In this document: positions 1 to 64,000 of the stretch, in pieces | Position numbering within the stretch: the first letter of the stretch is position 1 | Layout of the letters: every line of letters begins with the position of its first letter | Assembly: GCA_041648395.1 (NCBI GenBank) | Contig: JBAZPC010000002.1 | Coordinates: 29,181 to 93,180, forward strand | DNA length: 64,000 nucleotides | Direction: 5' to 3' | From: Minisyncoccota bacterium | GTDB taxonomy: Bacteria > Patescibacteriota > Minisyncoccia > UBA9983 | Translations under genes and position numbers: made by a program | The notes under the pieces: generated by a model | Seen by the model: the letters and a program-made list of their open reading frames with translations, nothing else | Databases searched by the model: none | Told to the model about the DNA's origin: nothing

Positions 1-589
1 GCGCGGGAGAAAAATATCTTGCCGGAACTTTTTTGATAATTTTCGGCTCGCCGTATGCTTTAACGCTAATAGAGAGGATTGATTCTTTGCCTGCCCTGAG
101 CGAAGTCGAACGGGCAACCATTCTTTCTGCCACTTCTTTTTGCACCATCAAAACCATTCGCGACGGCTGCTTTGCCCCGAGCGAAGTCGAGGGGTCCCCT
201 TCCAAAAATTTTCGCAAAAAATGCGAGGTGATATAGTAAGGAATATTGGCAACAATCTTGTAGTCAGTAGTCAGCATTGAGTAGTCAGTAAATTTTAATA
301 TATCGCCGTTTATTATTTCTAAATTAGAGTATCCCACTTTCCGGCGATCGCTAGATTTTGGTATACTCTTAAATTTTTCATTCAGATAATCAGCCAGTCG
401 TTCATCTTTTTCAATGGCAATCACTCGTCCTCGCGGCACCGCTTTCAGTAGCGCCTCTGTTAAAATTCCCTTGCCTGGCCCGACTTCCAAAATAATATCA
501 TCCGGCTTTAAATCCGCCGTCTTCATGATGTCAGCGATAATTTTTTTAGAATTAAGAAAATTTTGTCCGAGAAATTTATTCGGCTTCAT
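1..589 (-). CDS. rsmA: 16S rRNA (adenine1518/1519-N6)-dimethyltransferase RsmA/KsgA, N-terminal ~196 aa; gene runs off the window start
   Basis: Own translation of the minus strand from ATG(rc) at 587-589 gives MKPNKFLGQNFL...LEVGPGKGILTEALL (SAM-binding motif) ...NIPYYITS. It is absent from the ORF track because no stop lies in the window. Its ATG overlaps the pcrA stop (ATGA). It contains an in-frame heptamer repeat at 260-292. Confidence 0.75.
   Translation of the reverse strand, partial: MKPNKFLGQNFLNSKKIIADIMKTADLKPDDIILEVGPGKGILTEALLKAVPRGRVIAIEKDERLADYLNEKFKSIPKSSDRRKVGYSNLEIINGDILKFTDYSMLTTDYKIVANIPYYITSHFLRKFLEGDPSTSLGAKQPSRMVLMVQKEVAERMVARSTSLRAGKESILSISVKAYGEPKIIKKVPARYFSPA
260..292. 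repeat. Heptamer tandem repeat (tagtcag/cattgag units; AGTAGTCAGTA family), in frame within ksgA
   Basis: It encodes the TDYSMLTTDYK segment. Confidence 0.8.
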
Positions 590-2514
590 AAAATTTCAAT
601 GATTTCTTCTTCTATTAATTGATTTTCGTTTTTCTCCAACTTCATCAAATGCTCCGGGATGTCCGACAAAAAGCGCGACGGGAGATTCATTTGCCGGCCG
701 CCGAAAATTGTGCGGACAATACTGAACGACAAAAATAATTTTTCCTTGGCGCGCGTGAGCGCGACATAAAATAATCTTCGCTCTTCCTCCTCTTTTTCCG
801 CGTTATTCGCGCCGAAGCCAGAGTGCGGAAATAATCCTTGCTCCATCCCGACAATAAAAACATTTTCAAACTCCAGCCCCTTGGCGGCATGGACGGTCAT
901 CAAACGCGCTCCTTCTTTTTTATTTTTGTCGCCAAAATCCAAATTATCTTGGTCGCTCATTAATGCCGCGTCGGTAATCATTTTTTCCATTCCCAACGGT
1001 GTCTCAAGCGAGTCATAGCGCGAGGCGATACTTACCAATTCCTTTAAGTTCTCCAGCCGTTCTTTGTCGTCATCGCTTCCGTTTTCCAAAAAATCCTGGT
1101 AGTCGGTTTTTTTCATAATAAATTTAACCACTTCCGACGGCCGGCTATTTTCAATCTTTTCTTTTATTTGGTCAAGAACAGCCAGAAAATCCCCTATTTT
1201 TTTCTCCATCTCTATCGGCAGTTTTTTTTGAGCAAAATAATTAAGGATACTCACTTTGCCGATTCCGCGCGGAGGCACATTGATAACCCTTTTGAAATCA
1301 AGGAGGTTGTCGCGATTCAAGGCCGCCCGAATGAAAGAAAAAATATCTTTTACTTCTTTGCGTTCATAAAATCTCGTGCCGAGAACATTGTACGGAATCC
1401 CGCGCTTCAAACATTCTTCCTCAAAAATCCGCGACTGGAAATTCGCCCTGTATAAAACAGCAACCTCCGAAGGTTTAACCTTCGTTTTAATCAGCTCTTT
1501 TATTTTATGAACGACAAATTCCGCCTCCTCTTTCTCGTTCATCGCCTCAAAAAGAGAAATCACCGCGCCTTCTTCGCGGGTGGCAGAAAGTTTTTTCTCC
1601 TTTCTCATTTTATTTTTTTCTATCACTCTTGCCGCCGCCTCCAAGATATTTTTCGTTGAGCGATAATTTTCTTCAAAGACAATAGTTTTAACTTCCGGAA
1701 AATCTCTTTCAAAGTTTATGATGTTTCTGAAGTCCGCTCCCCGCCAACCATAAATCGCCTGGTCAATGTCGCCGATGACGCAAATATTTCTGTGCTTCTC
1801 CGCTAAAATTTTTGAAAGTTCATATTGGCTTTTGTTTGTGTCTTGATATTCGTCAATTAAAATATATTGCCATAAGTTTTGGTAATGGCTTCTCGCCTCT
1901 TTGTCTTTTTTAAAAAGAAGAACGGTTTTTAAAATAAGGTCGTCAAAATCCAACGCCTGATGAGCCTTTAGTTTTTTTTCATATGCATCCCAGATATTGC
2001 TTAATTTTCTCGGGAAAAAATCCCGGCCGGCGATTTCTTCAAAATCCTCGCAGCTTATCAGGTCGCCCTTGTATCTTGAAATCATATTCAGCATTTTATC
2101 CGGTTGAAACTGCTTTGGGTCAATGCCCAATTCTCTGATTGATTCTTTGATGACTTCCAGCGCGTTTTCTTTGTCAAAAATGGAAAAATTTTTGTTTATG
2201 CCCAGGCCTCTCCCGTGATTGCGCAAAATAAAAACCCCAAGGGAGTGGAAGGTGCTGACGAACGGAGTAGTCAGTATTGAGTAGTCAGTAGTCAGTAATT
2301 TATTTATCCTTTCCTTCATCTCGCCCGCCGCCTTGTTGGTGAAAGTGATGGCCAAGATTCGCTCCGGCTCCGTTCCCTGCTCCACCAAATGGGCGACCCG
2401 ATGGGCGATGGCTCTGGTTTTGCCCGCTCCGGCTCCGGCCAAGACAAGCAACGGTCCATTTTTATGCAAGACCGCTTCCTTTTGAGCTTCATTTAGTCCC
2501 TCTAAAAGATTCAT
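586..2514 (-). CDS. pcrA: ATP-dependent DNA helicase PcrA/UvrD family
   Basis: Walker A GAGAGKTR, UvrD motifs (TFHSLG, DEYQDTN, VGDIDQAIYGWRGA) and 642 aa length. It contains an in-frame heptamer repeat at 2266-2298. Confidence 0.9.
   Translation of the reverse strand: MNLLEGLNEAQKEAVLHKNGPLLVLAGAGAGKTRAIAHRVAHLVEQGTEPERILAITFTNKAAGEMKERINKLLTTDYSILTTPFVSTFHSLGVFILRNHGRGLGINKNFSIFDKENALEVIKESIRELGIDPKQFQPDKMLNMISRYKGDLISCEDFEEIAGRDFFPRKLSNIWDAYEKKLKAHQALDFDDLILKTVLLFKKDKEARSHYQNLWQYILIDEYQDTNKSQYELSKILAEKHRNICVIGDIDQAIYGWRGADFRNIINFERDFPEVKTIVFEENYRSTKNILEAAARVIEKNKMRKEKKLSATREEGAVISLFEAMNEKEEAEFVVHKIKELIKTKVKPSEVAVLYRANFQSRIFEEECLKRGIPYNVLGTRFYERKEVKDIFSFIRAALNRDNLLDFKRVINVPPRGIGKVSILNYFAQKKLPIEMEKKIGDFLAVLDQIKEKIENSRPSEVVKFIMKKTDYQDFLENGSDDDKERLENLKELVSIASRYDSLETPLGMEKMITDAALMSDQDNLDFGDKNKKEGARLMTVHAAKGLEFENVFIVGMEQGLFPHSGFGANNAEKEEEERRLFYVALTRAKEKLFLSFSIVRTIFGGRQMNLPSRFLSDIPEHLMKLEKNENQLIEEEIIEIL
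2266..2298. repeat. Heptamer tandem repeat (AGTAGTCAGTA family), in frame within pcrA
   Basis: It encodes the LLTTDYSILTTP segment. Confidence 0.8.
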
Positions 2515-2759
2515 GCGACCATCATAGCACCATTTCCGCTATCCACAGGTTTGTTTTGGCTTGGCTAAAAAGGTTGACTTTTGGGTCGGTTCTGGTAGGA
2601 TAGGAATGTTGTTGAAAGGTTGATATAGAGAGAAATTACCAGTAAACCCTTCATTTTAAACATATTTCTACTAACTCTCAAAGTCCTGCTGACATTCCAA
2701 GTAGCAAGAAGCAGGGCCAAATATCGCAATTTTTTGTTGCCTATGGTGGCTTAGCTCTT

Positions 2760-3740
2760 TTGCTTTTGGCTTTTTTTGTCTTTTCCTCTACGGCTCACGC
2801 TGGCTTTTTTTCTTTTTTAAATAATATCCTTGGTTCAAAAAACCAAGAAAAACCGATTTATAATTCACAAACCGTTTCCCTTTTGGAAGGGTCGCTATCT
2901 CCCGAATCGGGAACAGGCAAAGGCGGAGGAGATATAACAATTGTCAATAATGCCCTTTTGCCCGACTCTGGACCGTTGGGCACTATCGCCGACATAAAAG
3001 ATAGGAGGGCAACGCCCGACCAGATAAGCATTTATGTGGTTAGAAAAGGGGATAACATTTCCGAAATAGCAAAAATGTTTGATGTTTCGGTAAACACTAT
3101 AATTTGGGCAAACAGTTTAGCTTCCGGGGAATCAATAACTCCTGGTCAAATTCTCGTCATTCTTCCTGTTTCTGGCATTCAGTACACGGTCAAAAAAGGC
3201 GACACGGTGAAAAGTATTGCAAAAAAATTAAGCAGTGACATAACAGAAATCCTCCAATATAACGGCTTGGCGATAAACGACAATTTAACTGAAGGCCAAA
3301 CAATAATAATTCCTAACGCAGATTATTCGGAAACGGAAAAAAGCCCGCCTTCCACTCAATCCATAAAACCAAAAATTTCAAACACGCCGTTTTATGCCGG
3401 ATATTATATGAGGCCCATTGAGGAGGGAAGAAGGTCCCAGAAAATTCATGGATACAACGCCGTTGACTTGGCTGATTCATGCGGAACGCCGGTTATGGCC
3501 GCCGCTAGCGGAGATGTTCTTATAGGCAGAGGCACGGGGTGGAATTCCGGATACGGGCATTATATTGTTCTCGTTCATTCGAACGGCACGCAAACTCTCT
3601 ACGCGCACTTGAGCGAAAACATCGCCACGGAAGGATGGCATGTGACGCAAGGACAAATAATTGGCTACATTGGTTCAACTGGCAAGTCAACTGGCTGCCA
3701 TGTCCATTTTGAAATCCGCGGCGCCCAGAATCCGTTTTAA
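2760..3740 (+). CDS. Secreted peptidoglycan hydrolase with two LysM domains and a C-terminal M23 peptidase domain
   Basis: N-terminal signal/TM segment, two LysM-like segments (YVVRKGDNISEIAKMF..., YTVKKGDTVKSIAKKL...), and an M23 motif GYNAVDLA...GHYIVLVHSNGTQTLYAHL...TGCHVHFEIRG. Confidence 0.85.
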   Translation: MLLAFFVFSSTAHAGFFSFLNNILGSKNQEKPIYNSQTVSLLEGSLSPESGTGKGGGDITIVNNALLPDSGPLGTIADIKDRRATPDQISIYVVRKGDNISEIAKMFDVSVNTIIWANSLASGESITPGQILVILPVSGIQYTVKKGDTVKSIAKKLSSDITEILQYNGLAINDNLTEGQTIIIPNADYSETEKSPPSTQSIKPKISNTPFYAGYYMRPIEEGRRSQKIHGYNAVDLADSCGTPVMAAASGDVLIGRGTGWNSGYGHYIVLVHSNGTQTLYAHLSENIATEGWHVTQGQIIGYIGSTGKSTGCHVHFEIRGAQNPF

Positions 3741-3777
3741 GTATTTAACCGACTTACGATGTCGGTTTTAGTTAAAA
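3711..3777 (+). repeat. Cassette boundary repeat R1: ~30-bp core gaaatccgcggcgcccagaatccgttttaa plus hairpin aaccgacttacgatgtcggtt
   Basis: The core overlaps the last 10 codons and stop of the M23 peptidase gene. A related core recurs at 4769-4798 and 5324-5353, and the hairpin recurs at 5352-5372. Confidence 0.8.
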
Positions 3778-3780
3778 TTT

Positions 3781-4770
3781 ATGAAAAAACGAAATCAAGC
3801 ACAAACAGGCATTGCCCTTATAGAAATCGTCTTAACAATAATGATAATTACTGTAATTGGTGGAATCATTTATTTTTATTGGCAGAAAAATATAAATTAT
3901 ACAGAAATTCAACAAATAGAAAGTCAGCAACAAGCCGTGCAACAGAAATTCGAATGCAATTTATCACCGAAAGAAAATTACATTATAGTTAATGGTAAAG
4001 TAAATTTCCCTCGTGGTATTAAAAACTATACTGATTACGAAATCGTTGTTGCATCCGATACATACAAAATTTCTCTGGATGGCAATTTTTGTGCAAGTGT
4101 TCCTAATGGAGTTTTTATAATTGGAGTGTCTTCGAGTAACGAAAATGATTTTTCTTTACTTTCTGTGATTGTCTCAGAAAAAGATACTGATATCATTATT
4201 AACTCTAAAACAACAGCAGTTGGATTACTTTTTACAACACCTTATTTTCTAAACAACGACCCGGTTAAGGCAACTGAAATTATTAAACAGATAGAAAATA
4301 ATTCAAAAGTAAAAATATTATCCGACCAAATTGAAAACAAGGAAACATTATCTATTAATGATATTGAAAACAGGCCAATATCCGACGCATTTAAAAACGC
4401 TCTGAACTCTGTATTGGGGACAAAAAACGATAACAATAATTCTAAAATTCAACCCCAGGTCATAAATTTTGAAATGACCATAAAACCAGCAAATTATTAC
4501 AAAAACCAAAAAGGAGAAAGTTACATTTATGGGAAACTTATTGACTTAGATAAAAATGCACAAATTGAATTTAAAAAATATCTTGCAACGAAATATTTCG
4601 ATGTAGGATCTAGCCAAATTAGAGTTGACATAATAAACGATACTAAATTTCTGGGCAAACAACCACTTGATGACTACAATAACTTCGAGGTTAAAATTAA
4701 AGGCTATATTATAAGTATAAACGATATTGATAAAGTGCGCATTATTGCTAACGAAATTTTTGTATTTTGA
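3781..4770 (+). CDS. Type IV pilin/pseudopilin-like protein (prepilin-type N-terminal hydrophobic segment)
   Basis: The N-terminus MKKRNQAQTGIALIEIVLTIMIITVIGG resembles the prepilin cleavage/methylation segment. The rest is Asn/Ser-rich and extracellular-like. Confidence 0.5.
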   Translation: MKKRNQAQTGIALIEIVLTIMIITVIGGIIYFYWQKNINYTEIQQIESQQQAVQQKFECNLSPKENYIIVNGKVNFPRGIKNYTDYEIVVASDTYKISLDGNFCASVPNGVFIIGVSSSNENDFSLLSVIVSEKDTDIIINSKTTAVGLLFTTPYFLNNDPVKATEIIKQIENNSKVKILSDQIENKETLSINDIENRPISDAFKNALNSVLGTKNDNNNSKIQPQVINFEMTIKPANYYKNQKGESYIYGKLIDLDKNAQIEFKKYLATKYFDVGSSQIRVDIINDTKFLGKQPLDDYNNFEVKIKGYIISINDIDKVRIIANEIFVF

Positions 4771-4798
4771 AATCCGTGGAGCAAAGAACCCGTTTTAG
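4769..4798 (+). repeat. Cassette boundary repeat R2 (core only): gaaatccgtggagcaaagaacccgttttag
   Basis: About 75% identical to the R1 and R3 cores. The pilin-like gene's stop codon TGA lies inside it. No hairpin follows. Confidence 0.7.
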
Positions 4799-4836
4799 TT
4801 TGATTTTTAATTTAAGCGTGGTATCATCATCGCTAT

Positions 4837-5070
4837 ATGGTCACCATTACCATTCCTCAAAAACTAATAAAAAACGACGACCTAATAATCATTCCTCGCA
4901 AAGAGTATGAAAAGCTTTTCCGTGTTTTTAAAGGGAAAAAACTTACTCCGCTTGACCGAAATTTAGACGAGGCGATTTCAGAATATAAAGCTGGAAAAAG
5001 TTTTGGCCCATTTACCACCGCCGAACAAGGTATCAAATTTCTTAAAAGTCACAGAGCCAAGAGAAAATAA
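4837..5070 (+). CDS. Putative antitoxin (AbrB/MazE-like swapped-hairpin N-terminus) of the RelE/ParE module
   Basis: 77 aa with VTITIPQKLIKNDDLIIIPRKEYEKL, an AbrB/MazE-like beta-hairpin pattern. It ends 3 bp before the RelE-like gene. Confidence 0.45.
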   Translation: MVTITIPQKLIKNDDLIIIPRKEYEKLFRVFKGKKLTPLDRNLDEAISEYKAGKSFGPFTTAEQGIKFLKSHRAKRK

Positions 5071-5073
5071 AAA

Positions 5074-5319
5074 ATGAAACATATTTTTCTTGAACGCTTT
5101 GTAAGGCAACTGGAAAGTTTCCCAATTGATACACAAAATAAATTTTATAAACAATTAAATTTTCTGTTAAATAATATTCGCCACCCATCGCTTCACGCCA
5201 AGAAATATGACGAAACGAAGGGTATCTGGCAAGCAAGAGTGGATAAAAATATCAGATTTTATTTTCAAATTGACGGCGAGACTTATATATTACTTGGGGT
5301 AGAACGCCATAAGAAATAA
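5074..5319 (+). CDS. RelE/ParE-family type II toxin (mRNA interferase)
   Basis: 81 aa with HPSLHAKKYDETKGIWQARVDKNIRFYFQIDGETYILLGVERH, typical RelE/ParE superfamily core, immediately downstream of a small partner ORF. Confidence 0.65.
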   Translation: MKHIFLERFVRQLESFPIDTQNKFYKQLNFLLNNIRHPSLHAKKYDETKGIWQARVDKNIRFYFQIDGETYILLGVERHKK

Positions 5320-5323
5320 ATTA

Positions 5324-5372
5324 GAAATCTGCGGCACCCGAAATCCGTTTTAACCGACTTACGATATCGGTT
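5324..5372 (+). repeat. Cassette boundary repeat R3: core gaaatctgcggcacccgaaatccgttttaa plus hairpin aaccgacttacgatatcggtt
   Basis: Third copy of the core plus hairpin, directly after the RelE gene stop. Translated it reads LEICGTRNPF*, mimicking the M23 C-terminus FEIRGAQNPF*. Confidence 0.8.
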
Positions 5373-5384
5373 CTAAATTAAATA

Positions 5385-5660
5385 ATGAAAAATAATTCTG
5401 TTAAATTTAATGATGGCTGGTGTTTTGCTACAGTAAATGGGCGTTTAGCTGAAATTTATTTTGATAAAAAACGTGGAATTTTTGCACACTGCTATATAGA
5501 CAAAAAAGAATACAACAAATCAGAACAAAAAATGATTGCTTCGGATATTAAAAAATATAAATTTGTTTATAGAAATGGATATTATTTTGATAAAATACAG
5601 AAAGTAAAACACAAAAAAGTTAGCATCTATAAAATTTTTCCAGAGATTAGAAAAATATAA
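5385..5660 (+). CDS. Hypothetical protein (91 aa), last ORF of the cassette array
   Basis: ORF starting 12 bp after the R3 hairpin. No recognisable motif. Confidence 0.3.
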   Translation: MKNNSVKFNDGWCFATVNGRLAEIYFDKKRGIFAHCYIDKKEYNKSEQKMIASDIKKYKFVYRNGYYFDKIQKVKHKKVSIYKIFPEIRKI

Positions 5661-5675
5661 AAAATTACTCAATTT

Positions 5676-7214
5676 TTACTTCGGCCGGTATTGCAATGCT
5701 TCTAAAATGTGTTTTTCTTGAATTTCTTCGGCACCCTCTAAGTCGGCGATGGTGCGCGCCAGCTTGATGACGCGATGGTAGGCCCGACCGGAAAGGTCAA
5801 GCCGTTTGGCGGCTTGGTTTAAAATGTTGGTCACACTATCTGAAAGCGGGCAAAATTTTTTCAGATCTCTGACTCCCATCTCGCTATTAGTTAAAATTTT
5901 CATACTTTTCCCGCCCTTGGCGGAAAATCTTTCACCTTGAATTTTTCTCGCCTTTATCACCCTTTCTTGAATTGCCTTTGACGGCTCGCCTGAAATTTTT
6001 TCGTCCGACAATTTTTCATGCTCCACCTGCGGCACTTCCAGCCATAAATCAATCCTGTCCAAAATCGGGCCGGAGACCTTTCTGGAATAACGCATCAAAG
6101 AACCCTGCGAACAAACGCAAGGTTTTGTTTTTGAATTCAGATTTCCGCAGGGACAGGGATTCATGGCGCAAATGAGAATGAAACGCGCCGGAAAGGTGAG
6201 CGACTCTTTGGCGCGGGAAATGTTTATAACACCGTCTTCTAGCGGCTGACGCAGGGCCTCAATCACCCGCCTTTCAAATTCCGGGAACTCATCAAGAAAC
6301 AAAACACCGCGGTGGCTAAGAGTAATTTCGCCCGGCCGCGGATAAGTTCCTCCGCCGACCAACGCCACATAAGATGAAGTATGATGCGGACTGCGAAACG
6401 GCCTCTCGCTCAAAAAATCTTCCTGCAACGCGCCGGCCACACTGTGAATCAAGGTCGTTTCCAAAACTTCCTCAAAAGAAAAAGGAGGCAGAATGGCGGC
6501 GAGCGCCTTGGCCAACATGGTCTTCCCTGTGCCGGCGGGACCGACCATTAGAACATTATGTCCGCCGGCGGCGGCGATTTCCAAACCGCGCTTGGCGCTC
6601 TCTTGCCCTTTGATGTCAGAAAAATCAAAATTTATTTCTTCAATTAAGTCCTTAAAATCAATTTGCGTTTCCGGTTGTTCGTTAAGATTAAAATCTTTTT
6701 TGCTGTCCAAATGATTTACTATTTCACTTAATGAATCGCAGCCGAAAATTTTTATTCCTCTCACAAGGGCGGCCTCCTTCGTATTTTTATTCGGCACAAA
6801 AATTTCTCCAAAGCCCTGTTTCTGGGCGTATTTTACCAAAGCCAAAGTTCCTTTGACGGGCCGAATCGCTCCGTCAAGCGCCAGTTCGCCGAGAAAAATT
6901 TTTCCGTTCACGTCAAAAGAAATTTGTTTTGAGGCGAGAAGATAAGCCAAAGCGATGGCTAAGTCAAAAACCGGCCCTTCTTTTTTCAAGTCGGCCGGCG
7001 CTAGAGAAATCGTCACTCTTTGATTTTTCTTTTGCGGAGAAACGAATCCGGAATTTTTGATGGCCGCTGAAATTCTGTCTTTTGATTCTTCCACCGCCTT
7101 GTCCGGAAGGCCGACGACGGAAAAAGAATGCAAACCCTGCATCAAATCAACTTCAACTTCTATAATATTGGCTTTTAGACCTGTAACTTGGGCGGAGTAA
7201 ACTTTAACAGCCAT
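5676..7214 (-). CDS. comM: YifB/ComM family Mg-chelatase-like AAA+ ATPase
   Basis: N-terminal Lon-like domain, Walker A GPAGTGKT, and a ChlI-like core with MNPCPCG arginine finger/zinc region. 512 aa. Confidence 0.85.
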   Translation of the reverse strand: MAVKVYSAQVTGLKANIIEVEVDLMQGLHSFSVVGLPDKAVEESKDRISAAIKNSGFVSPQKKNQRVTISLAPADLKKEGPVFDLAIALAYLLASKQISFDVNGKIFLGELALDGAIRPVKGTLALVKYAQKQGFGEIFVPNKNTKEAALVRGIKIFGCDSLSEIVNHLDSKKDFNLNEQPETQIDFKDLIEEINFDFSDIKGQESAKRGLEIAAAGGHNVLMVGPAGTGKTMLAKALAAILPPFSFEEVLETTLIHSVAGALQEDFLSERPFRSPHHTSSYVALVGGGTYPRPGEITLSHRGVLFLDEFPEFERRVIEALRQPLEDGVINISRAKESLTFPARFILICAMNPCPCGNLNSKTKPCVCSQGSLMRYSRKVSGPILDRIDLWLEVPQVEHEKLSDEKISGEPSKAIQERVIKARKIQGERFSAKGGKSMKILTNSEMGVRDLKKFCPLSDSVTNILNQAAKRLDLSGRAYHRVIKLARTIADLEGAEEIQEKHILEALQYRPK

Positions 7215-7219
7215 CGAAA

Positions 7220-7600
7220 TTATTTTTTCTTCGCGTGCTTAATGCAATTTTTGGCGGACGGGTTCGCCTCCAATCTGTCTTCTTCAATCTGTTCGCCCCC
7301 TGTTTCGCAAATCCCAAATTTTCCATTTTTTATTTTTTCCAACGCCTCATTAATAAAAGTGAGCTGGCTTTCAAGCTTGTCTTCAATAGCTGCCCTGTTT
7401 TCCAATTGCTCAAAGGCGTCCGCCAATTCGTTCTTGTCCGCGGTCATGACGTTCATATCGGCCATGGTCAGTTCCCAATCGCCCGCTATCTTCGGATTTT
7501 TCTGTCCGACATGAGAAAGGGCCTCCTCCAGGTCTTTTTTTCTCTTCTCTAGTTTTCCTTTAAAATATTCGGTTTTCTGTTTTGACAACATTTGTTTCAA
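7220..7600 (-). CDS. DksA/TraR-family protein with a degenerate C4 zinc finger
   Basis: Coiled-coil N-terminus and a C-terminal CETGGEQIEEDRLEANPSAKNC segment resembling the DksA/TraR zinc-finger region with only 2 Cys. Confidence 0.45.
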   Translation of the reverse strand: MKQMLSKQKTEYFKGKLEKRKKDLEEALSHVGQKNPKIAGDWELTMADMNVMTADKNELADAFEQLENRAAIEDKLESQLTFINEALEKIKNGKFGICETGGEQIEEDRLEANPSAKNCIKHAKKK

Positions 7601-7630
7601 ATAATAACAGAATGAATTTCAATTGCAAAT

Positions 7631-8497
7631 TTACTGATTCAGATATTGGGGCAGCGCAAAACGTCTGATAATTTCTTCCAAGGCATCTTCTCCAGAAGAC
7701 ACGACAAGATAATCTCTATTTATGAAAGAATAGGAAATAACAGGGATGCCCGACGAGCCGTTCAAAACTCTGGCGTCATGATTTCTTATTACTTTGTCCG
7801 TAAAAGAACTCATGGCCGAAACAATGTCCTTTATCATAAAAATGTCTTTTAAATTGTCAGCCATATTTTCTTCCCATTTCATCATTGAAATAAAAGCTTT
7901 TTCATATGATTTTATTTTGAAAATCAAAGATGGCTGATTATTGTAAACGCTCAACATAAAACTTCCTTCAAAAATATCGGCCGTGTCGCCCGGAAAGGCG
8001 ACGCCAAAATTATCAAACAACTCTTTTGTCGTCGCTAATCTTTTTGTCTGCCCGCCTTCTTTGATGATAGCAATATAGAGGAGTTTGTTTTCTTTGACCG
8101 GCTCTTTGACAATACCCAAAATACTACCAAGAGTTGTTTCTTTTTCAAAATCAGAAATCAGAACCGGCTTAGGCAAAGAAACAACCGGCTGTACAACTTT
8201 TTTCCCGCCAAAAATCGCAAAGCCGCCAATCACCGCGCCGATAATAATTAAAACAGCTCCGGCCAAAATTATGTTTCTTTTGGTAAGAAGGGAAGCGCTT
8301 GGAGCAGCGAAAGAGCCGAAGCCCCTTTTTACCTGCGCCGCCGCCACGTCAACCATGGAAATGCCTTCATCTTTTATGTACTGCGAACTATCGGACTTAA
8401 ACGTCCGCAAAACCGGCAGACCTGTTTGCGCAGATGAGTCCGCTTGTTTAGAACCTCCTTCTTCTGTTGTTGTTTTCTCTTCTGGGAGCATGATCAA
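7631..8497 (-). CDS. Membrane-anchored hypothetical protein
   Basis: Single TM helix (IILAGAVLIIIGAVIGGFAIFGG). No known motif. Confidence 0.35.
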   Translation of the reverse strand: MIMLPEEKTTTEEGGSKQADSSAQTGLPVLRTFKSDSSQYIKDEGISMVDVAAAQVKRGFGSFAAPSASLLTKRNIILAGAVLIIIGAVIGGFAIFGGKKVVQPVVSLPKPVLISDFEKETTLGSILGIVKEPVKENKLLYIAIIKEGGQTKRLATTKELFDNFGVAFPGDTADIFEGSFMLSVYNNQPSLIFKIKSYEKAFISMMKWEENMADNLKDIFMIKDIVSAMSSFTDKVIRNHDARVLNGSSGIPVISYSFINRDYLVVSSGEDALEEIIRRFALPQYLNQ

Positions 8498-8919
8498 AAT
8501 AATGGGTCTTGCGACTTTAAATATTTTTCCGCTTTTTGTATAACCATTTTAACAAAATTCAAATAATCGCTGGCCTCTTTATTGGAAATTATTATTCCGC
8601 CTTCATATAAATCTAGATTTCTTTTCCTTCTCATTTTGTCGCCTATTATTCCCACATTTTTATCGTTCAAAATTATAGATAATTTCTCTAAAATTTTAAC
8701 ATGGTGGCCCTTTCTGCTTTTAATCCTGTGGCCATGCAACGCTATTAAAGCAATGCCTATTTTTATTAGGGCATTATACGAGAAATTAAAAATCACCTCC
8801 TCTTTTTTATTTTTGGCGGCAATATGAAAATCTTTCAACGCGTTGCTAAAATATTTAGAGATTATTTTCTTGTCAAATTTATTTTTCTGGAAAAATCTTG
8901 AGTCAAAACTTATGTTCAT
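8494..8919 (-). CDS. HEPN-domain protein (toxin-like half of a HEPN/MNT pair)
   Basis: 141 aa helical protein with a 4-bp overlap to the upstream nucleotidyltransferase gene. The arrangement is typical of HEPN/MNT modules, but the R-x4-6-H motif is not clear-cut. Confidence 0.5.
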   Translation of the reverse strand: MNISFDSRFFQKNKFDKKIISKYFSNALKDFHIAAKNKKEEVIFNFSYNALIKIGIALIALHGHRIKSRKGHHVKILEKLSIILNDKNVGIIGDKMRRKRNLDLYEGGIIISNKEASDYLNFVKMVIQKAEKYLKSQDPLF

Positions 8920-9461
8920 ATTATTTTTATGTATTTTGAGGAAAAAATGTCTTTTATAAAATGATCCCTTTTTTGTTTTTTTCTTTTAAATTCTTTTTCC
9001 GTCATTTCAATGGAATTTATTTCTCTCCCTGTTAATTCTTGGATTTCTAAAATGGCCTTTTGCAATTTTATCATATCAAAATCGCCAATAATCAAAAGAT
9101 CAATGTCGCTTTCCGAAACAAACCCGCCTTTGGCGTATGAGCCGAAAATGTAAGCAGAATCAATTCCTTTTATCTTTTTTAGCTTATCAGTCAAAATTTT
9201 TTCAAACCCAAATCCTTTCAAAATAATTTTTTTGTATTCTTTGAGAAACGGGTATTTTTTATTCAAAGAGAAAAATCTTTCTTTTCCGCGAAATTCATCT
9301 AGGAGCAAGCCGTCTTTTTTAAGTTCCAAAAGCTTTTTGTGCAGATTTGACGGATTTTCTTTTATTATTTTTGCCAACTCATTGACGTAAAACTTTTCGC
9401 CTTCATTGAGAAAGAAAAAATTGAGTGTTTTTTGAACCAATTTTGACCGCAGTGATATCAT
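8916..9461 (-). CDS. Minimal nucleotidyltransferase (MNT) with N-terminal wHTH
   Basis: GS-x9-DxD motif (IFGSYAKGGFVSESDIDLLI) preceded by a winged-helix-like N-terminus. It overlaps the HEPN gene by 4 bp. Confidence 0.7.
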   Translation of the reverse strand: MISLRSKLVQKTLNFFFLNEGEKFYVNELAKIIKENPSNLHKKLLELKKDGLLLDEFRGKERFFSLNKKYPFLKEYKKIILKGFGFEKILTDKLKKIKGIDSAYIFGSYAKGGFVSESDIDLLIIGDFDMIKLQKAILEIQELTGREINSIEMTEKEFKRKKQKRDHFIKDIFSSKYIKII

Positions 9462-9564
9462 GGTATGATTATACCATAATTATAGTAAATTTCTACAACA
9501 CACAATTTTTTATTTCTTCTTCTATTGAATCAATTATATATTAATATTATCTAAGCTAAAAATT

Positions 9565-9590
9565 AAAGGCGGGAAACATTCCCCGCCTTT
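9565..9590. terminator. GC hairpin aaaggcgggaaacattccccgccttt
   Basis: Palindromic stem aaaggcggg/cccgccttt flanked by T/A runs, downstream of minus-strand ORF 9650-9904. Confidence 0.5.
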
Positions 9591-9649
9591 TTAAATCATA
9601 TTTTACAATTTTTTCTTCATACTTTTAGAAAGGGTGGCGAGGTGAGGTT

Positions 9650-9904
9650 TCACCTCGCCAAGTCAGAAAGAACTATTTGTCCGCAAAGGACTTTTTTAAC
9701 GGTATCTTTGTGCCCGATACGAATGGGCATGTTTCCTCCACATTTTGGACAAGTTAGAGTTTCACACATTTCTAACATCCATTGTTTTTTATAGCCACAT
9801 TTTTTGCAGATATAAATACCGTCATATTGCATACTATCATCAAAAAGATCATAGTAATGCCTTAAAATAAACCTGTTGACTATGCCACAGCCCATATCAA
9901 ACAC
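9650..9904 (-). CDS. Small zinc-ribbon protein (CxxC...CxxC)
   Basis: 84 aa with CKKCG...CPKCGG. Confidence 0.35.
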   Translation of the reverse strand: MFDMGCGIVNRFILRHYYDLFDDSMQYDGIYICKKCGYKKQWMLEMCETLTCPKCGGNMPIRIGHKDTVKKVLCGQIVLSDLAR

Positions 9905-10224
9905 CTCCTTTTTTATTTAACCTTTTCTAAAAGCATTTTATAAAAGAGCAATATTTCCGATAACTTCTTCGTATGCGAAATTATTCTAAGGGTAAAATAG
10001 CAAAACTATCCTTTAAGGTCAAGGAAAATTTTTTTGGCAATCTATTGATGCCGAAACGTTATTTTGTAGTTTTTCTAGTCTTTTATGTGGCTGTGGATAA
10101 ACTTGCTTGAAAGAAATAATTATGATATATTACAGGCACAAGCAATGGCTTATCTGATTTTGATCAAAACCCGCCTAAAAAGCGGGTTTTTGACTTCTTT
10201 AATAGTGATTAAATCTGTCTTTAT

Positions 10225-10440
10225 TTAATCTAAACTCAAAATCATCCACGTATAAAATATTATCAAAAATTTCTTACCGTAAGAAAAGTTTTTGACTAGA
10301 TTTCCAAGTTCTTTAATTCCCACTTTCCATCCAAGATTTTCCTTCCATTTATCCACGTTGCCATAATCAACAACAGTAATCGTTCTTTCTCTTTTTTCTT
10401 TAAAACTATCTAGAAATTCTTTTATGTCTAGCTGGTTCAT
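10225..10440 (-). CDS. Hypothetical small protein
   Basis: 71-aa ORF only. Confidence 0.2.
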   Translation of the reverse strand: MNQLDIKEFLDSFKEKRERTITVVDYGNVDKWKENLGWKVGIKELGNLVKNFSYGKKFLIIFYTWMILSLD

Positions 10441-10460
10441 ATTTAAACCATTTTAAACCA

Positions 10461-12650
10461 TTATCTCCTTCCTCTAAAATTATTATCTCTACGAGGAGGA
10501 CGAGGACGGTCGCCGTTTCGGTCTCCTCCATTGCCTCGCGGGTCAAGTTCGGGATTGTAGTTCGGGTCGGCTTGTTTTAGGGAAAGATTAATTCTTCCTT
10601 TTTCATCCACGCCGATAACTTTGACCGTGACAATTTGGTCCGGCTTCACGATGTCCGTCACTTTTTCCACACGGAACGGCGCCAGTTCGGAAATATGAAT
10701 GAGCCCCTCCTGCCCGCCGCCGATGTCCACCATAGCGCCGAATTCAAACATACGCGTAACGGGGCCAGTGATTGTTTCGCCCGCTTTAAATTCATGAGTC
10801 AAATCCTCAACCATTTTCTTGGCGGCATCCGTATCTTTGTGATTTTTTCCGGTGATAAGCACCGTGCCGTCCTGTTCAATATCAATTTCCGCGCCGGTTT
10901 TTTCCGTAATACCTTTAATAACTTTCCCCGCCGGCCCGATAACCGCCCCGATTTTTTCCGGGTCAATCATAATTTTGACGATTCTCGGCGCGTAAGCGGA
11001 AAGCTCTTTTCTTGTTTCCGGAATTTCTTTAAGCATCGTTTCCATAATTTCCTCTCTCGCCTTTTTCGCCTGTTTCAATGTTTTTTCCAAAATTTCCACA
11101 GTCACGCCGTCAACTTTAACGTCCATTTGAATAGCCGTGACGCCTTCCTTCGTTCCCGCCACCTTGAAATCCATATCGCCATGATGGTCCTCGGGGCCTT
11201 GGATATCCGTGAGAACTTTAAAATTTTTCTCGTCCTTCATCATTAATCCCATGGCAATTCCCGCCACAGGCGCCTTAATCGGCACACCGGCGTCCATTAA
11301 AGCTAAAATTGATGCGCAGATTGAACCTTGCGAAGTGGAGCCGTTTGACGCCATTGATTCGGAAACAATGCGAATGGTGTAAGGAAAAATTTCTCGCGAA
11401 GGAATAATTGCCGACAGCGCCCGCTCCGCCAAAGCGCCATGCCCGATTTCGCGCCTTCCCGGATTTCCCATTCTGCCCGTCTCGCCCGTGGAAAACGGCG
11501 CAAAATTATAATGATGCATAAAATGTTTTTCCGTTTGCACTTCCATTCCTTCAATCAATTGGACATCTTTCGGCCCGCCAAGAGTGACAACAGACAGAAT
11601 ATGCGTTCCGCCTCTGAAGAAAACGCCGGAGCCGTGGAGGGTCGGCAAAAATCCCGCTTTGGCATAAATATTTCTCAATTCATCCATTTTTCTTCCGTCC
11701 GGCCTTTTGTCGTTTTCCAAAATTTCTTTATGAATGATGTCATTCACCTCCTCTTCATAGAGATCGTCGGCTTGATTTTTCTTTTCCTCGCCGAATTTTT
11801 CCGCGGCGGTCTTCATCCATTGATGTTTAAGGTCGCCGATTTCTCCTTTTGCGCCGCCATAAATGGCTTTATCTAAGTCCTTGGCAATTTCTTTTTTGAA
11901 AAAGTCGCGCATGTCGGCCAGTATTTCATCCAAATCAACTTTTGCCTTTTCTTTTCCAATTTCCGAAATTATTTTTTCCTGAAATTTTTGAATAATGGCA
12001 ATTTCTTCAAGCGCCTTTTCCATTCCTTTAATGGTAATATCTTCCGGAACTTCTTTCGCGCCCGCCTCAATCATGTTTATTTTTCCATTTGTTCCGCAGA
12101 TAACGGCATCAAGGATAGAGCTGTTACGCTCTTCATAAGTCGGATTGACGAGAAAATTTTGTCCTCCGTCAGCTGACGGAATGTAGCCCATACGGACGGC
12201 GCCGACCGGTCCGCCCCAAGGGATGTCCGATAGGCCGAGCGCCAGCGAGGCGGCGATGATAGCCGGAATGTCGGAATCATTTTTAGTGTCAATGGAAAGA
12301 ATGAGCATAGTCACTTGCACTTCGTTTCTCATTCGCTGGTCAAACAGCGGTCTGATGGTGCGGTCAATGACGCGGCCGGAAAGAATCGCTTCTTCCGACG
12401 GCCTGCCCTCCCTTCGCATAAATCTGCTTCCAAGAATCTGACCGGCGGCATAAAATCTCTCTTCATAGTCAACGGAGAGTGGGAAATAATCCAAGCCCTC
12501 GCGCTTGTTTTTTCCCATCACCGCCGTGGCAAAAACCGCCGTGTCTTCATAACGGACAAGAACGGAGCCGTTGGCTTGGTCGGCTAAGTCGGATATTTCA
12601 ACGGACAATTTCTTGCCGCCGAAACTTGTTTCGTATTTTTTTATTTGCAT
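10461..12650 (-). CDS. pnp: Polyribonucleotide nucleotidyltransferase (PNPase)
   Basis: 729 aa with two RNase PH-like domains and KH + S1 domains at the C-terminus. The N-terminus MQIKKYETSFGGKKL is typical. Confidence 0.95.
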   Translation of the reverse strand: MQIKKYETSFGGKKLSVEISDLADQANGSVLVRYEDTAVFATAVMGKNKREGLDYFPLSVDYEERFYAAGQILGSRFMRREGRPSEEAILSGRVIDRTIRPLFDQRMRNEVQVTMLILSIDTKNDSDIPAIIAASLALGLSDIPWGGPVGAVRMGYIPSADGGQNFLVNPTYEERNSSILDAVICGTNGKINMIEAGAKEVPEDITIKGMEKALEEIAIIQKFQEKIISEIGKEKAKVDLDEILADMRDFFKKEIAKDLDKAIYGGAKGEIGDLKHQWMKTAAEKFGEEKKNQADDLYEEEVNDIIHKEILENDKRPDGRKMDELRNIYAKAGFLPTLHGSGVFFRGGTHILSVVTLGGPKDVQLIEGMEVQTEKHFMHHYNFAPFSTGETGRMGNPGRREIGHGALAERALSAIIPSREIFPYTIRIVSESMASNGSTSQGSICASILALMDAGVPIKAPVAGIAMGLMMKDEKNFKVLTDIQGPEDHHGDMDFKVAGTKEGVTAIQMDVKVDGVTVEILEKTLKQAKKAREEIMETMLKEIPETRKELSAYAPRIVKIMIDPEKIGAVIGPAGKVIKGITEKTGAEIDIEQDGTVLITGKNHKDTDAAKKMVEDLTHEFKAGETITGPVTRMFEFGAMVDIGGGQEGLIHISELAPFRVEKVTDIVKPDQIVTVKVIGVDEKGRINLSLKQADPNYNPELDPRGNGGDRNGDRPRPPRRDNNFRGRR

Positions 12651-12746
12651 AAAATTCGCTATGCCGAGAGCCGGATTTTCAGATTTTAGAGCACGAATTA
12701 AAATTCATGTTCTACCTATCTGCCAACCCGAAACCTGTGGCATAAA

Positions 12747-13013
12747 TTAAATTGATAATAGCTTTAATGTAGGACGCCCGCCACTTATCCACTGAAAAAC
12801 AGTAAGTATTAATAGAGAAATAATAAATATTATAGTTGCTAAATTTTTATATTTACTATGACTTTCTTTTAATGTGTAATTATCAATGATAAATAAACTA
12901 AAGACATATAGAATTATTATTAATCCAATTAATATTGGATGAGCTACAAATCCACTAACAAGCGCGATAAGTATTGCTACAAGTATTGATGGTATTGATG
13001 TTAAAATTTCCAT
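12747..13013 (-). CDS. Small membrane protein
   Basis: 88 aa with two predicted TM helices. Confidence 0.3.
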   Translation of the reverse strand: MEILTSIPSILVAILIALVSGFVAHPILIGLIIILYVFSLFIIDNYTLKESHSKYKNLATIIFIISLLILTVFQWISGGRPTLKLLSI

Positions 13014-13026
13014 ATATCAAATTATT

Positions 13027-13545
13027 TTACCCCTTTATCAAAAACTTTTTTGTGTTTTCGTCCATGTCGATGAACTCGTCGGCGATTTCTTTTATTTTTG
13101 CCGAGGTTGAACGCCCGAAGGCGATCACCTCCACACGCCTGCCTTGATTTTTTAAATATTCCACAAGCGGCGTGTAATCCCCGTCTCCGCTGGCAATGAC
13201 AATGGTGTCAACAATCTCCGCCGTCTTGATGGCATCAACCGCGATGCCCACGTCCCAGTCCGCTTTTTTCATTCCGCCGTAATATTCTTGAAGTTCTTTG
13301 CTTCTAATCTCAATGCCAAGTTTTGAGAGCGCTTCAAAAAACGGTTTTTCCTCGCCGGTCTTTGTGGAAACAACATAAGCGAAAGCGCGAATGAGCTGTC
13401 TTTGTCCGACAACCGACTCAACCAATTCTTTGAAATTAACTCTCTTTTGATAAATGGCGCGCGCCGAATGATAAAGATTCTGCACGTCAATAAAAACCGC
13501 CACGCGCTGGTTTTTATATTTATCTGAACTAAAGAGAGAGAACAT
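13027..13545 (-). CDS. NYN/LabA-like nuclease-domain protein
   Basis: VFIDVQNLYH...ASGDGDY motifs of NYN/LabA domains. Confidence 0.7.
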   Translation of the reverse strand: MFSLFSSDKYKNQRVAVFIDVQNLYHSARAIYQKRVNFKELVESVVGQRQLIRAFAYVVSTKTGEEKPFFEALSKLGIEIRSKELQEYYGGMKKADWDVGIAVDAIKTAEIVDTIVIASGDGDYTPLVEYLKNQGRRVEVIAFGRSTSAKIKEIADEFIDMDENTKKFLIKG

Positions 13546-13550
13546 AAATT

Positions 13551-13820
13551 TTATTTTTTCTTAAGCTCCAACTTTTTGGCGAGAGCATCGTATCGTTTCG
13601 CGTCTTTTTTGGAAAGATAATTCAACATTGCCCTTCTGTCGGAAATCATTTTTAAAAGGCCCCGGCGGGAATGGTTATCCTTCGGATGCTTTTTCAAATG
13701 CTTGGCAAGCGACTCAATCTGCTCGCTCAAAATGCCGATTTGCGCCTCGGGCGAACCAGTATCTTTGTCATGAAGATGAACTTTTTTGATTACCGCTTGT
13801 TTCTTTTTGGCTGTTAACAT
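13551..13820 (-). CDS. rpsO: 30S ribosomal protein S15
   Basis: 89 aa. ...HLKKHPKDNHSRRGLLKMISDRRAMLNYL matches S15. The canonical rpsO-pnp neighbourhood is present. Confidence 0.9.
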   Translation of the reverse strand: MLTAKKKQAVIKKVHLHDKDTGSPEAQIGILSEQIESLAKHLKKHPKDNHSRRGLLKMISDRRAMLNYLSKKDAKRYDALAKKLELKKK

Positions 13821-13875
13821 AAGACAAATATATCAAAAACCGCCAAACTTTGCAAATTTTGTTATACTGAAACTA

Positions 13876-14760
13876 ATGTCGCACAATATAAAGGAATTGC
13901 ATCGGCAATTCCTTGAATACTTGGAAATAGAAAAAGGGAGGAGCTTGAAGACGGTTGAAAATTACGACCGAGATTTGAGGAAGTTTTTTGAATTTTCCAA
14001 AATTAAGGCACCCTATGAAATTACAGACGAAGCCGTCCGCAATTTTCGCCTTTGGCTCAACAGAAAGGAATTGAAGAAAAAAACGCAGAATTATTATTTG
14101 ATAAGCTTACGGGTTTTTCTGAAATATCTCGCGAAACTGGGAATAAAATCATTGCCGGCGGAAAGAATTGAGCTGGCAAAAATAGGACAAAGAGAATTGG
14201 ATTTGATAACAGAAGAGGAGTTGGCCAGATTATTGGACGCGCCAAAAGGAAACACCCTGAAAGAATTGCGAGACAAAGCAATTTTAGAATTATTATTTTC
14301 CACCGGCTTGCGCGTTTCCGAATTATGCTCATTAAACCGCGACCACATCACGGACGCCCGAGCCGGCGAATTTTCCGTGCGCGGAAAGGGAGACAAAATA
14401 AGGGTGGTTTTTATATCGGACAGCGCCCAGAAAGCGATAAAGGACTATCTAAATAAAAGGGTGGACACGGAAGAGGCGTTATTTGTAAGCGCCGGAAAAA
14501 ACACAACTCGTTTAGACCGCCGTTCCATTGAAAGAATTGTAAAATTTTACGCCATCAAAGCCGGCATTGCCAAAAAAGTGACGCCCCACGTCATCCGCCA
14601 TTGTTTCGCCACGGATTTGCTTTCCAATGGCGCCGACTTGCGCTCCGTTCAATATCTCCTCGGCCATTCTTCCATCACCACTACGCAAATTTACACCCAC
14701 GTCACAGACAAACAACTCCGCGAAGTGCACAAAAAATTCCACGGAAAAGGAAGAAAATAA
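13876..14760 (+). CDS. xerC: Tyrosine site-specific recombinase XerC/XerD family
   Basis: N-terminal SAM-like domain and catalytic R...HxxR...Y (HVIRHCFAT...LGHSSITTTQIYTH). The start is trimmed from the track ORF (13786) to ATG 13876 because the upstream part overlaps rpsO. Confidence 0.85.
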   Translation: MSHNIKELHRQFLEYLEIEKGRSLKTVENYDRDLRKFFEFSKIKAPYEITDEAVRNFRLWLNRKELKKKTQNYYLISLRVFLKYLAKLGIKSLPAERIELAKIGQRELDLITEEELARLLDAPKGNTLKELRDKAILELLFSTGLRVSELCSLNRDHITDARAGEFSVRGKGDKIRVVFISDSAQKAIKDYLNKRVDTEEALFVSAGKNTTRLDRRSIERIVKFYAIKAGIAKKVTPHVIRHCFATDLLSNGADLRSVQYLLGHSSITTTQIYTHVTDKQLREVHKKFHGKGRK

Positions 14761-16248
14761 TTATTTTACAAACCATTTTTTGCGGATTACCTCTATCTCT
14801 TTTCTCTCCACTTCCTCCTTTGTTCCCTTCGCTTTTTTGCCCAGCTCCTCAAGCTCTTTTTCAGACAACGCGTTCAGCTCTTTTGCCTTGTTTTCCAGCC
14901 ATTCTTCCATGTTTTTTGACGGCTCATCAAGCACTTCTTCTAAAAGAGCGTGTAAAATAAAGCCGATTTTTGGCCCCGGTTTCACGTCCAACAATTCCAT
15001 AAGCCGATTTCCGTCAATTTTTAGCATCCCCACGGAAAGCGGCGCTCTCATTGCCTCATCTATCATTGATTCATATTTGCGCAGGCGATAAGGCGACTCC
15101 TTAGGCACGCCCATGCCAATCCGGTCGCTAAAACGAACCTTCATTAAATCCCAAATATTTTCCGGTCCGACATTGCGAACAGTCCTGCGCACAGCAGATA
15201 AAGTAATCTTGTCCGTATCGGAAAAAAACAAATGATAACGGACAAGCTTTGCGATAAGTTCTATGTCCTTTTTGGAAAATTTAAGACGAGATAAAATCTT
15301 AACGGACATTTTTCCGCCAATGACGTCATGTCCGTAAAAAGTCCAGTCCTTGTTTGCTTCGTTCCATTGTCTAGTCGCCGGTTTGGCGACATCATGCAAA
15401 AGAGCCGATAAACGCACAAAAAATGGCCATTTTTTGGACACGGCGTGATCTAAAGCCCTTAAATTATGCTCCCAAACCGTGAATTTATGGTCTTTATTTT
15501 GCTCTATCCCGATTCCCTCTTCCAGCTCCGGAATGACATATTTCAAAACCCCGAGTTCGTTCATTGCGCGTATCCCTTGATTCGCGTTGTCTGACATAAT
15601 GATTTTTTCAAACTCATCTTTGATACGCTCTTTGGCAATCATTTCAAGTAAATGCGCTTTTTTCTTTATGGCTTCCTGTGTTTCATGTGAAATTTTCCAG
15701 CCCAATTCCGCGCTAAATCTTATAGCGCGCAATATCCTCAAGGCGTCTTCTTCAAACCTTTCTTCGGGATTACCAACGGCTTTGATAATTTTATTCTTCA
15801 AATCATCTTGGCCGCCAAACAAATCTATAATTTTATTACTGATTACTGACGACTGATTACTGACTACTGCCATCGCCATGGCATTTATTGTAAAATCCCT
15901 CCTTTTCAGGTCGTCCTCAAGGTTACTTGTGAAACGGACTTCATCTGGATGGCGCTTGTCAGAATATTTGGACTCCAAGCGAAATGGCGTTATTTCTATA
16001 ATTTTCAATGTTTCATCAGAAACATCTTCATTTATTACTCCAACGGTGCCGAATTTATTCTCGTAAATTGTTTTATGAAATAACTCCTGAATTTGCTCTG
16101 GTGTGGCATTTGTCGTTATATCCCAGTCCTTTGGTTTCGCGTGTAACAATAAATCACGCACGCATCCGCCAACCAAAAACGCCTCAAAACCAGCACTTTG
16201 AAGAACTTTAATAGCTTGAGAGATTATTGGAGGAATTTTGCTTCCCAT
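14761..16248 (-). CDS. cca: CCA-adding enzyme / poly(A) polymerase-family tRNA nucleotidyltransferase with HD domain
   Basis: GGCVRDLLL...RDFTINAMA head domain and HD motif (LLHDVAKP). It contains an in-frame heptamer repeat at 15836-15869. Confidence 0.8.
   Translation of the reverse strand: MGSKIPPIISQAIKVLQSAGFEAFLVGGCVRDLLLHAKPKDWDITTNATPEQIQELFHKTIYENKFGTVGVINEDVSDETLKIIEITPFRLESKYSDKRHPDEVRFTSNLEDDLKRRDFTINAMAMAVVSNQSSVISNKIIDLFGGQDDLKNKIIKAVGNPEERFEEDALRILRAIRFSAELGWKISHETQEAIKKKAHLLEMIAKERIKDEFEKIIMSDNANQGIRAMNELGVLKYVIPELEEGIGIEQNKDHKFTVWEHNLRALDHAVSKKWPFFVRLSALLHDVAKPATRQWNEANKDWTFYGHDVIGGKMSVKILSRLKFSKKDIELIAKLVRYHLFFSDTDKITLSAVRRTVRNVGPENIWDLMKVRFSDRIGMGVPKESPYRLRKYESMIDEAMRAPLSVGMLKIDGNRLMELLDVKPGPKIGFILHALLEEVLDEPSKNMEEWLENKAKELNALSEKELEELGKKAKGTKEEVERKEIEVIRKKWFVK
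15836..15869. repeat. Heptamer tandem repeat (AGTAGTCAGTA family, opposite orientation), in frame within cca
   Basis: It encodes AVVSNQSSVISN, inserted between RDFTINAMA and the iiDpfgG motif. Confidence 0.8.
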
Positions 16249-16302
16249 AATTATGTGTATTTATTATTGGCGTCCGCCCCGTATTAATTTGCCTTAAAAA
16301 TA

Positions 16303-16374
16303 TGCCCCCGCCAGGATTTGAACCTAGAATACGACGTCCGAAGCGTCGCGTGATATCCGTTTCACTACAGGGGC
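16303..16374 (-). tRNA. tRNA-Arg (anticodon TCG)
   Basis: Manual fold: acceptor GCCCCUG/CGGGGGC (one G-U), D stem GUGA/UCAC, anticodon stem CGACG/CGUCG with loop CUUCGGA, T loop UUCAAAU. No encoded CCA. Confidence 0.65.
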
Positions 16375-16388
16375 AAATAATACGGGGT

Positions 16389-16463
16389 AAAAAGCGTCGA
16401 GTGATACCTGCCCCGTACTTACACCGAAGGCGTATAGTATGGGGTCCATTTCACTACGGGCGC
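16389..16463 (-). pseudogene. tRNA-like 5' fragment related to the adjacent tRNA-Arg, with a ~38-nt insertion in the D-loop and no 3' half
   Basis: Acceptor-like GCGCCCG, then GUGAAAUGGA...UAUCAC.CGACGCUU aligning to tRNA-Arg(TCG). It is interrupted by the hairpin ccccatactatacgccttcggtgtaagtacgggg, and no anticodon 3' strand or T arm is present. Confidence 0.35.
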
Positions 16464-16588
16464 AATATATCAAATTTAACATAAAAATGTTAGGATGTTA
16501 AGTAAACAAAAGATGATTCTAATGGACATTCTAATGGACAACTTGTCCGCCTTGGAAGGATGTCCGATAGAATTATGTCCGATAGAAA

Positions 16589-17047
16589 ATGGCTCAAACT
16601 AATAAACAAAAAGTAGGAGAAATAGGGGAGGATGTGGCGTGTACGTTTCTTGAGAAACACGGGTATGATATTATTGACCGCAATTATCGCAAGAAGTGGG
16701 GGGAGCTTGATATTGTGGCAAAAAAAGACGGGGTTTTGCATTTTGTTGAAGTAAAGTCAGTTTCTCGTGTAACCGAATACAATCCTAAAACTGATTTTAA
16801 AAAATCAGTTCGGCCGACCAGTTATTGTCATAACTGGTTTAGGCCGGAGGAAAACGTCCATCCTTGGAAAATGAAACGGCTTTATCGGGCAATTCAGACT
16901 TATTTATTAGAAAAAGTTTCAGACTTGCCCGCCGAAGTTTTAACGGAGGAGGGTGAAACAAACTGGCAAATAGATATCTTAGCCGTCTTTCTTGATCTTA
17001 ACACTAGAAAAGCAAAATTTAGACTTACAGAAAATGTGATTTTATAG
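16589..17047 (+). CDS. YraN/UPF0102-family endonuclease-like protein
   Basis: GEIGEDVACTFLEKHGYDIIDRNYRKKWGELDIVAKK pattern of the YraN family. The upstream region has paired direct repeats. Confidence 0.65.
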   Translation: MAQTNKQKVGEIGEDVACTFLEKHGYDIIDRNYRKKWGELDIVAKKDGVLHFVEVKSVSRVTEYNPKTDFKKSVRPTSYCHNWFRPEENVHPWKMKRLYRAIQTYLLEKVSDLPAEVLTEEGETNWQIDILAVFLDLNTRKAKFRLTENVIL

Positions 17048-17063
17048 TATAATTCCAAATTAG

Positions 17064-17134
17064 CGGGGCGTAGTGCAACGGCAGCACGAGACGTTTGGGA
17101 CGTTTTAATCCGAGTTCGAATCTCGGCGCCCCGA
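17064..17134 (+). tRNA. tRNA-Pro (anticodon TGG)
   Basis: Manual fold: acceptor CGGGGCG/CGCCCCG, anticodon stem AGACG/CGUUU with loop UUUGGGA, T loop UUCGAAU. Confidence 0.75.
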
Positions 17135-17147
17135 TTAAATTAAGAGA

Positions 17148-17221
17148 CGGGTTGTAGTATACCGGTAGTACGCGCCCTTCGGGAGGGCGTAGACTGGGTT
17201 CGATTCCCAGCAGCCCGACCA
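17148..17221 (+). tRNA. tRNA-Arg (anticodon CCG), CCA encoded
   Basis: Manual fold: acceptor CGGGUUG/CAGCCCG, anticodon stem CGCCC/GGGCG with loop UUCGGGA, T loop UUCGAUU, 3' ACCA. Confidence 0.75.
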
Positions 17222-17266
17222 ACTTAAACTTTTTTCAAATTCAGCTTCGTTCAGTAATTGCGAAAA

Positions 17267-19453
17267 TTAAAACTTTATTCTTTTGAGGCGGAGGGAGTTT
17301 AGAACCACCGACACCGAGCTGAACGCCATGGCTGCGCCGGCTATCATTGGGTTGAGGAGGATTTTAAAGAAAGGGAAGAGAACGCCCGCCGCCACGGGAA
17401 TTAAAACAATATTGTAAATATACGCCCAAAAAAGATTTTGTTTTATATTTCTTAATGTTTTTCTGGAAAGAAGAATCGCTTTGTAAATTCCCATCGGGTC
17501 TCCTGAAGCCAAAGTGATGCCAGCCGATTCTATGGCAATGTCCGTACCGGTGCCGATGGCAATGCCGATGTCCGCCTGAATGAGCGCCGGCGCGTCATTG
17601 ATGCCGTCGCCGACCATCGCCACAATTTTTCCTTTTTCCTGCAATTCTTTCACCTTCTCTGATTTTTTATCAGGCAAAACGGAAGCCAAAATATTTTTTA
17701 TGCCGACTTTTTCGGCAATGGCTTTTGCTGTTATCTCGTTGTCGCCCGTGATCATCCAAACCTCCATGCCCAGATTATTCAATTTATCAATTGTTTCTTT
17801 TGCCGAGTCCTTCAAGGTATCGGCCAGGCCGATAATTCCCAAGGTTTGTTTTTTATCAGAAAGAATCAAAACGGTTTTGCCTTGGCTTTCCGTATTTTTA
17901 ATTTTTTCTTCAATATCCGGCGCCAGCGCCACATTAAAATCATCCAAAAGTTTTTTGTTGCCAAAAATAAACTCCCGCCCCTCGATTGTTCCGGTAATGC
18001 CCTTGCCAATTATTTCCGAAAAATCCGCAACTTTTTTAAGGGAAATATTTTTTATTTGCGCTTCCATGACAACCGCCTTTGATAACGGATGTGTTGAATT
18101 TTGCGCCAAACTGGCGGAAATTTGCAGAATATCTCCGATAATATCGGTCACCGCCGGCTCGCCCTTTGTTATTGTTCCTGTCTTGTCCAGAACAACGGCG
18201 TTGATACGGCCGGCTGTTTCTAAATATTGCGCGTTCCTGATAAAAATTCCGTTTTCCGCTCCTTTGCCAGTGCCTGTTATGACCGCCACCGGCGTGGCCA
18301 ACCCTAAGGCGCAAGGGCAGGCGACCACAAGAACCGCCACAGCATTAACTAGAGCAAACGTTAAGCGGGGAGCGGGGCCGGCAAAAATCCAAATAATAAA
18401 GGTCAAAACAGAGACAGCCATGACAACGGGAACAAAAAAACCCGTAATTTTATCCGCCAGTTTCTGTATCGGCGCCTTTGTCGCCTGCGCCTCTTCCACT
18501 GTTTTTATAATATGAGAAAGAAAAGTATCTTTGCCAACCTTCAACGCCTTCATTTTAAACACGCCCGCTTTGCTGATGGTGGCGCCTATCACTTCGTTTC
18601 CCTTTTTTTTATCGGAAGGAAGAGATTCTCCGGTAACCATTGATTCGTCAAGAGAAGCGTTTCCTTCAAAAATAATTCCGTCTACGGGAATTTTTTCGCC
18701 TTGTTTTACCAAAAGAATGTCGCCAACCCTCACTTTGTTTATATCTATGTCTTTTATATTTCCGTCAGCGCCGACAAGATGCGCTGTTTTTGCGCCAAGT
18801 TTCAGAAGTTTTTTAATGGCTTCCGAAGCAGCGCCTTTCGCTCTCGCCTCCAAAAATTTTCCCAGCATTATAAAAGTTATAACCACAGCTGAAACATCAA
18901 AATACAGATTAAATCCGAGATTAAAAAGAACAACAGCCGCGCTGAAAAAATATGCCGCTCCTGTGCCAACTGCCACCAGTGAATCCATGCCCGGCCTTAA
19001 ATTTTTAAATTCATAAAAGGATCCTCTCCAAAATTGTGCGCCGACCCAAAACTCCACCGGAGTCGCCAACGCCAAAAGAATCAAGAATGACAAATTTTTC
19101 GGGATAAAAGCGACAGCAGCGCCGCCAAAACTGAGAATAACCGCGATAAGAGAAGCAACAGCGCCGAAAATGAGTTTGTTCCTCAATGTTTTCATTTTTT
19201 TTTCTTCCAACATTTTCGCGTGGTCGTGATGCTCTTCTTCAACTTTATAACCGAGATTTTTAATTTCTTTTATTATCGCTTTTTGATCCATTTCTTTTTC
19301 ATGAGTGAGAAAAAGTTTTTCAGAAACAAGATTAACGCTGGCGCTCTTTACGCCTTCTATTTTTTTTACTACTCCCTCAATGGAAGCCGCGCACGAGGCG
19401 CAATGCATGCCGGAAATTTTTAATGTCGTTTTATTTTCCATAATTTTAATCAA
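17267..19453 (-). CDS. copA: Copper-translocating P1B-type ATPase
   Basis: N-terminal HMA domain (GMHCASCAASIEG), CPC motif in TM6 (ACPCALGLATP), DKTGTIT phosphorylation site and GDGINDAP hinge. Confidence 0.9.
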   Translation of the reverse strand: MIKIMENKTTLKISGMHCASCAASIEGVVKKIEGVKSASVNLVSEKLFLTHEKEMDQKAIIKEIKNLGYKVEEEHHDHAKMLEEKKMKTLRNKLIFGAVASLIAVILSFGGAAVAFIPKNLSFLILLALATPVEFWVGAQFWRGSFYEFKNLRPGMDSLVAVGTGAAYFFSAAVVLFNLGFNLYFDVSAVVITFIMLGKFLEARAKGAASEAIKKLLKLGAKTAHLVGADGNIKDIDINKVRVGDILLVKQGEKIPVDGIIFEGNASLDESMVTGESLPSDKKKGNEVIGATISKAGVFKMKALKVGKDTFLSHIIKTVEEAQATKAPIQKLADKITGFFVPVVMAVSVLTFIIWIFAGPAPRLTFALVNAVAVLVVACPCALGLATPVAVITGTGKGAENGIFIRNAQYLETAGRINAVVLDKTGTITKGEPAVTDIIGDILQISASLAQNSTHPLSKAVVMEAQIKNISLKKVADFSEIIGKGITGTIEGREFIFGNKKLLDDFNVALAPDIEEKIKNTESQGKTVLILSDKKQTLGIIGLADTLKDSAKETIDKLNNLGMEVWMITGDNEITAKAIAEKVGIKNILASVLPDKKSEKVKELQEKGKIVAMVGDGINDAPALIQADIGIAIGTGTDIAIESAGITLASGDPMGIYKAILLSRKTLRNIKQNLFWAYIYNIVLIPVAAGVLFPFFKILLNPMIAGAAMAFSSVSVVLNSLRLKRIKF

Positions 19454-20732
19454 CTACCTCAATTATACCCGATACCATCCCCATCCAACAGCTGAATTTA
19501 TATCTGCCGGGTTTTTGGGGCGTAAACTCTCTCATGGAAATTTCTCCGGGAGATAGTTTTATTTCTCCGTCAAACAAATTTCTCGCTATGACCGCGTTGG
19601 TGCAACCGCTTGTTCCGGTGTCGGTAATTTCCCATCTTACCGGAATGCCCGCTTTTACTTTGAAATAATTTGGTTTGTATCCCGAAGAAGACGCTTCCAT
19701 TTTTATAATCTGCTTCCCGTCAATAATAGACGCCAAATTTTCATTCAAGTTTTTTACTCCCAAGACGTTGAGTTGCGCGTTGATATTATAAAGAGCGAAA
19801 AACAAGACCAAAATTCCGGCAATTTTCATGAATCTTTCCGACCAGCGCGGAATACTTGAAAATTTAACGCTGGAAAAGCCGATGGCCAGCAAGCTAGGCA
19901 AGGTGCCGAGAGAAAACAATCCCATTATCAAACCTCCCTGCAAAGCGCTGCCTGATAAAATCGCCACGCCTTGGGCGGTTAAAGTAAACCCGCAAGGAAG
20001 AAAAAAAGTGAACGCGCCCATAAGAAACGGCGCGCCATGTCCGGGAGGCAGGTGGCCGCCAGCCACCTGCCTTGTCAAAAATTTCGGCATCCTGATCTGG
20101 AATTTCTGGAAAAATTTTATGCCGAGCATTTGCAACGACATTAGAATCATTAGCGCTGAAACAATTATTACAAGAAAAGAAGCTGACTTGAGAGAGAATT
20201 GCAACTTGCCACCCGCGACTCCCAGTAATGCGCCAAAAAAAGAATAAGAAATAATTCTTCCGAAACTAAAAAGCAGATGCGGACGCGGCCCGCTCCATTG
20301 TTTCGCCATGGAAAGAATTACCCCGCCAACCAGCGCCGCACAAGTGGAAAAGCCAGCGGCCAATCCGAATAAAAAGAAAGCAAAGAGAGACGATTTTGCG
20401 TTTATGTTCACCAGAGAAGAAATTCCTGTTTTTCCAATAAGAATAATTCCGGCGACTACAACCGCCGAAATAATTATTATTGACGCAATGCTGTTTTTAG
20501 AGAGATGTTCTTTTTGAAACGGATAGGAAGAGAAAACGTAGCCATTTTCTTTAAAAATTTTATTCAATTTTTCAACAGCAGGCGGAGCACTGTCATATTC
20601 AATTAGAACTTTTCCGTTTGACACGGAAGCGTCCGTCAGTTTCACTCCTTCCATTTCTAAAATTTTTTTTTCAATAAAAATCTCGCACGAGGCGCAATGC
20701 ATACCTTTTACATAATAAACGACTTCCTTCAT
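19446..20732 (-). CDS. Metal-handling membrane protein: N-terminal HMA domain, polytopic membrane core, C-terminal cupredoxin-like domain
   Basis: HMA motif GMHCASCEIFIEK, more than 6 TM helices with Cys-containing segments, and a C-terminus YKPNYFKVKAGIPVRWEITDTG...FSCWMGM resembling a small blue-copper fold. It overlaps copA by 8 bp. The start is ambiguous (TTG at 20768 or ATG at 20732). Confidence 0.5.
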   Translation of the reverse strand: MKEVVYYVKGMHCASCEIFIEKKILEMEGVKLTDASVSNGKVLIEYDSAPPAVEKLNKIFKENGYVFSSYPFQKEHLSKNSIASIIIISAVVVAGIILIGKTGISSLVNINAKSSLFAFFLFGLAAGFSTCAALVGGVILSMAKQWSGPRPHLLFSFGRIISYSFFGALLGVAGGKLQFSLKSASFLVIIVSALMILMSLQMLGIKFFQKFQIRMPKFLTRQVAGGHLPPGHGAPFLMGAFTFFLPCGFTLTAQGVAILSGSALQGGLIMGLFSLGTLPSLLAIGFSSVKFSSIPRWSERFMKIAGILVLFFALYNINAQLNVLGVKNLNENLASIIDGKQIIKMEASSSGYKPNYFKVKAGIPVRWEITDTGTSGCTNAVIARNLFDGEIKLSPGEISMREFTPQKPGRYKFSCWMGMVSGIIEVVD

Positions 20733-20768
20733 AAGAATAATTCTATTCGGTGTGCTAGAATTAAACAA

Positions 20769-21242
20769 ATGGACTCAATGATAAGTAACAATTTGGACAT
20801 ATTTATAAAGCTTTCCGTCGCCATGTTTTTGGGCGTCATTCTCGGTGTTGAAAGAACGGTGGCGCATAAAACCGCCGGCATGAGAACGTACGGATTGGTG
20901 AGTATGGGAGCGGCGCTGTTCGTGGTAATTTCAGAAATGGTTGCCAAAAATTACCTCGGAAATGGCTCCGGAGGAGCCATTTCTTCCGTTGACCCGTTGC
21001 GCATGGCCTCGCAGGTTATCGCCGGCGTTGGCTTTCTCGGCGCGGGCTTGATTATCTTTCAGGAGTCGGGGCAGAGGGTCAGCGGGCTCACCACGGCGGC
21101 GGGGTTGTGGGTTTCCGCCGGCATCGGCATCGCCGCGGGCTTCGGATTTTTCTCTTTGGCAATTTTCGCCGCCGTTCTGTCTCTTTTTGTTTTTACAATT
21201 CTTTGGTTCATCGAGAAAAAAATAAAAGAAATGTCGCAATAA
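20769..21242 (+). CDS. MgtC/SapB-family membrane protein
   Basis: LGVERTVAHKTAGMRTYGLVSMGAALF signature of the MgtC family. The start is trimmed to ATG 20769. Confidence 0.7.
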   Translation: MDSMISNNLDIFIKLSVAMFLGVILGVERTVAHKTAGMRTYGLVSMGAALFVVISEMVAKNYLGNGSGGAISSVDPLRMASQVIAGVGFLGAGLIIFQESGQRVSGLTTAAGLWVSAGIGIAAGFGFFSLAIFAAVLSLFVFTILWFIEKKIKEMSQ

Positions 21243-21330
21243 GATATCCACAAGAATTTTTTAAGAACGCAAAATTTTGTTTCATAAAGAGATAAAATAT
21301 AAGTAGTTTAGATCTTTAAGGAGGTGAGGG

Positions 21331-21555
21331 ATGAAAGAGGGAAAACCGTTTGATTGCGATTATAGAAAAAAACAAGGATACAAAGATATCCACGTAGTTC
21401 CAAAAATAATAAACGGAAAAGAGATCTGCCCCCACACCAAAAATTATGCGTGCAAAAACATAATAAACTGCTCTTTTTATAGCACCCTCTTTGAATCACA
21501 TCTTAGTAGAAGAGATAAAATAATGCACGCCTGCGATTCCTACAACCCCGCTTAA
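21331..21555 (+). CDS. Cys-rich small protein (74 aa)
   Basis: Strong RBS aaggaggtgaggg 5-17 nt upstream, 7 Cys, followed by a hairpin plus T-run terminator at 21556-21580. Confidence 0.35.
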   Translation: MKEGKPFDCDYRKKQGYKDIHVVPKIINGKEICPHTKNYACKNIINCSFYSTLFESHLSRRDKIMHACDSYNPA

Positions 21556-21630
21556 GTGGGGTTGTTTTTTTAATAGGGTTGATCCCGTTAGAGGCAGAGG
21601 CGCTGCGAGCCCTCGCGGCCTCTAATGGGA

Positions 21631-21657
21631 TTGACTTTTGGCCTTAAAAAATATAAT
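21631..21657 (+). promoter_or_regulatory. Sigma70-like promoter TTGACT-N15-TATAAT upstream of the acidic Cys-rich mini-ORF
   Basis: ttgacttttggccttaaaaaatataat, preceded by a nested GC hairpin (agaggc...gcctct). Confidence 0.4.
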
Positions 21658-21667
21658 TTTAAGCATT

Positions 21668-21796
21668 ATGGACGACGATAAAGAAAAGGACGGCTGCGAT
21701 TGCGGTTCATGTCCCGGATGCGGCGCAGATGATGCCAGCGAAACAACCGCCGACGAAAAGGAAGTGGTTGAAACCGAGGACGAAGACGCGGAGTAG
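21668..21796 (+). CDS. Acidic Cys-rich mini-protein (42 aa) MDDDKEKDGCDCGSCPGCGADD...
   Basis: Own translation, not in the ORF track (<60 aa). The CDCGSCPGC cluster suggests metal binding. It has its own promoter and a downstream hairpin cccggcaggaagccggg. Confidence 0.3.
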   Translation: MDDDKEKDGCDCGSCPGCGADDASETTADEKEVVETEDEDAE

Positions 21797-21822
21797 CCAA
21801 AACCCGGCAGGAAGCCGGGCCT

Positions 21823-21893
21823 GCGGGATTAGTTAAATGGTATAATATCAGTTTTCCAAACTGAGGTTAGGAGTTCGATTCCCCTATCCCGCA
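21823..21893 (+). tRNA. tRNA-Gly (anticodon TCC)
   Basis: Manual fold: acceptor GCGGGAU/AUCCCGC, anticodon stem UCAGU/ACUGA with loop UUUCCAA, T loop UUCGAUU (one A-C mismatch in the T stem). Confidence 0.6.
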
Positions 21894-21906
21894 TTTTTTG
21901 GAGTTC

Positions 21907-21984
21907 CCTGCCCGCCATGCGAGCCGCCACGCCCGACTTCGCAAGATGAAGTCGTTGCGGGCGGGCAGGCGAGGCAGGCGGGGA
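21907..21984. repeat. GC-rich palindromic element (CCCGCC...GGCGGG family), nested hairpins
   Basis: cctgcccgcc...ggcgggcagg termini are reverse complements with an inner hairpin. It lies immediately 3' of tRNA-Gly in an otherwise AT-rich genome. Confidence 0.6.
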
Positions 21985-22167
21985 TTCTCCCTGTCCGCAC
22001 CAGACAGGAAAAGTCAAAGAGTTTTGGTTCGCCTCGCTTCGCTCGGCGACTAATTTGTATTGGATTTTGGGGGTAAAAACGAATTGGCGATTCTGCATTT
22101 TGGGGGAAGAAAATTTTTTAATCATAAAGTCGAAATAAATTATTATTAACTATACTATAATGCACAT

Positions 22168-22725
22168 ATGAACAAAACTATTAAATATGCGGGTGTCGCT
22201 GGAATACTTTCTCTAATATTTGTCGTTCCAGTAACGTTTTTTGAAATTCTTAAGAGCTTGAACAAACTTGATGGTGGTTTCACATCGGTATACATTTTTG
22301 TTCTCCTCATATCATTGATTTTGTACATTGTTTTCATACATGGCTTTAAACTTGTTGCGGAAAAATATCAAAATAATTTATTGAGAATATCGTCTTATAT
22401 TTTGATAATTTCTGCCATAGTTTATTACGGCTATTTAGTGCTCACTTTAATTTCTCCAAACCTAGACAATATTGTGATCCAAATTTTGGCCGCAGTAATC
22501 TTTGGAGCAGCAAATATCCCATTCGGGATTGCTTTATTAAAACTAAAGCCACAATTTGGTTCTCTCGCCACTGGTGCAGGCGTTGTAGAAATAATTACAG
22601 GTGTCAGTCTTTTATCGGTTATATTGTCAATCGTTGGAATTTTACTACTCATACCTCTTTATATTTTAACGTCAATGATTTTGTTTCGAGCAGCTAAAAA
22701 AATCGAAACAACTCCAGCAATCTAG
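22168..22725 (+). CDS. Polytopic membrane protein, unknown function
   Basis: 185 aa with about 6 TM helices. Confidence 0.4.
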   Translation: MNKTIKYAGVAGILSLIFVVPVTFFEILKSLNKLDGGFTSVYIFVLLISLILYIVFIHGFKLVAEKYQNNLLRISSYILIISAIVYYGYLVLTLISPNLDNIVIQILAAVIFGAANIPFGIALLKLKPQFGSLATGAGVVEIITGVSLLSVILSIVGILLLIPLYILTSMILFRAAKKIETTPAI

Positions 22726-23040
22726 TTAATCTCTGAATTGCTTTTATTGAATGCCGCCAAAGAAAAACTTGAAATTGTCAGCAGTGCGGCTCCGCCGTCT
22801 TTCCGAATTTTCGCGGGGGGAATTCCTCGCCGCCTGCGGCGAAATGCGTTCGGACTAATTCAAGAATCCCGCATTCAAATCAAAACCTGCAAACAAAATT
22901 TTCCTTGGTGTTCCGCTCTGAACAAGCAGGCGGAGGTTCCCCTAGCTTCACCGCTCGGACGGCGGGGCGGAAGGAGGTTGGGGGAGGAATGGAAATCCAC
23001 AGGGGTTGACTCGTTGTGCTTTCCAGACTTGTGCTATAAT

Positions 23041-23817
23041 ATGAACATTATGGAAATACTTATTTGGCCGATGGTTGGTTTCGTGTTTTTCCTCGTCCTA
23101 TTTGGATTGAGGATAGTTGATCAATATGAGCGCGGAGTTGTGCTTACTCTTGGTAAATACACAGGAACGCGTTCGCCCGGTTTGACGTGGATTCTAATTG
23201 GAATTCAGAAAATGACCAAAGTTGATTTGCGTATCACCACTACCGACATACCACAGCAAGAAGTTATCACAAAAGATAATGTTCCCGTCGGTATCAACGC
23301 GGTAGTATACTTCCAAGTTCAAAATGCCGAGCAGGCTGTTTTAACTATAAAAGATTACACGCTCGCGGTTTCCCAATACGCGCAGGCAGCACTTCGAGAT
23401 GTTATCGGCAGTATTGAACTTGACTCGCTTTTGTCGGAAAGAGAAAAAAATGCCGAAGAAATCCAAAAGATTGTTTCCCAAGCAACGGGGTCTTGGGGTA
23501 TTTTGGTTACTGATATTAAAATCCAAGACATAGAACTTCCAGCAGATATGAAGCGCATCATGGCAAAGCAAGCGGAGGCAGAACGTGAACGCCGAGCAGT
23601 TATCATCAAGGCAGAAGGAGAATTTGCAGCGTCAGAGCGACTTGCTCAAGCGGCTGGTGTCTTAAGTAGTACGCCGGGTGGTATTTCAATGAGAACTCTA
23701 CAAACAATAGAGAAAATAAATCCCGATCCTTCCAAGACGGTTATCTTTGCTTTGCCGGTTGAGTTTTTTGAAGGAATAAAAAGCCTCTCGAAATATTTTA
23801 ATGAAAAACAAAAGTAG
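23041..23817 (+). CDS. SPFH/band-7 (stomatin/prohibitin-like) domain protein
   Basis: N-terminal TM then ...DLRITTTDIPQQEVITKDNVPVGINAVVYFQV...AEAERERRAVIIKAEGEF. The start is trimmed to ATG 23041 because the upstream in-frame stretch is GC-rich noncoding-like. An extended -10 tgctataat sits directly upstream, so the mRNA is possibly leaderless. Confidence 0.8.
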   Translation: MNIMEILIWPMVGFVFFLVLFGLRIVDQYERGVVLTLGKYTGTRSPGLTWILIGIQKMTKVDLRITTTDIPQQEVITKDNVPVGINAVVYFQVQNAEQAVLTIKDYTLAVSQYAQAALRDVIGSIELDSLLSEREKNAEEIQKIVSQATGSWGILVTDIKIQDIELPADMKRIMAKQAEAERERRAVIIKAEGEFAASERLAQAAGVLSSTPGGISMRTLQTIEKINPDPSKTVIFALPVEFFEGIKSLSKYFNEKQK

Positions 23818-23820
23818 TTG

Positions 23821-24630
23821 CTATTTGATTTCTTTCAAAAATCCTTCGATAAGGGCAACTGTCTCATCCGCCTTTTGAAATACTGATTTCCAAATTACAA
23901 CAATATCCGCATCGTTGAAAATTGACCGCTGAACTTCGCGAAGTGTGTCGCCTCCAGCGATAGAGATCATGATGTTGTAATTGCCTTTTATGCGACGAAT
24001 TTCGTGTAAAGGTATTTGTTTTTCCCGATTAAATTTTTCCTCATCTACACCTCGGTGAATAATAACTACAGCCGGAATTTTTTTGAGCGAGCGCAATACC
24101 GATAAAGGAAATTCTACATTCATCATGTCAATCATTGCGTCCAGTCCGCTCTCCTCACATTTTTCCACAAACGAATTGAGGGTTTCTATTGGCGCATTTC
24201 CTAAAGCAATAGCCGCGCTCGCTCCGCCCCTTGCGGCTATCTCAACTTCGGTTTCGCCTCTATCCATTGTTTTCAAATCGGCAACAATGTAGGGAAAAAT
24301 TTCTGTACTATTTTTTGTTGTGGAAGGTGCTGTATTTGTGTTAAAAGCAGTTTGAAAAAGTAACGAGGCTACAGAAATTGAGGACGAAACGGCCGGTGTT
24401 AAAAATTGCCCAGACAAATGCTGTTCGTACCATTGGCGAATTTGCCGTATTCCATGTTCTCCATATCTTTTGATAAGCGGCGTTCCAGCTTCAATAATAA
24501 TTCTGTCGCTTATCGGCAATTGATTGATAATTTCATGAGCGTCCTCAAGCGTACCGTTTAATGCCACTTGCAAATAGCGTTTTTTGGGATTTAACCTATT
24601 TGTTGGTTTGTCAGCCATAGATGGCGTCAT
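23821..24630 (-). CDS. Orotidine-5'-phosphate decarboxylase-family enzyme (3-hexulose-6-phosphate synthase / KGPDC-like)
   Basis: YLQVALNGTLEDAHEIINQLP...IIIEAGTPLIKRYGEHGI matches the HPS/KGPDC signature. The start is trimmed to MTPSMADK (24630) because the upstream in-frame stretch spans the hup terminator. Confidence 0.5.
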   Translation of the reverse strand: MTPSMADKPTNRLNPKKRYLQVALNGTLEDAHEIINQLPISDRIIIEAGTPLIKRYGEHGIRQIRQWYEQHLSGQFLTPAVSSSISVASLLFQTAFNTNTAPSTTKNSTEIFPYIVADLKTMDRGETEVEIAARGGASAAIALGNAPIETLNSFVEKCEESGLDAMIDMMNVEFPLSVLRSLKKIPAVVIIHRGVDEEKFNREKQIPLHEIRRIKGNYNIMISIAGGDTLREVQRSIFNDADIVVIWKSVFQKADETVALIEGFLKEIK

Positions 24631-24714
24631 TATATTAGATTTAGACGAATTTTGCCAATTGTTTCGGTGAAAAAAGAAAAGAAGCCCGCGAGGTAGCCGC
24701 CAGAAAGACATAAA

Positions 24715-24750
24715 AAACAAAAAACCCTCGACACAAGCTCGGGGTTTTTT
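24715..24750. terminator. Hairpin aaaaaccctcgacacaagctcggggtttttt downstream of hup
   Basis: GC stem flanked by A and T runs. The loop motif cgacaagctcgggg recurs at 44462-44496 and in-frame at 49811-49840. Confidence 0.6.
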
Positions 24751-24795
24751 GTTTTTCCTAGCTAGAAAAAAATTATTTGACTGCAAGCAGTGAGT

Positions 24796-25068
24796 TTATC
24801 GAACTGCTTCTTTCAACGCCTTGGCTGCCCTGAATTTCGGGGCTTTTGAGGCCGGGACGCTCACTGCCTCTCCTGTTCTTGGGTTCCTCGCCTGGCGCGC
24901 CTTTCTTTGTTTTACGGAAAAAATTCCCAATCCGGCAATAGAAACTTCGTCTCCTTTTTTGAGAGAAGAAACGATTGAGTCAATCATTGTGTCAACCGCC
25001 TTTTCCGCGTCAACTTTGGTTCCTCCGAGAACATTTTGCACCGCTTCCACAATTCCATTTTTATTCAT
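24796..25068 (-). CDS. hup: DNA-binding protein HU
   Basis: 90 aa with MNKNGIVEAV...GLGIFSVKQRKARQARNPRTGEAV (arm and beta-ribbon). Confidence 0.9.
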   Translation of the reverse strand: MNKNGIVEAVQNVLGGTKVDAEKAVDTMIDSIVSSLKKGDEVSIAGLGIFSVKQRKARQARNPRTGEAVSVPASKAPKFRAAKALKEAVR

Positions 25069-25073
25069 AAATT

Positions 25074-25155
25074 GAGTATTTAGTAGCCAGTATTTTAGTA
25101 GCCAGTATTTTTTAAAAAATTATTCTGACTACTCTTTACTGATTACTGATTACTA
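25074..25155. repeat. Heptamer/15-mer repeat block (agtagccagtatttt x2 plus an inverted ctgactact...tactgattactgattact), intergenic hup-rny
   Basis: It has direct and inverted copies of the same family. Confidence 0.75.
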
Positions 25156-25221
25156 TTATTAATTTTCGACCTGTTATTATATGGCTCTATTATATAGATT
25201 GGCCTTTTTAATGCAATACCC

Positions 25222-26751
25222 TTATCTGGCGTACTCAATTACCCTTGAATCTCTAATAACGCTCACTTTTATCTCGCCCGGGTATTTCAATTCGTCTTCA
25301 ATTTTATCGGCAATTTGGCGCGCCATCTTTTTCGCCTCAATATCGGACACCTTGTCGGGCGTGACGAAGATTCTTATCTCCCGTCCCGCTTGAATGGCGT
25401 ATGACTTTTCCACGCCAGTGAAAGAATTGGCTATTTTTTCAAGGTCTTCCAGCCGTTTCAGGTAATTTTCCAGCGTGTCCCGCCTCGCGCCCGGCCTGGC
25501 GCCGGAGATGGCGTCGGCCGCCTGCACGATCACCGCTTCCACGCTTTCATACGCGTATTCCTCGTGGTGCGCCTGCATGGCCTTGATAATTTTTTCGTCA
25601 ACGTTGAATTTTTGGAGAATCCTCCTGCCGATGTCCACATGCGTCCCTTGGATTTCGTGGTCCATGGCTTTGCCGATATCGTGCAGAAGTCCGGCTTTTT
25701 TCGCCACCTGCACGTCAGCTTTCAATTCTGAGGCCAGCATGCCGGCAAGGTGCGCCACTTCAATGGAATGCTGGAGAACATTCTGGCCGTAGCTTGTCCT
25801 AAAATACAATCTGCCTAAAATAGAAAGGAGTCGCTGGTCAAGGTCAATCAATCCCGTTTCGTACGCAGCCGCTTCTCCTTTTTGTTTGATGAGTTTATCA
25901 ACCTCCATTTTCGCCCGCTCTGCCATCTCCTCAATTCTTGCCGGCTGGATTCTGCCGTCCAAAATCAAATTTTCCAAAGCGATTTTTCCAATCTGCCTGC
26001 GCACGGGGTCAAATGAGGAAATGACAACGGCGCCCGGCGTGTCGTCAACGATAATTTCCACTCCCACGGCCTGCTCCAGCGCCCTAATGTTTCTTCCTTC
26101 CTTGCCGATAATTTTTCCCTTCAAGTCGTCGGAGGGAATAGGCACGGTGGTGGTGGTAACCTCCGAGGCGGTTGAAGAAGCCAGCCGTTGAATGGTGGAA
26201 ACTAAAATATCTTTCGCTTTCCTTTCAAATTCCTCCCTGCCCGTCATTTCCATCTTTTGAATGCGCATCATCAAATCCTGTTCATATTTTTTCTCTGTCA
26301 TTTCTATCAACTCGTTTTTGGCCTGCTCTTCCGAGAGGGAAGAAATTTCTTCCAATTCCGTCATTTTTTTCGCCTCCAGGGCTTCCAGTTCTTCTTTTTT
26401 ATTTTTCAAGAAAACGATTTTTTCCTGAAGATTCTGCGCCTCTTTTTCCACTTCCTCGCGCCTTTTTTCCACATTCTCTTCTTTTTGTAAGGCACGCTCT
26501 TCAAGTTTGCGCACTTGAACAAGGGCGGTTTTTTCCTCCTTTTTTGCTTCTTCTAATATAGATTCTGCTTTTTGTGTCGCTTCTTCTATCGCTTTTTGCG
26601 CCTTGTCTTTGGCGTCAAGAAGGAGCTGTTTTATCTTAAATTCGGCCGAACTTTTTTGTTTAAGAGAGACGAGCTGGTGAAAGAAATAGCCGATGATTAT
26701 TCCTCCCAATCCCGAAAAGCCCGCCAAAAGCACAACTTTGGTTAAATTCAT
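25222..26751 (-). CDS. rny: Ribonuclease Y
   Basis: N-terminal TM, coiled coil, KH domain (GKIIGKEGRNIRALE) and HD domain (LLHDIGKA). 509 aa. Confidence 0.9.
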   Translation of the reverse strand: MNLTKVVLLAGFSGLGGIIIGYFFHQLVSLKQKSSAEFKIKQLLLDAKDKAQKAIEEATQKAESILEEAKKEEKTALVQVRKLEERALQKEENVEKRREEVEKEAQNLQEKIVFLKNKKEELEALEAKKMTELEEISSLSEEQAKNELIEMTEKKYEQDLMMRIQKMEMTGREEFERKAKDILVSTIQRLASSTASEVTTTTVPIPSDDLKGKIIGKEGRNIRALEQAVGVEIIVDDTPGAVVISSFDPVRRQIGKIALENLILDGRIQPARIEEMAERAKMEVDKLIKQKGEAAAYETGLIDLDQRLLSILGRLYFRTSYGQNVLQHSIEVAHLAGMLASELKADVQVAKKAGLLHDIGKAMDHEIQGTHVDIGRRILQKFNVDEKIIKAMQAHHEEYAYESVEAVIVQAADAISGARPGARRDTLENYLKRLEDLEKIANSFTGVEKSYAIQAGREIRIFVTPDKVSDIEAKKMARQIADKIEDELKYPGEIKVSVIRDSRVIEYAR

Positions 26752-26957
26752 ATGCGTAGAGCATTTTGTTCTTATTTTCCATTTTTTTTAAACTCGAACT
26801 GATGCCAAAATTAAATAATAAACTTATGGCTTTATAGTAGCCCATATGATAAAATAAATCAACATAGGGACGAGTGGTGATGGGTTGATGTTATCGAACT
26901 TCAATTTTTTGCGAAGATTTATAATAAGGATATAAAGTATTTTATAAAATAAATCTT

Positions 26958-27395
26958 ATGTTAGTATTTGTTCTAATTTTAATATTAATTGCGATACTGT
27001 ATTCAACTGAACGCGGGAGAGAACTTCTCAAAGATGTTTTGTTATTACCCTTTAAAATAATAGGTATCCCTTTTAAATTAATAAGAGAAGGAAAAGATAG
27101 AATTCAAGAAGAAAAATTAGCACAAGAGATACCCAAAGACAAAGAGGAAATTAAAATATTACTTTCAAAAAAACAGATTGAAATGTTAGATGAAATTAGC
27201 CTCGAAATCGGTTGGAAAAACAATAAAGACATAATTATCGAACAAGTAAAATTTTTTGAAAGTATTTTAGAAAGTGGTGCCGACCCAAGAAATCTTAATT
27301 TGACTGAAAACTTTTACTATATTAAAAGTGGTCTTTTTGAGAAAGCAAAAAAAGAATTATTGGATAAGAGTAAAAACTTTATACCAAAAATATAG
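26958..27395 (+). CDS. Hypothetical membrane-anchored protein
   Basis: N-terminal TM, Lys/Glu-rich, AT-rich codon usage. Confidence 0.3.
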   Translation: MLVFVLILILIAILYSTERGRELLKDVLLLPFKIIGIPFKLIREGKDRIQEEKLAQEIPKDKEEIKILLSKKQIEMLDEISLEIGWKNNKDIIIEQVKFFESILESGADPRNLNLTENFYYIKSGLFEKAKKELLDKSKNFIPKI

Positions 27396-27405
27396 AAGAT
27401 AAATC

Positions 27406-27615
27406 TTGAATGTTATGGATTACTCAAAATTAAAAAAACTTGAAGCAGAATACTTGCATCTTTTAAAAGTATCATCTCAAGGGGAAGAAAGAATAAAATT
27501 ATTTGAATCTAAAAGCATACCACTAGAAAAACATGGAGAACATATTGTATTTTTAGAAAACGAAATCATAAAGTTAAAGGAAGAATTATCATCAGAAGGG
27601 ATTATTTACAAATAA
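27406..27615 (+). CDS. Hypothetical coiled-coil small protein
   Basis: 69-aa ORF, 10 bp after the previous one. Confidence 0.25.
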   Translation: MNVMDYSKLKKLEAEYLHLLKVSSQGEERIKLFESKSIPLEKHGEHIVFLENEIIKLKEELSSEGIIYK

Positions 27616-27979
27616 AAAAATGATAAGTCCACAAACAAAAAAGAATATATTGAAGATGATTTGGCTTAATAATTGAAGTCCGTTTTCAGTTTTCAATAAG
27701 GGCCATTTTTATAAGTATCTAATCATATCCTTACGATCGTATGAATATGATTAATTTCAAATTTTCCAAACAACCCAATATAGTATCCCCTATAAAAGGC
27801 GATAGTATCGGTTAGGGGATAGTAGGTAATGATAATGAGATAAAATAAAATGCAGTTTCCTGTGCTACAAAATTAAATAATAAATCCTAAAAATCTATTG
27901 TCCCTATTTTGAGCGATCGCTGATTTTGGAGACAATGTAAAATGCGAAAAAGGCAAGTTCCTGTGCTACAATTAAAAAA

Positions 27980-29542
27980 GTGGAGAAAAAAATAAGTGAA
28001 ATAAAAAAATATAAACCTGTTGCGCTTGTTATCATTGACGGCTTTGGGGTTTCGCCCGATAAAGTTGGTTCGCCGTGGGAAGCGGCGAAGCATCCGGCGT
28101 TTGAAGAGATAGAAAAAAATTTTCCGTTCACTTCTTTGCAAGCGTCGGGTATCGCCGTCGGTTTGCCGTGGGGGAAAGAAGGGAACAGCGAAGTCGGGCA
28201 TCTTACCATCGGCGCGGGAAAAATAATTTACAATTATCTGCCGCGTATTTCCACCGCCATTGAAGACGGAACTTTTTTCACGAACGAGGCGTTCTTGAAA
28301 GCGGTAAAACATGTGCAGGGCAATAGTTCTTCTTTGCATATTCTCGGTCTTTTTTCTTCCGGCACGGTGCACGCTTACGAGGAGCATCTTTACGCGCTTT
28401 TGGAGTTGGCAAAAAGAAACAATTTGCCGAAAGTTTTTCTGCATCTTTTTTCCGACGGCAAGGACGCCTATCTGAAAGAAGGCGCCGTTTATTTTAAAAA
28501 TTTGGAAAAATATCTTGCCGAGCAATATCCGAACGTAAAAATCGCCTCGGTCATAGGCAGAAAATACGCCATGGACAGAGACGGCAATTGGGACAGGACG
28601 GAAAAAGCGTACAAACTTTTTACTGAAGGGGTAGGTGAGCCGTTTAAGTCGGCTTCGTCGTTCATGGAAGAAAATTACAAAAAAGAAATTTTTGACGAAG
28701 CGGTCCCCGCCGCCTTCGCTGAAGCTACGGCGGGCCAAAGCAGAATCAAAAATGGTGACGCCATAATCTTTTTTAACTTCCGTGAAGATAGTGAGAGACA
28801 ATTATCCAGTATGTTTATAAAGAAAGAAGATGTTTTAGTTGTTACCATGACCGAATACGATAAATCGCTTCCCGCCCTCACCGCTTTCAAATCGCTGGAA
28901 ATTGGTTCGCCTTTGGCAAAAATAATTTCGGACGCCGGTTTGTCCCAACTGCACGTGGCGGAGTCGGAAAAATACGCCCACATCACTTATTTCCTCAACG
29001 GGGGAGAGGAAAAGCCATTCAAAGGGGAGGGAAGGGTTTTGGTGCCGTCGCCTCATGTGCCATCTTACAGCCAGGCGCCGGAAATGTCGGCGGAAAAAGT
29101 TTCTGAAGCGATTATCACGGGATTAAATAAATATGATTTTGTCGCCGCCAATTTCGCCAACGCGGATATGGTGGGACACACCGGAGATTTCAAGGCGACA
29201 GTCGCGGCTTTGGAAAAAATTGATTCTTGTATTAGTAAAATTGCCGCAGAAATTTTAAAGCTTGATGGCATCTTAATTATCACCTCTGACCACGGCAACG
29301 CCGAGGAAAAACTTTACAAGATGACGGGGGAGAAAAAAACAAAGCATTCCATCAATCCGGTGCCGTTTTATTTAATAGGGAATGATTTCAAAAAAGAAAT
29401 GATAGCAACGAGCGACGAGATAGATAAAAATTACAAAGATGTGAAAGGCACTCTTTCCGACGTGGCGCCGACAATTTTGGAACTTTTTGGATTAAAAAAA
29501 CCAGCCGAAATGACCGGTAAAAATTTGCTGGAATTATTTTGA
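27980..29542 (+). CDS. gpmI: 2,3-bisphosphoglycerate-independent phosphoglycerate mutase
   Basis: VIIDGFG...[20 protein letters not shown]...TSDHGNAEE iPGM motifs. 520 aa. Confidence 0.9.
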
Positions 29543-30124
29543 GCCGTTTTTGGTTTTGAGCACGGCGTCAATGATGCCGTATTTTTTCGCCTCGTCGGGA
29601 TCCATAAAAAAATTGCGGTCGGTGTCTTTGGAAATTTTTCCCACCGACTGGCCGGTGTGCTTGGCAATAATTTGATTGAGGCGGTCTTTTGTTTTTATGA
29701 TATGGCGGGCCTCAATATCAACATCAATCGCCTGTCCCTCGGCCCCGCCCATCACTTGATGGAGTAAAATCTCGGAATTTGGCAAAGCAAATCTTTTTCC
29801 TTTCTGCCCCGCGGCCAAAAGCACCGCCCCCATGGAGGCCGCGATTCCCACGCAAATAGTGGAAACATCAGCCTTAATGTGATTCATTGTGTCGTAAACG
29901 GCTAATCCGGCAGTGACCGAACCGCCCGGAGAATTTACATAAAGATAAATATCTTTCTTCGGGTCCTCTTTTTCCAAAAACAAAAGCTGGGCGATTACCG
30001 AGTTTGCCACGCCGTCGGTAATGGGGCCGGCAAGAAAAATAATCCTGTCTTTCAAAAGGCGGGAGTAGATGTCGTAGGCGCGTTCGCCATATTGTGATTT
30101 TTCTATAACTGTTGGAATTAACAT
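29534..30124 (-). CDS. clpP: ATP-dependent Clp protease proteolytic subunit
   Basis: [18 protein letters not shown]...[18 protein letters not shown]...GIAASMGA (Ser-His-Asp triad context). Confidence 0.95.
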
Positions 30125-30831
30125 GATTCTAAAAGTTTAAAGACCTTTTCATTCATTAATATGCCATAAGCATAGTCCTTAGCCCGACCTTCGTCAATTC
30201 CGATGAGCTCTTCTTCTGAAGCTCCCAGCTTTTCGCTTTTCGCGATCTCTCCCAAAATCATGCTGAATTTTATTCTCTTTTCGGCGTTATTTTCGTCGCC
30301 GTTTTTCTTTTCCGCTTCCAAAATTATTTTTGGGATATCTATTTTTGTCGCATCCGCTATTTTTTCCAAAATTTCAACCCTTCTTTTCCCTAGCGCTTTT
30401 ATTTTTTCTTCCTCCGAACCCAATTTATCTTCTTTTGCTTTTTCGATTTTAGAAGCGATGTTTTTGTAATCAGGAAGCTGAATTTCCGGCATAACCGCCG
30501 TTTTTATTTTAAAGCCAAGGGGATTGTTTTTGGCAATTTTTGTGATGCTGATTTGCGGATGGCCGATGGCAAAAATCTTATTTTCTTCAAGAATTTTTTG
30601 GTATTCTTTTTGGAGCGCGATTTCCGCCATTGTTTCCAAAACAGCGCTTTCACCGACTTTCTCAATCAAAACTTTTTCCGGCGCGTTGCCCGGCCTGAAC
30701 CCGTCTATTTTTATTTCCTCCGACATTTCTTTCACCGCCTCGCTCCGAAAACTTTCAAAAATATCGGCTTCTATCTCGCCGGCAATTTCCATCTCCGATC
30801 CGGGAAGTTTTTTTATTTCTAAATTAGTCAT
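30118..30831 (-). CDS. tig: Trigger factor (shortened form)
   Basis: N-terminal ribosome-binding-domain-like sequence and the tig-clpP gene order. Only 237 aa, so a reduced version. Confidence 0.55.
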
Positions 30832-30838
30832 CTGTTTT

Positions 30839-31303
30839 TTATTGTAGAAATTTTATAACCACGCGCCTGTTCGGATCTTCACCTGTGCTTTCCGTGGCGA
30901 TGTCCGGGTATTCGGTCAAAACCGCGTGAACAATTCTTCTGTCGTAGGCGCTCATCGGCTCCATCTCCAGCTCTTTCTTGAAATATCTCACTCTTTGGGC
31001 GCTCATTTTGGCCAGATTTTTTATCTCTTCAATTTTTTTTGCCTGATAATCGTTCACGTCCAGAAAAAACTGGATTTTTTCCAGCTCGTTTTTTTTAAGT
31101 TCGTTCTCGGTAATTTTTTTTAATAGATGGCTTAGCGCTGTCAGATTGTGGCCGTTTTCTCCTATCAATATTCCCGCCTCTCTGGTTCTAATAATAAACT
31201 GCGGACACTCGCTGCTCTCTATTATTTCCACTTCTCCTTGAACTGTCATTTTGTCCAAAAATTCCTCAATCAGCGATTTTATTATTTGTTTCTGTTTTTC
31301 CAT
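30839..31303 (-). CDS. jag: Jag/KhpB-like RNA-binding protein (KH + R3H)
   Basis: C-terminal R3H motif (YDRRIVHAVLTEYPDIATESTGEDPNRRVVI). The yidC-jag order is conserved. Confidence 0.75.
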   Translation of the reverse strand: MEKQKQIIKSLIEEFLDKMTVQGEVEIIESSECPQFIIRTREAGILIGENGHNLTALSHLLKKITENELKKNELEKIQFFLDVNDYQAKKIEEIKNLAKMSAQRVRYFKKELEMEPMSAYDRRIVHAVLTEYPDIATESTGEDPNRRVVIKFLQ

Positions 31304-32036
31304 TGTTTTTTTGCATAATTTTATCGGCTTTTTTTCTCACGATGAATTCATGAATTATAGCGAATGTGTTCATGGTTGTCCAATAAACGGCGATGCCACC
31401 GGAAAGACGGGAGACGATAAAAAAAATGAGAACTGGCATCACATACCTCATCTGAATATTCATATTTCTGGCAAGGTCGTCTTTGAAAGAACTTTTGGCG
31501 CCGGTGTTCAATTTTTTTATCGGCGGGAGAGCCAGTTGCATTTGAATAAATTGGGTAGCGGCGGTGATGAAGCCCAAGATGTAACTTTTTTGGGTTAAAT
31601 CAAAAAGTCCGAGAAAATTTATATTAAAAACCTGCGGGATTTGTAAAAAAGAATAAATATGAGCCGGGTCAAAATGCACGCCAGCGATGAAAACTTTATA
31701 TAAAGCGAAAATAATAGGAATTTGAATTAAGAGCGTGACAAAACCGGAAAAAGGATTGACCCCATGCTGGCGGTAAAGTTCCATGGTTTTCTTGGCTTGC
31801 TCTTGGTTGTCTTTTTTATATTTCTCTTTTATGTCCTTGAGCGCCGGCTCCAGTTGTTTTATTTTTTGCTGGGTGATAATGGCGCGATGGTTGAGAGGAA
31901 AAATAATAAGGCGGACGATTATAGTTAGAATAATAATAGCGAGACCAACATCATGAAAGGGCAGGATGTTTATCAAAAAAACAAGCCCGTTTAAAAACGG
32001 CTCAAAAAAAGCGGCATTAAAGGCGGAAGAAATCAT
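31266..32036 (-). CDS. yidC: Membrane protein insertase YidC/Oxa1 family
   Basis: Five TM core with conserved ...RYVMPVLIFFIVSRLSGGIAVYWTT. Confidence 0.85.
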   Translation of the reverse strand: MISSAFNAAFFEPFLNGLVFLINILPFHDVGLAIIILTIIVRLIIFPLNHRAIITQQKIKQLEPALKDIKEKYKKDNQEQAKKTMELYRQHGVNPFSGFVTLLIQIPIIFALYKVFIAGVHFDPAHIYSFLQIPQVFNINFLGLFDLTQKSYILGFITAATQFIQMQLALPPIKKLNTGAKSSFKDDLARNMNIQMRYVMPVLIFFIVSRLSGGIAVYWTTMNTFAIIHEFIVRKKADKIMQKNNGKTETNNKIAD

Positions 32037-32045
32037 TGTTATATT

Positions 32046-32381
32046 CTAGATAATATTTGCTTTTCTGGAAACCCCCAGAATTTCTTTTTCTAGCTCTTTT
32101 GATTTTAATTTTTCGCTTCCGGGTTTAAAAAAATAGACGGCCGTCGCGCCGGAAACAAAAAGGCCGATGTTTTTCCATACAATATGCCTGGCGCGACGCT
32201 TGATGGTATTTCTTTTAACCGCGCTTTTGGCTGTTTTTTTTGACACAACAAAGGAAAAGGTTGGGTTGTTGTCCTTAGTGTGGATTACTTTTAGATAAAC
32301 GGCTTGGGAGTCGAATCGTTTTCCAAATTTTAAGACCTTTTTTAAAATATCTTTATTTAATCTGTGTTTTTTAGGAAGCAT
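32046..32381 (-). CDS. rnpA: Ribonuclease P protein component
   Basis: 111 aa. MLPKKHRLNKDILKKV...AVKRNTIKRRARHIV matches the RnpA basic motif. It sits next to yidC and is divergent from dnaA. Confidence 0.8.
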   Translation of the reverse strand: MLPKKHRLNKDILKKVLKFGKRFDSQAVYLKVIHTKDNNPTFSFVVSKKTAKSAVKRNTIKRRARHIVWKNIGLFVSGATAVYFFKPGSEKLKSKELEKEILGVSRKANII

Positions 32382-32483
32382 TTTTGTTAATTAAATCATA
32401 CAATAAAAAAGCAAAAGAACAATCTTCACAACTCATCCACGGGATATTAACATATTGGCATGTTTTCACTCTGGCTTTGAAGG

Positions 32484-32510
32484 TTGATGAAAACAAAGAG
32501 CAAGTATAAT
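32484..32510 (+). promoter_or_regulatory. Candidate dnaA promoter TTGATG-N15-TATAAT
   Basis: ttgatgaaaacaaagagcaagtataat ends 8 bp before the dnaA ATG, so the leader is short or absent. Confidence 0.4.
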
Positions 32511-32518
32511 TAATTTTA

Positions 32519-33889
32519 ATGGTTATGGATTTTGATAAACTTTGGAAAGACGCTTTGGTGGAGATAGAGCTCGGTGTTTCAAGGGCCAGTTTTATTACTT
32601 GGTTCAAAAATACCAATATCGCCGGCGAAGAAAACGGGGTGCTCTTCGTAAACGTCCCCAATACCTTCGTTAAAGAATGGCTTTCCGGCAAATATCATAA
32701 ATTTATTTTAAGGGCCGTCCATAATATTCATCCTCATATCAAGAATATAGAATATTTAATATCATCCGTCTCTTCCGCTTTGCCAAAAAATTCAATGGCT
32801 CCGAAAGCTATGCCCGTTCAACAGGAAGAGCAACTTGGTTTTAATGAATTTTATATAGACAAGGAGGCGAATCTTAATCCGAAATATACTTTTGATTCTT
32901 TTATCGTCGGCTCTTTCAATGAAGTGGCGCATGCCGCCGCGACGGCGGTGACAAAAAATCCCGGTTCTGTTTATAATCCTCTTTTTATTTATGGCGGAAC
33001 CGGCTTGGGAAAAACCCACCTTCTTCAGGCGATCGGCAATAAAATGAAAGAACAAAACCAAAGCGCCAAGGTGCATTATATGACATCGGAAAAATTCGCC
33101 TCGGAGTTCATTAATTCCGTTCAAAATAAAACCGTCTATGATTTTAAAGAGAAGTATAGAAAATATAATCTTTTAATAATAGACGATATTCAGTTTTTTT
33201 CGGACAAGCTGAAAATCCAAGAGGAATTTTTTCATATCTTCAACACCCTTTATGAAAGAAACAACCAGATTGTTTTTTCCTCAGATCGGTCGCCCAAGCA
33301 TATTGTCGGGCTTGAAGAGCGCTTGAGGTCGAGGTTTGAAGGAGGAATGATGGTTGATATTTCAAAACCAGAATATGAATCACGTTTGGCGATTTTAAAA
33401 ACAAAAGTTGAAACAAAAGGATTTCCTTTGGACCAGGAGATTATGGAATTTATCGCCGCCAACGTGGAAGATAATATTAGGGAACTGGAAGGCGCTCTTA
33501 ATTCTATTGTTGGCCAATCAAAAATAAAAGGAAAAATTCTTTCTGTTAACGAAATAAAAGAAATATTAAAGAAAAACGCAAAACCACAGAAAACCGTCAC
33601 TTTTTCTGATATTATTAGGGTTATCGCTCAATTTTACGAAATAAACGAAAAAACTATGTTTGAAAAAACAAGGAAGAAAGAGATAGTTAAACCAAGACAA
33701 GTGGCAATGTTTTTATTAAGGGAGGATTTAAATACTTCTTATCCTTTTATCGGCCAAAAATTCGGCCAAAGAGACCATACTACTGTTATTCATGCTTACA
33801 AAAAAATAAGTGGGTTAATAAAAAAAGATGAAAAATTAAATAATGAAATTAATAATATTAGGGGGATATTATATGGAAAAGATGTGTAA
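32519..33889 (+). CDS. dnaA: Chromosomal replication initiator protein DnaA
   Basis: AAA+ Walker A GGTGLGKTHLLQAIGN, sensor motifs, and C-terminal DNA-binding domain (VAMFLLREDLN...FGQRDHTTVIHA). Confidence 0.95.
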   Translation: MVMDFDKLWKDALVEIELGVSRASFITWFKNTNIAGEENGVLFVNVPNTFVKEWLSGKYHKFILRAVHNIHPHIKNIEYLISSVSSALPKNSMAPKAMPVQQEEQLGFNEFYIDKEANLNPKYTFDSFIVGSFNEVAHAAATAVTKNPGSVYNPLFIYGGTGLGKTHLLQAIGNKMKEQNQSAKVHYMTSEKFASEFINSVQNKTVYDFKEKYRKYNLLIIDDIQFFSDKLKIQEEFFHIFNTLYERNNQIVFSSDRSPKHIVGLEERLRSRFEGGMMVDISKPEYESRLAILKTKVETKGFPLDQEIMEFIAANVEDNIRELEGALNSIVGQSKIKGKILSVNEIKEILKKNAKPQKTVTFSDIIRVIAQFYEINEKTMFEKTRKKEIVKPRQVAMFLLREDLNTSYPFIGQKFGQRDHTTVIHAYKKISGLIKKDEKLNNEINNIRGILYGKDV

Positions 33890-34044
33890 AAAAATAATAA
33901 GATGTAGTTTTTATAAAATTTTTATTAACATCTTATTAAATTAAAATAATAATTAAAATAATAATTAAAATAATTTATTAACATATCCACACACTAATAA
34001 TAAATAATAAAATATAAATTTATAAATAATATATTATTAAAACT
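33890..34044. promoter_or_regulatory. Candidate oriC: AT-rich dnaA-dnaN spacer with DnaA-box-like ATATCCACA and three tandem 12-mers
   Basis: 155 bp that is more than 90% AT. A DnaA box (8/9 match to TTATCCACA) lies at 33983-33991. (aataattaaaat)x3 tandem at about 33945-33985 looks DUE-like. A perfect TTATCCACA also lies just after dnaN at 35154-35162. Confidence 0.5.
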
Positions 34045-35148
34045 ATGAAAACTATTTGTTTAAAAAACCATCTTAAAGAAGCTATATATTTATGTGAGAA
34101 AATCACAGGTAAAAATTTAAGTTTACCGATTTTGAGTAATATTCTTATTTCCACTGAAGATAGAAATTTAAAACTTACCGCCACAAATTTGGAAATTGGA
34201 ATAGAAGTTGAAATTCCAGCTAAAATAGAAAAAAAAGGGAAAGTGGCCGTACTGGCGAATATTTTTTCTAGTTTTATTTCTAATATCTCTAATGAAGAAA
34301 ATATAACTCTTGAATCGCAAAATAATAATCTTTTAGTTTCCATACTAAACAGCTCAACTTTAATAAAAGGGCAAAAGCCGGATGATTTTCCGATTCTTCC
34401 AAAGACGAATGAAAAAAGAGAAGTTGAAATTCCAGTCGAAGATTTTATTAAAGGACTCAAGTCGGTTAGCTACGCCGTTTCATTTTCAAATATTAAACCA
34501 GAGATATCGTCGGTTTTTATTTATTCCGGGAAAAATACGCCGCTGACTTTTGTCGCCACTGACTCATTTAGGTTGGCGGAGAAAAAATTCAAATATTCTT
34601 TCCCTGATTTTAAGGGTGTGCTTGTGCCTCAAAGGAGCGTGAGTGAAATTATGAGAATTTTTGACGGAAGAAAAGGAAAGGTTAAATTAATTTTCGATAG
34701 AAACCAAATTTTTGTCGTTCTGGATAATATAAAATTTATTTCCCGGCTCACTGAAGGAGTTTTTCCTGACTATCAGCAAATAATACCGAAAAAATTCACT
34801 ACGGACGTGGTTACGGACAAAAATCTTTTTATCGGCAGTTTAAAAACCGCTTCTGTTTTTTCAAACAAACTTAATGAACTTAACATGGCGGTAAACTCAA
34901 AGAACGGATCGGTTTCAATAAAAACATCAAACACGGAGGCAGGCGAGCATACAGCAAACATTCCGGCCAAGGTAACGGGCGAAGAACTAAAAATGACTTT
35001 CAATCACAAATATATTTACGATTGTCTTCCGCACATTGATTCGGAAAAAATTCTTTTGCGTTTTTCCGGCGAAGGAAAGCCTCTTATCATCACGGGTACC
35101 GACGACAATTCTTTCCAATACATCGCGATGCCAATGAATATGATGTAA
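34045..35148 (+). CDS. dnaN: DNA polymerase III beta sliding clamp
   Basis: 367 aa with a three-domain beta-clamp pattern, adjacent to dnaA. Confidence 0.9.
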   Translation: MKTICLKNHLKEAIYLCEKITGKNLSLPILSNILISTEDRNLKLTATNLEIGIEVEIPAKIEKKGKVAVLANIFSSFISNISNEENITLESQNNNLLVSILNSSTLIKGQKPDDFPILPKTNEKREVEIPVEDFIKGLKSVSYAVSFSNIKPEISSVFIYSGKNTPLTFVATDSFRLAEKKFKYSFPDFKGVLVPQRSVSEIMRIFDGRKGKVKLIFDRNQIFVVLDNIKFISRLTEGVFPDYQQIIPKKFTTDVVTDKNLFIGSLKTASVFSNKLNELNMAVNSKNGSVSIKTSNTEAGEHTANIPAKVTGEELKMTFNHKYIYDCLPHIDSEKILLRFSGEGKPLIITGTDDNSFQYIAMPMNMM

Positions 35149-35327
35149 AAAAGTTATCCACACCTTTGTTATGAAAGCGCTTAATTTCTATTGCGCAAAC
35201 TTTTCATACGCGGGATAATTAAATTAATATTAAAATAGAGTTATGGTCGACTCTGTTTCTGCTTAAAAAAAATAAAATGGCAAAGAAAAAGAAAGCGAAG
35301 AAAGGAAAGAAGAAATAATTTCTCTCT

Positions 35328-35365
35328 TCAAAAAACAAATCCCGGCATTATGCCGGGATTTGTTT
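35328..35365 (+). terminator. Hairpin aaacaaatcccggcattatgccgggatttgtttttt
   Basis: Perfect 12-bp stem plus T-run, downstream of the mini-ORF MAKKKKAKKGKKK (35277-35318). Confidence 0.6.
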
Positions 35366-35382
35366 TTTGGTATAATTAATTT

Positions 35383-35658
35383 ATGGCATGGAGCAGGGCA
35401 TCAAATTTTTTGGAAAAATTCAAAAATTTAAAGCCGCCTAAAAAATTTACTCAAGACGAAACAATTAAGATAATTAACGATATTTTGGGTATTTCCCTGA
35501 AAGACGGCGACATAGAGCAGAAAGGAATGGCTCTTTTTATAAAATCAAAAAACCCGGCGATGAAAAGCGAAATTTTTTTAAGAAAAAACAAAATTCTTGA
35601 AGATTTAAGCAAAAAACTCGGCCATAAGGCGCCGAAAGATATCAGGTTCAGTAATTAA
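35383..35658 (+). CDS. DUF721/DciA-like small protein (tentative)
   Basis: 91 aa positioned after dnaN, as yaaA/DciA-like genes often are. Sequence similarity is weak. Confidence 0.3.
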   Translation: MAWSRASNFLEKFKNLKPPKKFTQDETIKIINDILGISLKDGDIEQKGMALFIKSKNPAMKSEIFLRKNKILEDLSKKLGHKAPKDIRFSN

Positions 35659-38158
35659 TCCTAATAGGGACACTTACTTCCGTTTTGTTTCTTGCTTTGT
35701 CGTAGGCGACAATTTTTAACGTGGCGCTGTCGCTGATTCCCGCCACGGCGGACGGCGCGAAAGAAAAATTAAACGGTTCTTTGTTTAACGAGCCGAGATA
35801 GGTGTTGTTTAAAAAATAATCAACCTGATCCAATCCGAATCTGCTCTGAACCGACAAGCTCACGTTTATGTTGGAGTTCAAATTATAAACTCCTTCTCTT
35901 GTTGGAGAAATTATATTTATTGTCGGAGCGTATTCCGGCCTGTGAACGTCGTCAAATTCTTTCGGCGCGTCGTTAATCGTCTGGTCTTTAATTCCTTGTC
36001 TTGCTGCCCAATCGCGGACAGGTTTCTCCCAAAGTTCAAACTGCGAATCGCTTGCCGGATTTTCCGGTTTCGGTCCGAGCGGATTATTTTTATCAAGCCA
36101 ATACAAAATTGAATGAACTTGAGTGATTGGTTTTTCCACGATAAGTTCTTGGGGGGTGAATTGCGTCGCCAGCTTGCCGGAAATTTTATCTATCTTATAT
36201 GTTTCTCCTCCTTGCCATTCACCGCGAAGAACCGGCTTCGGTTCATTCATTTTTTGTGGAGATTCAAACTCTTCTTTCGGCAGGTCGCTGAAGGCCTCCG
36301 TGAAAAAAGCGTTCCATAACGGCGCGGCGATAAAGCCGGCAACTTTTTTCTCCATGGAAGAATTATCATTGTTTCCGCACCAGACACCCACGGCCAAATT
36401 TGGCGTGTAGCCAAGAACCCAAGCGTCGCGGTAGTCGTTAGTTGTGCCTGTTTTTACCGCCACCTGCCTGTCGGGAAAATAAAGGGCGGATGTTTGGCCA
36501 AAGGCCGGCGCGCGCGCGGTATTATCGGAAAGAATGTCCGTAATTAAAAGGGCGATATTTTTATCCAGAACTTGGTCCGCGGATGATTTATATTCCTCAA
36601 GAATATTTCCTCGGCTGTCTTCAATTTTTAAAATCCCGGTAGTTTTATTTTTTACGCCGTTGTCGGCAAAAACGGAATAAGCTCCAGTCATTTCCAAAAG
36701 AGAAACCTCTCCGCCCCCGAGAACAAGGGTGAGGCCGTATCTGGAAGGGTCAGTTAATGTGCTGATCCCCATGTCGCCCATTGTTTCTAGAGAATCGTTT
36801 ATGCTGGCGAGGTAAAGGGTCTTAACAGAAGGAATATTTATTGACTGAGCCAAGGCATTTCTTAAAATGACATGGCCGCGAAAAACGTGGTCGTAATTTT
36901 CCGGAGAATAGCATTCCTCCTGTTTTGTGTTTGTCCCGGGCTTGGGCGTGTGGTCGGGATTGCAGGAGCTGTTGAATTCCGTGTCCAAATCAAAGAGGAC
37001 GGTGTCGGGCGTAAATCCTTTTTTGAAGGCCGTGGCGTAAACGAATGGTTTTATAGACGAGCCCGGCTGGCGACGAGCGAGAGTAACGTTGAAATTTCCG
37101 CCGTCTTCTTCATTAAAGTAGTCCTTTGAGCCGACCATCGCCAAAATTTGGCCGGTCTTCGGGTCAATAGCTACAAGCGCGGCGTTGGAGGCGTTAAATT
37201 TTTCCTTATTTTCCGCCGCGTACTTTGCCACCAATTCTTCCGCTTTCGCCTGCAGTTTATAATCAAGGGTGGTTAAGACCTTCAGCCCGTCTTGCTCCAA
37301 AACGTCTTTTCCGTATTTGCTTTCCAAATATGATCTTATGAAAATTGAAAAATGCGGGGCCTTAAGCGACTGGTCGCCTTTGTTCATAAAGCTGACTTTT
37401 TCCTTTTTCGCCAGCGCCTCCTCCTCTTCGCTTATAAAACCCAATTCCTTCATTCTTTTTAAGACAAGATTTTTTCTTTCTTCCAGTTCGTTTCTGTGGT
37501 CGCCATAGGGAGAATAATAAGTCGGCGCTTGCGGCAGCGCCGCGAGATACGCCGACTCCGCCAAATCAAGCTGGCCGGCCGGCTTGCCGAAAAAATTCTG
37601 GCTGGACGCCTCAATGCCGTAGTTGCTTCCGCCGTAAGGTATTTCATTCAGATATAATTCAAGAATTTTGTCTTTAGACGTTACCCGTTCAAGTTTTAAT
37701 GTGAGTATCACTTCTTTTATTTTTCTTAAAAAACTTTTATCGCGAGTTAAGAGGGAGTTTTTTATAAGTTGCTGGGAAATAGTTGACCCCCCTTGCTTAA
37801 TGGAACCGGAACCAATGTTGGTAATCATCGCTCTGGCTATTCCGACAAAATCAATACCGTGATGCTGGTAAAAAGTGGAGTCCTCTATGGCGACGGTGGC
37901 GTTTTTTAAATGCCGGGAAATTTGGTCCAAAGGCACCGAGGTTCGCTTGATGTTTTGATGGATATCCCAAAGGAGAACCTTTCCGGTCTTATCGTATATT
38001 TTTGTGGACTGGACAACTTTCCGGCTTTCAAACGCCTCAAAGTCCGGCATTTTTAAAGCGGATATCCAATAAGCAAAAACACTGGCGCCGATTCCGGCTA
38101 GCATTACGGCGAGAAAAATTATTCTATAAAGGAAAGGAAATCTTTTACTTGAAAACAT
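35648..38158 (-). CDS. Class A penicillin-binding protein (PBP1A: glycosyltransferase + transpeptidase)
   Basis: GT51 motifs (EDSTFYQHHGIDF, GGSTISQQL), transpeptidase SxxK/SxN/KTG-like motifs (KTGTTND) and a C-terminal extension. 836 aa. Confidence 0.9.
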   Translation of the reverse strand: MFSSKRFPFLYRIIFLAVMLAGIGASVFAYWISALKMPDFEAFESRKVVQSTKIYDKTGKVLLWDIHQNIKRTSVPLDQISRHLKNATVAIEDSTFYQHHGIDFVGIARAMITNIGSGSIKQGGSTISQQLIKNSLLTRDKSFLRKIKEVILTLKLERVTSKDKILELYLNEIPYGGSNYGIEASSQNFFGKPAGQLDLAESAYLAALPQAPTYYSPYGDHRNELEERKNLVLKRMKELGFISEEEEALAKKEKVSFMNKGDQSLKAPHFSIFIRSYLESKYGKDVLEQDGLKVLTTLDYKLQAKAEELVAKYAAENKEKFNASNAALVAIDPKTGQILAMVGSKDYFNEEDGGNFNVTLARRQPGSSIKPFVYATAFKKGFTPDTVLFDLDTEFNSSCNPDHTPKPGTNTKQEECYSPENYDHVFRGHVILRNALAQSINIPSVKTLYLASINDSLETMGDMGISTLTDPSRYGLTLVLGGGEVSLLEMTGAYSVFADNGVKNKTTGILKIEDSRGNILEEYKSSADQVLDKNIALLITDILSDNTARAPAFGQTSALYFPDRQVAVKTGTTNDYRDAWVLGYTPNLAVGVWCGNNDNSSMEKKVAGFIAAPLWNAFFTEAFSDLPKEEFESPQKMNEPKPVLRGEWQGGETYKIDKISGKLATQFTPQELIVEKPITQVHSILYWLDKNNPLGPKPENPASDSQFELWEKPVRDWAARQGIKDQTINDAPKEFDDVHRPEYAPTINIISPTREGVYNLNSNINVSLSVQSRFGLDQVDYFLNNTYLGSLNKEPFNFSFAPSAVAGISDSATLKIVAYDKARNKTEVSVPIRINY

Positions 38159-38514
38159 TATCTAATATGTTAGTTCCAAAACTTGTTTTTGGCAAACAAA
38201 ATAAAAAGGTCCTATGCGAAAACACAGGACCCGAGACGGCGAGGAGTTAGAAGCCGACAATTATGGCTGCCAGCGCCTTTTTGGCTTCTGTGGGCTGTTT
38301 TTCCACAAACACCCTTTTCAGAGTGTCATGGAAAATTTCCTCCCTTATCTCTTTTTTTCTCCTTTCAATTCTTTTCGTAAAAGAATTTTCTTTTACGAAA
38401 TCATCCAAAAGATTTAACATAATTCACCTCCTTTATTTTTTCTTCCTACATTGTAGCACCTCTGTATTTTTTGTCAATAGTGCCGGAAAAGCCCTTAAAT
38501 GCTACTATCTAAAC

Positions 38515-39669
38515 ATGAAAGACGAGCAAAAGATAAAAGAATTACTGGACAGAGGAGTAAAAAAAATAATAAGCCGGGAAAGTTTGGAAAAAAAACTTAA
38601 ATCGGGAAAAATTTTGCGAATCAAACACGGGGTTGACCCGACAACACCCGACCTGCATCTTGGTTACGCGGTTATTTACAGAAAACTAAAACAATTCCAA
38701 GATCTCGGCCACAAGGTTGTTTTTTTAATCGGCGACTTTACCGGCCGCTTCGGCGATCCGACGGAAAAAACGGAAACCAGAAAAATGCGAGAGAAAAAAG
38801 AAGTCAAAGCCCTGGCAAAAAATTATATAAGCCAAGTCGGGAAAATTCTTGACGCTAAAAAACTTGAGATAAGATACAACGGCGACTGGTATGACAAAAT
38901 GAGCGCCGAGGAACTTCTCCATTTGATGTCAAAGTTTACCACAGCCCAAATGATGCAAAGAGAAATGTTTCAAGAACGCGCAGGGAAAGGGCTTGAGACG
39001 GGATTACACGAACCGGTTTATCCCGTGCTTCAAGGATATGATTCAGTGATGCTTAAGTCGGACGCGACGGCGATAGGAAGCGATCAGGAATTCAACGAGC
39101 TTCAAGGAAGAAGGCTGCAGGAAATATATAATCAAGCGCCGCAGGATTTGGTGATTATGCCGATTTTAACCGGGCTGGATGGAGAGAAAAAAATGAGCCA
39201 AAGCTTGGGAAATTATATTGGCATTACCGAGGCGCCGGAGGCGCAATACGGAAAAATTATGTCTATTCCGGATAAGTTATTATCTGAATACTTTGGATTA
39301 CTGACGGACTTAAGTTTTAATGAAAAAGAAAATCCACGGGATGCGAAAATGCGTTTGGCTTTTGAAATCGTAAAAACTTATCATTCTGAAAAAGAGGCGA
39401 AGAAGGCACAAGAAAATTTTGTTAATCTTTTTCAGAAAAAAGAAATACCTACTGATATTCCGGAAATTAAAATCAAAAAAGAAGAAGCGCTCGGCGATAT
39501 TCTTGTTGAAAATAAAATTATTTCGTCAAAAGGCGAGTTTAGAAGATTGTTAACAGAGAATGCGATAGACGTTGATGGAAAAACAATCACCGATGTTCAT
39601 TATAAAATAGAAAAAACCGCGATTATAAAAATCGGCAAAAGAAAATTCGTAAAAATTATCTTAGCTTAA
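38515..39669 (+). CDS. tyrS: Tyrosine--tRNA ligase
   Basis: HIGH-region variant (DPTTPDLHLGY), KMSQS (KMSKS motif) and a C-terminal S4-like domain. The start is trimmed from the track ORF (38263) to ATG 38515. Confidence 0.9.
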   Translation: MKDEQKIKELLDRGVKKIISRESLEKKLKSGKILRIKHGVDPTTPDLHLGYAVIYRKLKQFQDLGHKVVFLIGDFTGRFGDPTEKTETRKMREKKEVKALAKNYISQVGKILDAKKLEIRYNGDWYDKMSAEELLHLMSKFTTAQMMQREMFQERAGKGLETGLHEPVYPVLQGYDSVMLKSDATAIGSDQEFNELQGRRLQEIYNQAPQDLVIMPILTGLDGEKKMSQSLGNYIGITEAPEAQYGKIMSIPDKLLSEYFGLLTDLSFNEKENPRDAKMRLAFEIVKTYHSEKEAKKAQENFVNLFQKKEIPTDIPEIKIKKEEALGDILVENKIISSKGEFRRLLTENAIDVDGKTITDVHYKIEKTAIIKIGKRKFVKIILA

Positions 39670-39798
39670 TTACTCTTCGTCGTTTGCGCTTGCGAAGTCG
39701 CTGAAATCCTCCTCCTCGTCCACTTCAGCCGGCGCATCGGTTTCCGCGCTGAGTTCATCCTCTTCTCCCTCTAAGTCATATAAATATAAATCTTGCAT
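39670..39798 (-). CDS. Acidic mini-protein (42 aa) MQDLYLYDLEGEEDELSAETDAPAEVDEEEDFSDFASANDEE
   Basis: Own translation. It is convergent with tyrS and shares a stop region with it. Confidence 0.2.
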   Translation of the reverse strand: MQDLYLYDLEGEEDELSAETDAPAEVDEEEDFSDFASANDEE

Positions 39799-39861
39799 AC
39801 TCTCTATTTATCAAAAATATTTTTTTTGGCAAGTGGAAAAGTCACCCCTGTGGATAACCTC

Positions 39862-40344
39862 TCAATATGCTCGGGGCATGCCTACGCTAGAGCAGGTTAT
39901 GGCGCAGGCGATGGCGTCCATTTCGTCGTCTGATTTAGGCGCTTTTTTGAGTTTTAATATTGCTTTCACCATGCTTTGGACTTGCGGTTTCTCCGCCCTA
40001 CCGTAGCCGGTCAAAGCCATTTTTATTTCCAAGGGGGTGAATTCTTTGACGCGAATGTTGTTCAAGGCCGCCAGATAAAGGACCATACCCCTCGCTTCGG
40101 CCACGCCCATTATCGTTTTTTGGTTTTTAAAGAGGAAAAGCTTTTCAACGGCAACAATATCCGGCTTGTGTTTTTTTATTATTTTTTCCAATTTTTCGCC
40201 AAGCGACAAAAGGCGCTGTTCATGCGCGAGCTTTTTGTCTGACTCAAGACAGGTTGAATAAATTAATTTTTCGCCCTTGGCGGTTTTTTCCAAAACCGCG
40301 CAACCAAGCCGGTCAAATCCTGGATCAATGCCTAAAATTATCAT
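39862..40344 (-). CDS. ruvC: Crossover junction endodeoxyribonuclease RuvC
   Basis: MIILGIDPGFDRLGCAV... with catalytic Asp/Glu pattern. 160 aa. Confidence 0.9.
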   Translation of the reverse strand: MIILGIDPGFDRLGCAVLEKTAKGEKLIYSTCLESDKKLAHEQRLLSLGEKLEKIIKKHKPDIVAVEKLFLFKNQKTIMGVAEARGMVLYLAALNNIRVKEFTPLEIKMALTGYGRAEKPQVQSMVKAILKLKKAPKSDDEMDAIACAITCSSVGMPRAY

Positions 40345-40350
40345 AAAATT

Positions 40351-40884
40351 TTATTCCGCATTGGTATAAATATCTTGTATATCGTCGTGGTTGTCCAATT
40401 CTTCAAGAAGTTTATCAAGCGCCTCGGCGTCTTGCTCGCTTAATTCAATAGTGTTTTTTGGAATGTATTTGCCTTCCTTATTTTCAAAAGCCCATATTAC
40501 AGCGCCGGTTTGCGCTAGATTAGCGCCGTTTTTTGAAAGCAGGTGTTTTATCTCTTGTGTCGTCCTGTTTTTATTATCTGTGATTCCTTCTATAACAATT
40601 GCCGTTCCGCCGGGGCCATACGCTTCATAGCGCACATTTTCCAGCTGCGCTCCTTCCAATTTGCCGGCGCCTTTTTTAATGGCGCGTTCAATATTGTCGG
40701 CCGGCATGTTTGCTTCCTTTGCTTTTTCAATAGCAACGCGAAGTTCCGGATTCATATCCGGTTTTTCTCCTTTTCTCGCGGCGAGAGAAATAATTTTGCT
40801 CAACTTCCCAAAAATCTGGCTCCGCTTCGCGTCAGTCACTCCCTTCTGCCTTTTAATTTGAGACCATTTGCTGTGTCCGGACAT
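40351..40884 (-). CDS. YebC/PmpR-family transcriptional regulator (short, 177 aa)
   Basis: MSGHSKWSQIKRQKGVTDAKR...NIERAIKKG signature. It lacks about 60 aa relative to typical YebC. Confidence 0.75.
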   Translation of the reverse strand: MSGHSKWSQIKRQKGVTDAKRSQIFGKLSKIISLAARKGEKPDMNPELRVAIEKAKEANMPADNIERAIKKGAGKLEGAQLENVRYEAYGPGGTAIVIEGITDNKNRTTQEIKHLLSKNGANLAQTGAVIWAFENKEGKYIPKNTIELSEQDAEALDKLLEELDNHDDIQDIYTNAE

Positions 40885-40899
40885 ATAATTAAGTATAAA

Positions 40900-40926
40900 G
40901 CAGTCAGTATTCAGTAGCCAGTATGT
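40900..40926. repeat. Heptamer repeat (agtcagt attcagt agccagt), intergenic yebC / RM gene
   Basis: Same family, different context. Confidence 0.7.
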
Positions 40927-40985
40927 TAGCCACCGAGTGGCGCACAGATTGAAAAAACACTAAAAATGAAGGATAATTAAGCGCA

Positions 40986-43664
40986 ATGGATAAAAATTCA
41001 GCCAAACAAAAAATTCAGGAACTTGTTGAAAAATACGAGGAAGTTTTGAAATCAGGCAAGATAAAGGGATATACCGAGCAGGAAACAAAAAATGGTTTTA
41101 TTGAGCCGCTTTTTAAAATTTTGGGCTGGGACATGACGGATAAAAACGAAATTTCCCTAGAAGAGCAGATTTCCGGCGACCGCGCCGATTATGGCTTTTA
41201 TTTAAACGGCCGGGCCAAATTTTATCTTGAAGCAAAAAAGTTGTCGGCTGACCTGTGGAATGAAAAATTTGCCGAACAATGCATAAAATATTCTTGGAAC
41301 AAAGGCGTCACATGGGCGGTTTTAACTGACTTTGAAAATGTAAAAGTTTTTTGCGCCCAAGTGATAGACAAAAACTTAAACGACAAACTTCTTTTTGATA
41401 TTTCTTACAAAGAATTTATTGAGAGATTTGACCAGCTTTATTTATTATCCAAAGAGGCCTTTGAAAAGGACTTATTGGATGAGTATGCCACCAAAATCGG
41501 CAAAAAACTGCAAAAAGTTTCCGTCGGGGCAAAGCTGTATGAAGATTTGGACGAGTGCAGAAAACTTTTAACAAAAGACCTTCATACTTGGAATAAAGAC
41601 GTGCCGGATGACTTGTTAGATGAAGGCGTACAAAAGATTTTAGACAGATTGGTTTTTATCAGAGTGGCGGAAGACAGGGGAATTGAGTTATCAACTCTCA
41701 AACCGATGATTAACCAATGGAAAACCAGCGGCAAGAATGAAACTCTTTACGAATCAATGGTTGGAAAATTTAGAGAGATGGACGAGACATATAATTCCAA
41801 CTTATTTAGCCCGCATCCGTTTGAAAAATGGGAAGACCACAGCGACGCCACAAAAAAGGTCGTAAAAATTCTCTACGGCGAGGAGGGTTATTACGAATAC
41901 GACTTTAAAGTTATGCCGGCGGATATTTTGGGAGGCGTCTACGAAAGTTATCTCGGGCATCGTCTGCAAAAAGCCAAAAAGGGGCTAACCATAAACAAGG
42001 ACGCCAAGAAGAGAAAAGAGCAGGGGATTTATTACACGCCGGAATTTATTGTTGACTACATAGTTAAAAACGCGCTGAAGCCGGTTTTGGACAAATGCCA
42101 AAGCGTTAACGATTTAAAAAAGATAAAGGTTTTAGATCCGGCTTGCGGTTCCGGTTCTTTTTTATTGAAAGCCGTTGATTTGATAAGCGATAAATACAAA
42201 GAGTTCGGCAATCATAGCGAATTCACAAAGTTGACGATATTGCACGAAAATATCTACGGCGTGGATTTGGACGAAAAAGCGATAGAAATCGCGCGGCTTA
42301 ATTTGCTGATAAACGCGCTGGAGAAAAGGATGAAATTGCCGATTTTAAAAAATATCAGAAACGGCAATTCGCTTATTTCCGGCACGGACGAAGAACTGCA
42401 AAAATATTTCGGCAAAAATTTCCGCGACAAAAAACCATTCAACTGGCAAGAAGAATTTCCGGAAGTATTCAAGGAGGGCGGTTTTGATGTAATAATAGGC
42501 AACCCGCCGTATGTTCAATCTAGAAACCTAAATGACGACGAGCGACATTTTTATTGGAGCAAGTATTTAACTGATACTAACCATTCTGATATTTATTCAT
42601 TTTTTATTGAAAAATCAATAGATATTTTGAAAGAGAAAGGATTTTTGAGCTTTATTACTCCAAATACATGGTTACAAACACCGAGCTTTAAATCTGCTAG
42701 AAAAAAGATTTTTGACGAGAGTAAAGTATTAAAAATCCTGACCTTTGATGAGGGGATAAAAATATTTGGTGACGCCCAAGTATCGAGTGTTGTTTTTGTT
42801 TTACAAAGAGAAGCAGACAACAAAGCAATAGGAAGCAGTCATATAGAGATAGAAAAAGGCGGGATTAACCAAAAGATTAATGAGATAAGTAAAATTAAGC
42901 AAAAAGAAATTGACTCAGAAAAAGGATTCAATATTTTTACAAGCCAAAAACCTCAAAAGATCTTAGATAAAATACTATTAAATTCTGTTGTTTTGGATGA
43001 TATTGGTGAAATTGTTGGTGGCTTAAGAACGGGAGACGATAAAAGATTTTTAAAAGATAAATTAAGCGACCCAGATGATAGAAAATTACTCAGAGGACGA
43101 AATGTAAGCCGTTATTGTTTAGAATGGAATGGAGAATATGTTTGGTATAAACCAGAGATGATGAAGGTTAAACAAGCAGCAGCACCCAAAGAAGCAAAAT
43201 TTTTTGAGGCGAAAGAAAAGCTATTGGTTAGAATGATAACTGGCGGACAACTTATTGCTACCTTTGACGACAATGGCTTTTACTTTTTACAAGATAATCT
43301 TATTTTACCAAAAGAAAAATATAATATTAAATATTTACTAGCCGTTTTAAATTCAAAATTGTCAGGGTTTATAGTTAAAAATTCCGTGTCTAATATAGCA
43401 ATAACACAATCTTTGTTAAAGAAGTTCCCAATTTTTAAAATAGATTTTTCAAATCTAAAAGAAAAAGACAAGCATGACGAGTTAGTTAAATTAGCCGATA
43501 AAATGTTAGATCTAAATAAAGAACTTCAAAAAGTGGAAGAAAATTCTGATAAATGGCATTCTATAAAATCAGAAATAGAAAAAACGGACAAAAAGATAGA
43601 TGAGGAGGTTTATAAATTGTATGGATTGACGGAAGAGGAGATAAGAGTTGTGGAGGGGAAATAA
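40986..43664 (+). CDS. Type IIG restriction-modification enzyme (fused PD-(D/E)xK endonuclease + gamma-class N6-adenine methyltransferase + target-recognition region)
   Basis: N-terminal D...EAK nuclease-like core (GDRADYGFY...FYLEAKKL), MTase motif I LDPACGSGSFLL and motif IV IIGNPPYV, then a long C-terminal region. 892 aa. Confidence 0.7.
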   Translation: MDKNSAKQKIQELVEKYEEVLKSGKIKGYTEQETKNGFIEPLFKILGWDMTDKNEISLEEQISGDRADYGFYLNGRAKFYLEAKKLSADLWNEKFAEQCIKYSWNKGVTWAVLTDFENVKVFCAQVIDKNLNDKLLFDISYKEFIERFDQLYLLSKEAFEKDLLDEYATKIGKKLQKVSVGAKLYEDLDECRKLLTKDLHTWNKDVPDDLLDEGVQKILDRLVFIRVAEDRGIELSTLKPMINQWKTSGKNETLYESMVGKFREMDETYNSNLFSPHPFEKWEDHSDATKKVVKILYGEEGYYEYDFKVMPADILGGVYESYLGHRLQKAKKGLTINKDAKKRKEQGIYYTPEFIVDYIVKNALKPVLDKCQSVNDLKKIKVLDPACGSGSFLLKAVDLISDKYKEFGNHSEFTKLTILHENIYGVDLDEKAIEIARLNLLINALEKRMKLPILKNIRNGNSLISGTDEELQKYFGKNFRDKKPFNWQEEFPEVFKEGGFDVIIGNPPYVQSRNLNDDERHFYWSKYLTDTNHSDIYSFFIEKSIDILKEKGFLSFITPNTWLQTPSFKSARKKIFDESKVLKILTFDEGIKIFGDAQVSSVVFVLQREADNKAIGSSHIEIEKGGINQKINEISKIKQKEIDSEKGFNIFTSQKPQKILDKILLNSVVLDDIGEIVGGLRTGDDKRFLKDKLSDPDDRKLLRGRNVSRYCLEWNGEYVWYKPEMMKVKQAAAPKEAKFFEAKEKLLVRMITGGQLIATFDDNGFYFLQDNLILPKEKYNIKYLLAVLNSKLSGFIVKNSVSNIAITQSLLKKFPIFKIDFSNLKEKDKHDELVKLADKMLDLNKELQKVEENSDKWHSIKSEIEKTDKKIDEEVYKLYGLTEEEIRVVEGK

Positions 43665-43671
43665 AATTTAT

Positions 43672-44184
43672 ATGAAAAACAAAACACCTCAAAAAAAACA
43701 GCCAAAACAATTAAGGACAGCTAGACTCTCTGTGAGTGTCGCAATCCAAGATGCCTTAGAAGTTGGTAAAATTTTAAAAAAATTTGTGGAGATTTTTGGT
43801 GTTTATGATGAGAAAAAGCGTACTGAAATTAAAAATCGTAAAGTTGTTAACGAAGAAATAACAATTAATTTATCTGGATATGAGCTTACTCGAATAAATG
43901 GAGCTTTGCGCGATTATTTAACACTAAGGATAGCAAATATCTTTGATTCGCGTCCTGCTTGCAAATCCCTAAAAGATTATCCCGATATAGATTTAAACAA
44001 AATTAAAAAAATACCGGAAATAAAAAAAATCTTACATGCTCGTGATAATTGGATTGGTCATATCAACAAAAGATTTATTGGACCAGTCGATAAAAAAGTA
44101 CTCTATGGCAAGAAAGTTATTGATTTGTTGCGACAAATTGAAATATTAGTGTGCACCGAAACCATTAAAGAAAAAAACAATTAA
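43672..44184 (+). CDS. Hypothetical protein with possible HEPN-like R-x5-H motif, just downstream of the RM gene
   Basis: HARDNWIGH near the C-terminus. Its start is 8 bp after the RM stop. No other recognisable domain. Confidence 0.3.
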   Translation: MKNKTPQKKQPKQLRTARLSVSVAIQDALEVGKILKKFVEIFGVYDEKKRTEIKNRKVVNEEITINLSGYELTRINGALRDYLTLRIANIFDSRPACKSLKDYPDIDLNKIKKIPEIKKILHARDNWIGHINKRFIGPVDKKVLYGKKVIDLLRQIEILVCTETIKEKNN

Positions 44185-44333
44185 AAAATAACAAAATAAA
44201 TTTATGGCAAAGGCGACATATAAAAACAAAGAAGATTTAAAAAACGCAAAGGAAACAAAAAAATGGAACAAGAAACGGAAAATACCATAAAGCAATTTGT
44301 TGATAAGCGAAACAGGCAAAAAGGAGTAAAAAA

Positions 44334-44520
44334 GTTCTCCCCCCGCTCTTGCGAACGGGGGGCGAGGCCGAAGCCACTTGTGCTTTTATCTTATATCTTT
44401 AACCCCCCGAAGTCAATCCTTTGTGGGTAAACCCCGCCACTCGCGAGTGGCGGGGTAAACAAAAAACCGCCCTTCGACAAGCTCGGGGCGGTTTTTCTCA
44501 GATCAACCCCGCCGAAGCGG
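44334..44520. terminator. Cluster of four consecutive GC hairpins downstream of cspA
   Basis: The four hairpins are ccccccgctcttgcgaacgggggg, ccccgccactcgcgagtggcgggg, aaccgcccttcgacaagctcggggcggtt and ccccgccgaagcgggg. Confidence 0.6.
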
Positions 44521-44528
44521 GGCAGGGA

Positions 44529-44735
44529 TTATGCTTTTGTAACGTTCACGGCGTTCAATCCTTTTTCAGTTTTTTCAACATCAAAAGAAACTTCGTCGCC
44601 TTCTCTAAGATCGTTATATTGCAAACCTCCGGCAAGGTTATTGGAATGAAAGAATAAATCTTTCTGCTCTCCCTCTCGGGAAATAAATCCAAAGCCCTTT
44701 TCCGTAACCAATCTGGCTATTTTGCCTTTTTCCAT
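44529..44735 (-). CDS. cspA: Cold-shock protein CspA family
   Basis: GFGFI RNP1 motif (KGFGFISREG) and FFHSN (RNP2 region). 68 aa. Confidence 0.9.
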   Translation of the reverse strand: MEKGKIARLVTEKGFGFISREGEQKDLFFHSNNLAGGLQYNDLREGDEVSFDVEKTEKGLNAVNVTKA

Positions 44736-44841
44736 CTTTTTAAGGTTTAAGATAAAATGCTTGTAATAAATTAAAGAAACTCAACCTAATCTCTATAACT
44801 TTTCCATTATAGCAACTCCCGTATTGTTTGTCAACAAAAAG

Positions 44842-45603
44842 CTATAAAACCCCTATTTCCTGCTCCAGCCGCTTTTGCTCTATTATTAGTTTTTGCAGTT
44901 CCTGCTCGACAGCTGTTAGCCGCCTTTCTTCTCCTTCAATTTTTCTTTTTAATTCTACCTCTGTCCTTTTTGTTGAATTAGTTTGCGATTGGGATAAATT
45001 TTTGTTTTTTTCCAGCGCTTCAATCTCTTGCTCTATTTCTTTTTCCGCGTTGATTTTTCTAGCCAACTCTAATTCTTTTTTTGAGGCGCTGTCCGGCCCC
45101 TGATTTTTTAAAATAGACAGCTCCTCCTCCAGTTTGCTCAATTTTATTGTAATAAGCGTTACTTGTTGCTTTAACTTATCAAGCTCTTTTTTCTTGGTAT
45201 TAATTTCGTTCTGTTTAAGTGAGATTTTCTGCGCGCCGCTTCTCTTTTTTTGTCCCATTTCCATTTCAAATAATTCTATCTCTCTTCTTATTTTTTCTTT
45301 TTCTTGTTTTTTGTTTAGAATATCATCTTCTTTGAAATTTGTTCTGCCTGAATTTCTTGCTGATTGCTCGGCTATTCTTTCTTTGTTTTTTAAGTCATTC
45401 AGTGCCAAAGTCAGTCCGTTTTTTTCGCTTGTTTTCAAGGCGACTTTCCTTTTTATTTCTTCTAATTCTCTTTTTCGGGCGTCGATTTTTAATTTTTTAG
45501 CCTGTTCTTTTTGAAGACGCGCTCTTTCTTCAAATGCCATTGCTTCTTTCCTCGCTTCCTCCTCTATCCTTTTTTTATTTTCGTCTAATGGATTTACAAT
45601 CAT
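44842..45603 (-). CDS. Charged coiled-coil protein, unknown function
   Basis: 253 aa that is highly E/K/R-rich, immediately downstream of ruvB with a 4-bp overlap. Confidence 0.4.
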
Positions 45604-46646
45604 AATAATTTATTTTGAACCGGCGGTTTTTTGCCTAAATGCTTATAAGCGTGCGGAGTAGCGACTCTTCCGCGTGGCGTGCGCTCCAGAAATCCGAGCT
45701 GAATCAAATACGGCTCGCAAACTTCTTCTATTGTTTCTTCCTCTTCGGAAGAGGCGGCGGCTAATGTTTGGAGGCCAACCGGCCCACCGTTGAATTTATC
45801 TATAAGAATTTCAAGAATCCTTCTGTCGTGGCCGGTTAGCCCGACGTTGTCTATTTCCAAAAGCTCTAGCGCTTTTTTGGCCGTTTCCAAATCTATGGAC
45901 TCTTTTTTATTGACCTGGGCGTAGTCCCTGCATCTTTTTAACAAATGGTTGGCGATGCGCGGAGTAAACCTGCTTCTTTTAGCGATTTCTTCCGCCGCCT
46001 CGCCGCTGATTTCCTCTTCCAAAATTTTTGCCGAGCGTATGATTATTTTTTTAATCTCATCCTTGTCGTAAAAATTCAAACGAAATGTTCCGCCGGAAAA
46101 TCGCGAACGAAGGGGGGAGGAAAGCATGGAGACCCTGGTGGTGGCAGCAATGAGAGTAAACGGCGGAAGATCCAATTGAATGGTTCTTGCCGACGGCCCT
46201 TTGCCGATGATTATATCCAGTGAACCCGACTCCATGGCCGGATAAAGAATTTCTTCAATGAGTTTATTTAGGCGATGGGCCTCGTCAATAAATAAAATAT
46301 CACCGGGTGAAAGGTTGGTAAGAATAGACGCCAGGTCGCCGACTCTTTCTATGGCGGGGCCAGAGGTAACCTTCATTTGCGCGCTCATTTCTTTTGCGAT
46401 AAGATAGGCGAGCGTTGTCTTTCCCAATCCGGCCGGACCGTAAAAAAGAAGATGCTCTGGTGTTTCGTTGCGCTCCAAAGCGGCTCCTAAAAGAATTTTA
46501 AGATTGTTTTTGGTGGATTCTTGGCCAATGTAGTCGTCCCATTTTTGGGGCCGTAACGTTTGGTCAAGAACTTTGTCCCCGCCTGCAATGCTTTGCATAG
46601 CAATGCGGGCAGGTTCTTTATTGAGATTATTTGGGGGGGTTGACAT
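45600..46646 (-). CDS. ruvB: Holliday junction branch migration ATPase RuvB
   Basis: Walker [12 protein letters not shown], sensor motifs and a C-terminal winged helix. Confidence 0.95.
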
Positions 46647-46870
46647 TTTAATTAAAGTTTGCTACTATCAAATAAGCAATTTAAAATCCTATAAAACGGA
46701 TAAACCGCTGCAAAATCCTCTAAGCAACAAGACATTGTCTTATCGGGACTCTTTGAAGGACATTTTGGTTTGCGCCTTTAGGCGACATTTCTGGAATTAT
46801 CCTTATAAAGAAATTCTAAACTTTTGGCACCCATGTTAAAAGAGTTGCTTGGAGGATTTTGAAGCGGTTT

Positions 46871-48535
46871 TTAAAGTTCTATCACTCTTTCCAGTTCATC
46901 AAGAGACGTCACACCCTTGATGACTTTTAAAATTCCGTCCTGCTGCATATTTAAAATTCCCTGCCCTTCCGCTTCTTTCGCTATTTCCGTTTCATTCGGC
47001 ATTTTCATAATAAGTTCTTCAATTTTTTCGTCTACCAATATGGCCTCAAAAATTCCAATTCTGCCTTTGTATCCGATATTGTTGCATGCGGGACACCCCT
47101 TGCTACGCCAAATAGAAACTTCGCCTGTACCTGCCTGCGCAGGCAGGGTTGGCGCCCATTTTTCTATTTTTATTTTTTCTTCCGGCGAGGGCGAAGATTT
47201 TTCCTTGCAGAAATCGCAAAGTTTTCTTGTTAGTCGCTGGGCTAAGGAAATATTGATGGCCGGAGCAATGATGTTCGGATTAACTCCGAGGTCTATAAGA
47301 CGGGGAATGGTGCCGGCGGCGTTGTTGGTATGAAGAGTGGAAAAAACGAGATGGCCGGTTAAGGCCGCGTTCATGGCTATTTTGGCTGTTTCCAAGTCCC
47401 TTATTTCGCCGACCATGATGACGTCCGGGTCTTGGCGAAGAATAGCCCTCAATCCTTCAACAAAGCCGTATCCCTTATCCTCTTCAACTTGGGTTTGGGA
47501 AATCCCCTTGAGATGATATTCCACCGGGTCTTCCAATGTTATTATTTTTATTTCCGAAGAGTATATTTTTTTTAGGAAGGCATAAAGGGTGGTTGTTTTT
47601 CCTGAACCGGTAGGTCCTGTGTTTATAATCATTCCGTTGGGTTTTTTAATTTCTTTCATCAGTATTTGGTACAAGTTTTCTTCTATCCCCAACTCTTCCA
47701 AGGGGACGGAGATTGATTTTGGATTCAAAACTCTCATGACGATTGTCTCGCCATAAGAGCCGGGAATGACTGAAGTTCTTATTTCTATTTCAGTTTCTTT
47801 TATATGAATGCTAAAACGGCCATCTTGCGCCTGGTCGTGGATATTAAGTTTGAGCCCAGAAACAAGTTTTATTCTTGAGAGGAAAAGATTAAACACTTTT
47901 GGTTCAAATGAAAATATGTCGTTAAGCACGCCGTCTAAACGGAAACGCAAACGGATTTGCGTTTCTTGCGGTTCTATATGGATATCGGACGAATTGACGG
48001 CGATGGCGCCGGCTAAAATTATTTCCAGAATTTCCGAAGTGCGGCGGTTTGTTTTTGAAGGTGTGATAGATGAAAAAATTTTTTTCAAGTCATCCAGCGA
48101 TTTTGCCTCTTTTATAAACTCTTCCAATTTTTCCGCCGAAACGTCTATTATTCCAGCTGACATTTCCGTAAAAGCCGGCACCTCGGCGTACTTTTTCCAG
48201 GTCTTCTCCAGCCCTATTTCCGAAACCATGAAAATTTCCGGCTTGTAGCCCTTTTCTTCCAAGTCCTTAAGAATGCCGCTGGTCGCGTCAAGGCCGGGAT
48301 TCAAAACGGCTATTTCAAGTTTCTTTCCTTTTTTTTGGAAGATGGCCATCTTCGCTTTTCTGGCCGTTTCTTCCGGTAATATGATTAAGGCGTCAAGGCC
48401 TACGGTTGTTGTGGCGAGATTTAAATAGGGGATTTTGTATTTTTCGGAAAGAATCATGGCCAAATCCTCAGCTTCCTGTTCGCGCATTTCTTTCAACTTC
48501 TCTTTTTGTTTTTTTTCTGATGAAAAGGTGACCAT
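46871..48535 (-). CDS. pilB: Type IV pilus / type II secretion assembly ATPase (PilB/GspE family)
   Basis: Walker A GPTGSGKTTTL, Asp box, His box and a C-terminal CxxC...CxxC zinc motif (CDFC...CPAC). Confidence 0.85.
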   Translation of the reverse strand: MVTFSSEKKQKEKLKEMREQEAEDLAMILSEKYKIPYLNLATTTVGLDALIILPEETARKAKMAIFQKKGKKLEIAVLNPGLDATSGILKDLEEKGYKPEIFMVSEIGLEKTWKKYAEVPAFTEMSAGIIDVSAEKLEEFIKEAKSLDDLKKIFSSITPSKTNRRTSEILEIILAGAIAVNSSDIHIEPQETQIRLRFRLDGVLNDIFSFEPKVFNLFLSRIKLVSGLKLNIHDQAQDGRFSIHIKETEIEIRTSVIPGSYGETIVMRVLNPKSISVPLEELGIEENLYQILMKEIKKPNGMIINTGPTGSGKTTTLYAFLKKIYSSEIKIITLEDPVEYHLKGISQTQVEEDKGYGFVEGLRAILRQDPDVIMVGEIRDLETAKIAMNAALTGHLVFSTLHTNNAAGTIPRLIDLGVNPNIIAPAINISLAQRLTRKLCDFCKEKSSPSPEEKIKIEKWAPTLPAQAGTGEVSIWRSKGCPACNNIGYKGRIGIFEAILVDEKIEELIMKMPNETEIAKEAEGQGILNMQQDGILKVIKGVTSLDELERVIEL

Positions 48536-48553
48536 GTTTACTTTTATATTATC

Positions 48554-49108
48554 TTATAAAACAACTTCTTTCAATGCCTGCTTCATTTTTATTTCCGCCG
48601 ATGAAAAATTTTCAAAGGGTCCGGATATAAAATATTTTTCTTCAATGTCAGCGTTTATTTTTTCTGCTAGAAAGGGCAGAATTTTCTTCTCCTTGCCGTT
48701 TTCTGTCGCCATGCAGTAAACGCCGTTTTCTTCCTGCCAAAAAACGAAAGAAAGCGGCTGGGGCGGAAAGAAGCCGTTTATTTTTTGGGCTATTTTGTAG
48801 AAAATTTTATTGTCAGCGTATTGAAAATTAGTTTTTTCAAAGTCCTCGGCTGAAATGAAAGTCCACGAGCTTTGCAAATCTTCATTTATGCGAGTGCGCG
48901 CCATGGTCCGACCGAAAAGTTGAGCAAAGGGAATTTTCTGTTCATCGCTGACTTCTTCAGAGAGGTCTTCGTAATCAATATTAATGACAAAAAAATCATC
49001 ATCGTTGTCATAGCTCACCTCCTTCACCTTATATCTGTCTTTCGGCAAACGAATAGAGGAGCGCTTGGCTGAATCAAAGTCCTTAAAGTTTTCACCAATA
49101 TCAGGCAT
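48554..49108 (-). CDS. Hypothetical protein
   Basis: 184-aa ORF next to pilB. Confidence 0.3.
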   Translation of the reverse strand: MPDIGENFKDFDSAKRSSIRLPKDRYKVKEVSYDNDDDFFVINIDYEDLSEEVSDEQKIPFAQLFGRTMARTRINEDLQSSWTFISAEDFEKTNFQYADNKIFYKIAQKINGFFPPQPLSFVFWQEENGVYCMATENGKEKKILPFLAEKINADIEEKYFISGPFENFSSAEIKMKQALKEVVL

Positions 49109-49145
49109 TAGTTAATTCCTAGCACGCAGGCCGGTGTTTTCAAGC

Positions 49146-49173
49146 TTGACAAAATATGCCAATCTGCTATAAT
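49146..49173 (+). promoter_or_regulatory. Near-consensus sigma70 promoter TTGACA-N16-TATAAT
   Basis: ttgacaaaatatgccaatctgctataat, with the RBS aaaggagg and ATG 49213 following. Confidence 0.6.
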
Positions 49174-49212
49174 CTAGACAGAAAAATAAACTAGATCTTT
49201 AAAGGAGGATTT

Positions 49213-49701
49213 ATGAAAAAAATATCAGCATCGGTTCTTTTTGTTGTTTTTATTGCAATAGTTCTTATCGCAACCGGATGCGCAGGTCTCATGGAAACAA
49301 GAAGAGGAGAAACCCGCACAAACCAAGGCGGAGCTGTTGGTTTAGGGTTGGGACTGGCATTTTGCCACAAAAACCCCTATTGCATCGGGGCGGCAACACT
49401 TTTAGGCCTGTTCACGGGAAGCTTTCTTGGCACCGCCGAGAGCGACAAAATCGCCGAACCGAAAGTTGTTGAGGTCGGCGACAAAAAAGTGATTATGGTG
49501 CCGACAGGAATACCCTTTCCCTTTCAAAATCCAAATATCCAAACAAATATCCAGCAGCAGCCGTATTCGAATGAAGAGTGTCGTTTTCAGCCAACAATAG
49601 AATCCCAGGTTGAGTGTTTTCGCGAGAAGACGCGGAACCTAAGGAGCCTAACTGATGCGGAGAATGAATATGCGCGCGAACGGGCGCGCAGAAGATATTA
49701 G
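49213..49701 (+). CDS. Lipoprotein, unknown function
   Basis: Signal peptide with lipobox LIATGC. Confidence 0.5.
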   Translation: MKKISASVLFVVFIAIVLIATGCAGLMETRRGETRTNQGGAVGLGLGLAFCHKNPYCIGAATLLGLFTGSFLGTAESDKIAEPKVVEVGDKKVIMVPTGIPFPFQNPNIQTNIQQQPYSNEECRFQPTIESQVECFREKTRNLRSLTDAENEYARERARRRY

Positions 49702-49756
49702 TCCTTTAGGGGCAGGAAGAAATTCCTGCCCGTTTGTTTTATAATGGAGCAAAGTT

Positions 49757-50212
49757 ATGAAAATTTCTGTTTCAAAAAAGCAGACGAGTAAAATAGCCAA
49801 AGAATTAGCAAAAACCCTTCGACAAGCTCAGGGTAAAAAATTTTTCAACAAAGCTGTTGTTATTGGTCTGTCCGGCGAACTCGGTAGCGGGAAGACGGCT
49901 TTCTGCCAAAGTTTCGCGAAGGCGCTGGGTGTGAAAGAAAAAGTTCACAGCCCAACATTTGTAATTATGAAAAAGTATCCAGTAGTCAGTAGCCAGTATT
50001 CAGTATTATTTCACTTTGATATGTACAGAATTAAAAATCAAAAAGACATTATTACTCTCGGTTGGAAAAAAATAATTTCTGATTCCAGAAACATAATTTT
50101 AGTTGAGTGGGCGGAAAATATCAGAAAAGTTTTTCCCAAAAAACATTTTTGGATAAAAATGTCCCATCTGGGCAAAAAAAGCAGAGGTATTGACATTAAA
50201 TCCGTAAAATAG
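49757..50212 (+). CDS. tsaE: tRNA threonylcarbamoyladenosine biosynthesis protein TsaE
   Basis: P-loop GLSGELGSGKT, HSPTF and HFDMYR motifs. It carries two in-frame repeat insertions: TLRQAQG (49811-49840) and VVSSQYSV (49981-50007). Confidence 0.75.
   Translation: MKISVSKKQTSKIAKELAKTLRQAQGKKFFNKAVVIGLSGELGSGKTAFCQSFAKALGVKEKVHSPTFVIMKKYPVVSSQYSVLFHFDMYRIKNQKDIITLGWKKIISDSRNIILVEWAENIRKVFPKKHFWIKMSHLGKKSRGIDIKSVK
49811..49840. repeat. Hairpin-unit repeat aaaacccttcgacaagctcagggtaaaaaa, in frame in tsaE
   Basis: It encodes TLRQAQGKK. The same cccttcgacaagctcgggg core forms terminator hairpins at 24715-24750 and 44461-44496. Confidence 0.6.
49981..50007. repeat. Heptamer tandem repeat (agtagtcagtagccagtattcagtatt), in frame within tsaE
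   Basis: It encodes the VVSSQYSVL segment. Confidence 0.8.
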
Positions 50213-50258
50213 TATAATCAAGAGCAGAAAAAAGTAAGCAACTTTAAATTTTGAGGAG

Positions 50259-50900
50259 GTGTTTCTGATGAGGAAATTACTGGTTTTTTTAGTGTTTTTA
50301 GTGGTTTTGTTTTATCTGGATAATGTTGAGGCAGCAGAGAAGAAATACTGCGAGTTAAGCAATAATCCTTATACTCTTAAATCTGGCGAGATAGAATATT
50401 CTTTAACAGAGGATACTTTTCTCCCCAATAAAAGAGATGGGAAGGATAAAACGTACTTTTGCTGGCTTCGTAGAGGAGAATTGGTGGTTGCCGACGAAAC
50501 AACAGGGAGAATAACAAGAATTAAAAAATGTTCCAATCCTGTTGTCGGAGAAGCTTATGTTAGCTTGAGAAAAGAAGTTCTCGTTGAGGCTCTCGTCAAA
50601 GCTTTTGAAGCTGCTTCATTATCAACTCCAACTCCACAGCCGCCGCAGCCAACAACCACTCCGGAGTTCGTGGTCATATATTATTATGACCCGCGACTTG
50701 CCGCCCCTGCGCAAAACCAATCGGTTTTTGTAGAGGGCAATAGTGGCGGCTACTATGGCGGCGGCGGAGGATATGGAGGAGGTTATAATAAAACAAAAGT
50801 AAAAAACTATTATAATAATTATTATAATACTCCCCCACCTCCACCCCCATCCCCACCGCCAAGCGGCAAACCGGGGCCGAATCCCCCGGCGCACAGATAA
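50259..50900 (+). CDS. Secreted protein with Gly/Tyr- and Pro-rich C-terminus
   Basis: Signal peptide, then ...GGYYGGGGGYGGGY...TPPPPPPSPPPSGKPGPNPP. Confidence 0.4.
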   Translation: MFLMRKLLVFLVFLVVLFYLDNVEAAEKKYCELSNNPYTLKSGEIEYSLTEDTFLPNKRDGKDKTYFCWLRRGELVVADETTGRITRIKKCSNPVVGEAYVSLRKEVLVEALVKAFEAASLSTPTPQPPQPTTTPEFVVIYYYDPRLAAPAQNQSVFVEGNSGGYYGGGGGYGGGYNKTKVKNYYNNYYNTPPPPPPSPPPSGKPGPNPPAHR

Positions 50901-50995
50901 AATTTGCCCGTCCTGTTTTTCAAAAAAAAGAAAAACAAGGACGGGCCTACTCTTGAGTTTTTAAAAATTAAAAATTAAAAATTCAAAAGTGGATT

Positions 50996-53900
50996 ATGAA
51001 AAAAATTATGAATAAAAATTTAATATTGTTTTCAGGGCTGATAATTTTAGTCGGAGTTTTGGCGCCAACAGTTTTTGCGCAGGCCGCGTATTTTAATACT
51101 GACCCATCGGATCATCCAATATTAAGGGTTGCCAACGCCACAAAAAATCCTTTTTGCACCAGTTGCTGGAATTCAACGGTCACGGCCGATGCCGGCGACA
51201 TTGTTGATTTTGATATTTATTACCACAACACGTCCAGTGAGAAAGCCATTCAGACAATGGTCAACGCCATTCTTCCGTCCGGCAGTTCAAACTCTTTTAC
51301 GGTTTCTGGCAGTGTTTGGGCGCAAAACGCTTCCATGATAAGCGGTTCCGCTCTTATCAATCTTACTTCAAGCCAAAGCTTGTCGTTTATTCCCGGCTCT
51401 GTCAGATGGTATCCCAATCAATCGGCGTCTTTTTCTCCGCTTCTTAACGGGCAGTCCGGCGCTGAAATTATCACTGCGTCCGGTTTGAATATCGGCGACA
51501 TCGCCGCGGGATGGAGCACTCAAGGCCATGTTGTTTTTGGAGTTCAGGTGAGCGGCAGCCCAAATCCTCCTCCCTCGTCTCCTACGGTTTCTATTTCTGC
51601 CTCTCCGAATCCCGTTAATTATAATTCCACAACAAACTTAACATGGTCCTCAACCAATGCCACTTCATGTACCGCTTCCGGCGGATGGTCTGGAACAAAA
51701 GCGACTTCTGGTTCTGAAACAACCGGTTCTCTTGCAAGCGCCCAAACCTACACCCTCACCTGCACGGGCTCTGGCGGAACGACTTCAAATAGCGTTACTG
51801 TCAACGTTAATCAACAACAGGGCCAAGCGCCGACAGTGAACACAAACTCTGCCACCAATGTCGGGCAAATTTCAGCCACTCTTAATGGCTCAATCAATCC
51901 CAATTCCAGCGCCGCTAACGTCTGGTTTGAATGGGGAACAACGCAATCAAGTTTAACTAACACTATCACTTACGGCGGAATCGGCGCAGGCGCTTCGGCT
52001 GTCAACGCCTCCATGACGGTTTCCGGCCTCAACCAGAACACCACTTACTATTTTCGCGCTGTCGCGCAAAACTCCTTTGGCACCGTTCAAGGCCAGATTT
52101 TGAGTTTTACCACAGGAGGTGGAGGGGGAACTGGTTTACCGACAATCACCACAAATCCTGCCACCAACATTGTCCAAACTTCCGCTGACCTTAACGGCGC
52201 CGTCAATCCGAACGGCAGCAATACTAACGCTTGGTTTGAATATGGCACTACCCAATCATTTGGCAGCACCACCACCCAGGTTTCTCAAGGTTCGGGTTCT
52301 TCTAATATTAATTTCGTCAGAAACATTACTGGTCTTCAAAACAACACTACTTATTATTATAGGGCCATTGCTCAAAATTCTTTTGGAACGGTAAACGGTT
52401 CAACGCTTAATTTCACAACTTCTAGCGGTGGCGGGGGAGGGGGAGGAGGCGGTAGCCTCCCTGTTGTAAATACAGGGGATGCGTCAAATATTACAGACAC
52501 ATCCGCGGTATTAAAAGGTTATGCTAACCCCAATAACAGCGATACGAACGCGTGGTTTGAATGGGGTAGGGCTGTCGATGGTCTTGTTAATGTCACAAAT
52601 CAGCAGAATGTAGGGGGCGGAACTTCTTATGTGTCATTTCTTTCTGGTATAACAGGACTCACTTCTGGAACTGTTTATGTTTATCGCGCTGTCGCTCAAA
52701 ATGCCGCTGGCACGGCCTTTGGTTCTACTTTGAGTTTTACAGCCACTGGAGGTGGCGGCGGTGGCGGAGGAGGCGGTGGCGGAGGAGGCGGCTCTTGTTT
52801 GCCTATTGTCACAACTAATTCTGCCAGCTTTATAACCAAGGATTCAGCAACCTTAAGGGGACTTGTGAATCCGCAAGGCCGTTCAACAAGCGGTTGGTTT
52901 GAATATGGCAAATCATACGCTTTAACAAACAGAACTGAATCGCAAACAGCCGGCAGCGGTTCGGTTGATACCGATATATTAAAATATCTCGCCAGCATTG
53001 AATCAAATACCAGCTATTATTTCAGGACCGTGGCTCAAAATAATTGCGGTTCGGCGTACGGCAGTATTGTGAGTTTTACCACAGGGCTTGGCAACGGTAA
53101 TCCGCCGGAAGTCATAACTTTAGCGGCAACAAACATAACTCAAACATCAGCCACCATAAACGGAAACGTTAATCCCAATAATTATGACGTCTCGGCGTGG
53201 TTTGAATGGGGGACAAATCCGACTTTATCAGCTTATACTATTACCCCTACGTCAAATCTCGGCTCGGGAAATTTGTTTAAAGCGATAAGTTCAATGCCTT
53301 ACGGCTTGGCGAACAATTCTGTTTATTATTATCGCGCCGTTGCCCAGAATACCTTTGGCGTCGCGCGCGGAACAATCTTAAATTTTACAACTGGGAAAGT
53401 AGAAGCTCCTATCCCCGGTGTCAGTTTTTCTGTCTGGAAAGAAACAAAAAATCTTTCCTTTCCCAACGGCACGATTTATGTTAATTCATCTTCTATCGGC
53501 GATACGTTGGAATTTTCTCTAAACATAAAAAACAAAAGCTCTGACACATTAAGAAATATCATTGTGAAAGACAAAATTTCTTCTTACTTTGATTTCGTGG
53601 AATCAAGCCCCGGAATCAGTTCTAATTCCTCAGGGAATTCATTGGCGTGGAACATAGATTCTGTTGCTTCGGGGGATACAAAAACAATTACTTTTAAAAT
53701 TAAAACAAAAACTGTTGAGGAAAGCGTTGTTATTTCCAACAACTTCACAATCACTGCCGGCGGAATCACCAGAACATCAAACAGCACGACAAACATTCTT
53801 AACCCTTCTTTGATGGCGCTGGATATAGGCGTTGACAAAGACAACGTCAAGAAAAACGAGACGTACAATTATACCGTTAGGTACAGGAATATCGGAATCG

Positions 53901-54322
53901 CGGACGTTGACAATGTTTTGCTCAAAATAATTTTGCCGCAGAATGTCACCCTGAAAGATTCCCAGCCCAACTACGCCACCGCGGAGAAAAATATTCTCTT
54001 TTACAAAATCGGGAGAGTAAATAAAAACGAAAAAGGAACGATTGACATAAGCGTAAAAGTGAGCGACTCTGCCGAAAGCGGAGAAAAGTTGATTGCTACT
54101 GCTGTTCTTGATTACACCGACGCCTTTGGCGCGTCCCAGCCGAATATTTCTGCCTCAGTCACATCTGTCGTGGAGTCCGGATTCTTTGGCACTGCCGCGG
54201 CGCTTGGTTTTTCCTTTGGTGGTTCAAACTTCGGATTCTATCTTTTGTCGGCGCTCTTGCTGGCCGTCATCGGAGTGGTTGTCTACATCCGCCTTAAAGT
54301 TTCCAAGATGTTGAAAGTGTAA
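50996..54322 (+). CDS. Giant cell-surface protein: signal peptide, about 8 tandem ~95-aa repeats joined by poly-Gly linkers, DUF11-like C-terminal repeats, C-terminal TM anchor
   Basis: The repeated unit is TNxATNIxQTSAxLNGxVNPNGSxTNAWFEYGTT...YYYRAVAQNSFGT.G..L.FTT. Linkers are GGGGGGG (GGN codon runs, for example at 52747-52797). The C-terminus is FYLLSALLLAVIGVVVYI. Confidence 0.7.
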   Translation: MKKIMNKNLILFSGLIILVGVLAPTVFAQAAYFNTDPSDHPILRVANATKNPFCTSCWNSTVTADAGDIVDFDIYYHNTSSEKAIQTMVNAILPSGSSNSFTVSGSVWAQNASMISGSALINLTSSQSLSFIPGSVRWYPNQSASFSPLLNGQSGAEIITASGLNIGDIAAGWSTQGHVVFGVQVSGSPNPPPSSPTVSISASPNPVNYNSTTNLTWSSTNATSCTASGGWSGTKATSGSETTGSLASAQTYTLTCTGSGGTTSNSVTVNVNQQQGQAPTVNTNSATNVGQISATLNGSINPNSSAANVWFEWGTTQSSLTNTITYGGIGAGASAVNASMTVSGLNQNTTYYFRAVAQNSFGTVQGQILSFTTGGGGGTGLPTITTNPATNIVQTSADLNGAVNPNGSNTNAWFEYGTTQSFGSTTTQVSQGSGSSNINFVRNITGLQNNTTYYYRAIAQNSFGTVNGSTLNFTTSSGGGGGGGGGSLPVVNTGDASNITDTSAVLKGYANPNNSDTNAWFEWGRAVDGLVNVTNQQNVGGGTSYVSFLSGITGLTSGTVYVYRAVAQNAAGTAFGSTLSFTATGGGGGGGGGGGGGGGSCLPIVTTNSASFITKDSATLRGLVNPQGRSTSGWFEYGKSYALTNRTESQTAGSGSVDTDILKYLASIESNTSYYFRTVAQNNCGSAYGSIVSFTTGLGNGNPPEVITLAATNITQTSATINGNVNPNNYDVSAWFEWGTNPTLSAYTITPTSNLGSGNLFKAISSMPYGLANNSVYYYRAVAQNTFGVARGTILNFTTGKVEAPIPGVSFSVWKETKNLSFPNGTIYVNSSSIGDTLEFSLNIKNKSSDTLRNIIVKDKISSYFDFVESSPGISSNSSGNSLAWNIDSVASGDTKTITFKIKTKTVEESVVISNNFTITAGGITRTSNSTTNILNPSLMALDIGVDKDNVKKNETYNYTVRYRNIGIADVDNVLLKIILPQNVTLKDSQPNYATAEKNILFYKIGRVNKNEKGTIDISVKVSDSAESGEKLIATAVLDYTDAFGASQPNISASVTSVVESGFFGTAAALGFSFGGSNFGFYLLSALLLAVIGVVVYIRLKVSKMLKV

Positions 54323-54326
54323 ACCA

Positions 54327-54377
54327 CTTAGGAGTTGAACTCCTAAGTAACAAAAATCCCGCCCACGGCGGGATTTT
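54327..54377 (+). terminator. Two hairpins after the surface-protein gene (cttaggagttgaactcctaag; aaaatcccgcccacggcgggatttt)
   Basis: Perfect inverted repeats, the second followed by a T-run. Confidence 0.6.
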
Positions 54378-54404
54378 TGTTATAATATATGCTACAATGC
54401 CATT

Positions 54405-54671
54405 ATGACTATCCAAGAATTCATTAAAAAAAGGCGATACCTAGTTTGGTATGTCAAAGAACCGGAAAATCTTTCTCCGGAATCTATTGTGGAAGCGGTT
54501 TTGAATTACGGAAATTGGGACGATGTGCAGACCCTTATTAAAATTATGGGGATTAAAAAAGTGGCAAAAATTTTTCGCGAAAAATCAAAGCCGTCAAAAA
54601 TGGGCAGGCAAAACTATCGCTCTGAAACAAAAAATTATTTTGGGCTATATTTTAATAAATATGCCAAATAG
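54405..54671 (+). CDS. Small protein translationally coupled to the AbiEii-like gene (putative cognate partner/antitoxin)
   Basis: 88 aa. Its last 11 nt overlap the start of the downstream nucleotidyltransferase. Confidence 0.3.
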   Translation: MTIQEFIKKRRYLVWYVKEPENLSPESIVEAVLNYGNWDDVQTLIKIMGIKKVAKIFREKSKPSKMGRQNYRSETKNYFGLYFNKYAK

Positions 54672-55284
54672 AATGCATAAAGAAATTTTAACAGACGAAC
54701 AGATAAAACTATTGCCGTTGCTGGAAAAATTTTCTAAAAATTTTGGGTTGGTTGGCGGAACCGCAGTCGCGCTTCATATTGGTCACAGGAGATCAATTGA
54801 CTTTGATCTTTTTAGTTTGAAAAAATTTAACAATTTGACGCTTCAAAAAAAAATTTCCAGATATTTCAAAATTGATGAAGTTATAGTGAATAAAGCTGGC
54901 GAATATACAATCTTTATTAAAGGAGTTAAACTTACTTTTTTTCATTATAATTACCCGATTGTTTTTTCAGAACGATTGGATAAAGTTGTTAAATTGCCAA
55001 ATCTTCTGACTTTAGCGGCGATGAAATTATTCGCTATGGGCATGAGGGCAAAGTGGAAAGATTATGTTGATGTCTATTTTATTTTGAAAGAACATTACAC
55101 AATTACTGATATTGTTAAAAAGGGTGAGGAAATTTTTGGCGGAGAATGTAATGAAAAATTATTTCGTTCCCAAATGGCTTATTTTAAAGATGTTAATTAC
55201 TCTGAGTCGGTTGAATATATGAAGGGCTTTGAAGTGAGTGATAAAATTATAAAAAAAGAATTGATAAAATTTAGTTTAAAATAA
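54661..55284 (+). CDS. AbiEii/AbiGii-like (DUF1814) nucleotidyltransferase toxin
   Basis: LVGGTAVALHIGHRRSIDFDLF matches the GG-x-AL...R-S-x-D-[IF]-D core of AbiEii-family NTases. The start is set at MPNRMHKE (ATG 54661). Confidence 0.55.
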   Translation: MPNRMHKEILTDEQIKLLPLLEKFSKNFGLVGGTAVALHIGHRRSIDFDLFSLKKFNNLTLQKKISRYFKIDEVIVNKAGEYTIFIKGVKLTFFHYNYPIVFSERLDKVVKLPNLLTLAAMKLFAMGMRAKWKDYVDVYFILKEHYTITDIVKKGEEIFGGECNEKLFRSQMAYFKDVNYSESVEYMKGFEVSDKIIKKELIKFSLK

Positions 55285-55299
55285 TCAAAACCGAAAGAT

Positions 55300-57495
55300 G
55301 TGAATGCGGAAAGGAAAAATTTGGTTCTCATTGACGCTCACGCGGTTTTGCATCGCGCCTTTCACGCGCTGCCGAATTTCACTTCGTCGTCCGGCGAGCC
55401 GACGGGCGCGCTCTACGGCTTTTCCGCTTTTCTCATAAAAATAATAAAGGAACTAAAACCCGATTACATCGCCGCCTGTTATGATTTGCCTCAGCCGACT
55501 TTTCGTCACGCCGCCTATGAAAATTACAAAGCGCAGAGGCCGAAGATGGATGACATTCTGGCGAAGCAGATAAACCGCTCGCGCGACATTCTCAATGCGT
55601 TTGAAATTCCAATTTACGATTCGCCCGGCTTTGAAGCGGACGATATACTCGGCACTATCAGCCATCAACTATCAGCTTTTAGTCATCAGCTTAAAATTAT
55701 TATCGCTTCCGGTGATTTGGATACATTGCAACTGGTGAGCGATGATGATGTTGTCGTTTATACTTTGAGCAAGGGAATAAAAGAGGCGGTCATATACGAC
55801 GAGAAAGCAGTTAAAGAACGTTATGGCTTCGGTCCGGAGTTAGTGCCAGATTTTAAGGGACTGAAAGGAGACCCGTCTGATAATATTATCGGCGTCAAAG
55901 GAATAGGCGAGAAGACGGCGACAGAACTCATAAAAAAATTCGGCACCATTGAAAATTTATACAAAGAAATTAAAAAGGACTCAGAGATATTAAAAAAAGA
56001 AGGATTCAAACCGAAGGCGATAGAAGTTTTAAAGGAAAACGAGGAGGAGGCGCTTTTCAGCAAGACCTTGGCGGAGATTAGGCGCGACGCGCCGATAAAA
56101 TTTTCTTTGGAAGGCAGCGCGTGGAAAGAATCGTTTGACATTGAAAAAGCAAAATCGCTTTTCGGCGAATTCGGTTTCAGGAGTTTGATTGGCAGAATTG
56201 GCGAGCAAAATTTCCCAAAAGAAAAAGAGGCGCCCAAACCAGAAAATTCGCTTTTTGAAAGATTCAAGGGCCAAGTGCCGGAAAAATTGTTCAACGAGAT
56301 AGAACAACCTCTTGCGGGAATTATTTCCGAGATGGAAAAAACAGGCATTCTTCTTGATATCGCTTATTTGAAAAAATTATCAAAAGATTACCACGGCGAA
56401 CTGGAAAAACTTGAGAAAAAAATATGGAAATTGGCTGGACGGGAATTCAACATTAATTCGCCGAAGCAACTGGGAGAAATCATTTTTGATAAACTGGGAT
56501 TGAAAACAAAAAATCGTTCCACGGACGCCGGAGAATTGGCAAAACTGAAGGGCGCGCACCCTATCATAGAAGAAATCGTTTCTTATCGCGAGCTGGCTAA
56601 ACTTCTTTCAACTTATGTTGACACCTTGCCGAAGTTGGCGGACAAAAACGGCCGGCTGCACACGACCTTTGACCAGGCAGGCACGACCACGGGCAGAATT
56701 TCTTCAAAAAATCCCAATCTCCAAAACATTCCCAAGCGCACGGAGTTGGGAAGAAACGTGCGAAGGGCGTTCATCGTGGACAAAGGGTTCAAGTTAGTGA
56801 GTTTTGATTATTCGCAGATTGAATTGAGAGTGCTGGCGATTTTAAGCGAAGACAAAAAGCTTTTGGAAGTTTTCAAGAAAAATGAGGATGTGCATGATAC
56901 TGTCGCCTCTGAAGTTTTCGGAGTTCCCAAAAACAAAGTTACAGCAGAAATGAGAAGGCGAGCCAAAGTAATAAACTTCGGAATCATTTATGGCATGGGC
57001 ATTAACGCGCTAAAAATGAATCTTGAAACGACAAAAGAGGAAGCGCAGAAATTTTACGACGAATACTTTGCGCACTTCAAAGGCGTGGCGGATTACATTA
57101 AAAGGGTGAAAGAGGACGCCCGCAGAAAGGGCTTCACTGAAACTTTGTTCGGGAGAAAAAGATATTTTCCGGAAATAAAATCTTCTCTTGAATACGTGAG
57201 AAAAGAAGCGGAGCGCATGGCAGTGAACGCGCCGCTGCAAGGCACGGCGGCGGATTTTATTAAATTAGCCATGGTAAGAATAAACGAGGCGCTGGAAAAG
57301 AAGTCGTTAAAATCAAAAGCGCGCCTGCTCTTGCAAATCCATGACGAACTTGTTTTTGAAATAGAAGAGAAAAGTATTTCTGAAATAGCGCCGGAAATAA
57401 AGAAAATTATGGAAAGCGTCTATGAAGGCGATATACCCATGGAGACCCGCGTTGTTGCGGGAAAAAATTGGGAGGATATGGTAGAATGCAAATAA
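55300..57495 (+). CDS. polA: DNA polymerase I (5'-3' exonuclease + polymerase; no obvious 3'-5' exonuclease)
   Basis: FEN-like N-terminus (LIDAHAVLHRAF, GVKGIGEKTA) and Pol A motifs (DYSQIELR, KVINFGIIYG, HDELVFE). Confidence 0.95.
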   Translation: MNAERKNLVLIDAHAVLHRAFHALPNFTSSSGEPTGALYGFSAFLIKIIKELKPDYIAACYDLPQPTFRHAAYENYKAQRPKMDDILAKQINRSRDILNAFEIPIYDSPGFEADDILGTISHQLSAFSHQLKIIIASGDLDTLQLVSDDDVVVYTLSKGIKEAVIYDEKAVKERYGFGPELVPDFKGLKGDPSDNIIGVKGIGEKTATELIKKFGTIENLYKEIKKDSEILKKEGFKPKAIEVLKENEEEALFSKTLAEIRRDAPIKFSLEGSAWKESFDIEKAKSLFGEFGFRSLIGRIGEQNFPKEKEAPKPENSLFERFKGQVPEKLFNEIEQPLAGIISEMEKTGILLDIAYLKKLSKDYHGELEKLEKKIWKLAGREFNINSPKQLGEIIFDKLGLKTKNRSTDAGELAKLKGAHPIIEEIVSYRELAKLLSTYVDTLPKLADKNGRLHTTFDQAGTTTGRISSKNPNLQNIPKRTELGRNVRRAFIVDKGFKLVSFDYSQIELRVLAILSEDKKLLEVFKKNEDVHDTVASEVFGVPKNKVTAEMRRRAKVINFGIIYGMGINALKMNLETTKEEAQKFYDEYFAHFKGVADYIKRVKEDARRKGFTETLFGRKRYFPEIKSSLEYVRKEAERMAVNAPLQGTAADFIKLAMVRINEALEKKSLKSKARLLLQIHDELVFEIEEKSISEIAPEIKKIMESVYEGDIPMETRVVAGKNWEDMVECK

Positions 57496-57496
57496 T

Positions 57497-57877
57497 ATGG
57501 CGAAAGAATCAATTTTAATAGTAGAAGACGACAAGTTTTTCAGGGACTTGGTCTCAAAAAAGCTTGAAAAGAACGGCTTTGAAATGCTTTTGGCCGCCGA
57601 CAGCAAGGAGACGCTTACCCTTTTGGAAGAAAAAAAGCCGTCTCTCATAATTTCAGACCTGATTCTCCCTGGGCTGGACGGCTTTGAACTTATTTCTATT
57701 ATAAAAAAAGACGAAAAGACCAAAGACATACCCGTGATAGTTTTAAGCAACCTTGGGCAAAAAGAAGAAATAGAGAGGGCAATGTCGTTGGGCGCGATTG
57801 ATTTTATGGTCAAAGTGAATTTTACACCAGATGAGATTGTGGAAAAAATCAAAAGGGTCTTAAGCGGAAGGATTTAG
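57497..57877 (+). CDS. Stand-alone response-regulator receiver (REC) domain protein
   Basis: ILIVEDD...D (phospho-acceptor ISDLILPGLDG)...K pattern. 126 aa. Confidence 0.8.
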   Translation: MAKESILIVEDDKFFRDLVSKKLEKNGFEMLLAADSKETLTLLEEKKPSLIISDLILPGLDGFELISIIKKDEKTKDIPVIVLSNLGQKEEIERAMSLGAIDFMVKVNFTPDEIVEKIKRVLSGRI

Positions 57878-57882
57878 GAGCC

Positions 57883-58647
57883 ATGATATATCTTCTTTAT
57901 GGAAAAGATGCAGTGAAGAGCAGACAGAAGTTAAATGAGCTTCTGTATTTTTTTCGTTCCAAAGACAGCAATGTTTCTATTTTTAAAATTGACGAATACG
58001 ATTTTGAAAAAGAAAAACTAGAAGAGCTGTCCCGTTCCAGCACGCTTTTCGGTGGAAAGGTGGTTGTGGTATTCAATAGGATATTTGACGACAAAAATAT
58101 TTCAAAAATTATTCTGGAAAATTTGGACGTGTACGCCGCTTCCAAAAATATTTTTATTTTTTATGAGGAAGAAGTGGACGACAAAAATTTTGATTTAATC
58201 AAAGAAAAAGCGAAGAAAGTTCAGAAATTTAATCTGCCTGCAGGTAGGGAACTAAAAACAAGTAAATTTGGCGGAAAGGACTACGGCGACTATAATCCCT
58301 TTCTTATCTGCGACGCCGTCGGCGAGAAAAATAAAAAAAAGGCGTGGCTTTTATTCCAAGATGCGCTTTTTAAAGGCGTGCCGGCGGAGGAAGTTTTTTG
58401 GAAAATTTGGTGGCAGGCAAAGACAATGCTTTCCGTTAAAATCGCGTCCGATGCGGGAGTAAAAAATCTTGAAAAGGAAACTGGCTTTCATCCGTATGTG
58501 GTAAAGAAAAATCTCGGCTTCTTGAGAAATTTCAGCTTCAAAGAACTTGATATTTTTTCCTGGAAACTCGTGGAGCTTTATCACAACGCCCGCCGTGGCC
58601 TGGCCGATTTCGAAATCGGCTTGGAGAAAATTTTAGTTAACTTTTAA
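57883..58647 (+). CDS. holA: DNA polymerase III delta-subunit-like protein (HolA-like, short)
   Basis: N-terminal MIYLLYGKDAVKSRQKLNEL pattern of delta subunits. 254 aa. Confidence 0.5.
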   Translation: MIYLLYGKDAVKSRQKLNELLYFFRSKDSNVSIFKIDEYDFEKEKLEELSRSSTLFGGKVVVVFNRIFDDKNISKIILENLDVYAASKNIFIFYEEEVDDKNFDLIKEKAKKVQKFNLPAGRELKTSKFGGKDYGDYNPFLICDAVGEKNKKKAWLLFQDALFKGVPAEEVFWKIWWQAKTMLSVKIASDAGVKNLEKETGFHPYVVKKNLGFLRNFSFKELDIFSWKLVELYHNARRGLADFEIGLEKILVNF

Positions 58648-58675
58648 CTTTTATTATGTTAATATCATAAACAGC

Positions 58676-59047
58676 ATGGAAAAAATTAAAATTCTTGTCG
58701 TAGAAGACGACGACTTTTTTAGAGATACTGTTGCTAAAAGATTAGAACGGGAGGGGTTTGATGTGTCTTCTGCTGGGAACAGCAAAGAGGCGTTGGAAAT
58801 TTTAGAGACAAAAAAGCCAAACATTGTCTTACTAGACATAATTCTTCCCGGAATGGACGGCTTTGAACTTCTTTCTCTAATTAAGAAAACAGAGAGTATA
58901 AAGGACATTTCCGTAATGATTTTAAGTAATCTGGGTCAAAAACAGGACATTGAAAAAGCGCTTTCCTTGGGCGCGAAGGACTTTATGATTAAAGTGAATG
59001 TCAACTTGGATCAAATCGTAGAGAGAATTAAAAAAGAAATTTCTTAA
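58676..59047 (+). CDS. Second stand-alone REC-domain protein (paralog of 57497-57877, about 55% identical)
   Basis: ILVVEDDDFFRD...LLDIILPGMDGFELLSLIKK...LSNLGQKQDIEKALSLGAKDFMIKV. Confidence 0.8.
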   Translation: MEKIKILVVEDDDFFRDTVAKRLEREGFDVSSAGNSKEALEILETKKPNIVLLDIILPGMDGFELLSLIKKTESIKDISVMILSNLGQKQDIEKALSLGAKDFMIKVNVNLDQIVERIKKEIS

Positions 59048-59054
59048 TTTTTAA

Positions 59055-59075
59055 ATTGTCCGCCCGGCAGGATTC
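59055..59075. repeat. 21-bp direct duplicate of the tRNA-Lys 3' end (attgtccgcccggcaggattc), an att-like site
   Basis: Identical to 60787-60807, which comprises the 3' 17 nt of tRNA-Lys plus 4 nt downstream. Confidence 0.75.
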
Positions 59076-59128
59076 CCCGCCCGCCACGCAAGCCAAGCAA
59101 GCTTGTCTTGCTGGCGTTGCGGGCAGGG
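59076..59128. repeat. GC-rich palindromic element, copy A (cccgcccgccacgcaagccaagcaagcttgtcttgctggcgttgcgggcaggg)
   Basis: Its reverse complement matches 61163-61212 over about 49 nt. It is an internally imperfect palindrome. Confidence 0.75.
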
Positions 59129-59185
59129 AACCTCAAACAAATTACGCCCTCGCTTGGGTTAGCGGATTTTTTACTAATATTTATA

Positions 59186-59404
59186 TTATCTTTCTAGTTT
59201 GTTTATTTCTGCTGGCGATAAAAAATCTTCACACTCCTTTTTTAATTTTTCCTTTATTACATCTAACCCCTTCCATTCCTCGCGAGAAAGAGACAATTGT
59301 TCTTTGTCTTCAGTTTTAGTGGTTATTCTATATGCCCGAGTCCTTTTCTTAATATTTTCCCATTCTTTAAATAATCTTTCGCAATATTCTTGTTTATCTT
59401 CCAT
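59186..59404 (-). CDS. Hypothetical small protein
   Basis: 72-aa charged ORF inside the tRNA-Lys-associated module. Confidence 0.25.
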   Translation of the reverse strand: MEDKQEYCERLFKEWENIKKRTRAYRITTKTEDKEQLSLSREEWKGLDVIKEKLKKECEDFLSPAEINKLER

Positions 59405-59437
59405 AAATTTATTTTACCCTAATAGTAATAAAAAAAA

Positions 59438-59881
59438 TCAGACCATTTCTTTTTTTAGTTTATTGAAACAAATTTTTAGCTTTTCTAAAATAAAATTACT
59501 GCTAATTTGAGGGGGGTTTAATTTAAAATCTAATTTTCCGATTTTGCTAATTCCTAGAATCTTTCCGTGATGGACGCCGAAACACCTATGCCATTGGTAT
59601 ATTTTATTGGCTAAATCTATGTTTATACTAGAATAAGAACTAAGAAAATTTATAAACAATCTTTTTGAAGTTAAGCCGTTTTTAAATCTTGACAAGCCAT
59701 CGATATAACAAAGTGCTAAAATAATCTTTTCTTCTTCGTATTCTCCGCCTATTTTTTCAAGCTGTTTAATTTTAGTTTCATAATTATTAAACCATTTCTT
59801 AATTATTTCTTTGTCTGTCCCGGTCAAAAAACTTTTACGCCACATTCGGAACTCCTCTATATCCTTTTTATTTACTCTCAT
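59438..59881 (-). CDS. Hypothetical protein
   Basis: 147-aa ORF with no recognised motif. Confidence 0.3.
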   Translation of the reverse strand: MRVNKKDIEEFRMWRKSFLTGTDKEIIKKWFNNYETKIKQLEKIGGEYEEEKIILALCYIDGLSRFKNGLTSKRLFINFLSSYSSINIDLANKIYQWHRCFGVHHGKILGISKIGKLDFKLNPPQISSNFILEKLKICFNKLKKEMV

Positions 59882-59898
59882 TGTATTTTACCATTAAC

Positions 59899-60786
59899 TT
59901 AATTTGAAAGTCCGGGAAAAATTATTTGTGCCCTCAAAATTCTCGCCAAAGATTCTACTTTTCCTATTTTTGCAAATGTAGGTATTCCAACATAACAATT
60001 GCCCTTCGGGAAAATAGCTGCACCCCCAGAATTTCCATATTCAATCTTCGCAGAAGTAACATAATAATCTCCTTCGTAACCAGAAATAATACCTTCAGTG
60101 GCAGTAATACCCGTTTCTGTACCTATTCCTGGGTATCCCAATATAACAACACTCTCACCTAAAGAAAGCTGAGTATTACAAACCTGATAGTCGCCTCCTA
60201 TGTTATCAAGATATTTGTCGGGGCTGTTAATTTTGAGAGTTGCCCAGTCATATCCCTGAGACGAAAAAGCAATATTTTCAATAGCTACACTAATAATTTT
60301 GTTATAATTTGGAATTACAATCCTACAAAAATCCGGCCTATAAATAAAATCTTCAAAAACAACATGTCTGTTCGTAATAATACTAACTATAGCATTGTCG
60401 CCATAACCAAAAGTTGATAATATTCCTGAACCACTTTGTATATTGCTACCAAAATTACATTCAACATAAGCTATTTTATTTTTCCACTGTCGGATTATGT
60501 CCGGCAAATCATTTTTTGGTGTCTGCGCTTCTTTAATTATCGTTTTTTGAATAATTTGTGGTTTCTGATTTTTTAGCACCTCTACTTCTTGCCTTAACTT
60601 TTCAACTTCTAAGTCTTTCAGTCGTTGTGTTTCTTGTGCTATTTTTTCTTTCTCAATTTTTTCTGCTTGATATTTTTGGTATTGTTTAATACTAAAATAT
60701 CCTCCACCGCCCAAAACTAAAACGCCCGCAATGATTGCGATTAATATTGGTATTTGAATAAAACCTTTTTGATTTTTAATTCTCAT
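59899..60786 (-). CDS. Membrane-anchored trypsin-like (S1/S1-like) serine protease
   Basis: N-terminal TM plus coiled coil, with a C-terminal ...GYPGIGTETG...GNSGGA motif (the catalytic Ser context). Confidence 0.6.
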   Translation of the reverse strand: MRIKNQKGFIQIPILIAIIAGVLVLGGGGYFSIKQYQKYQAEKIEKEKIAQETQRLKDLEVEKLRQEVEVLKNQKPQIIQKTIIKEAQTPKNDLPDIIRQWKNKIAYVECNFGSNIQSGSGILSTFGYGDNAIVSIITNRHVVFEDFIYRPDFCRIVIPNYNKIISVAIENIAFSSQGYDWATLKINSPDKYLDNIGGDYQVCNTQLSLGESVVILGYPGIGTETGITATEGIISGYEGDYYVTSAKIEYGNSGGAAIFPKGNCYVGIPTFAKIGKVESLARILRAQIIFPGLSN

Positions 60787-60790
60787 ATTG

Positions 60791-60863
60791 TCCGCCCGGC
60801 AGGATTCGAACCTGCGACCCTCTCCTTAAAAGGGAGCTGCTCTACCAACTGAGCTACGGGCGG
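60791..60863 (-). tRNA. tRNA-Lys (anticodon TTT)
   Basis: Manual fold: acceptor CCGCCCG/CGGGCGG, D stem GCUC/GAGC, anticodon loop CUUUUAA, T stem GCAGG/CCUGC with loop UUCGAAU. Confidence 0.75.
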
Positions 60864-60868
60864 ATAAG

Positions 60869-61129
60869 TTACACTTCTGGAAGTATTTTTAATTTTAATC
60901 TATTTTTTAAAAATCTTCTACCAAATCCTGTCTTGAAATATTTCTCTCTTTTTAATGCTGATTGTTTATCTAAACACGCTTCATAATAAACTAATTCTAA
61001 TGGCCATCTATTTTTTGTGGCATCAACTAATCCATTACTATGTTCAATAAATCTTTGTTTCAGGTTTTCACTAAAACCAATGTAAAATTTTTTATCTTTT
61101 TGACTTTGAAGAATATACGTGTAAAACAT
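60869..61129 (-). CDS. Stand-alone GIY-YIG nuclease-domain protein
   Basis: FYTYILQSQKDKKFYIGFSENLKQRFIEHSNG...ELVYYE. The start is trimmed to MFYTY (61129) because the upstream in-frame extension is the GC palindromic element. Confidence 0.75.
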   Translation of the reverse strand: MFYTYILQSQKDKKFYIGFSENLKQRFIEHSNGLVDATKNRWPLELVYYEACLDKQSALKREKYFKTGFGRRFLKNRLKLKILPEV

Positions 61130-61162
61130 TAATTTTTTAAAAATAAATGACCAACTGACCGC

Positions 61163-61212
61163 GCCCGCAACGCCAGCAAGACAAGCTTGCTTGGCTTGCG
61201 TGGCGGGCGGGG
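61163..61212. repeat. GC-rich palindromic element, copy B (inverted relative to copy A)
   Basis: cccgcaacgccagcaagacaagcttgcttggcttgcgtggcgggcgggg is the reverse complement of 59079-59127. Confidence 0.75.
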
Positions 61213-61229
61213 CTACGGGCGGAATTTTT

Positions 61230-61724
61230 TTAAGTGTGCCGATCCGCCAAAACAAACGCGCTGTATGAGTCCGGTTTTATGATTGCCTCAAAGCCGAACC
61301 CTTTCACCATTCCCACCATGCCGTCAATGAAATCCTTGGTCGGGCCGTTTTTTCCCACATCAAGATGAACTTTTATTTTATTATTCCAAAAGAACTCCTC
61401 TCCTAATTTATCTTTTAATCTGCTTTTCAATTCCTGTACAAAAGTGATGGAATGCATTGTCTCTTTGTAAATCCTGTCGCGCAGGGTGGGGCAAAAAACT
61501 TTTTCCGTTTTTGACCAGAAATATCTTCCGCCGTTGCCGACTCTCAAAATGGCGATAGCTGTGACAAATTGAGTTTCGTTGGAACCTTGGGAATCGGAGC
61601 CGACGGTGATTTTGTATTTTGCCTCCGGCTTTTGATTGATATAATTTGCGATTTCCTCAATCAGTTCATCGAATTTGATGTGGCGTTTTAATGTTTCGTT
61701 GTAAAACTTTATATTATCAGACAT
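61230..61724 (-). CDS. DUF458/YkuK-like RNase H-fold protein (tentative)
   Basis: ...KITVGSDSQGSNETQFVTAIAILRVGNGGRYF... resembles the YkuK family. Confidence 0.4.
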   Translation of the reverse strand: MSDNIKFYNETLKRHIKFDELIEEIANYINQKPEAKYKITVGSDSQGSNETQFVTAIAILRVGNGGRYFWSKTEKVFCPTLRDRIYKETMHSITFVQELKSRLKDKLGEEFFWNNKIKVHLDVGKNGPTKDFIDGMVGMVKGFGFEAIIKPDSYSAFVLADRHT

Positions 61725-61729
61725 AAGAT

Positions 61730-62089
61730 TTATAGCGGCAGGTCAAAAGAATATATGCCGGGACCAAGCAATGCCAAACTGATACTTACGGCAACCATCA
61801 ATAACCTCAATATTTTTTCTTCCGTTTTGTTTGAAATAGTTATCAGAGAAACAATGGCGGCTACCTGCGTAAACATTCCGATTGCCAAAAAAATAGCCGA
61901 TAGAATTTCAATAACCCCGATAATTTTTTCTCTCTTTTCCGCTGATTTGAATAATTTATATCCAACTTGCAAAAGAATAACAGCTAAAATCACCCTCAAT
62001 ATCAAAGGAGCCACTTGGGAAAAATTTAAAAGTTCTGGAAATACGCTAAGCATATTCCCATTATAGGCATTAATACGACCGGGAGTCAA
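61730..62089 (-). CDS. DoxX-family membrane protein
   Basis: 119 aa with 3-4 TM helices and LRVILAVILLQVGYKLF. Confidence 0.5.
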   Translation of the reverse strand: MTPGRINAYNGNMLSVFPELLNFSQVAPLILRVILAVILLQVGYKLFKSAEKREKIIGVIEILSAIFLAIGMFTQVAAIVSLITISNKTEEKILRLLMVAVSISLALLGPGIYSFDLPL

Positions 62090-62921
62090 TAATGTTGTTG
62101 TTTTGGTCGTAGAGGATTATTTTGTCATGCTCGTTGTTCCAAAGATTGTATTTTTTATTGAGATAAATTCTCCATTCTGGCTTAAAAAAATCAGAATCAC
62201 GTTTGTGCCGGTTGGCGCAATTATTGTAATTCAATCTATCATTAACATATTGTCTGCAGGCGTCGGTAAAAGAAGATGGTAAGGTGATATATTCCGTGCA
62301 GTTTTTAAAATTATTATTTATGTAATCAATGCAGGCGTTGTCCAGCGTTGCCGGCAGAACCTCGTCTTTTATTGGGTCGGGACAGCTGCCGTAAATCGGC
62401 GGAATAAATGTTTGTAGCTGGTTGAAATATCCGGCGCATTTGTTTAGTTTAAAACTTATTCCTATAGGGCTTTCTCCGCTTGATATTATCGCTTTTTCTC
62501 CGGGAGCGAGAAGAATGTCGTCCAACGTGTTGTCTTGTCCGAGAAAGGGAACGAGGGCGCCTTTCCCTATTTTTATTCTTTCTCCGCCTTTTCCTTCAAG
62601 AGACCAACCGCTTATGTCCACCGAGTTTTTATTGGAAAAAGATGTTTGGATTGATATGAATTCTTTTTTTGGGTCATTTTCTTTTGTTTCAATGCCGGCT
62701 GACAAGTACACGGAGTCCTTTCCTGCGTATCCGCTGGAAGACCCGCCGCTTTGGTTTATCGGCGCTTTGATTTCCTCGGATATTTTATCCACCGGCGATC
62801 CAAAAAACAGTCCTTTTTCTCTCGGTTCTCTTGACGGGCCGCCGAAGGTTAGCCAAATAATAAAAACCGCCACAAAAAACAGAACAGCCCACATCAAGTC
62901 CTTTTTTACATGGTCTTCCAT
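62070..62921 (-). CDS. Secreted/membrane-anchored hypothetical protein with Cys-rich C-terminus
   Basis: N-terminal TM and several Cys in the C-terminal half. Confidence 0.35.
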   Translation of the reverse strand: MEDHVKKDLMWAVLFFVAVFIIWLTFGGPSREPREKGLFFGSPVDKISEEIKAPINQSGGSSSGYAGKDSVYLSAGIETKENDPKKEFISIQTSFSNKNSVDISGWSLEGKGGERIKIGKGALVPFLGQDNTLDDILLAPGEKAIISSGESPIGISFKLNKCAGYFNQLQTFIPPIYGSCPDPIKDEVLPATLDNACIDYINNNFKNCTEYITLPSSFTDACRQYVNDRLNYNNCANRHKRDSDFFKPEWRIYLNKKYNLWNNEHDKIILYDQNNNIIDSRSY

Positions 62922-62933
62922 AAAAAGATTATA

Positions 62934-63851
62934 TCACAGCCGCTGGTGAACAGGGCAGAAGTGCGCCGAGCGTCCGCCGATTCTTATTTTTTTAATAATG
63001 CCGCCGTCGCGCCTTTTGCATTTTTCTCCCGTTTGCTGGTAGGCGTAATGCATTTCTTGATAATGACCTTTTCTGCCGTGGGCGTCGCGATAATCAATAT
63101 AAGAACTGCCGCGCGCTTTAATGGCTTTTTTGAGAATCGGTTTGACGGCGCTGTAAATTTTTTTCAGTTCCACTTCTTTCAGCTTATTCGCCGGCTTCAA
63201 GGGGTGCGCGCCGGCCATCCATAAAATTTCATCGGCGTAGATGTTGCCAATGCCGGCGATGAGCGTTTGGTCCATCAAAACGATTTTAATTTTACCCGAT
63301 TTTTTCCCTATCAACTCTTTAAATTTTACAAAAGTTAATTTCTTATCTAATGCGTCAAGCCCCAGCCCAGCTAGTTCTTCTGGAATTTTTTCTGTTTCTA
63401 AAATAACCACTTTGGCGAATTTGCGCATGTCGCAGAGCGCCAGTTGCTTATTATTAGAAAGAAAAAATAAAAGATGTATGAAGCGATTTTCTGGGTCGCG
63501 AAGAGGACCGGGTTCAATAGAAATCCATTTTTGAGTTTTGAGACCCGTCTTGCCGTCGGGCAGGTTTGATTTTCCCCATTTCCCATATAGTAGGTGCCCT
63601 GTCATTTTTTGATGCACTAAAATTGTTTTACCGCCACCGCGCCCGCCACGCTTCGCTGGCGATGCGGGCGGGGACAAATAAATCAAAATATTTTTCCCGC
63701 GCCGTTCTAATTTCAAAATCTTCTTACTGGCCGTTTCTTTTTTAATTTTTTTCGCGCTGAAAAAATCACTCCAAACATCCCGGATTTTCAATTCGGGCAA
63801 AACTTTTTTCAGGTCATTTACGATTGTCTCAACCTCTGGCAGTTCCGGCAT
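62934..63851 (-). CDS. mutM: Formamidopyrimidine-DNA glycosylase (Fpg/MutM) carrying an in-frame GC-palindromic-element insertion
   Basis: MPELPEVET N-terminus (catalytic Pro2, Glu3), H2TH and a C-terminal zinc finger (CPVHQRL...CxxC). The GC element at 63638-63673 is translated as the LSPPASPAKRGGRGGGKT segment. Confidence 0.85.
   Translation of the reverse strand: MPELPEVETIVNDLKKVLPELKIRDVWSDFFSAKKIKKETASKKILKLERRGKNILIYLSPPASPAKRGGRGGGKTILVHQKMTGHLLYGKWGKSNLPDGKTGLKTQKWISIEPGPLRDPENRFIHLLFFLSNNKQLALCDMRKFAKVVILETEKIPEELAGLGLDALDKKLTFVKFKELIGKKSGKIKIVLMDQTLIAGIGNIYADEILWMAGAHPLKPANKLKEVELKKIYSAVKPILKKAIKARGSSYIDYRDAHGRKGHYQEMHYAYQQTGEKCKRRDGGIIKKIRIGGRSAHFCPVHQRL
63638..63673. repeat. Short GC-rich palindromic element (cgcccgccacgcttcgctggcgatgcgggcgggg), in frame within fpg
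   Basis: It shares termini with the 59076 and 61163 elements. See the fpg feature. Confidence 0.7.
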
Positions 63852-63852
63852 T

Positions 63853-64000
63853 TTATTTTAATATCTTTCGCAGTTCTTCGCGGACGACTTCGCGGTCGTC
63901 CCATTTTATTTTTGTGCCCTTCGGGCCCATGAGCCACGGTTCGGCGCCCTTGCCGGTGATTATCACGGCGTCGCCGGTTTTGGCGTAGGAGAGCGCTTTG
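63853..64000 (-). CDS. Mur-ligase-family C-terminal fragment (gene continues beyond the window end)
   Basis: Own translation gives ...ALSYAKTGDAVIITGKGAEPWLMGPKGTKIKWDDREVVREELRKILK*, a typical Mur ligase C-terminal domain ending. Confidence 0.4.
   Translation of the reverse strand, partial: KALSYAKTGDAVIITGKGAEPWLMGPKGTKIKWDDREVVREELRKILK

Follow-up and report, generated by a model that had tools for sequence, protein, structure and literature searches.

Several described systems combine short palindromic repeats with mobility or with tRNA genes. Rickettsia palindromic elements (RPE) are roughly 100–150 nt long. IS200/IS605 and REP systems typically insert without duplicating their target and have hairpins in which mismatches or bulges are conserved. 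Mobile GC clusters are known from yeast mitochondria, and GC-rich PstI palindromes flank tRNA genes in the mitochondria of Neurospora. In phage T4, the free-standing GIY-YIG homing endonuclease gene segB lies in a tRNA gene cluster (PMC2330249).

Here we describe GC-rich palindromes in a window of 64,000 nt, the whole stretch of DNA that was analysed (Minisyncoccota bacterium, GCA_041648395.1, contig JBAZPC010000002.1, positions 29,181–93,180 of the forward strand). By their description, they are best regarded as an analogue of RPE and not as members of that group. Both are short palindromic selfish repeats of reduced genomes, occurring also in non-coding DNA and RNA genes; however, the host phylum is unrelated, and the present elements are only 36–62 nt long, of very high GC content in a genome of 40% GC, common to many candidate phyla and coupled to a GIY-YIG/tRNA cassette. 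With REP/RAYT systems (REPtrons) and the ends of IS200/IS605 they share palindromes that are short, imperfect and GC-rich and whose irregularities are conserved, the lack of target duplication, a small nuclease gene adjoining or flanked by hairpins, and many solitary copies. The partner here, in contrast, is a GIY-YIG (UPF0213-like) ORF and not a Y1 HUH transposase; relative to REP/RAYT, the copies extend beyond extragenic DNA and a conserved GTAG-type head is not established.

As with T4 SegB-type genes, the GIY-YIG genes lie among or adjoin tRNA genes, and the pattern of their presence, absence and replacement among relatives points to homing in which flanking tRNA sequence is co-converted. 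The protein, however, has 78–90 aa and consists of the catalytic domain, without a DNA-binding domain, and the cassette brings an intact tRNA while the resident tRNA gene persists as split remnants; in addition, a family of dispersed hairpins goes with it. The mitochondrial palindromes of yeast and Neurospora are likewise GC-rich in AT-richer genomes and adjoin tRNA genes, and the yeast clusters occasionally lie in frame in a protein gene (var1), but they are organellar and unrelated in sequence, and we know of no GIY-YIG/tRNA cassette architecture described for GC clusters or PstI palindromes. MITEs (Correia/NEMIS) are also short, non-coding, multi-copy, of inverted-repeat structure and possible within transcription units, whereas the elements described here are much shorter, have no parent IS with a transposase and show no target duplication at 12 junctions.

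Results

Definition of the Family

The family comprises GC-rich imperfect palindromes of 36–62 nt, CCCGCCCGCCACGC...GCGTTGCGGGCRGG, with no stop codons in any frame. The motif GCCCGCCACGC-N(4-34)-GCGWTGCGGGC matched exactly three times in the window, at elements B, C and D (Table 1), and in 0 of 100 dinucleotide-preserving shuffles; the invariance of the basal 11+11 nt is partly a product of this search pattern, which demanded those positions. The first-pass annotation had assembled four copies with internal hairpin potential into one family in an AT-rich genome. Folding confirmed hairpins for all four (z = −2.1 to −5.4), and the repeat family is a true one, with B, C and D supported as members by motif and HMM, whereas the membership of A is doubtful. 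The GC contrast also held (72–82% locally against 40.4% in the window), but a genome of this composition is only moderately AT-rich. The limits of the elements were revised using empty sites in tRNA and orthologue sequences. An Rfam search of the hairpins gave no family matches.

Element A lies 12 nt downstream of tRNA-Gly(UCC), between the flanks GGAGTTC and GATTCTCC, which may correspond to T-arm halves; judged by its sequence, it looks like a composite and a weak, doubtful relative of the family. The hairpins at 44334–44520, previously taken for simpler relatives, gave no signal with the family HMM and were rejected as members: they are ordinary terminator-like hairpins between convergent ORFs, two of them scoring terminator-like.

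Table 1. Positions of the palindromic elements and associated genes in the window
Feature	Position	Strand	Remarks
Element A	21907–21982	+	76 nt; long GC hairpin, z = −5.4; HMM 14.6 bits, E 0.015
Element B	59076–59127	+	52 nt, CCCGCCCGCCACGC...GTTGCGGGCAGG; family HMM 43.6 bits
Element C	61159–61211	−	53 nt; family HMM 40.6 bits
Element D	63637–63672	+	36 nt, short variant; HMM 21.2 bits, E 1e-4
Older tRNA-Lys 3' remnant	59059–59134	−	tRNA positions ~50–73; interrupted by B at 56/57
Block from intact tRNA-Lys to 3' remnant	59186–60786	−	protease, 147-aa ORF, 72-aa ORF
Trypsin-like protease	59899–60786	−	part of the 59186–60786 block
Intact tRNA-Lys(UUU)	60791–60863	−	Rfam tRNA 71.2 bits; anticodon loop CUUUUAA
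Stand-alone GIY-YIG nuclease ORF	60869–61129	−	86 aa, UPF0213/YhbQ-like; Pfam GIY-YIG 3.7e-14
Older tRNA-Lys 5' remnant	61150–61223	−	tRNA positions 1–21; interrupted by C
fpg/mutM ORF hosting D	62934–63851	−	305 aa; Pfam Fapy_DNA_glyco + H2TH

Element D in fpg

Element D is read in frame within the fpg ORF, as had been proposed, and adds PPASPAKRGGRG to Fpg. The predicted extra segment is a clean in-frame insertion according to the orthologue alignment, although its length is 12 aa (36 nt) and not about 14 aa. The fpg orthologues at 74–78% identity are without exactly those 36 nt (inferred empty site between TTGTC and TGGCGG), so the segment is not one shared among orthologous proteins and the copy is lineage-specific; close Fpg orthologues have 281–287 aa. 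The 29-nt core of D is identical at two other loci. In a structure model of Fpg, the insert is a coil of lowered pLDDT between strands 54–59 and 75–80, and it would thus form the loop of a beta-hairpin.

Elements B and C in Remnants of a tRNA-Lys Gene

The arms at 59075–59124 and 61163–61212, 2038 nt apart, are 100% complementary over 50 nt, in agreement with the earlier observation that C is the reverse complement of B over about 49 nt. Each of the two mutually inverted hairpins is borne by one remnant of an older tRNA-Lys gene. The 3' remnant consists of GAGGTTC (59134–59128) and GAATCCTGCCGGGCGGA (59075–59059), identical to the intact tRNA-Lys in 6/7 and 17/17 nt, respectively; B is inserted in the T-loop between TTC and GAA, and its limits follow from tRNA-Lys sequence on both sides. 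The 5' remnant consists of TCCGCCCGTAGC (61223–61212) and TCAGTTGGT (61158–61150), identical in 12/12 and 9/9 nt, with C inserted between positions 12 and 13. Enclosed between the 5' and 3' remnants are the GIY-YIG ORF with the intact tRNA-Lys directly downstream (miscalled by ARAGORN as "Stop tta"), then the protease and two small ORFs. Element B is located between convergent genes. An independent Logan contig stops within element C, which may reflect the assembler breaking at the repeat. The embedding of B and C, and probably of A, in tRNA fragments, together with the GIY-YIG/tRNA coupling, was overlooked in the first-pass annotation.

The nearest solved structure to the GIY-YIG ORF is 1ZG2. 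Its homologues fall into more than 1600 clusters, most of 78–90 aa and most beginning MFYTY...; the ORF in fact starts with the ATG at 61129, C lies upstream of it, and the suggestion that C could be translated into this protein did not hold. Longer annotations are hairpin read-through, at least 12 of the 16 over-long ones starting with such peptides. The 86-aa protein is the catalytic domain alone, without a DNA-binding domain.

At the syntenic site of a relative (L003), the same tRNA-Lys 5' fragment is present but with a different, unrelated hairpin; the GIY-YIG ORF is only 35% identical to that of the window, and the 59186–60786 block is not present.

Coupling of Hairpin, GIY-YIG ORF and tRNA

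The architecture of hairpin, GIY-YIG ORF and tRNA recurs. Nine loci have GIY-YIG ORFs 60–72% identical to that of the window within about 50 nt of a hairpin, and a further hairpin-adjoining locus (L125) has 73% nucleotide identity. ARAGORN called a tRNA directly downstream of the ORF in eight of the nine and in L125; in the exception (L079), tRNA 5' sequence follows the ORF and no intact tRNA was called. All four distinct GIY-YIG loci picked by protein similarity alone bear a hairpin, which belongs to the family in three and is divergent and unscored in the fourth. A tRNA gene lies within 400 nt in 18/51 copies. The position and orientation of the hairpin relative to the ORF vary; where it is upstream, a duplicate of the 5' part of the cassette's tRNA is upstream too and bears the hairpin. 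In L130, the 5' part of the old tRNA is followed by GIY-YIG, then by a new tRNA whose acceptor stem differs, and finally by the 3' part of the old tRNA.

No target-site duplication was found at 12 exactly read junctions (11 against intact tRNA, one in fpg against the inferred empty site). Insertions in tRNA fall in the D-arm and T-loop (7/8, 9/10, 12/13, 21/22 and 56/57). Neither a target consensus nor complementarity between flanks was found, and microhomology of the flanks to the element ends was marginal (p = 0.04).

Distribution Across CPR Genomes

Many further copies were found beyond the window. At least about 50 palindromic matches lie in low-GC loci, and the MAGs that carry them are assigned to ten or more CPR candidate phyla, the labels being Patescibacteria group, Saccharibacteria, Levyi-, Davies-, Roizman-, Gottesman-, Falkow-, Komeili-, Berkel- and Doudnabacteria and Paceibacterota. 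Matches also came from a few low-GC MAGs with the labels Gammaproteobacteria or Bdellovibrionales; matches in high-GC genomes were non-palindromic and were dismissed as chance. MAGs assigned to different candidate phyla share identical sequences of 36–54 nt, and the exact B variant was found again in three further metagenome contigs, which between them show two different sets of flanking sequence. The family is CPR-wide and not genome-specific, which the first-pass annotation had also missed.

Most copies are solitary; they lie in intergenic DNA, tRNA gene fragments and protein-coding genes. Copies are frequently found in frame within housekeeping genes, where they are read through as an additional segment of 12–15 residues; the Pfam-confirmed hosts are a glycosyltransferase, GATase_5, TsaD, ComEC, TatD, a class II aminoacyl-tRNA synthetase and Memo. 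A length of 3n was found in 10/10 genic copies against 14/42 others (Fisher p = 1.2e-4). The in-frame spread of the RPE kind that had been suggested from the window is thus borne out in behaviour by several genes of other CPR genomes. Pairing of the apical stem is preserved by compensatory changes at four loci.

Discussion

We consider it likely that B, C and D represent a CPR-wide selfish palindromic element, with A as a more distant copy, and that cassette and hairpins spread at breaks made by the GIY-YIG nuclease, through which the element is probably mobilised. The cassette would insert into a resident tRNA gene and split it; the nuclease would break the DNA, with cassette and solitary hairpins copied in by homing-like repair. 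The nuclease gene would then have the hairpin as its short, non-autonomous partner, as RAYT genes have REPs. Against this reading, the protein has no DNA-binding domain that would account for the choice of site, neither a target consensus nor complementary flanks were found, microhomology was marginal, the placement of the hairpin around the ORF varies and most copies are solitary.

An appreciably less probable reading is that another activity moves the palindromes, such as a transposase of the Y1/RAYT or IS200/IS605 type, or the replication and repair machinery of the host when it meets a palindrome, the adjacency to GIY-YIG arising because both kinds of element independently reach tRNA genes or their vicinity. 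The majority of copies are solitary and distant from any GIY-YIG ORF, the absence of target duplication and the conserved mismatches and bulges fit IS200/IS605 and REP systems, and the variable placement of the hairpin around the ORF is also consistent with such a mover. However, a scan of ORFs in the neighbourhood of B, C and D gave no Y1 transposase. The hairpins at all four protein-selected loci and in at least 12 of 16 over-long annotations indicate a coupling tighter than a shared target preference predicts, and in L003 a different GIY-YIG subfamily is paired with a different hairpin at the same site.

For B and A only, it is conceivable but unlikely that integrase islands, having entered at tRNA 3' ends, left the tRNA 3' fragments as attachment-site remnants and that the hairpins are unrelated later arrivals. 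A tRNA 3' end on one side and a copy of it on the other is what integration into tRNA genes classically leaves behind; the protease/147-aa/72-aa block is flanked by the tRNA-Lys 3' end and its 23-nt copy, and it is not present in L003. Against this, the block contains no integrase, a 5' tRNA remnant is present on the opposite side too, and, as L130 shows, both remnants can result from a GIY-YIG cassette by itself.

Slightly less likely again, the hairpins could be functional stem-loops (mRNA-stabilising, processing or regulatory) of the GIY-YIG/tRNA unit, with solitary copies left by cassette decay. Their location within about 50 nt of the ORF, in the 5' leader or between ORF and tRNA, and the compensatory changes agree with such a role, but solitary copies lie clean inside conserved ORFs without cassette remnants, both orientations occur, and no Rfam family matches. 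Since no T-run follows either B or C, neither is a terminator of the classical type.

Introns in tRNA and rRNA genes are known from CPR genomes (PMC13011429, PMC11270868), and the insertions at D-arm and T-loop positions might recall small introns or intervening sequences that are cut out of tRNA precursors and mRNAs. This is very improbable: taking the element out never yields a complete tRNA but only fragments, the same tRNA is present intact nearby, and the genic copies are always 3n long, which splicing would make unnecessary. Chance GC-rich hairpins or ordinary intrinsic terminators of convergent sequence, as the convergent genes around B and the position of A after a tRNA gene might suggest, are refuted by the shuffles, the identical copies across candidate phyla, the absent T-run and the copies inside ORFs.

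The reading that we favour is a selfish palindromic element of RPE-like behaviour, probably mobilised via breaks made by the GIY-YIG nuclease.

The hairpin family in the window

The window has a GC content of 40.4%, and the four sites A–D (see the table) reach 72–82% GC and are among its sharpest GC peaks, as the first-pass annotation had remarked. The folding check that it proposed gave the same answer at every site, since A, B, C and D all form hairpins better than shuffled sequences (z from -2.1 to -5.4). The intervals 59075-59124 and 61163-61212 are 50-nt arms with 100% complementarity and a spacing of 2038 nt. The motif GCCCGCCACGC-N(4-34)-GCGWTGCGGGC, common to B, C and D, has three matches in the window and none in 100 dinucleotide-preserving shuffles of it. 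D corresponds to B with a shorter apical part (CCCGCCACGC-TTCG-CTGGCGATGCGGGC in D, CCCGCCACGC-AAGCC...TCTTG-CTGGCGTTGCGGGC in B). A family HMM, trained on copies from other genomes and then run on the window, scored 43.6 bits for B, 40.6 for C, 21.2 for D (E 1e-4) and 14.6 for A (E 0.015). The four-copy family initially proposed is therefore retained for B, C and D, on both motif and HMM, while A is a weak member.

The hairpin cluster at 44334-44520, regarded at first as simpler relatives, was wrongly included: it has no family HMM match, the ORFs on its two sides are convergent, and a terminator scan rates two of the hairpins as terminator-like. The same scan, for a GC-rich stem-loop followed by a T-run, did not call B or C, which sets these elements apart from intrinsic terminators. 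At Rfam gathering thresholds five tRNAs were matched and no hairpin was.

Features of the window discussed in the text
Feature	Position	Strand	Sequence or context
Element A	21907-21982		
Element B	59076-59127		
Element C	61159-61211		
Element D	63637-63672		in fpg
tRNA-Lys 5' remnant, positions 1-12	61223-61212	-	TCCGCCCGTAGC, then element C
tRNA-Lys 5' remnant, positions 13-21	61158-61150	-	TCAGTTGGT, after element C
GIY-YIG ORF	60869-61129	-	
tRNA-Lys 3' remnant, before B	59134-59128	-	GAGGTTC, then element B
tRNA-Lys 3' remnant, positions 57-73	59075-59059	-	GAATCCTGCCGGGCGGA, after element B
fpg/mutM ORF	62934-63851	-	305 aa
AT-rich heptamer-like repeats	264-303, 2264-2303, 15827-15878, 25117-25153, 40897-40924, 49972-50011		

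Other repeats occur in the window. A separate AT-rich family consists of tandem heptamer-like units (CAGTAGTCAGTA...), with 14 matches at up to one mismatch vs 0.03 expected. An ORF of 1108 aa (50996-54322) has repeats of about 309 nt that are 70-82% identical, with glycine-rich GGnGGnGGn stretches. A 200-nt direct repeat (57655-57854 and 58834-59033, 71% identical) lies over two response-regulator receiver ORFs flanking holA; at this position a close relative (L003) has a single such gene.

The in-frame copy in fpg

The Fpg of the host MAG (named Candidatus Paceibacterota, CPR) has 305 aa, and its closest orthologues, at 74-78% identity, have 281-287 aa. In a 30-sequence alignment this protein alone carries PPASPAKRGGRG between YLS and GGKTIL (peptide across the region, ...YLSPPASPAKRGGRGGGK...). 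The orthologue sequence is TTG TCA GGT GGC AAA and that of the window TTG TC/CCCGCCCGCATCGCCAGCGAAGCGTGGCGGGCGCGG/T GGC GGT AAA, and D is a clean, duplication-free insertion of 36 nt relative to the empty site inferred from the orthologues. The alignment that the first-pass annotation had called for thus upholds its in-frame copy, as 12 aa without counterpart in the orthologues and with the frame kept. An ENA assembly and a Logan assembly agree on the sequence. In an AlphaFold2 model (mean pLDDT 79.7), residues 61-74 form a predicted coil that separates strands 54-59 and 75-80; the block mean pLDDT is 65 in the insert region vs about 90 in the preceding blocks.

Different GC-palindrome-like in-frame inserts, located at other loops, were observed in the Fpg orthologues P0010, P0023, P0055, P0094 and P0113; the inserts in these other CPR proteins include LKPARRQG, LPAGRQA, PTRQAGLPAGRQAS and PPSLNLPVRQAGL. 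The phenomenon is therefore wider than the B/C/D family, which suggests that further hairpin families may behave in the same way.

Distribution of the family in other genomes

When one genome per species was scanned, at least 120 loci were obtained. Among the matches listed, those in loci of ≥56% GC are non-palindromic and due to chance, and about 50 are true palindromes, found in lower-GC loci, with the consensus CCCGCCCGCCACGCAAGCC(A/GA)GCTTGC(T/GA)GGCGTTGCGGGCRGG. The hosts of these palindromes, again among the matches listed, are MAGs labelled Patescibacteria group, Saccharibacteria, Levyi-, Davies-, Roizman-, Gottesman-, Falkow-, Komeili-, Berkel- and Doudnabacteria and Paceibacterota, together with a few low-GC MAGs labelled Gammaproteobacteria or Bdellovibrionales. 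That the elements might be unique to the window, which would have spoken against the initial reading, is refuted by these copies.

Identical element variants were found again in different phyla, and several MAGs have two to six loci each (both among the matches listed). The 29-nt core of D is also present in L109 and L117, and three other metagenome contigs, with two distinct flanking contexts among them, carry exactly the B variant. The element is copied with high fidelity, and near-identical copies are present in MAGs assigned to many candidate phyla. In a Saccharibacteria MAG (L057) three copies lie within 2.4 kb, and all three hairpins (344-983) are inside one putative hydrophobic ORF of 444 aa. 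In low-GC MAGs labelled Gammaproteobacteria (L008 6431-6472, L014 and L117) the element is located inside the loop of another palindromic repeat, the outer palindromes being ATTCCCGC...GCGGGAAT or ATTGCGGG...CCCGCAAT.

The apical part occurs in 31 distinct variants, all self-complementary, with compensatory changes in L057, L110, L128 and L005. According to RNAalifold covariation in the pattern-selected set, it fits two overlapping alternative helices and not one settled structure; covariation of the basal stem is uninformative in this set because the search pattern fixed those bases. Carriage by phages was considered and rejected: of nine matches in IMG/VR, just one (L145) is a true palindrome, the other eight being due to chance in contigs of high GC content.

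Insertion junctions and genic copies

No target duplication was found at twelve exact junctions, of which 11 were compared with an intact tRNA copy and one with the inferred fpg empty site; the junction reads for L059 and L074 are included. L110, an unverified copy, is flanked by GGAATCAG at both ends. No junction consensus or target motif was found in the flanks, where 6-mers of the CCGCCC/GGGCGG type are marginally enriched (4/84 vs 1.5%, p = 0.04). Insertion into the loops of other hairpins was also dismissed, as complementarity of the flanks is no higher than in the shuffled control (mean 2.08 vs 2.12) and only L008, L014 and L117 are nested in palindromes.

Ten copies are located in ORFs: the one in fpg, two in long ORFs outside the Pfam scan, and seven in Pfam-matched ORFs for a glycosyltransferase, GATase_5, TsaD, Competence (ComEC), TatD, Memo and a class II aminoacyl-tRNA synthetase, the last of them in the OB fold. 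No frame of the element contains a stop codon. With its limits set by the junctions of known empty sequence, and among the matches listed, the genic copies measure 36, 42 or 45 nt, so that 10/10 are multiples of three, compared with 14/42 of the others (Fisher p = 1.2e-4); the 44-nt variant is the commonest, yet it is never genic. These lengths argue for translation and against excision, and a selection filter on random insertions would give such a pattern.

Excision was likewise considered for the copies in tRNA sequences, in the form of a tRNA intron or intervening sequence. When the element was removed in silico at 51 copies, no tRNA was recovered across the junction, with the sole exception of L054, in which the element abuts the 5' end of an intact tRNA. 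As removal never restored a complete tRNA, the hairpins are not introns of working genes.

The GIY-YIG/tRNA cassette

Matches to tRNA-Lys on both flanks place B in a T-loop, split at 56/57, and C in a D-arm, split at 12/13. The two tRNA-Lys remnants enclose the GIY-YIG ORF, an intact tRNA-Lys, the gene of a trypsin-like protease and a pair of small ORFs. The intact gene (60791-60863) is tRNA-Lys(UUU), with an Rfam score of 71.2 bits; its Rfam bounds and the anticodon loop CUUUUAA exclude the suppressor "tRNA-Stop (tta)" called by ARAGORN at 60790-60863 and also at 7010-7083 of L003, a register error of one nucleotide. Element A, 12 nt 3' of tRNA-Gly, is flanked by GGAGTTC and GATTCTCC, which look like T-arm halves split at 56/57, as for B. 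Overall, the hairpins cluster at D-arm and T-loop positions of tRNA remnants.

The GIY-YIG ORF starts with the ATG at 61129 and encodes 86 aa, and C, which lies 30 nt upstream of this start, is non-coding; the read-through of C that had been envisaged earlier, for the case that the ORF started upstream, is not sustained. The protein matches PF01541 (3.7e-14), has the YTY, YIG, Arg and Glu motifs, and its nearest structure is 1ZG2. It and its homologues (78-90 aa) comprise the catalytic domain only, with no separate DNA-binding domain. We infer that this stand-alone domain is of the UPF0213/YhbQ type, which shares a branch with Slx1, a structure-specific nuclease. Overlong database annotations of 100-130 aa arise where the stop-free hairpin, and sometimes a tRNA fragment too, is read through (window 60869-61255). 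At least 12 of 16 such proteins (P0121, P0127-P0134, P0144, P0155, P0173, P0189, P0217, P0225, P0230) begin with hairpin read-through peptides (PPATQ..., PARHAS..., RPPRKP...).

ORFs 60-72% identical to the window GIY-YIG lie within about 50 nt of the hairpin at nine other pattern-found loci (tblastn), and L125 is a tenth. In eight of the nine, and in L125, the ORF is followed immediately by a tRNA that ARAGORN calls (Val, Lys-CUU, Lys-UUU, Asn, Met, Gln or Leu); at L079 tRNA 5' sequence follows, with no intact tRNA called. A tRNA gene is at most 400 nt away in 18/51 copies among the matches listed. Where the order is hairpin, GIY-YIG, tRNA, a duplicate of the tRNA from position 1 to about 16-32 lies upstream of the ORF, and in this duplicate the hairpin, which may face either way, is found at 7/8, 9/10, 12/13 or 21/22; where the order is GIY-YIG, hairpin, tRNA, the hairpin abuts the tRNA 5' end.

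Because these loci had been found via the hairpin, an unbiased sample was drawn via the GIY-YIG protein instead, and a hairpin is present at all four of the distinct loci that lie on long contigs. L128 contains a tRNA-Asn 5' fragment with the hairpin, GIY-YIG and tRNA-Asn; L129 has a divergent hairpin at 12/13 of tRNA-Thr; L131 has GIY-YIG, hairpin and tRNA-Lys. L130 displays the whole event, with the 5' part of the old tRNA-Val carrying a B-like hairpin, then GIY-YIG, a new tRNA-Val whose acceptor stem differs from the old one, and the 3' part of the old tRNA-Val; the layout of the window is the same. The element is tightly linked to a GIY-YIG ORF and to tRNA genes. The cassette-borne tRNA-Val of L130 (~1771-1900) lies between 18-nt inverted repeats, GCCCGCCCACCTTTGGGC / GCCCAAAGGTGGGCGGG, which would extend the acceptor stem in the precursor transcript.

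L003, in which Fpg is 74% identical, has the same tRNA-Lys 5' fragment at the syntenic site (6676-6756), but its GC hairpins (GGGCCGACGCCCCGACCTCGCGTCGGGGGTCGGCC and CCCGACCCCGAAGGGCGTCGGG) are unrelated and the adjoining GIY-YIG is only 35% identical. This suggests a replacement, in which nuclease and hairpin may form a cognate pair.

Comparison with known systems

In-frame insertion is known for the GC clusters of yeast mitochondria, and this family resembles both these and the Rickettsia palindromic elements (RPE) in that respect. As with RPE, a palindromic repeat is inserted in coding genes with the frame kept and the gene undisrupted. Given the host, a Paceibacterota (CPR) MAG, and the far shorter element, the family is best regarded as an analogue of RPE and not a member.

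The placement of the GIY-YIG gene among tRNA genes recalls that of segB of T4, a free-standing GIY-YIG homing gene (PMC2330249), and the intact catalytic domain (Pfam, motifs) is also a likeness to homing-endonuclease cassettes. Site-specific double-strand cleavage of the empty allele, with gene conversion, may be indicated indirectly by the split resident tRNAs with a cassette-borne tRNA and by the other GIY-YIG at the L003 site. Without a DNA-binding domain, the protein is not a typical homing endonuclease. In CPR, group I introns have been described in tRNA genes (PMC13011429), and rRNA genes contain GIY-YIG-encoding insertions unlike group I or group II introns as well as short ORF-less insertions that were left unexplained (PMC11270868).

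The inverted copies B and C, flanking a nuclease gene, recall REP/RAYT systems; here, however, the gene is a GIY-YIG and not a Y1 (HUH) RAYT, and a scan of ten ORFs in the interval 55300-63851 found no Y1 transposase domain. REPs are extragenic, whereas ten copies of this element are in ORFs, and a REP/RAYT assignment is accordingly rejected. MITEs differ in that the element here is the palindrome itself, its recurrent neighbour is the GIY-YIG ORF, and no IS or transposase partner was found; this, with the lack of target duplication at the twelve junctions, shows that the element is not a MITE. Full-text literature searches found no description of the element or of CPR GIY-YIG/tRNA cassettes.

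Proposed mechanism and significance

We consider it highly probable that the family is a selfish, horizontally spreading palindromic element. Its mobilisation by the GIY-YIG in question is a possibility to which we give somewhat less than an even chance. The GIY-YIG would make breaks, and both the cassette, with its own tRNA, and the hairpins would be copied in there by homing-like repair; the hairpin would be both the cis element of the nuclease and its non-autonomous derivative. A further-reaching proposal, which we regard as less likely than not, is that the hairpin and the 78-90-aa GIY-YIG constitute a new two-component mobile system of CPR, in which a GIY-YIG would take the part played by the nucleases of REP/RAYT and IS200/IS605. 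In such a system, the GC hairpin would be the cis-acting site of a Slx1/YhbQ-like structure-specific nuclease; both together would enter tRNA genes, bring a replacement tRNA and scatter non-autonomous hairpin copies into genes across phyla.

The findings explain a recurrent annotation error, in which GIY-YIG ORFs are extended through the hairpin and tRNA fragments stay unannotated. A stop-free insert filtered for multiples of three could also mark permissive loop sites in conserved proteins. The hairpin/GIY-YIG/tRNA architecture is a candidate for a new nuclease-plus-hairpin mobility mechanism, and the occurrence of near-identical elements of 36-54 nt and 60-80%-identical GIY-YIG genes in MAGs assigned to many candidate phyla points to active DNA exchange within CPR. 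The genomes of CPR/Patescibacteria are among the smallest bacterial ones, yet a selfish repeat is apparently tolerated in essential genes (fpg, tsaD, an aminoacyl-tRNA synthetase gene and tatD), so that selfish DNA inside coding genes, known from Rickettsia, would have a second and independent example here.

Follow-up and report, generated by a model that had tools for sequence, protein, structure and literature searches.

Type IIG and IIL restriction-modification (RM) enzymes such as MmeI, BpuSI, Eco57I and DrdV share a common order of parts, in which an N-terminal PD-(D/E)xK nuclease is followed by a gamma-class N6-adenine methyltransferase and a C-terminal target recognition domain. RM genes can also be accompanied by genes for HEPN proteins. 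The precedent is PrrC-EcoprrI, in which a type Ic RM system holds a HEPN anticodon nuclease in a latent state, and it has been proposed that RM-linked HEPN proteins work likewise, with RNA cleavage backing up DNA restriction (PMC3710099). HEPN proteins of the AbiU2 family (PF18734), which is named from the Lactococcus AbiU locus and whose members stem from an abortive-infection locus, were listed in R-M operons by Anantharaman et al. (2013; PMC3710099). The hallmarks given there for HEPN domains are an Rx4-6H motif at the end of helix 3, a polar residue after the R and an acidic residue in helix 2 (PMC3710099).

Here we describe a two-gene block on a Ca. Moraniibacteriota (Patescibacteria) chromosome, analysed within a window of 64,000 nt, that consists of a type IIG RM gene followed by a small HEPN-like gene, termed ORF2 (Table 1). 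Both open reading frames are present as given in an earlier, preliminary description of this DNA. The block lies between the housekeeping genes yebC-ruvC and cspA-ruvB. Its G+C content is 0.348, lower than in the window (0.404) and in the flanking genes (0.44-0.47), and it is probably a small low-GC islet that was imported by horizontal transfer. A search for an empty site with the exact CspA protein as query yielded nothing beyond the same genome and a contig ending at cspA, and the only direct or inverted repeats flanking the block were short A/T-rich chance matches. The palindrome GCCACTCGCGAGTGGCGG has a single occurrence. Rfam gave no credible RNA family in the 40-45.5 kb region. Elsewhere in the window, a 'tRNA-Stop (tta)' called by ARAGORN at 60790-60863 was dismissed, as canonical numbering gives an anticodon loop CUUUUAA, that of tRNA-Lys(UUU).

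Table 1. Features of the RM-ORF2 block and its borders (window positions)
Feature	Position	Strand	Details
Heptamer array (C/G)AGTAnn x4	40898..40925	+	Divergent yebC/RM intergenic region; one copy of a dispersed set
Promoter-like TTGAAA-17-GATAAT (candidate)	40949..40977	+	Ends 9 nt before the RM start codon; consensus at 10/12 positions
Type IIG restriction-modification enzyme	40986..43664	+	ATG start, 892 aa, single polypeptide, TAA stop
N-terminal PD-(D/E)xK nuclease domain	40986..41555	+	About aa 1-190
Nuclease catalytic residues	D68 41187-41189, E82 41229-41231, K84 41235-41237	+	Motif RADYGF...YLEAKK
Gamma-class N6-adenine methyltransferase core	42003..42914	+	aa 340-643
Motif I DPACGSGSF	42135-42161	+	aa 384-392, upstream of NPPY
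Motif IV NPPY	42501-42512	+	aa 506-509
TaqI_C-type target recognition domain	43083..43433	+	aa 700-816; PF12950 1.5e-19
ORF2, divergent AbiU2-like HEPN, predicted metal-independent RNase	43672..44184	+	ATG, 170 aa
Rx5H motif codons, R124-D-N-W-I-G-H130	44041..44061	+	R124 44041-44043, H130 44059-44061; predicted active site
G+C-rich hairpin run (candidate terminators)	44339..44488	.	44339-44362, 44424-44460, 44472-44488; between ORF2 and convergent cspA

Judged from its domains, the 892-aa protein is a bona fide type IIG RM fusion with nuclease, methyltransferase and target recognition domain in one chain, as the preliminary description had proposed. It matched the PADLOC profile REase_MTase_IIG (PDLC03604; 4.3e-117, aa 1-693 covered) and the Pfam families Eco57I (7e-43), N6_Mtase (1.6e-25), TaqI_C and MmeI_Mtase (5e-14). 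The PD-(D/E)xK-like N-terminus, the gamma-class N6A motifs and the target-recognition region that had been read from the sequence were all recovered. For the N-terminus, the Pfam HSDR_N match was weak, PHROGs gave phrog_4225 'endonuclease' (aa 7-169, 3e-09) and phrog_17239 (aa 5-187, 3e-20), and the D68/E82/K84 triad was invariant in 30/30 orthologues covering the region. Solved relatives by sequence were CamA, PglX/BrxX, BseCI, M.TaqI and DrdV; the nearest of these were the methyltransferases CamA, PglX and M.TaqI (E 1e-18 to 1e-8), with DrdV at only 2e-7. The protein has the part order of the type IIG/IIL enzymes and, as with MmeI-type enzymes, no separate methyltransferase gene adjacent to it, but differs from them in that its target recognition domain is of the TaqI_C type and its nuclease of the HsdR_N type. 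In the mechanism we propose, the TaqI_C-type domain would read a DNA motif, the methyltransferase would mark host adenines (m6A) and the N-terminal nuclease would cut unmarked incoming DNA.

The stop codon of the RM gene and the ATG of ORF2 are separated by 7 nt. A longer open reading frame with an alternative TTG start (43648-44184, + strand, 178 aa) overlaps the RM stop and contains this ATG internally; since the homologues begin at the equivalent of the ATG (MNK...), position 43672 is the likely start. The sequence HARDNWIGH, from which a HEPN identity had originally been suggested, occupies aa 122-130. An R-x5-H match on its own is trivial by chance. Across 11 homologues of 42-69% identity, R124, N126, W127, I128, H130, I131, N132 and R134 were invariant, as was D81 in helix 2, and the residue after the R was D or N in 10 of the 11. 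The motif was also retained in more than 11 distant relatives. The family is very small and restricted to Patescibacteria, with 19 cluster representatives at E<=1e-3 among 1.84 billion.

Comparison with known HEPN families points specifically to a divergent branch of the AbiU2 family. ORF2 itself scored 20.0 bits (E 5e-4) against Pfam HEPN_AbiU2, below the gathering threshold of 26.8 bits, and PF18734 was matched by 7/8 family members with a best E of 2e-6. The ORF2 family (A2) aligned by hhalign to a wider family (A4) with a probability of 99.6% (E 1.6e-24), and one member of the latter, P0022, passes the AbiU2 cut-off (27.7 versus 26.8 bits). Because the score of ORF2 is sub-threshold and the link is transitive, through A4 and P0022, we call the protein 'AbiU2-like' rather than a formal Pfam member. 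In another protein, P0012, an ORF2-like domain is fused to a canonical AbiU2 domain that scores 42 bits; the hhalign comparison of the ORF2 family with this single canonical domain was non-significant, with only the R..H stretch aligned. ORF2 resembles AbiU2 proteins in its Rx5H motif with a polar residue after the R, in its acidic helix-2 residue, in being a small stand-alone all-alpha protein and in its genomic linkage to R-M genes. It differs from them in belonging to a divergent, Patescibacteria-restricted branch and in lacking a Sel1-repeat or AbiU1-like partner. Searches of PADLOC, NCBIfam and PHROGs with ORF2 came back empty or with noise only. To our knowledge, this exact family is not part of any characterised defence system.

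The predicted structure agrees with this assignment. The AF2 model (pLDDT 81, pTM 0.75) has helices at 17-55, 69-90, 115-124 and 147-161, and residues 91-114 form an insert that separates helices 2 and 3. R124 ends the third core helix, D125 follows immediately and D81 lies in helix 2. The model thus suggests a HEPN protein by its all-alpha four-helix core, helix 2-3 insert and acidic helix-2 residue, and the HEPN-like character claimed for the downstream frame was upheld. The best structural matches were small dimeric HEPN toxins (e.g. PDB 7ae2 and 5yep), at sequence identities of 7-17%. A Foldseek search of the PDB gave nothing below E 0.5, and a search of PDB sequences with the family profile gave low-complexity helical matches only, all of them spurious (MRPL38, RNR, haemoglobin). 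By analogy with HEPN enzymes that have been characterised, ORF2 would most likely function as a dimeric, metal-independent RNase. Its structural matches recall HEPN-MNT toxin-antitoxin systems, but no MNT nucleotidyltransferase gene was found beside ORF2 in the window or at the related loci, by open reading frames and Pfam.

Nothing recognisable as a promoter or terminator separates the RM gene from ORF2, and given this and the 7-nt gap the two genes are probably co-transcribed. TTGAAA-17-GATAAT is a candidate promoter for this transcript by its consensus match, with the count of promoter-like sites in the region being no higher than in shuffles. Downstream, the G+C-rich run contains terminator-like sites (RNA fold z = -5.4), and its hairpins are candidate terminators for both transcription units, on the ORF2 side and on the cspA side. 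The heptamer repeat that had been noted upstream of the RM gene is real but not specific to that gene. Seven sites in the window, for the most part intergenic, carry arrays of (C/G)AGTAnn x3-5 (17 overlapping matches versus 0 expected), and the copy here, which precedes the start of the divergent yebC gene by 14 nt, probably does not belong to the defence genes.

How far the pairing of the two genes holds was examined from both sides. At the 37 loci with orthologues of the RM gene (34-65% identity), an ORF2 homologue was found at none. The slot downstream of the RM gene was occupied there by GIY-YIG, DUF2130, AAA_15, HipA_C, DUF3800, NYN, M78, Bro-N and methyltransferase genes, among others. 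From the side of ORF2, 11 contexts were informative. Five were RM-adjacent, and in two RM contexts the adjoining gene was a divergently transcribed methyltransferase rather than a nuclease. Homologues of ORF2 occurred behind a second, unrelated type IIG family (23% identity over the methyltransferase core) and also beside MvaI/BcnI-type and Bsp6I-type RM systems. The other six contexts had no co-directional RM partner; ORF2 homologues lay behind a trypsin-like protease (Trypsin_2) in four, an RHS toxin in one and an ORF of unknown function in one, so that the protease is the most frequent partner of the family. Activation of the HEPN protein through cleavage by this protease was set aside, because the ORF2-linked proteases have a lipoprotein signal at the N-terminus or a transmembrane segment, which probably places them outside the cytoplasm. 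A pair of a trypsin-like protease and a HEPN protein is also present in the window at 59438-60786, the HEPN there being of a different family.

The association between RM gene and ORF2 is thus loose and modular rather than a fixed pair, and the slot behind this RM-gene family is a swap-in position for varied accessory genes, of which the small HEPN gene is one interchangeable cargo. The preliminary description had seen in the two genes a candidate two-layer defence island, with conservation of the pair across relatives set beforehand as its test. That part of the description, taken as a dedicated and coupled system, found no support, ORF2 being absent at the 37 loci with orthologous RM genes. 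The reading that we favour, with moderate confidence, is that the RM gene and ORF2 are modules independent of each other, which have a variable defence slot and a transcript in common and do not form an obligate coupled system. The R124/H130 site of ORF2 would cleave cellular or phage RNA, leading to aborted infection or growth arrest.

A PrrC-like arrangement, in which contact with the type IIG enzyme holds ORF2 inactive until a phage anti-restriction protein disables the enzyme and releases a suicide RNase, would make the locus a truly coupled two-layer system. The precedent of PrrC-EcoprrI, with its HEPN RNase gene beside RM genes, and the proposal for RM-linked HEPN proteins (PMC3710099) argue for it, as do three independent ORF2 lineages that lie directly behind type IIG enzymes of two unrelated families in tight juxtaposition (a gap of 7 nt in the window and 17 nt at locus L007, and a 4-nt overlap at L050). 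A potentially toxic RNase also needs some restraint, and neither an antitoxin nor any other restraint was visible in the window; all-against-all BLAST of the neighbours likewise gave no small conserved antitoxin beside ORF2. However, the conserved co-occurrence with the same RM system that marks the PrrC/EcoprrI type is absent here, no orthologue of the RM gene keeping ORF2 and the partners of ORF2 varying, to the point that six of its 11 contexts have no co-directional RM gene and that in two of its RM contexts the gene beside it is a methyltransferase, not a nuclease. The proteins differ as well: PrrC has an N-terminal ABC ATPase as regulatory domain and is encoded inside a three-subunit type I operon, whereas ORF2 is a bare 170-aa HEPN-like domain beside a type IIG enzyme. 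We therefore regard direct guarding of this kind as unlikely. A broader proposal, which is speculative and in our view rather improbable, is that ORF2-type mini-HEPNs are latent RNases that take their trigger or restraint from whichever protein is encoded immediately upstream. Behind type IIG enzymes, the RM protein would then serve as a minimal guard of the PrrC type that has no ATPase, and the protease-HEPN pair a second, undescribed, protease-linked version.

ORF2 could also be a selfish or toxin-like cassette that stands on its own, or a HEPN protein of RNA processing outside defence, and one that occupies variable 3' island slots, its position behind an RM gene having no defensive meaning. 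This is improbable, since nearly all ORF2 contexts are conflict or defence neighbourhoods, the RM-adjacent five among them, since the AbiU2 proteins related to it stem from an abortive-infection locus (PMC3710099), and since relatives of ORF2 were absent from the plasmids and phages searched by tblastn and from the viral contigs of IMG/VR searched by a pattern scan. Least probable is that ORF2 is a helical protein without catalytic function, acting for instance as a regulator or adaptor of the gene before it, and that its resemblance to HEPN domains is superficial. The invariant R124 and H130, the polar residue after the R and the acidic helix-2 residue, seen in the 11 close and the more than 11 distant relatives, would be superfluous in a purely structural role, and the fusion to a second HEPN domain in P0012 fits the dimeric active site of HEPN RNases.

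As regards functional coupling, the RM gene and ORF2 are thus best read as modular neighbours. The statement in the preliminary description that HEPN genes accompany RM loci agrees with the literature, AbiU2 included (PMC3710099); phage-defence pairings of this kind are ordinary and were described in 2013, and the picture of RM and HEPN biology is unchanged by this one. In groundwater genomes, type IIG is more common than any other R-M subtype (PMC12259885). Patescibacteria are for the most part devoid of CRISPR-Cas, and their defence is considered to depend on restriction-modification and abortive-infection genes; in candidate phyla without CRISPR-Cas the alternative defences are mostly RM and Abi systems (PMC4742961). 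Against this background the locus is a clean example of a DNA-level and a predicted RNA-level defence stacked in what is probably one short transcript, and a formerly 'hypothetical' family gains a name that may be of use in annotation and in the choice of candidates for defence screens.

The large gene encodes a type IIG restriction-modification (RM) fusion, as the preliminary description had it; the PADLOC and Pfam matches, motif order and invariant nuclease residues all agree. Enzymes of this type are well known, and in groundwater genomes no other R-M subtype is as common (PMC12259885). The PADLOC model REase_MTase_IIG (PDLC03604) matched residues 1-693 (4.3e-117), and Pfam gave Eco57I (7e-43), N6_Mtase (1.6e-25), MmeI_Mtase (5e-14), a TaqI_C specificity domain at residues 700-816 (1.5e-19) and a weak HSDR_N match at the N-terminus, where residues 7-169 also matched PHROG families annotated as endonuclease. 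Motif I, DPACGSGSF (residue 384), lies ahead of NPPY (residue 506), the order of the gamma class. In an alignment with 30 orthologues, drawn from 37 related loci, D68, E82 and K84 (RADYGF...YLEAKK) were invariant in every orthologue covering the region. Thus, the nuclease half is under selection and the large gene is no orphan methylase. The nearest solved proteins by sequence are methyltransferases and RM fusions (CamA, PglX/BrxX, BseCI, M.TaqI and DrdV) and, as with MmeI-type enzymes, there is no second adjacent methyltransferase gene.

Profile comparisons and a structural model suggest that the small gene, ORF2, encodes an AbiU2-type HEPN domain, a predicted RNase. The window protein matched Pfam HEPN_AbiU2 with an E-value of 5e-4 and 20 bits, under the 26.8-bit cut-off; 7 of 8 family members match this model, the best at 2e-6. 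Against a wider group of proteins, 140-170 aa long, the family profile gave an hhalign probability of 99.6% (E 1.6e-24) with the R..H motifs in register, and one member of that group clears the AbiU2 cut-off (27.7 bits). A 359-aa relative, P0012, fuses an ORF2-like domain to a canonical AbiU2 domain (42 bits), a tandem arrangement in keeping with the active sites of HEPN RNases, which are dimeric. Invariant in the family are R124, N126, W127, I128, H130, I131, N132 and R134, and in a preceding block D81, Y82, T84, L85 and R86. The AlphaFold2 model is all-alpha (pLDDT 81, pTM 0.75), with core helices at 17-55, 69-90, 115-124 and 147-161. R124 ends the third core helix, D125 follows it, H130 lies just beyond and D81 is in helix 2, the layout given for HEPN domains by Anantharaman et al. 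2013 (PMC3710099). The family is very small: 5.8 billion clusters yielded 11 close homologues, and among 1.84 billion only 19 representatives had E<=1e-3. All named members are Patescibacteria and the remainder are metagenome contigs.

Housekeeping genes fill 35.6-48.5 kb of the window around the two genes. A contig matching the start of the large gene at 99% identity bears the label Candidatus Moraniibacteriota, which puts the window in a Patescibacteria (CPR) chromosome. The pair has a GC content of 34.8%, lower than that of the whole window (40.4%) or of the neighbouring RuvC, YebC and RuvB genes (44-47%), and falls within the bottom 6% of 3.2-kb windows. This fits, but does not prove, horizontal acquisition; an empty site in a related genome was sought and none was found, and a search for repeats flanking the two-gene block gave none that convinced. 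A promoter-like site precedes the RM gene, the gap to ORF2 has neither a promoter nor a terminator match, and ORF2 is followed by a cluster of G+C-rich hairpins (RNA fold z-score -5.4; zero Rfam matches above threshold), one of which is the candidate terminator of the convergent cspA. The heptamer repeat that precedes the RM gene is not specific to this locus; the window has seven such arrays, dispersed along it. They are mostly intergenic and adjoin A/T-rich stretches, with 17 overlapping matches where shuffling predicts 0; they are possibly promoter-associated or protein-binding repeats.

Conservation of the RM-ORF2 pair did not hold from the side of the RM gene. The ORF2 family profile was searched against six-frame translations of the 37 RM-relative loci (34-65% identity), with up to 6 kb of flank per side where the contig allowed, and none of them held a homologue; the sole matches were in the window and in loci fetched via ORF2. 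More than half of these relatives have a co-directional ORF starting within ~60 nt of the stop, a different gene each time, which marks a variable cargo slot behind this RM family.

From the ORF2 side the pairing is loose only, with an RM partner in part of 11 informative contexts. ORF2 homologues stand directly behind a type IIG enzyme in three (the window and two related loci, L007 and L050), with a gap of 7 nt, a gap of 17 nt and a 4-nt overlap, respectively. In L007 and L050 the RM enzymes are from another family (1016-1037 aa, Type_ISP_C); they share 51% identity with each other but, across the methyltransferase core, just 23% with the window enzyme. Two further contexts are divergent from LexA/S24-fused methyltransferases (MvaI/BcnI- and Bsp6I-type systems); in one the ORF2 homologue comes after an RHS toxin and an immunity-like gene, and in one after an unknown ORF. 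The commonest context, in four loci, is behind a Trypsin_2 protease, with an HTH gene ahead in two. These proteases are orthologous (34-79% identity), keep the catalytic H/D/S and are probably extracytoplasmic, since they bear a lipoprotein signal (LTGAGC) or a TM segment. The LexA/S24 fusions, of N4/N6, C5 and Eco57I/TaqI_C types, carry an N-terminal LexA DNA-binding domain and an S24 autopeptidase; they recur in Patescibacteria loci also holding ORF2 homologues and suggest SOS-like regulators, able to cleave themselves, that have been incorporated into RM methylases. In the ORF2 identity matrix the pattern is star-like, with no grouping by partner. No antitoxin-like neighbour of ORF2 is conserved, the sole other recurrent neighbour being a Cas4-like PDDEXK_1 protein, downstream of homologues with differing upstream partners and without a homologue in the window.

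On the best-supported reading the two genes are autonomous modules, probably transcribed together. The RM enzyme would restrict unmethylated DNA. For the HEPN protein, action on RNA is predicted, most probably to abort infection or arrest growth, the role proposed for AbiU2 and other HEPNs linked to RM systems (PMC3710099). The same 2013 survey lists the AbiU2 family as 'in R-M operons', and CPR bacteria rely on RM and Abi genes (PMC4742961). A guard of the PrrC kind, with the RNase kept inactive by the RM protein until phage disables the latter, is favoured by the repeated placement of ORF2 behind type IIG genes and by the lack of a visible antitoxin, but ORF2 is missing from all 37 loci with RM relatives and found in many non-RM contexts, and we consider such a guard unlikely.

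Elsewhere in the window, the best-scoring tRNA (Rfam 71 bits) was called by ARAGORN as a suppressor ('Stop, anticodon tta'), a register artefact; with canonical numbering the anticodon loop is C32-U33-UUU-A37-A38 and the gene is almost certainly tRNA-Lys(UUU). It adjoins a low-GC segment with GIY-YIG and RNaseH_like (PF04308) genes.

Features of the window and of related loci
Feature	Locus	Coordinates	Strand	Details
Large (RM) gene	window	40986-43664	+	892 aa; between yebC and cspA
ORF2	window	43672-44184	+	170 aa; alternative TTG start at 43648
Flank, yebC side	window			PBP1A (-), TyrRS (+), RuvC (-), YebC (-)
Flank, cspA side	window			CspA (-), coiled-coil protein (-), RuvB (-), PilB-type ATPase (-)
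Promoter-like site	window	40949-40977		before RM gene
Hairpins	window	44320-44530		four consecutive; UUCG/GNRA-like loops; between ORF2 and cspA
Heptamer arrays	window	260-290; 2265-2297; 15837-15869; 25074-25092; 25123-25155; 40898-40925; 49973-50005	either	(C/G)AGTAnn x3-5
tRNA	window	60790-60863	-	
Trypsin_2 protease + ORF2-type HEPN cassettes	L004; L009; L012; L065	6650-8447; 1679-3095; 552-2157; 234-1995		
Cas4-like PDDEXK_1	L001; L007	7063-7812; 8451-9200		249 aa; 63% identical between loci
RHS/YD-repeat polymorphic toxin	L059	5-6474		>1828 aa; then 141-aa immunity-like ORF, then ORF2 homologue
LexA/S24-fused methyltransferases	L001; L004; L054; L057	3414-5288; 12050-14716; 980-2545; 5663-8038		
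ORFs downstream of RM relatives	L013-L048			GIY-YIG/DUF4357, DUF2130, AAA_15 ATPase, HipA_C HipA-type kinase, DUF3800 (twice), NYN RNase, M78 peptidase, Bro-N, MerR regulator, second (N6_N4) methyltransferase, several unknowns

What is new here is modest. ORF2 represents a divergent, CPR-restricted AbiU2-like subfamily that is missed by current defence-finder libraries, and this subfamily swaps among type IIG, type II RM and trypsin-like-protease neighbourhoods. The cargo slot behind the RM family may merit mining for new defence genes.

Follow-up and report, generated by a model that had tools for sequence, protein, structure and literature searches.

Two adjoining genes lie between a surface-protein gene and polA in the window, the 64,000 nt stretch of a Minisyncoccota genome that was analysed here. 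The second encodes a protein that was predicted from the sequence to be an AbiEii-like nucleotidyltransferase (NTase), while the first, ORF1, encodes a protein much smaller than the usual AbiEi antitoxin. The locus thus raises the question whether the two genes belong together, what kind of partner ORF1 is, and whether the pair is a “non-canonical two-gene Abi module”, as the original prediction proposed, or something else.

Organisation of the locus

Both ORFs are found on the forward strand at the positions originally assigned to them, and the NTase frame ends at 55284 (Table 1). The flanks are also as described: the upstream gene encodes a surface protein with DUF11 repeats (1108 aa), and polA (5'-3' exonuclease and family A polymerase) begins 15 nt downstream of the cassette. 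A terminator hairpin is likely to mark the upstream edge of the cassette. A consensus scan of the locus for promoters and terminators missed both this hairpin and the promoter described below; the hairpin was probably overlooked because its T run forms part of the paired stem.

Table 1. Features of the ORF1-NTase locus (positions in the window)
Feature	Position	Strand	Remarks
Likely terminator, two stem-loops 3' of the surface-protein gene	54326..54382	+	cttaggag..ctcctaag, then cccgcc-cac-ggcggg and a T run; read from the sequence
Extended -10 element TGCTACAAT	54390..54398	+	ends 7 nt before the ORF1 ATG; presumed promoter activity
ORF1	54405..54671	+	88 aa, small all-helical protein, putative antitoxin
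Gene junction	54661..54675	+	ATG 54661 within ORF1, ancestral start position; ORF1 stop TAG 54669-54671; second in-frame ATG 54673
NTase, short DUF1814 (AbiEii/MenT-like), putative toxin	54673..55284	+	203 aa; 207 aa from ATG 54661
NTase motifs I and II	54754..54807	+	G28-G29 ... R39-R40-S41-I42-D43-F44-D45
NTase motifs III and IV	55024..55071	+	K118-L-F-A-M-G-M-R125 (KLxAxxxR); K129-D130-Y-V-D133 (+DxxD)

The start of the NTase is ambiguous between the two ATGs listed. The 207-aa form with an 11-nt overlap, on which the original prediction was based, is a legitimate ORF and agrees with the NCBI annotation (P0121), but the overlap is not that of the family, where the norm is 8 nt (61 of 80 loci from species-representative genomes). 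A DNA alignment of the junctions shows the family-typical arrangement to be TATGCATAA, where the end of ORF1 (YA and the stop codon) overlaps the NTase start (MHK) by these 8 nt. Relative to this, the window junction carries a 12-nt in-frame insertion, and for this reason both ATGs are in frame. The second ATG, one base past the ORF1 stop, corresponds to the 203-aa form with the start MHKEIL that is found in 63 of the 120 closest NTase homologues. Whichever ATG is used, translational coupling of the two genes is plausible.

The NTase is a short DUF1814 enzyme

The assignment of the larger protein to the AbiEii/DUF1814 nucleotidyltransferases was borne out. Pfam AbiEii (PF08843) matches residues 23-153 of the 207-aa form with 40 bits (cut-off 22.5, E 5.7e-10), the PADLOC AbiEii models match weakly, and all four motifs of the family, as defined previously (PMC3985639), are retained. 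The peptide quoted in support of the prediction, GGTAVALHIGHRRSIDFDLF, was found in the translation and represents the G[GS]...DxD core of the polymerase-beta type. Motifs I and II (hG[GS]x9-15DhD) correspond to V27-G28-G29 and D43-F-D45, G29 and D43 being separated by 13 residues, while motifs III (KLxAxxxR) and IV (+DxxD) are found at K118-R125 and K129-D133. G28, R39, S41, K118, D130 and D133 are identical in all 96 NTase homologues compared, and D43, D45, R125 and K129 in 95 of them; the catalytic Asp residues, on which the assignment hinged, are thus present and essentially invariant. D43-x-D45 is the predicted metal-binding DxD. The conserved R39 is located four residues before D43, and S41 occupies the position that matches the phospho-acceptors S78 of MenT3, T39 of MenT1 and T65 of AbiEii (PMC11375011; bioRxiv 10.64898/2026.01.19.700257).

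A bilobed, MenT/AbiEii-like fold is predicted by the AF2 model (pLDDT 94), for which Foldseek returned MenT1 (8an5), JHP933 (4o8s), MenT4 (6y56) and MenT3/TglT (6j7p) as the best PDB folds, the top matches having a probability of 1.00 and TM values of 0.46-0.61. Searches of PDB sequences with the NTase and its family profile gave nothing meaningful (best E 0.95-2.4), and neither the NTase nor ORF1 has a match in NCBIfam or PHROGs. More than 7,500 homologues of the NTase were found.

ORF1 is not an AbiEi-type protein

Judged from its sequence, ORF1 is a divergent relative of DUF6922 (PF21956) at the edge of the Pfam model, which it matches with 22.7 bits (E 6.7e-5), below the cut-off of 27. All 23 close homologues likewise match below the cut-off, and 4 of the 120 closest carry a precomputed PF21956 label, while 51 of 118 representatives of the ORF1 family match at E <= 0.01 (best 2.6e-9). 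An hhalign comparison with a true DUF6922 member from Hymenobacter covered residues 7-59 (E 4e-5, probability 70%). The literature search returned no paper on DUF6922.

The DUF6922-like domain (about residues 5-59) is followed by a conserved C-terminal tail consisting of a basic loop, R68-x-N70-Y71 and an aromatic helix YFxLYF. L13, W15, E30, L33, N34, G36, F57, N70, F79 and F83 are identical in all 96 paired homologues, and Y71 is kept in 90 of them. The structure model predicts a compact domain of 5-6 helices made up by the 88 residues. The ORF1 search yielded 674 homologues, and the partner family comprises 367 clusters at 50% identity; the broad alignment (A5) was too diverse for a pattern scan, and that of a narrower clade (A6) was used in its place.

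That the partner is non-canonical, as the prediction had stated, was confirmed. An AbiEi/COG5340-type antitoxin, with an N-terminal wHTH and a C-terminal domain, can be excluded, as there is no AbiEi match in Pfam or PADLOC and neither a wHTH nor an AbiEi-like fold in ORF1. Homology to MenA1 (Rv0078B) was also considered and rejected: phmmer and profile searches of PDB sequences, which include 8an5, gave no MenA1 match at E <= 10, and the 8an5 antitoxin chain was not among the structural matches of ORF1. No solved structure matched ORF1 at all, with a best E of 0.34 in the PDB sequence and profile searches.

Relatives of the ORF1 domain carry HTH, wHTH or RHH domains at their N-terminus, and four DNA-binding domains (HTH_17, RHH_1, HTH_3 and HTH_24) are fused to it above the Pfam cut-off. 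A DNA-binding part joined to a neutralising part is the usual two-module architecture of antitoxins, with which the ORF1 domain, by virtue of these fusions, is consistent.

The two genes are found together, and decay was seen only in the NTase

Other genomes keep ORF1 next to the NTase as well, in 3 of 3 independent contexts and, for loci seeded with the NTase, directly upstream in all 80 species-representative genomes. Together with the Pfam match of the NTase and the numbers of homologues of both proteins, this makes chance reading frames a very improbable explanation. Within the NTase clade, the pair occurs in at least 586 species genomes. A second set of 80 loci, of which 78 could be evaluated, was seeded with a distant ORF1 clade whose members are 35-47% identical to each other. 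At 66 of the 78, an NTase of the same family is located directly downstream (intact or cut only by the contig end).

At the other 12 loci ORF1 is kept, while the NTase is missing in six cases and inactivated in six. The inactivated copies have a nonsense codon at K86 (L147), a TGA at W128 together with a damaged DxD (L114), or a deletion of the catalytic N-terminal half (L123, L151, L152 and L160). An NTase lacking ORF1 was not found at any of the 80 NTase-seeded loci. The asymmetry of decay has a Fisher p of 0.0014, calculated on a more conservative count of 9 and between two locus sets that come from different collections and clades.

Both proteins show a median identity of about 59-60% across many Patescibacteria lineages; such conservation is unusual for a toxin-antitoxin module and could fit a physiological role too. 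An MI-APC covariation analysis of 96 pairs (Neff 75), which is under-powered and ignores phylogeny, highlighted one patch, R72/E74 of ORF1 with NTase residues 72-77. The remaining high-scoring pairs mark clades at positions that hardly vary, and we regard the covariation as exploratory only.

A putative private promoter and variable surroundings

The cassette appears to have its own promoter, an extended -10 box that was identified by comparison between loci and not by a consensus scan. TGnTAnnnT ends 6-10 nt before the ORF1 start at 41 of 64 loci, including the window, whereas shuffled controls averaged 1.0 and never exceeded 4, and its commonest distance from ORF1 is 7 nt (24 loci). A box so close to the start codon implies a leaderless or near-leaderless mRNA. 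A Shine-Dalgarno-like motif was seen at 1 of 63 loci only.

The surroundings of the pair vary widely. The flanking genes span 80-83 Pfam families, none of which recurs more than 4 times, and these neighbours are mostly housekeeping genes and not defence islands or mobile elements. Like polA in the window, the gene for HisRS follows a few bases downstream on the same strand at two loci (L001 and L010). The GC content of the cassette is 0.30-0.35 vs 0.44-0.46 in the flanking genes, about 12-15 points lower, and one MAG contains two copies (L023 and L038). The variable flanks, the GC dip and the two copies in one MAG are best read as the traces of a horizontally moving cassette. No relative of the NTase was found among IMG/VR viral contigs and none of either protein in PHROGs, and a search of plasmids with ORF1 gave no match; a 93-aa protein encoded upstream of a Campylobacter plasmid NTase was compared with ORF1 and is unrelated. 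AbiEii in Patescibacteria/CPR was encountered only in genome-description papers, one of which mentions a canonical AbiEi-AbiEii pair.

Comparison with known systems

Among the closest counterparts is MenAT1 of Mycobacterium tuberculosis (MenA1/MenT1, Rv0078B/Rv0078A), which likewise combines a short DUF1814 NTase of about 190-200 aa with a small upstream partner that lacks a DNA-binding domain. In the model comparison MenT1 is the best structural match of our NTase (8an5_B, E 1.2e-5, TM 0.56-0.61), and its T39, as S41 here, is a hydroxyl residue two positions before the first catalytic Asp. However, the NTases share only about 16% sequence identity, and MenA1, a V-shaped protein of two helices and 68 aa, resembles ORF1 neither in sequence nor in fold. 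It nevertheless provides a precedent for a small, unrelated antitoxin of a DUF1814 toxin (PMC10435456). MenA1 homologues are few, with 21 genes found (PMC10435456), as opposed to the hundreds of genomes that carry the ORF1-NTase pair. The second-best structural match is JHP933 of Helicobacter pylori (4o8s, 4ok0; E 1.5e-5), again a DUF1814-superfamily NTase with about 16% identity; here the NTases alone were compared.

AbiE (AbiEi/AbiEii of Streptococcus agalactiae and Lactococcus), MenAT3 and MenAT4 are also bicistronic with the antitoxin first, and their toxins are PF08843 proteins with motifs I-IV. They share with our NTase an active-site loop, R-x-[ST]-x-D-x-D, which is the one used for antitoxin-induced auto-phosphorylation. 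They differ in their antitoxins, as AbiEi, MenA3 and MenA4 belong to COG5340, measure about 200-300 aa and combine a wHTH at the N-terminus with an alpha/beta domain at the C-terminus, neither of which is present in ORF1. AbiEii, MenT3 and MenT4 also exceed our NTase in length by about 80-100 residues.

The same gene order is found on Bacteroidota plasmids (Hymenobacter, Bacteroides, Phocaeicola and Microscilla), where a DUF6922 protein is encoded upstream of, or overlapping with, an NTase of the AbiEii/AbiGii family; in 6 of 6 plasmid records that have a DUF6922-like ORF, it lies directly upstream of the AbiEii gene. True DUF6922 proteins from such plasmids score 65.9 and 75.4 bits, whereas ORF1 stays below the cut-off and has its own conserved C-terminal tail. 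Those of Bacteroides and Phocaeicola carry an XRE HTH, which ORF1 lacks. The plasmid NTases are only 24-31% identical to ours, and some are full-length (307 aa).

Interpretation

Of several possible explanations, we consider it probable that the pair is an autonomous, horizontally moving two-gene cassette of the toxin-antitoxin type, of the MenAT/AbiE kind. Its layout is that of toxin-antitoxin modules in general: a two-gene operon with overlapping genes and the putative antitoxin first, a variable context, and a patchy, multi-copy distribution. Transcription from the extended -10 promoter would yield a leaderless or near-leaderless transcript, from which ORF1 would be translated first and the NTase by coupling at the junction, where stop and start codon overlap, so that, as we propose, less NTase than ORF1 would be made. 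The short DUF1814 enzyme would be the toxin, and ORF1, a DUF6922-like helical domain without the DNA-binding part, would bind and neutralise it. The asymmetric decay lends indirect support to a toxin that is relieved by its partner. ORF1 may neutralise the NTase by occluding the active site, as MenA1 does, or by repositioning the invariant Ser41 such that the NTase phosphorylates itself; induced auto-phosphorylation is established for MenA1/MenT1, MenA3/MenT3 and AbiEi/AbiEii. For the ORF1-NTase pair we infer that the NTase is toxic and acts on tRNA, that the two proteins bind each other, and how ORF1 neutralises the enzyme. The partner looks like an undescribed class of antitoxin that is common in Patescibacteria and Bacteroidota, and the toxin like one of a known kind.

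The same mechanism might serve abortive-infection defence against phages, as in a true AbiE-like Abi system, and not a selfish or stress-responsive cassette. The DUF1814 toxins of AbiE, SanaTA and RlegTA protect against phages (PMC3985639; bioRxiv 10.64898/2026.01.19.700257), and the weak PADLOC matches of the NTase point in this direction. The partner, however, matches no PADLOC model, the housekeeping neighbours give no defence-island signal, and the sequence data hold nothing on phage sensing, so that we regard this role as possible but doubtful. The pair of the original prediction stands as two-gene and non-canonical (conserved in 80 of 80 genomes), while its designation as Abi has found no support here; the evidence supports a cassette of the toxin-antitoxin type over that label.

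Less probable still, and in our view unlikely, is a physiological enzyme, a non-toxic NTase that modifies RNA, tRNA or small molecules as a matter of routine in Patescibacteria, with ORF1 as its obligate cofactor or regulator. This would account for the high conservation across very divergent Patescibacteria, the frequent occurrence of the pair just a few bases in front of a co-oriented housekeeping gene, and the lack of phage or plasmid association in the Patescibacteria clade. Non-toxin roles are known in the DUF1814 superfamily, for example ANT(2'')-Ia, and membership of DUF1814 does not guarantee a toxin, as no toxicity could be detected for MenT2, and MenT1 lacks toxicity in E. coli (PMC10435456). 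On the other hand, such an enzyme would hardly be expected to have no conserved genomic context, a marked GC dip, a private promoter and two copies in one genome. An obligate cofactor should decay jointly with its enzyme, but it is the NTase alone that is lost or broken while ORF1 stays, and fusions of the partner domain to HTH and RHH domains are typical of antitoxins.

A reversal of roles as in HEPN-MNT (type VII) systems, where a harmful ORF1 would be nucleotidylated by an antitoxic NTase, e.g. at Tyr71 of R-x-N-Y, is highly improbable: MNT antitoxins AMPylate their HEPN partners (PMC11586414), and the R/K-x-N-Y motif is near-invariant in ORF1, but ORF1 has neither the HEPN Rx4-6H motif nor a match to a HEPN-like fold, it is encoded upstream and fused to DNA-binding domains like an antitoxin, the DUF1814 enzymes characterised so far are toxins, and the 12 of 78 loci at which ORF1 stands by itself or next to an inactivated NTase imply that it is tolerated without the enzyme.

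Implications

DUF1814 NTase toxins such as AbiEii and MenT rank among the most abundant toxin and defence components, and their control by unrelated antitoxins via induced auto-phosphorylation is a theme of current research. The known picture of how these toxins act is unchanged by the cassette described here. While its toxin side is recognisable, the partner is annotated merely as “hypothetical” and is absent from the defence catalogue (PADLOC), and rule-based finders of defence or toxin-antitoxin systems that require an AbiEi partner would probably miss the pair. If DUF6922 is assigned a likely role in neutralising NTases, a Pfam DUF gains a functional annotation, and ORF1, with its 88 residues, would offer a compact model for studying how one active-site loop can be triggered or blocked by different folds.

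The cassette is widespread in Patescibacteria, whose small genomes hold few accessory genes. Taken jointly, the data may mean that DUF6922-type domains add a fourth class, with a new structure, to the antitoxins of DUF1814 (AbiEii/MenT) NTases, as a portable neutralising module that is used by itself in Patescibacteria and elsewhere joined to HTH, wHTH or RHH domains, and that the ultra-small Patescibacteria have in the leaderless cassette their main NTase toxin system; we give this wider reading an even chance. If it is true, dormancy or dependence on a host could in Patescibacteria be under the control of editing at tRNA 3' ends.

The ORF1–nucleotidyltransferase pair

The small upstream gene ORF1, a putative antitoxin gene, and the AbiEii/MenT-like nucleotidyltransferase gene (NTase, putative toxin) that follows it form a real pair, here termed the cassette. 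Both frames lie on the forward strand as originally predicted, at 88 and 207 aa, between a surface-protein gene and polA, and the small frame proved to be conserved with its neighbour. An ORF1 homologue is found directly upstream in 3 of 3 homologous NTase loci, representing three unrelated contexts, and in all 80 species loci, which are the best 80 of at least 586 confirmed NTase relatives (scan of one genome per species) and come from many Patescibacteria lineages. ORF1 is full-length in 77 of these, two of the others being truncated at a contig end (L037, L053) and the third having an alignment five residues short (L041). The reverse test started from members of a distant ORF1 clade at 80 metagenome loci. 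NTase similarity is encoded in 73 of them, and once two loci without room are set aside, 66 of 78 have an NTase of the same family as their immediate downstream neighbour, the gene being either intact or truncated only at the end of the contig.

Features of the cassette and its neighbours in the window
Feature	Position	Strand	Remarks
Predicted surface protein, DUF11 domain	50996-54322	+	1108 aa; upstream of cassette
Two consecutive hairpins	54326-54382		3' of surface-protein gene; second is CCCGCC-CAC-GGCGGG plus T run
Extended -10 element	54390-54398		TGCTACAAT; upstream of ORF1 start codon
ORF1	54405-54671	+	88 aa
NTase frame, long form	54661-55284	+	207 aa; ATG start used by NCBI; 11-nt overlap with ORF1
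NTase frame, short form	54673-55284	+	203 aa; ATG start 1 base past ORF1 stop
polA	55300-57495	+	731 aa, GTG start; 15 nt past NTase stop
Receiver-domain gene, response-regulator type, stand-alone	57497-57877	+	126 aa; Pfam-scanned; follows polA
DNA polymerase III delta (holA-like)	57883-58647		between two receiver-domain genes
Second receiver-domain gene, stand-alone	58676-59047	+	123 aa; judged by eye from translation

The junction in the window departs from the usual form. A DNA alignment of nine loci gives TATGCATAA as the family-typical junction, where ORF1 ends in YA-stop and the NTase starts with MHK, so that the genes overlap by 8 nt; relative to this the window has a 12-nt in-frame insertion, leaving both NTase ATGs in frame. 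The predicted 11-nt overlap holds for the upstream ATG but is not the family norm, which is the 8-nt overlap seen in 61 of the best 80 loci. MHKEIL is the common start of aligned NTase homologues, and 63 of the 120 closest are 203 aa long. Coupled translation is plausible from either ATG.

The 1108-aa DUF11 protein has a predicted N-terminal signal or anchor, a predicted C-terminal membrane helix and a unit of about 100 aa (NPN..NAWFEYG..YYYRAVAQN) that occurs five times in tandem. The copies are joined by poly-Gly linkers of 8-15 residues, coded by G-rich tracts at which slippage could occur. The hairpins behind this gene look like an intrinsic terminator and were not picked up by a consensus scan for promoters and terminators. 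As there is no terminator in the gap between NTase and polA, read-through from the cassette promoter into polA is possible. Pfam finds only 5'-3' exonuclease and family A polymerase domains in the polA product, with no match for a 3'-5' exonuclease. The two receiver-domain proteins are alike and have no apparent output domain (by eye for the second). The window belongs to a Candidatus Paceibacterota MAG.

A known toxin family with an unusual partner

The NTase belongs to the DUF1814/AbiEii-MenT family by every sequence and fold criterion tested, which confirms the original assignment. It scores 40 bits with Pfam AbiEii (PF08843), where the cut-off is 22.5, and matches PADLOC AbiEii models weakly; NCBIfam and PHROGs gave no match. 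The AlphaFold2 model (pLDDT 94) has MenT1 (8an5_B; E 1.2e-5, TM 0.56-0.61) as its best solved-structure match, followed by JHP933, MenT4, MenT3/TglT and then CCA-adding enzymes. All four of the motifs that Dy et al. (PMC3985639) described for DUF1814 can be located: V27-G28-G29 and, after a 13-residue gap, D43-F-D45 for motifs I and II, with R39 four residues ahead of D43; K118-LFAMGM-R125 for motif III; and K129-D130-Y-V-D133 for motif IV. Motif residues, including the catalytic Asp pair D43 and D45, are identical in 95-96 of 96 paired homologues. S41, two residues ahead of the first Asp, is identical in 96 of 96 and occupies the position of the phospho-acceptors MenT3 S78, MenT1 T39 and AbiEii T65 (PMC11375011; bioRxiv 10.64898/2026.01.19.700257). 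With complete, nearly invariant motifs on an AbiEii/MenT fold, the protein looks like a short, MenT1-sized DUF1814 enzyme that is catalytically intact.

ORF1 is the unusual member, as had been proposed from its small size. A partner of the AbiEi/COG5340 type was tested for and is absent, so the cassette shares its NTase family with AbiE but does not count as a strict AbiE system; nor is it MenAT1, since ORF1 lacks MenA1 homology although MenT1 is the best fold match of the similarly sized NTase. The sole Pfam match of ORF1 is DUF6922 (PF21956), below cut-off at 22.7 vs 27 bits; the same sub-cut-off match recurs in 23 of 23 close homologues, and a few listed homologues carry a precomputed PF21956 label. 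A Hymenobacter DUF6922 protein aligns with residues 7-59 (hhalign E 4e-5). ORF1 appears to be a divergent form of the DUF6922 domain, on the border of what the Pfam model covers. Nearly all of the 674 homologues listed are 87-96 aa long; for the 120 listed with identities (69-100%), the source names shown are without exception Patescibacteria lineages. When 1.84 billion representative proteins were searched with a profile, 367 clusters came up, 183 of them at E <= 1e-10, and nearly all are 85-120 aa long. The family signature is W15, E30-x-x-L-N-Y-G36, F57, R/K68-x-N70-Y71 and Y/F-F79-x-L-Y-F83.

Genomic context and putative promoter

Several features suggest that the cassette is mobile and self-contained. 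The flanking genes of the 80 species loci belong to 83 Pfam families downstream and 80 upstream, none occurring more than four times and the majority being housekeeping genes. GC content drops to 0.345 in ORF1 and 0.299 in the NTase (GC3 0.275) vs 0.44-0.46 in flanking genes and 0.404 in the whole window. One MAG holds two copies of the cassette (L023, L038). In 41 of 64 loci an extended -10 element (TGnTAnnnT) ends 6-10 nt ahead of the ORF1 start codon (mode 7 nt; shuffled control, mean 1.0, maximum 4), and a Shine-Dalgarno-like motif occurs in 1 of 63. From the position of this element, the cassette appears to carry its own promoter and to give a leaderless or near-leaderless ORF1 message.

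Viral contigs yielded no NTase relative, and plasmids no match to ORF1. A HicB/HicA pair lies near a homologous cassette in L001 (6362-6844). In the loci L004-L006 a tyrosine integrase is directly upstream and three T4SS-pilin genes are downstream (2734-3639, 7329-8640). Another AbiEii-family gene is the downstream neighbour in 2 of 74 loci.

Decay, fusions and plasmid relatives

ORF1 is kept without a working adjacent NTase at 12 of the 78 evaluable ORF1-seeded loci. The NTase is absent in six (L096, L102, L116, L135, L136, L168) and broken in six. Of the latter, L147 has a single stop (TAA at K86; NTase at 1263-1871) and L114 (1185-1778) a TGA at the invariant W128 plus a damaged DxD, each beside an ORF1-like gene whose matched segment is open; the TGA may have arisen by simple mutation of TGG or may reflect UGA recoding. 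The catalytic N-terminal half is lost in L123, L151, L152 and L160. Conversely, ORF1 is missing from none of the 80 NTase-seeded loci (best 80 of at least 586 relatives). Such one-sided decay, here read across locus sets from different collections, is what would be expected of an NTase that does harm when ORF1 is missing. Deletion derivatives (L123 at 2501-3097, the protein P0325, L151, L152, L160) have lost the 3' end of ORF1 together with the catalytic half of the NTase, and in P0325 and L123 ORF1 is fused in frame to the NTase C-terminus.

Antitoxins usually combine a DNA-binding module with a toxin-neutralising module. Longer relatives carry the ORF1 domain at the C-terminus, behind four kinds of N-terminal DNA-binding domain, all above the Pfam cut-off: HTH_17 (P0251), RHH_1 (P0257), HTH_3 (P0283) and HTH_24 (P0331). 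Another protein, P0288, has a weak AbiEi_4 match. Genes for true DUF6922 proteins immediately precede AbiEii/AbiGii genes on plasmids of cultivated Bacteroidota, among them Hymenobacter (116 aa, 65.9 bits), Bacteroides fragilis (HTH_3 + DUF6922, 75.4 bits) and likewise Phocaeicola and Microscilla; this pairing was found in 6 of 6 plasmid records with a DUF6922-like ORF.

Plasmid p16192 of Campylobacter sp. RM16192 (L171, 1220-3405) carries a run of toxin-type genes, for a 93-aa hypothetical protein, an AbiEii NTase, a zeta toxin, a minimal NTase and a HepT-like RNase. This 93-aa protein is unrelated to ORF1, and the short NTase of the run thus pairs with a different small upstream partner.

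Proposed mechanism

We favour the view that the cassette is probably a MenAT-like toxin-antitoxin pair, which upholds, with refinements, the original idea of an AbiEii-like enzyme with a non-canonical partner. ORF1 would be translated from a leaderless message and the NTase next, by coupling. The NTase would presumably lengthen the 3'-CCA ends of tRNAs and halt translation, as do MenT1, MenT3, MenT4 and AbiEii (PMC10435456; bioRxiv 10.64898/2026.01.19.700257). ORF1 would bind and neutralise it in one of two ways, either by covering the active site in the fashion of MenA1, or by pushing the invariant S41 towards bound NTP so that the NTase phosphorylates itself, a mode reported for three unrelated antitoxin-toxin pairs (PMC11375011; bioRxiv 10.64898/2026.01.19.700257). 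The top covariation signal (96 pairs, Neff 75, kinship ignored; MI-APC z 6-8) links ORF1 residues 72-75 (~54618-54629) with NTase residues 72-77 (~54886-54903), a hint that the start of the C-terminal ORF1 helix may touch a beta-hairpin loop of the NTase.

The same molecular mechanism might instead serve phage defence (Abi), a role that the data speak neither for nor against and to which we give perhaps one chance in a few. Somewhat less probable is a non-toxic enzyme with ORF1 as accessory subunit: the high conservation of the pair and the housekeeping neighbours would suit it, but the variable context, GC dip, private promoter, one-sided decay and antitoxin-like fusions argue against it. Reversed roles in HEPN-MNT style are very improbable, because ORF1 is tolerated by itself and lacks HEPN features.

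The NTase belongs to a known toxin family, its partner to one that is uncharacterised and apparently undescribed. MenA antitoxins already comprise three unrelated families (PMC11375011). The DUF6922-type partner would be a further one, present on Bacteroidota plasmids and, in stand-alone form, widespread in Patescibacteria. The cassette would overturn nothing known; it would offer a compact new case for the control of DUF1814 toxins, and DUF6922 would gain a likely role.
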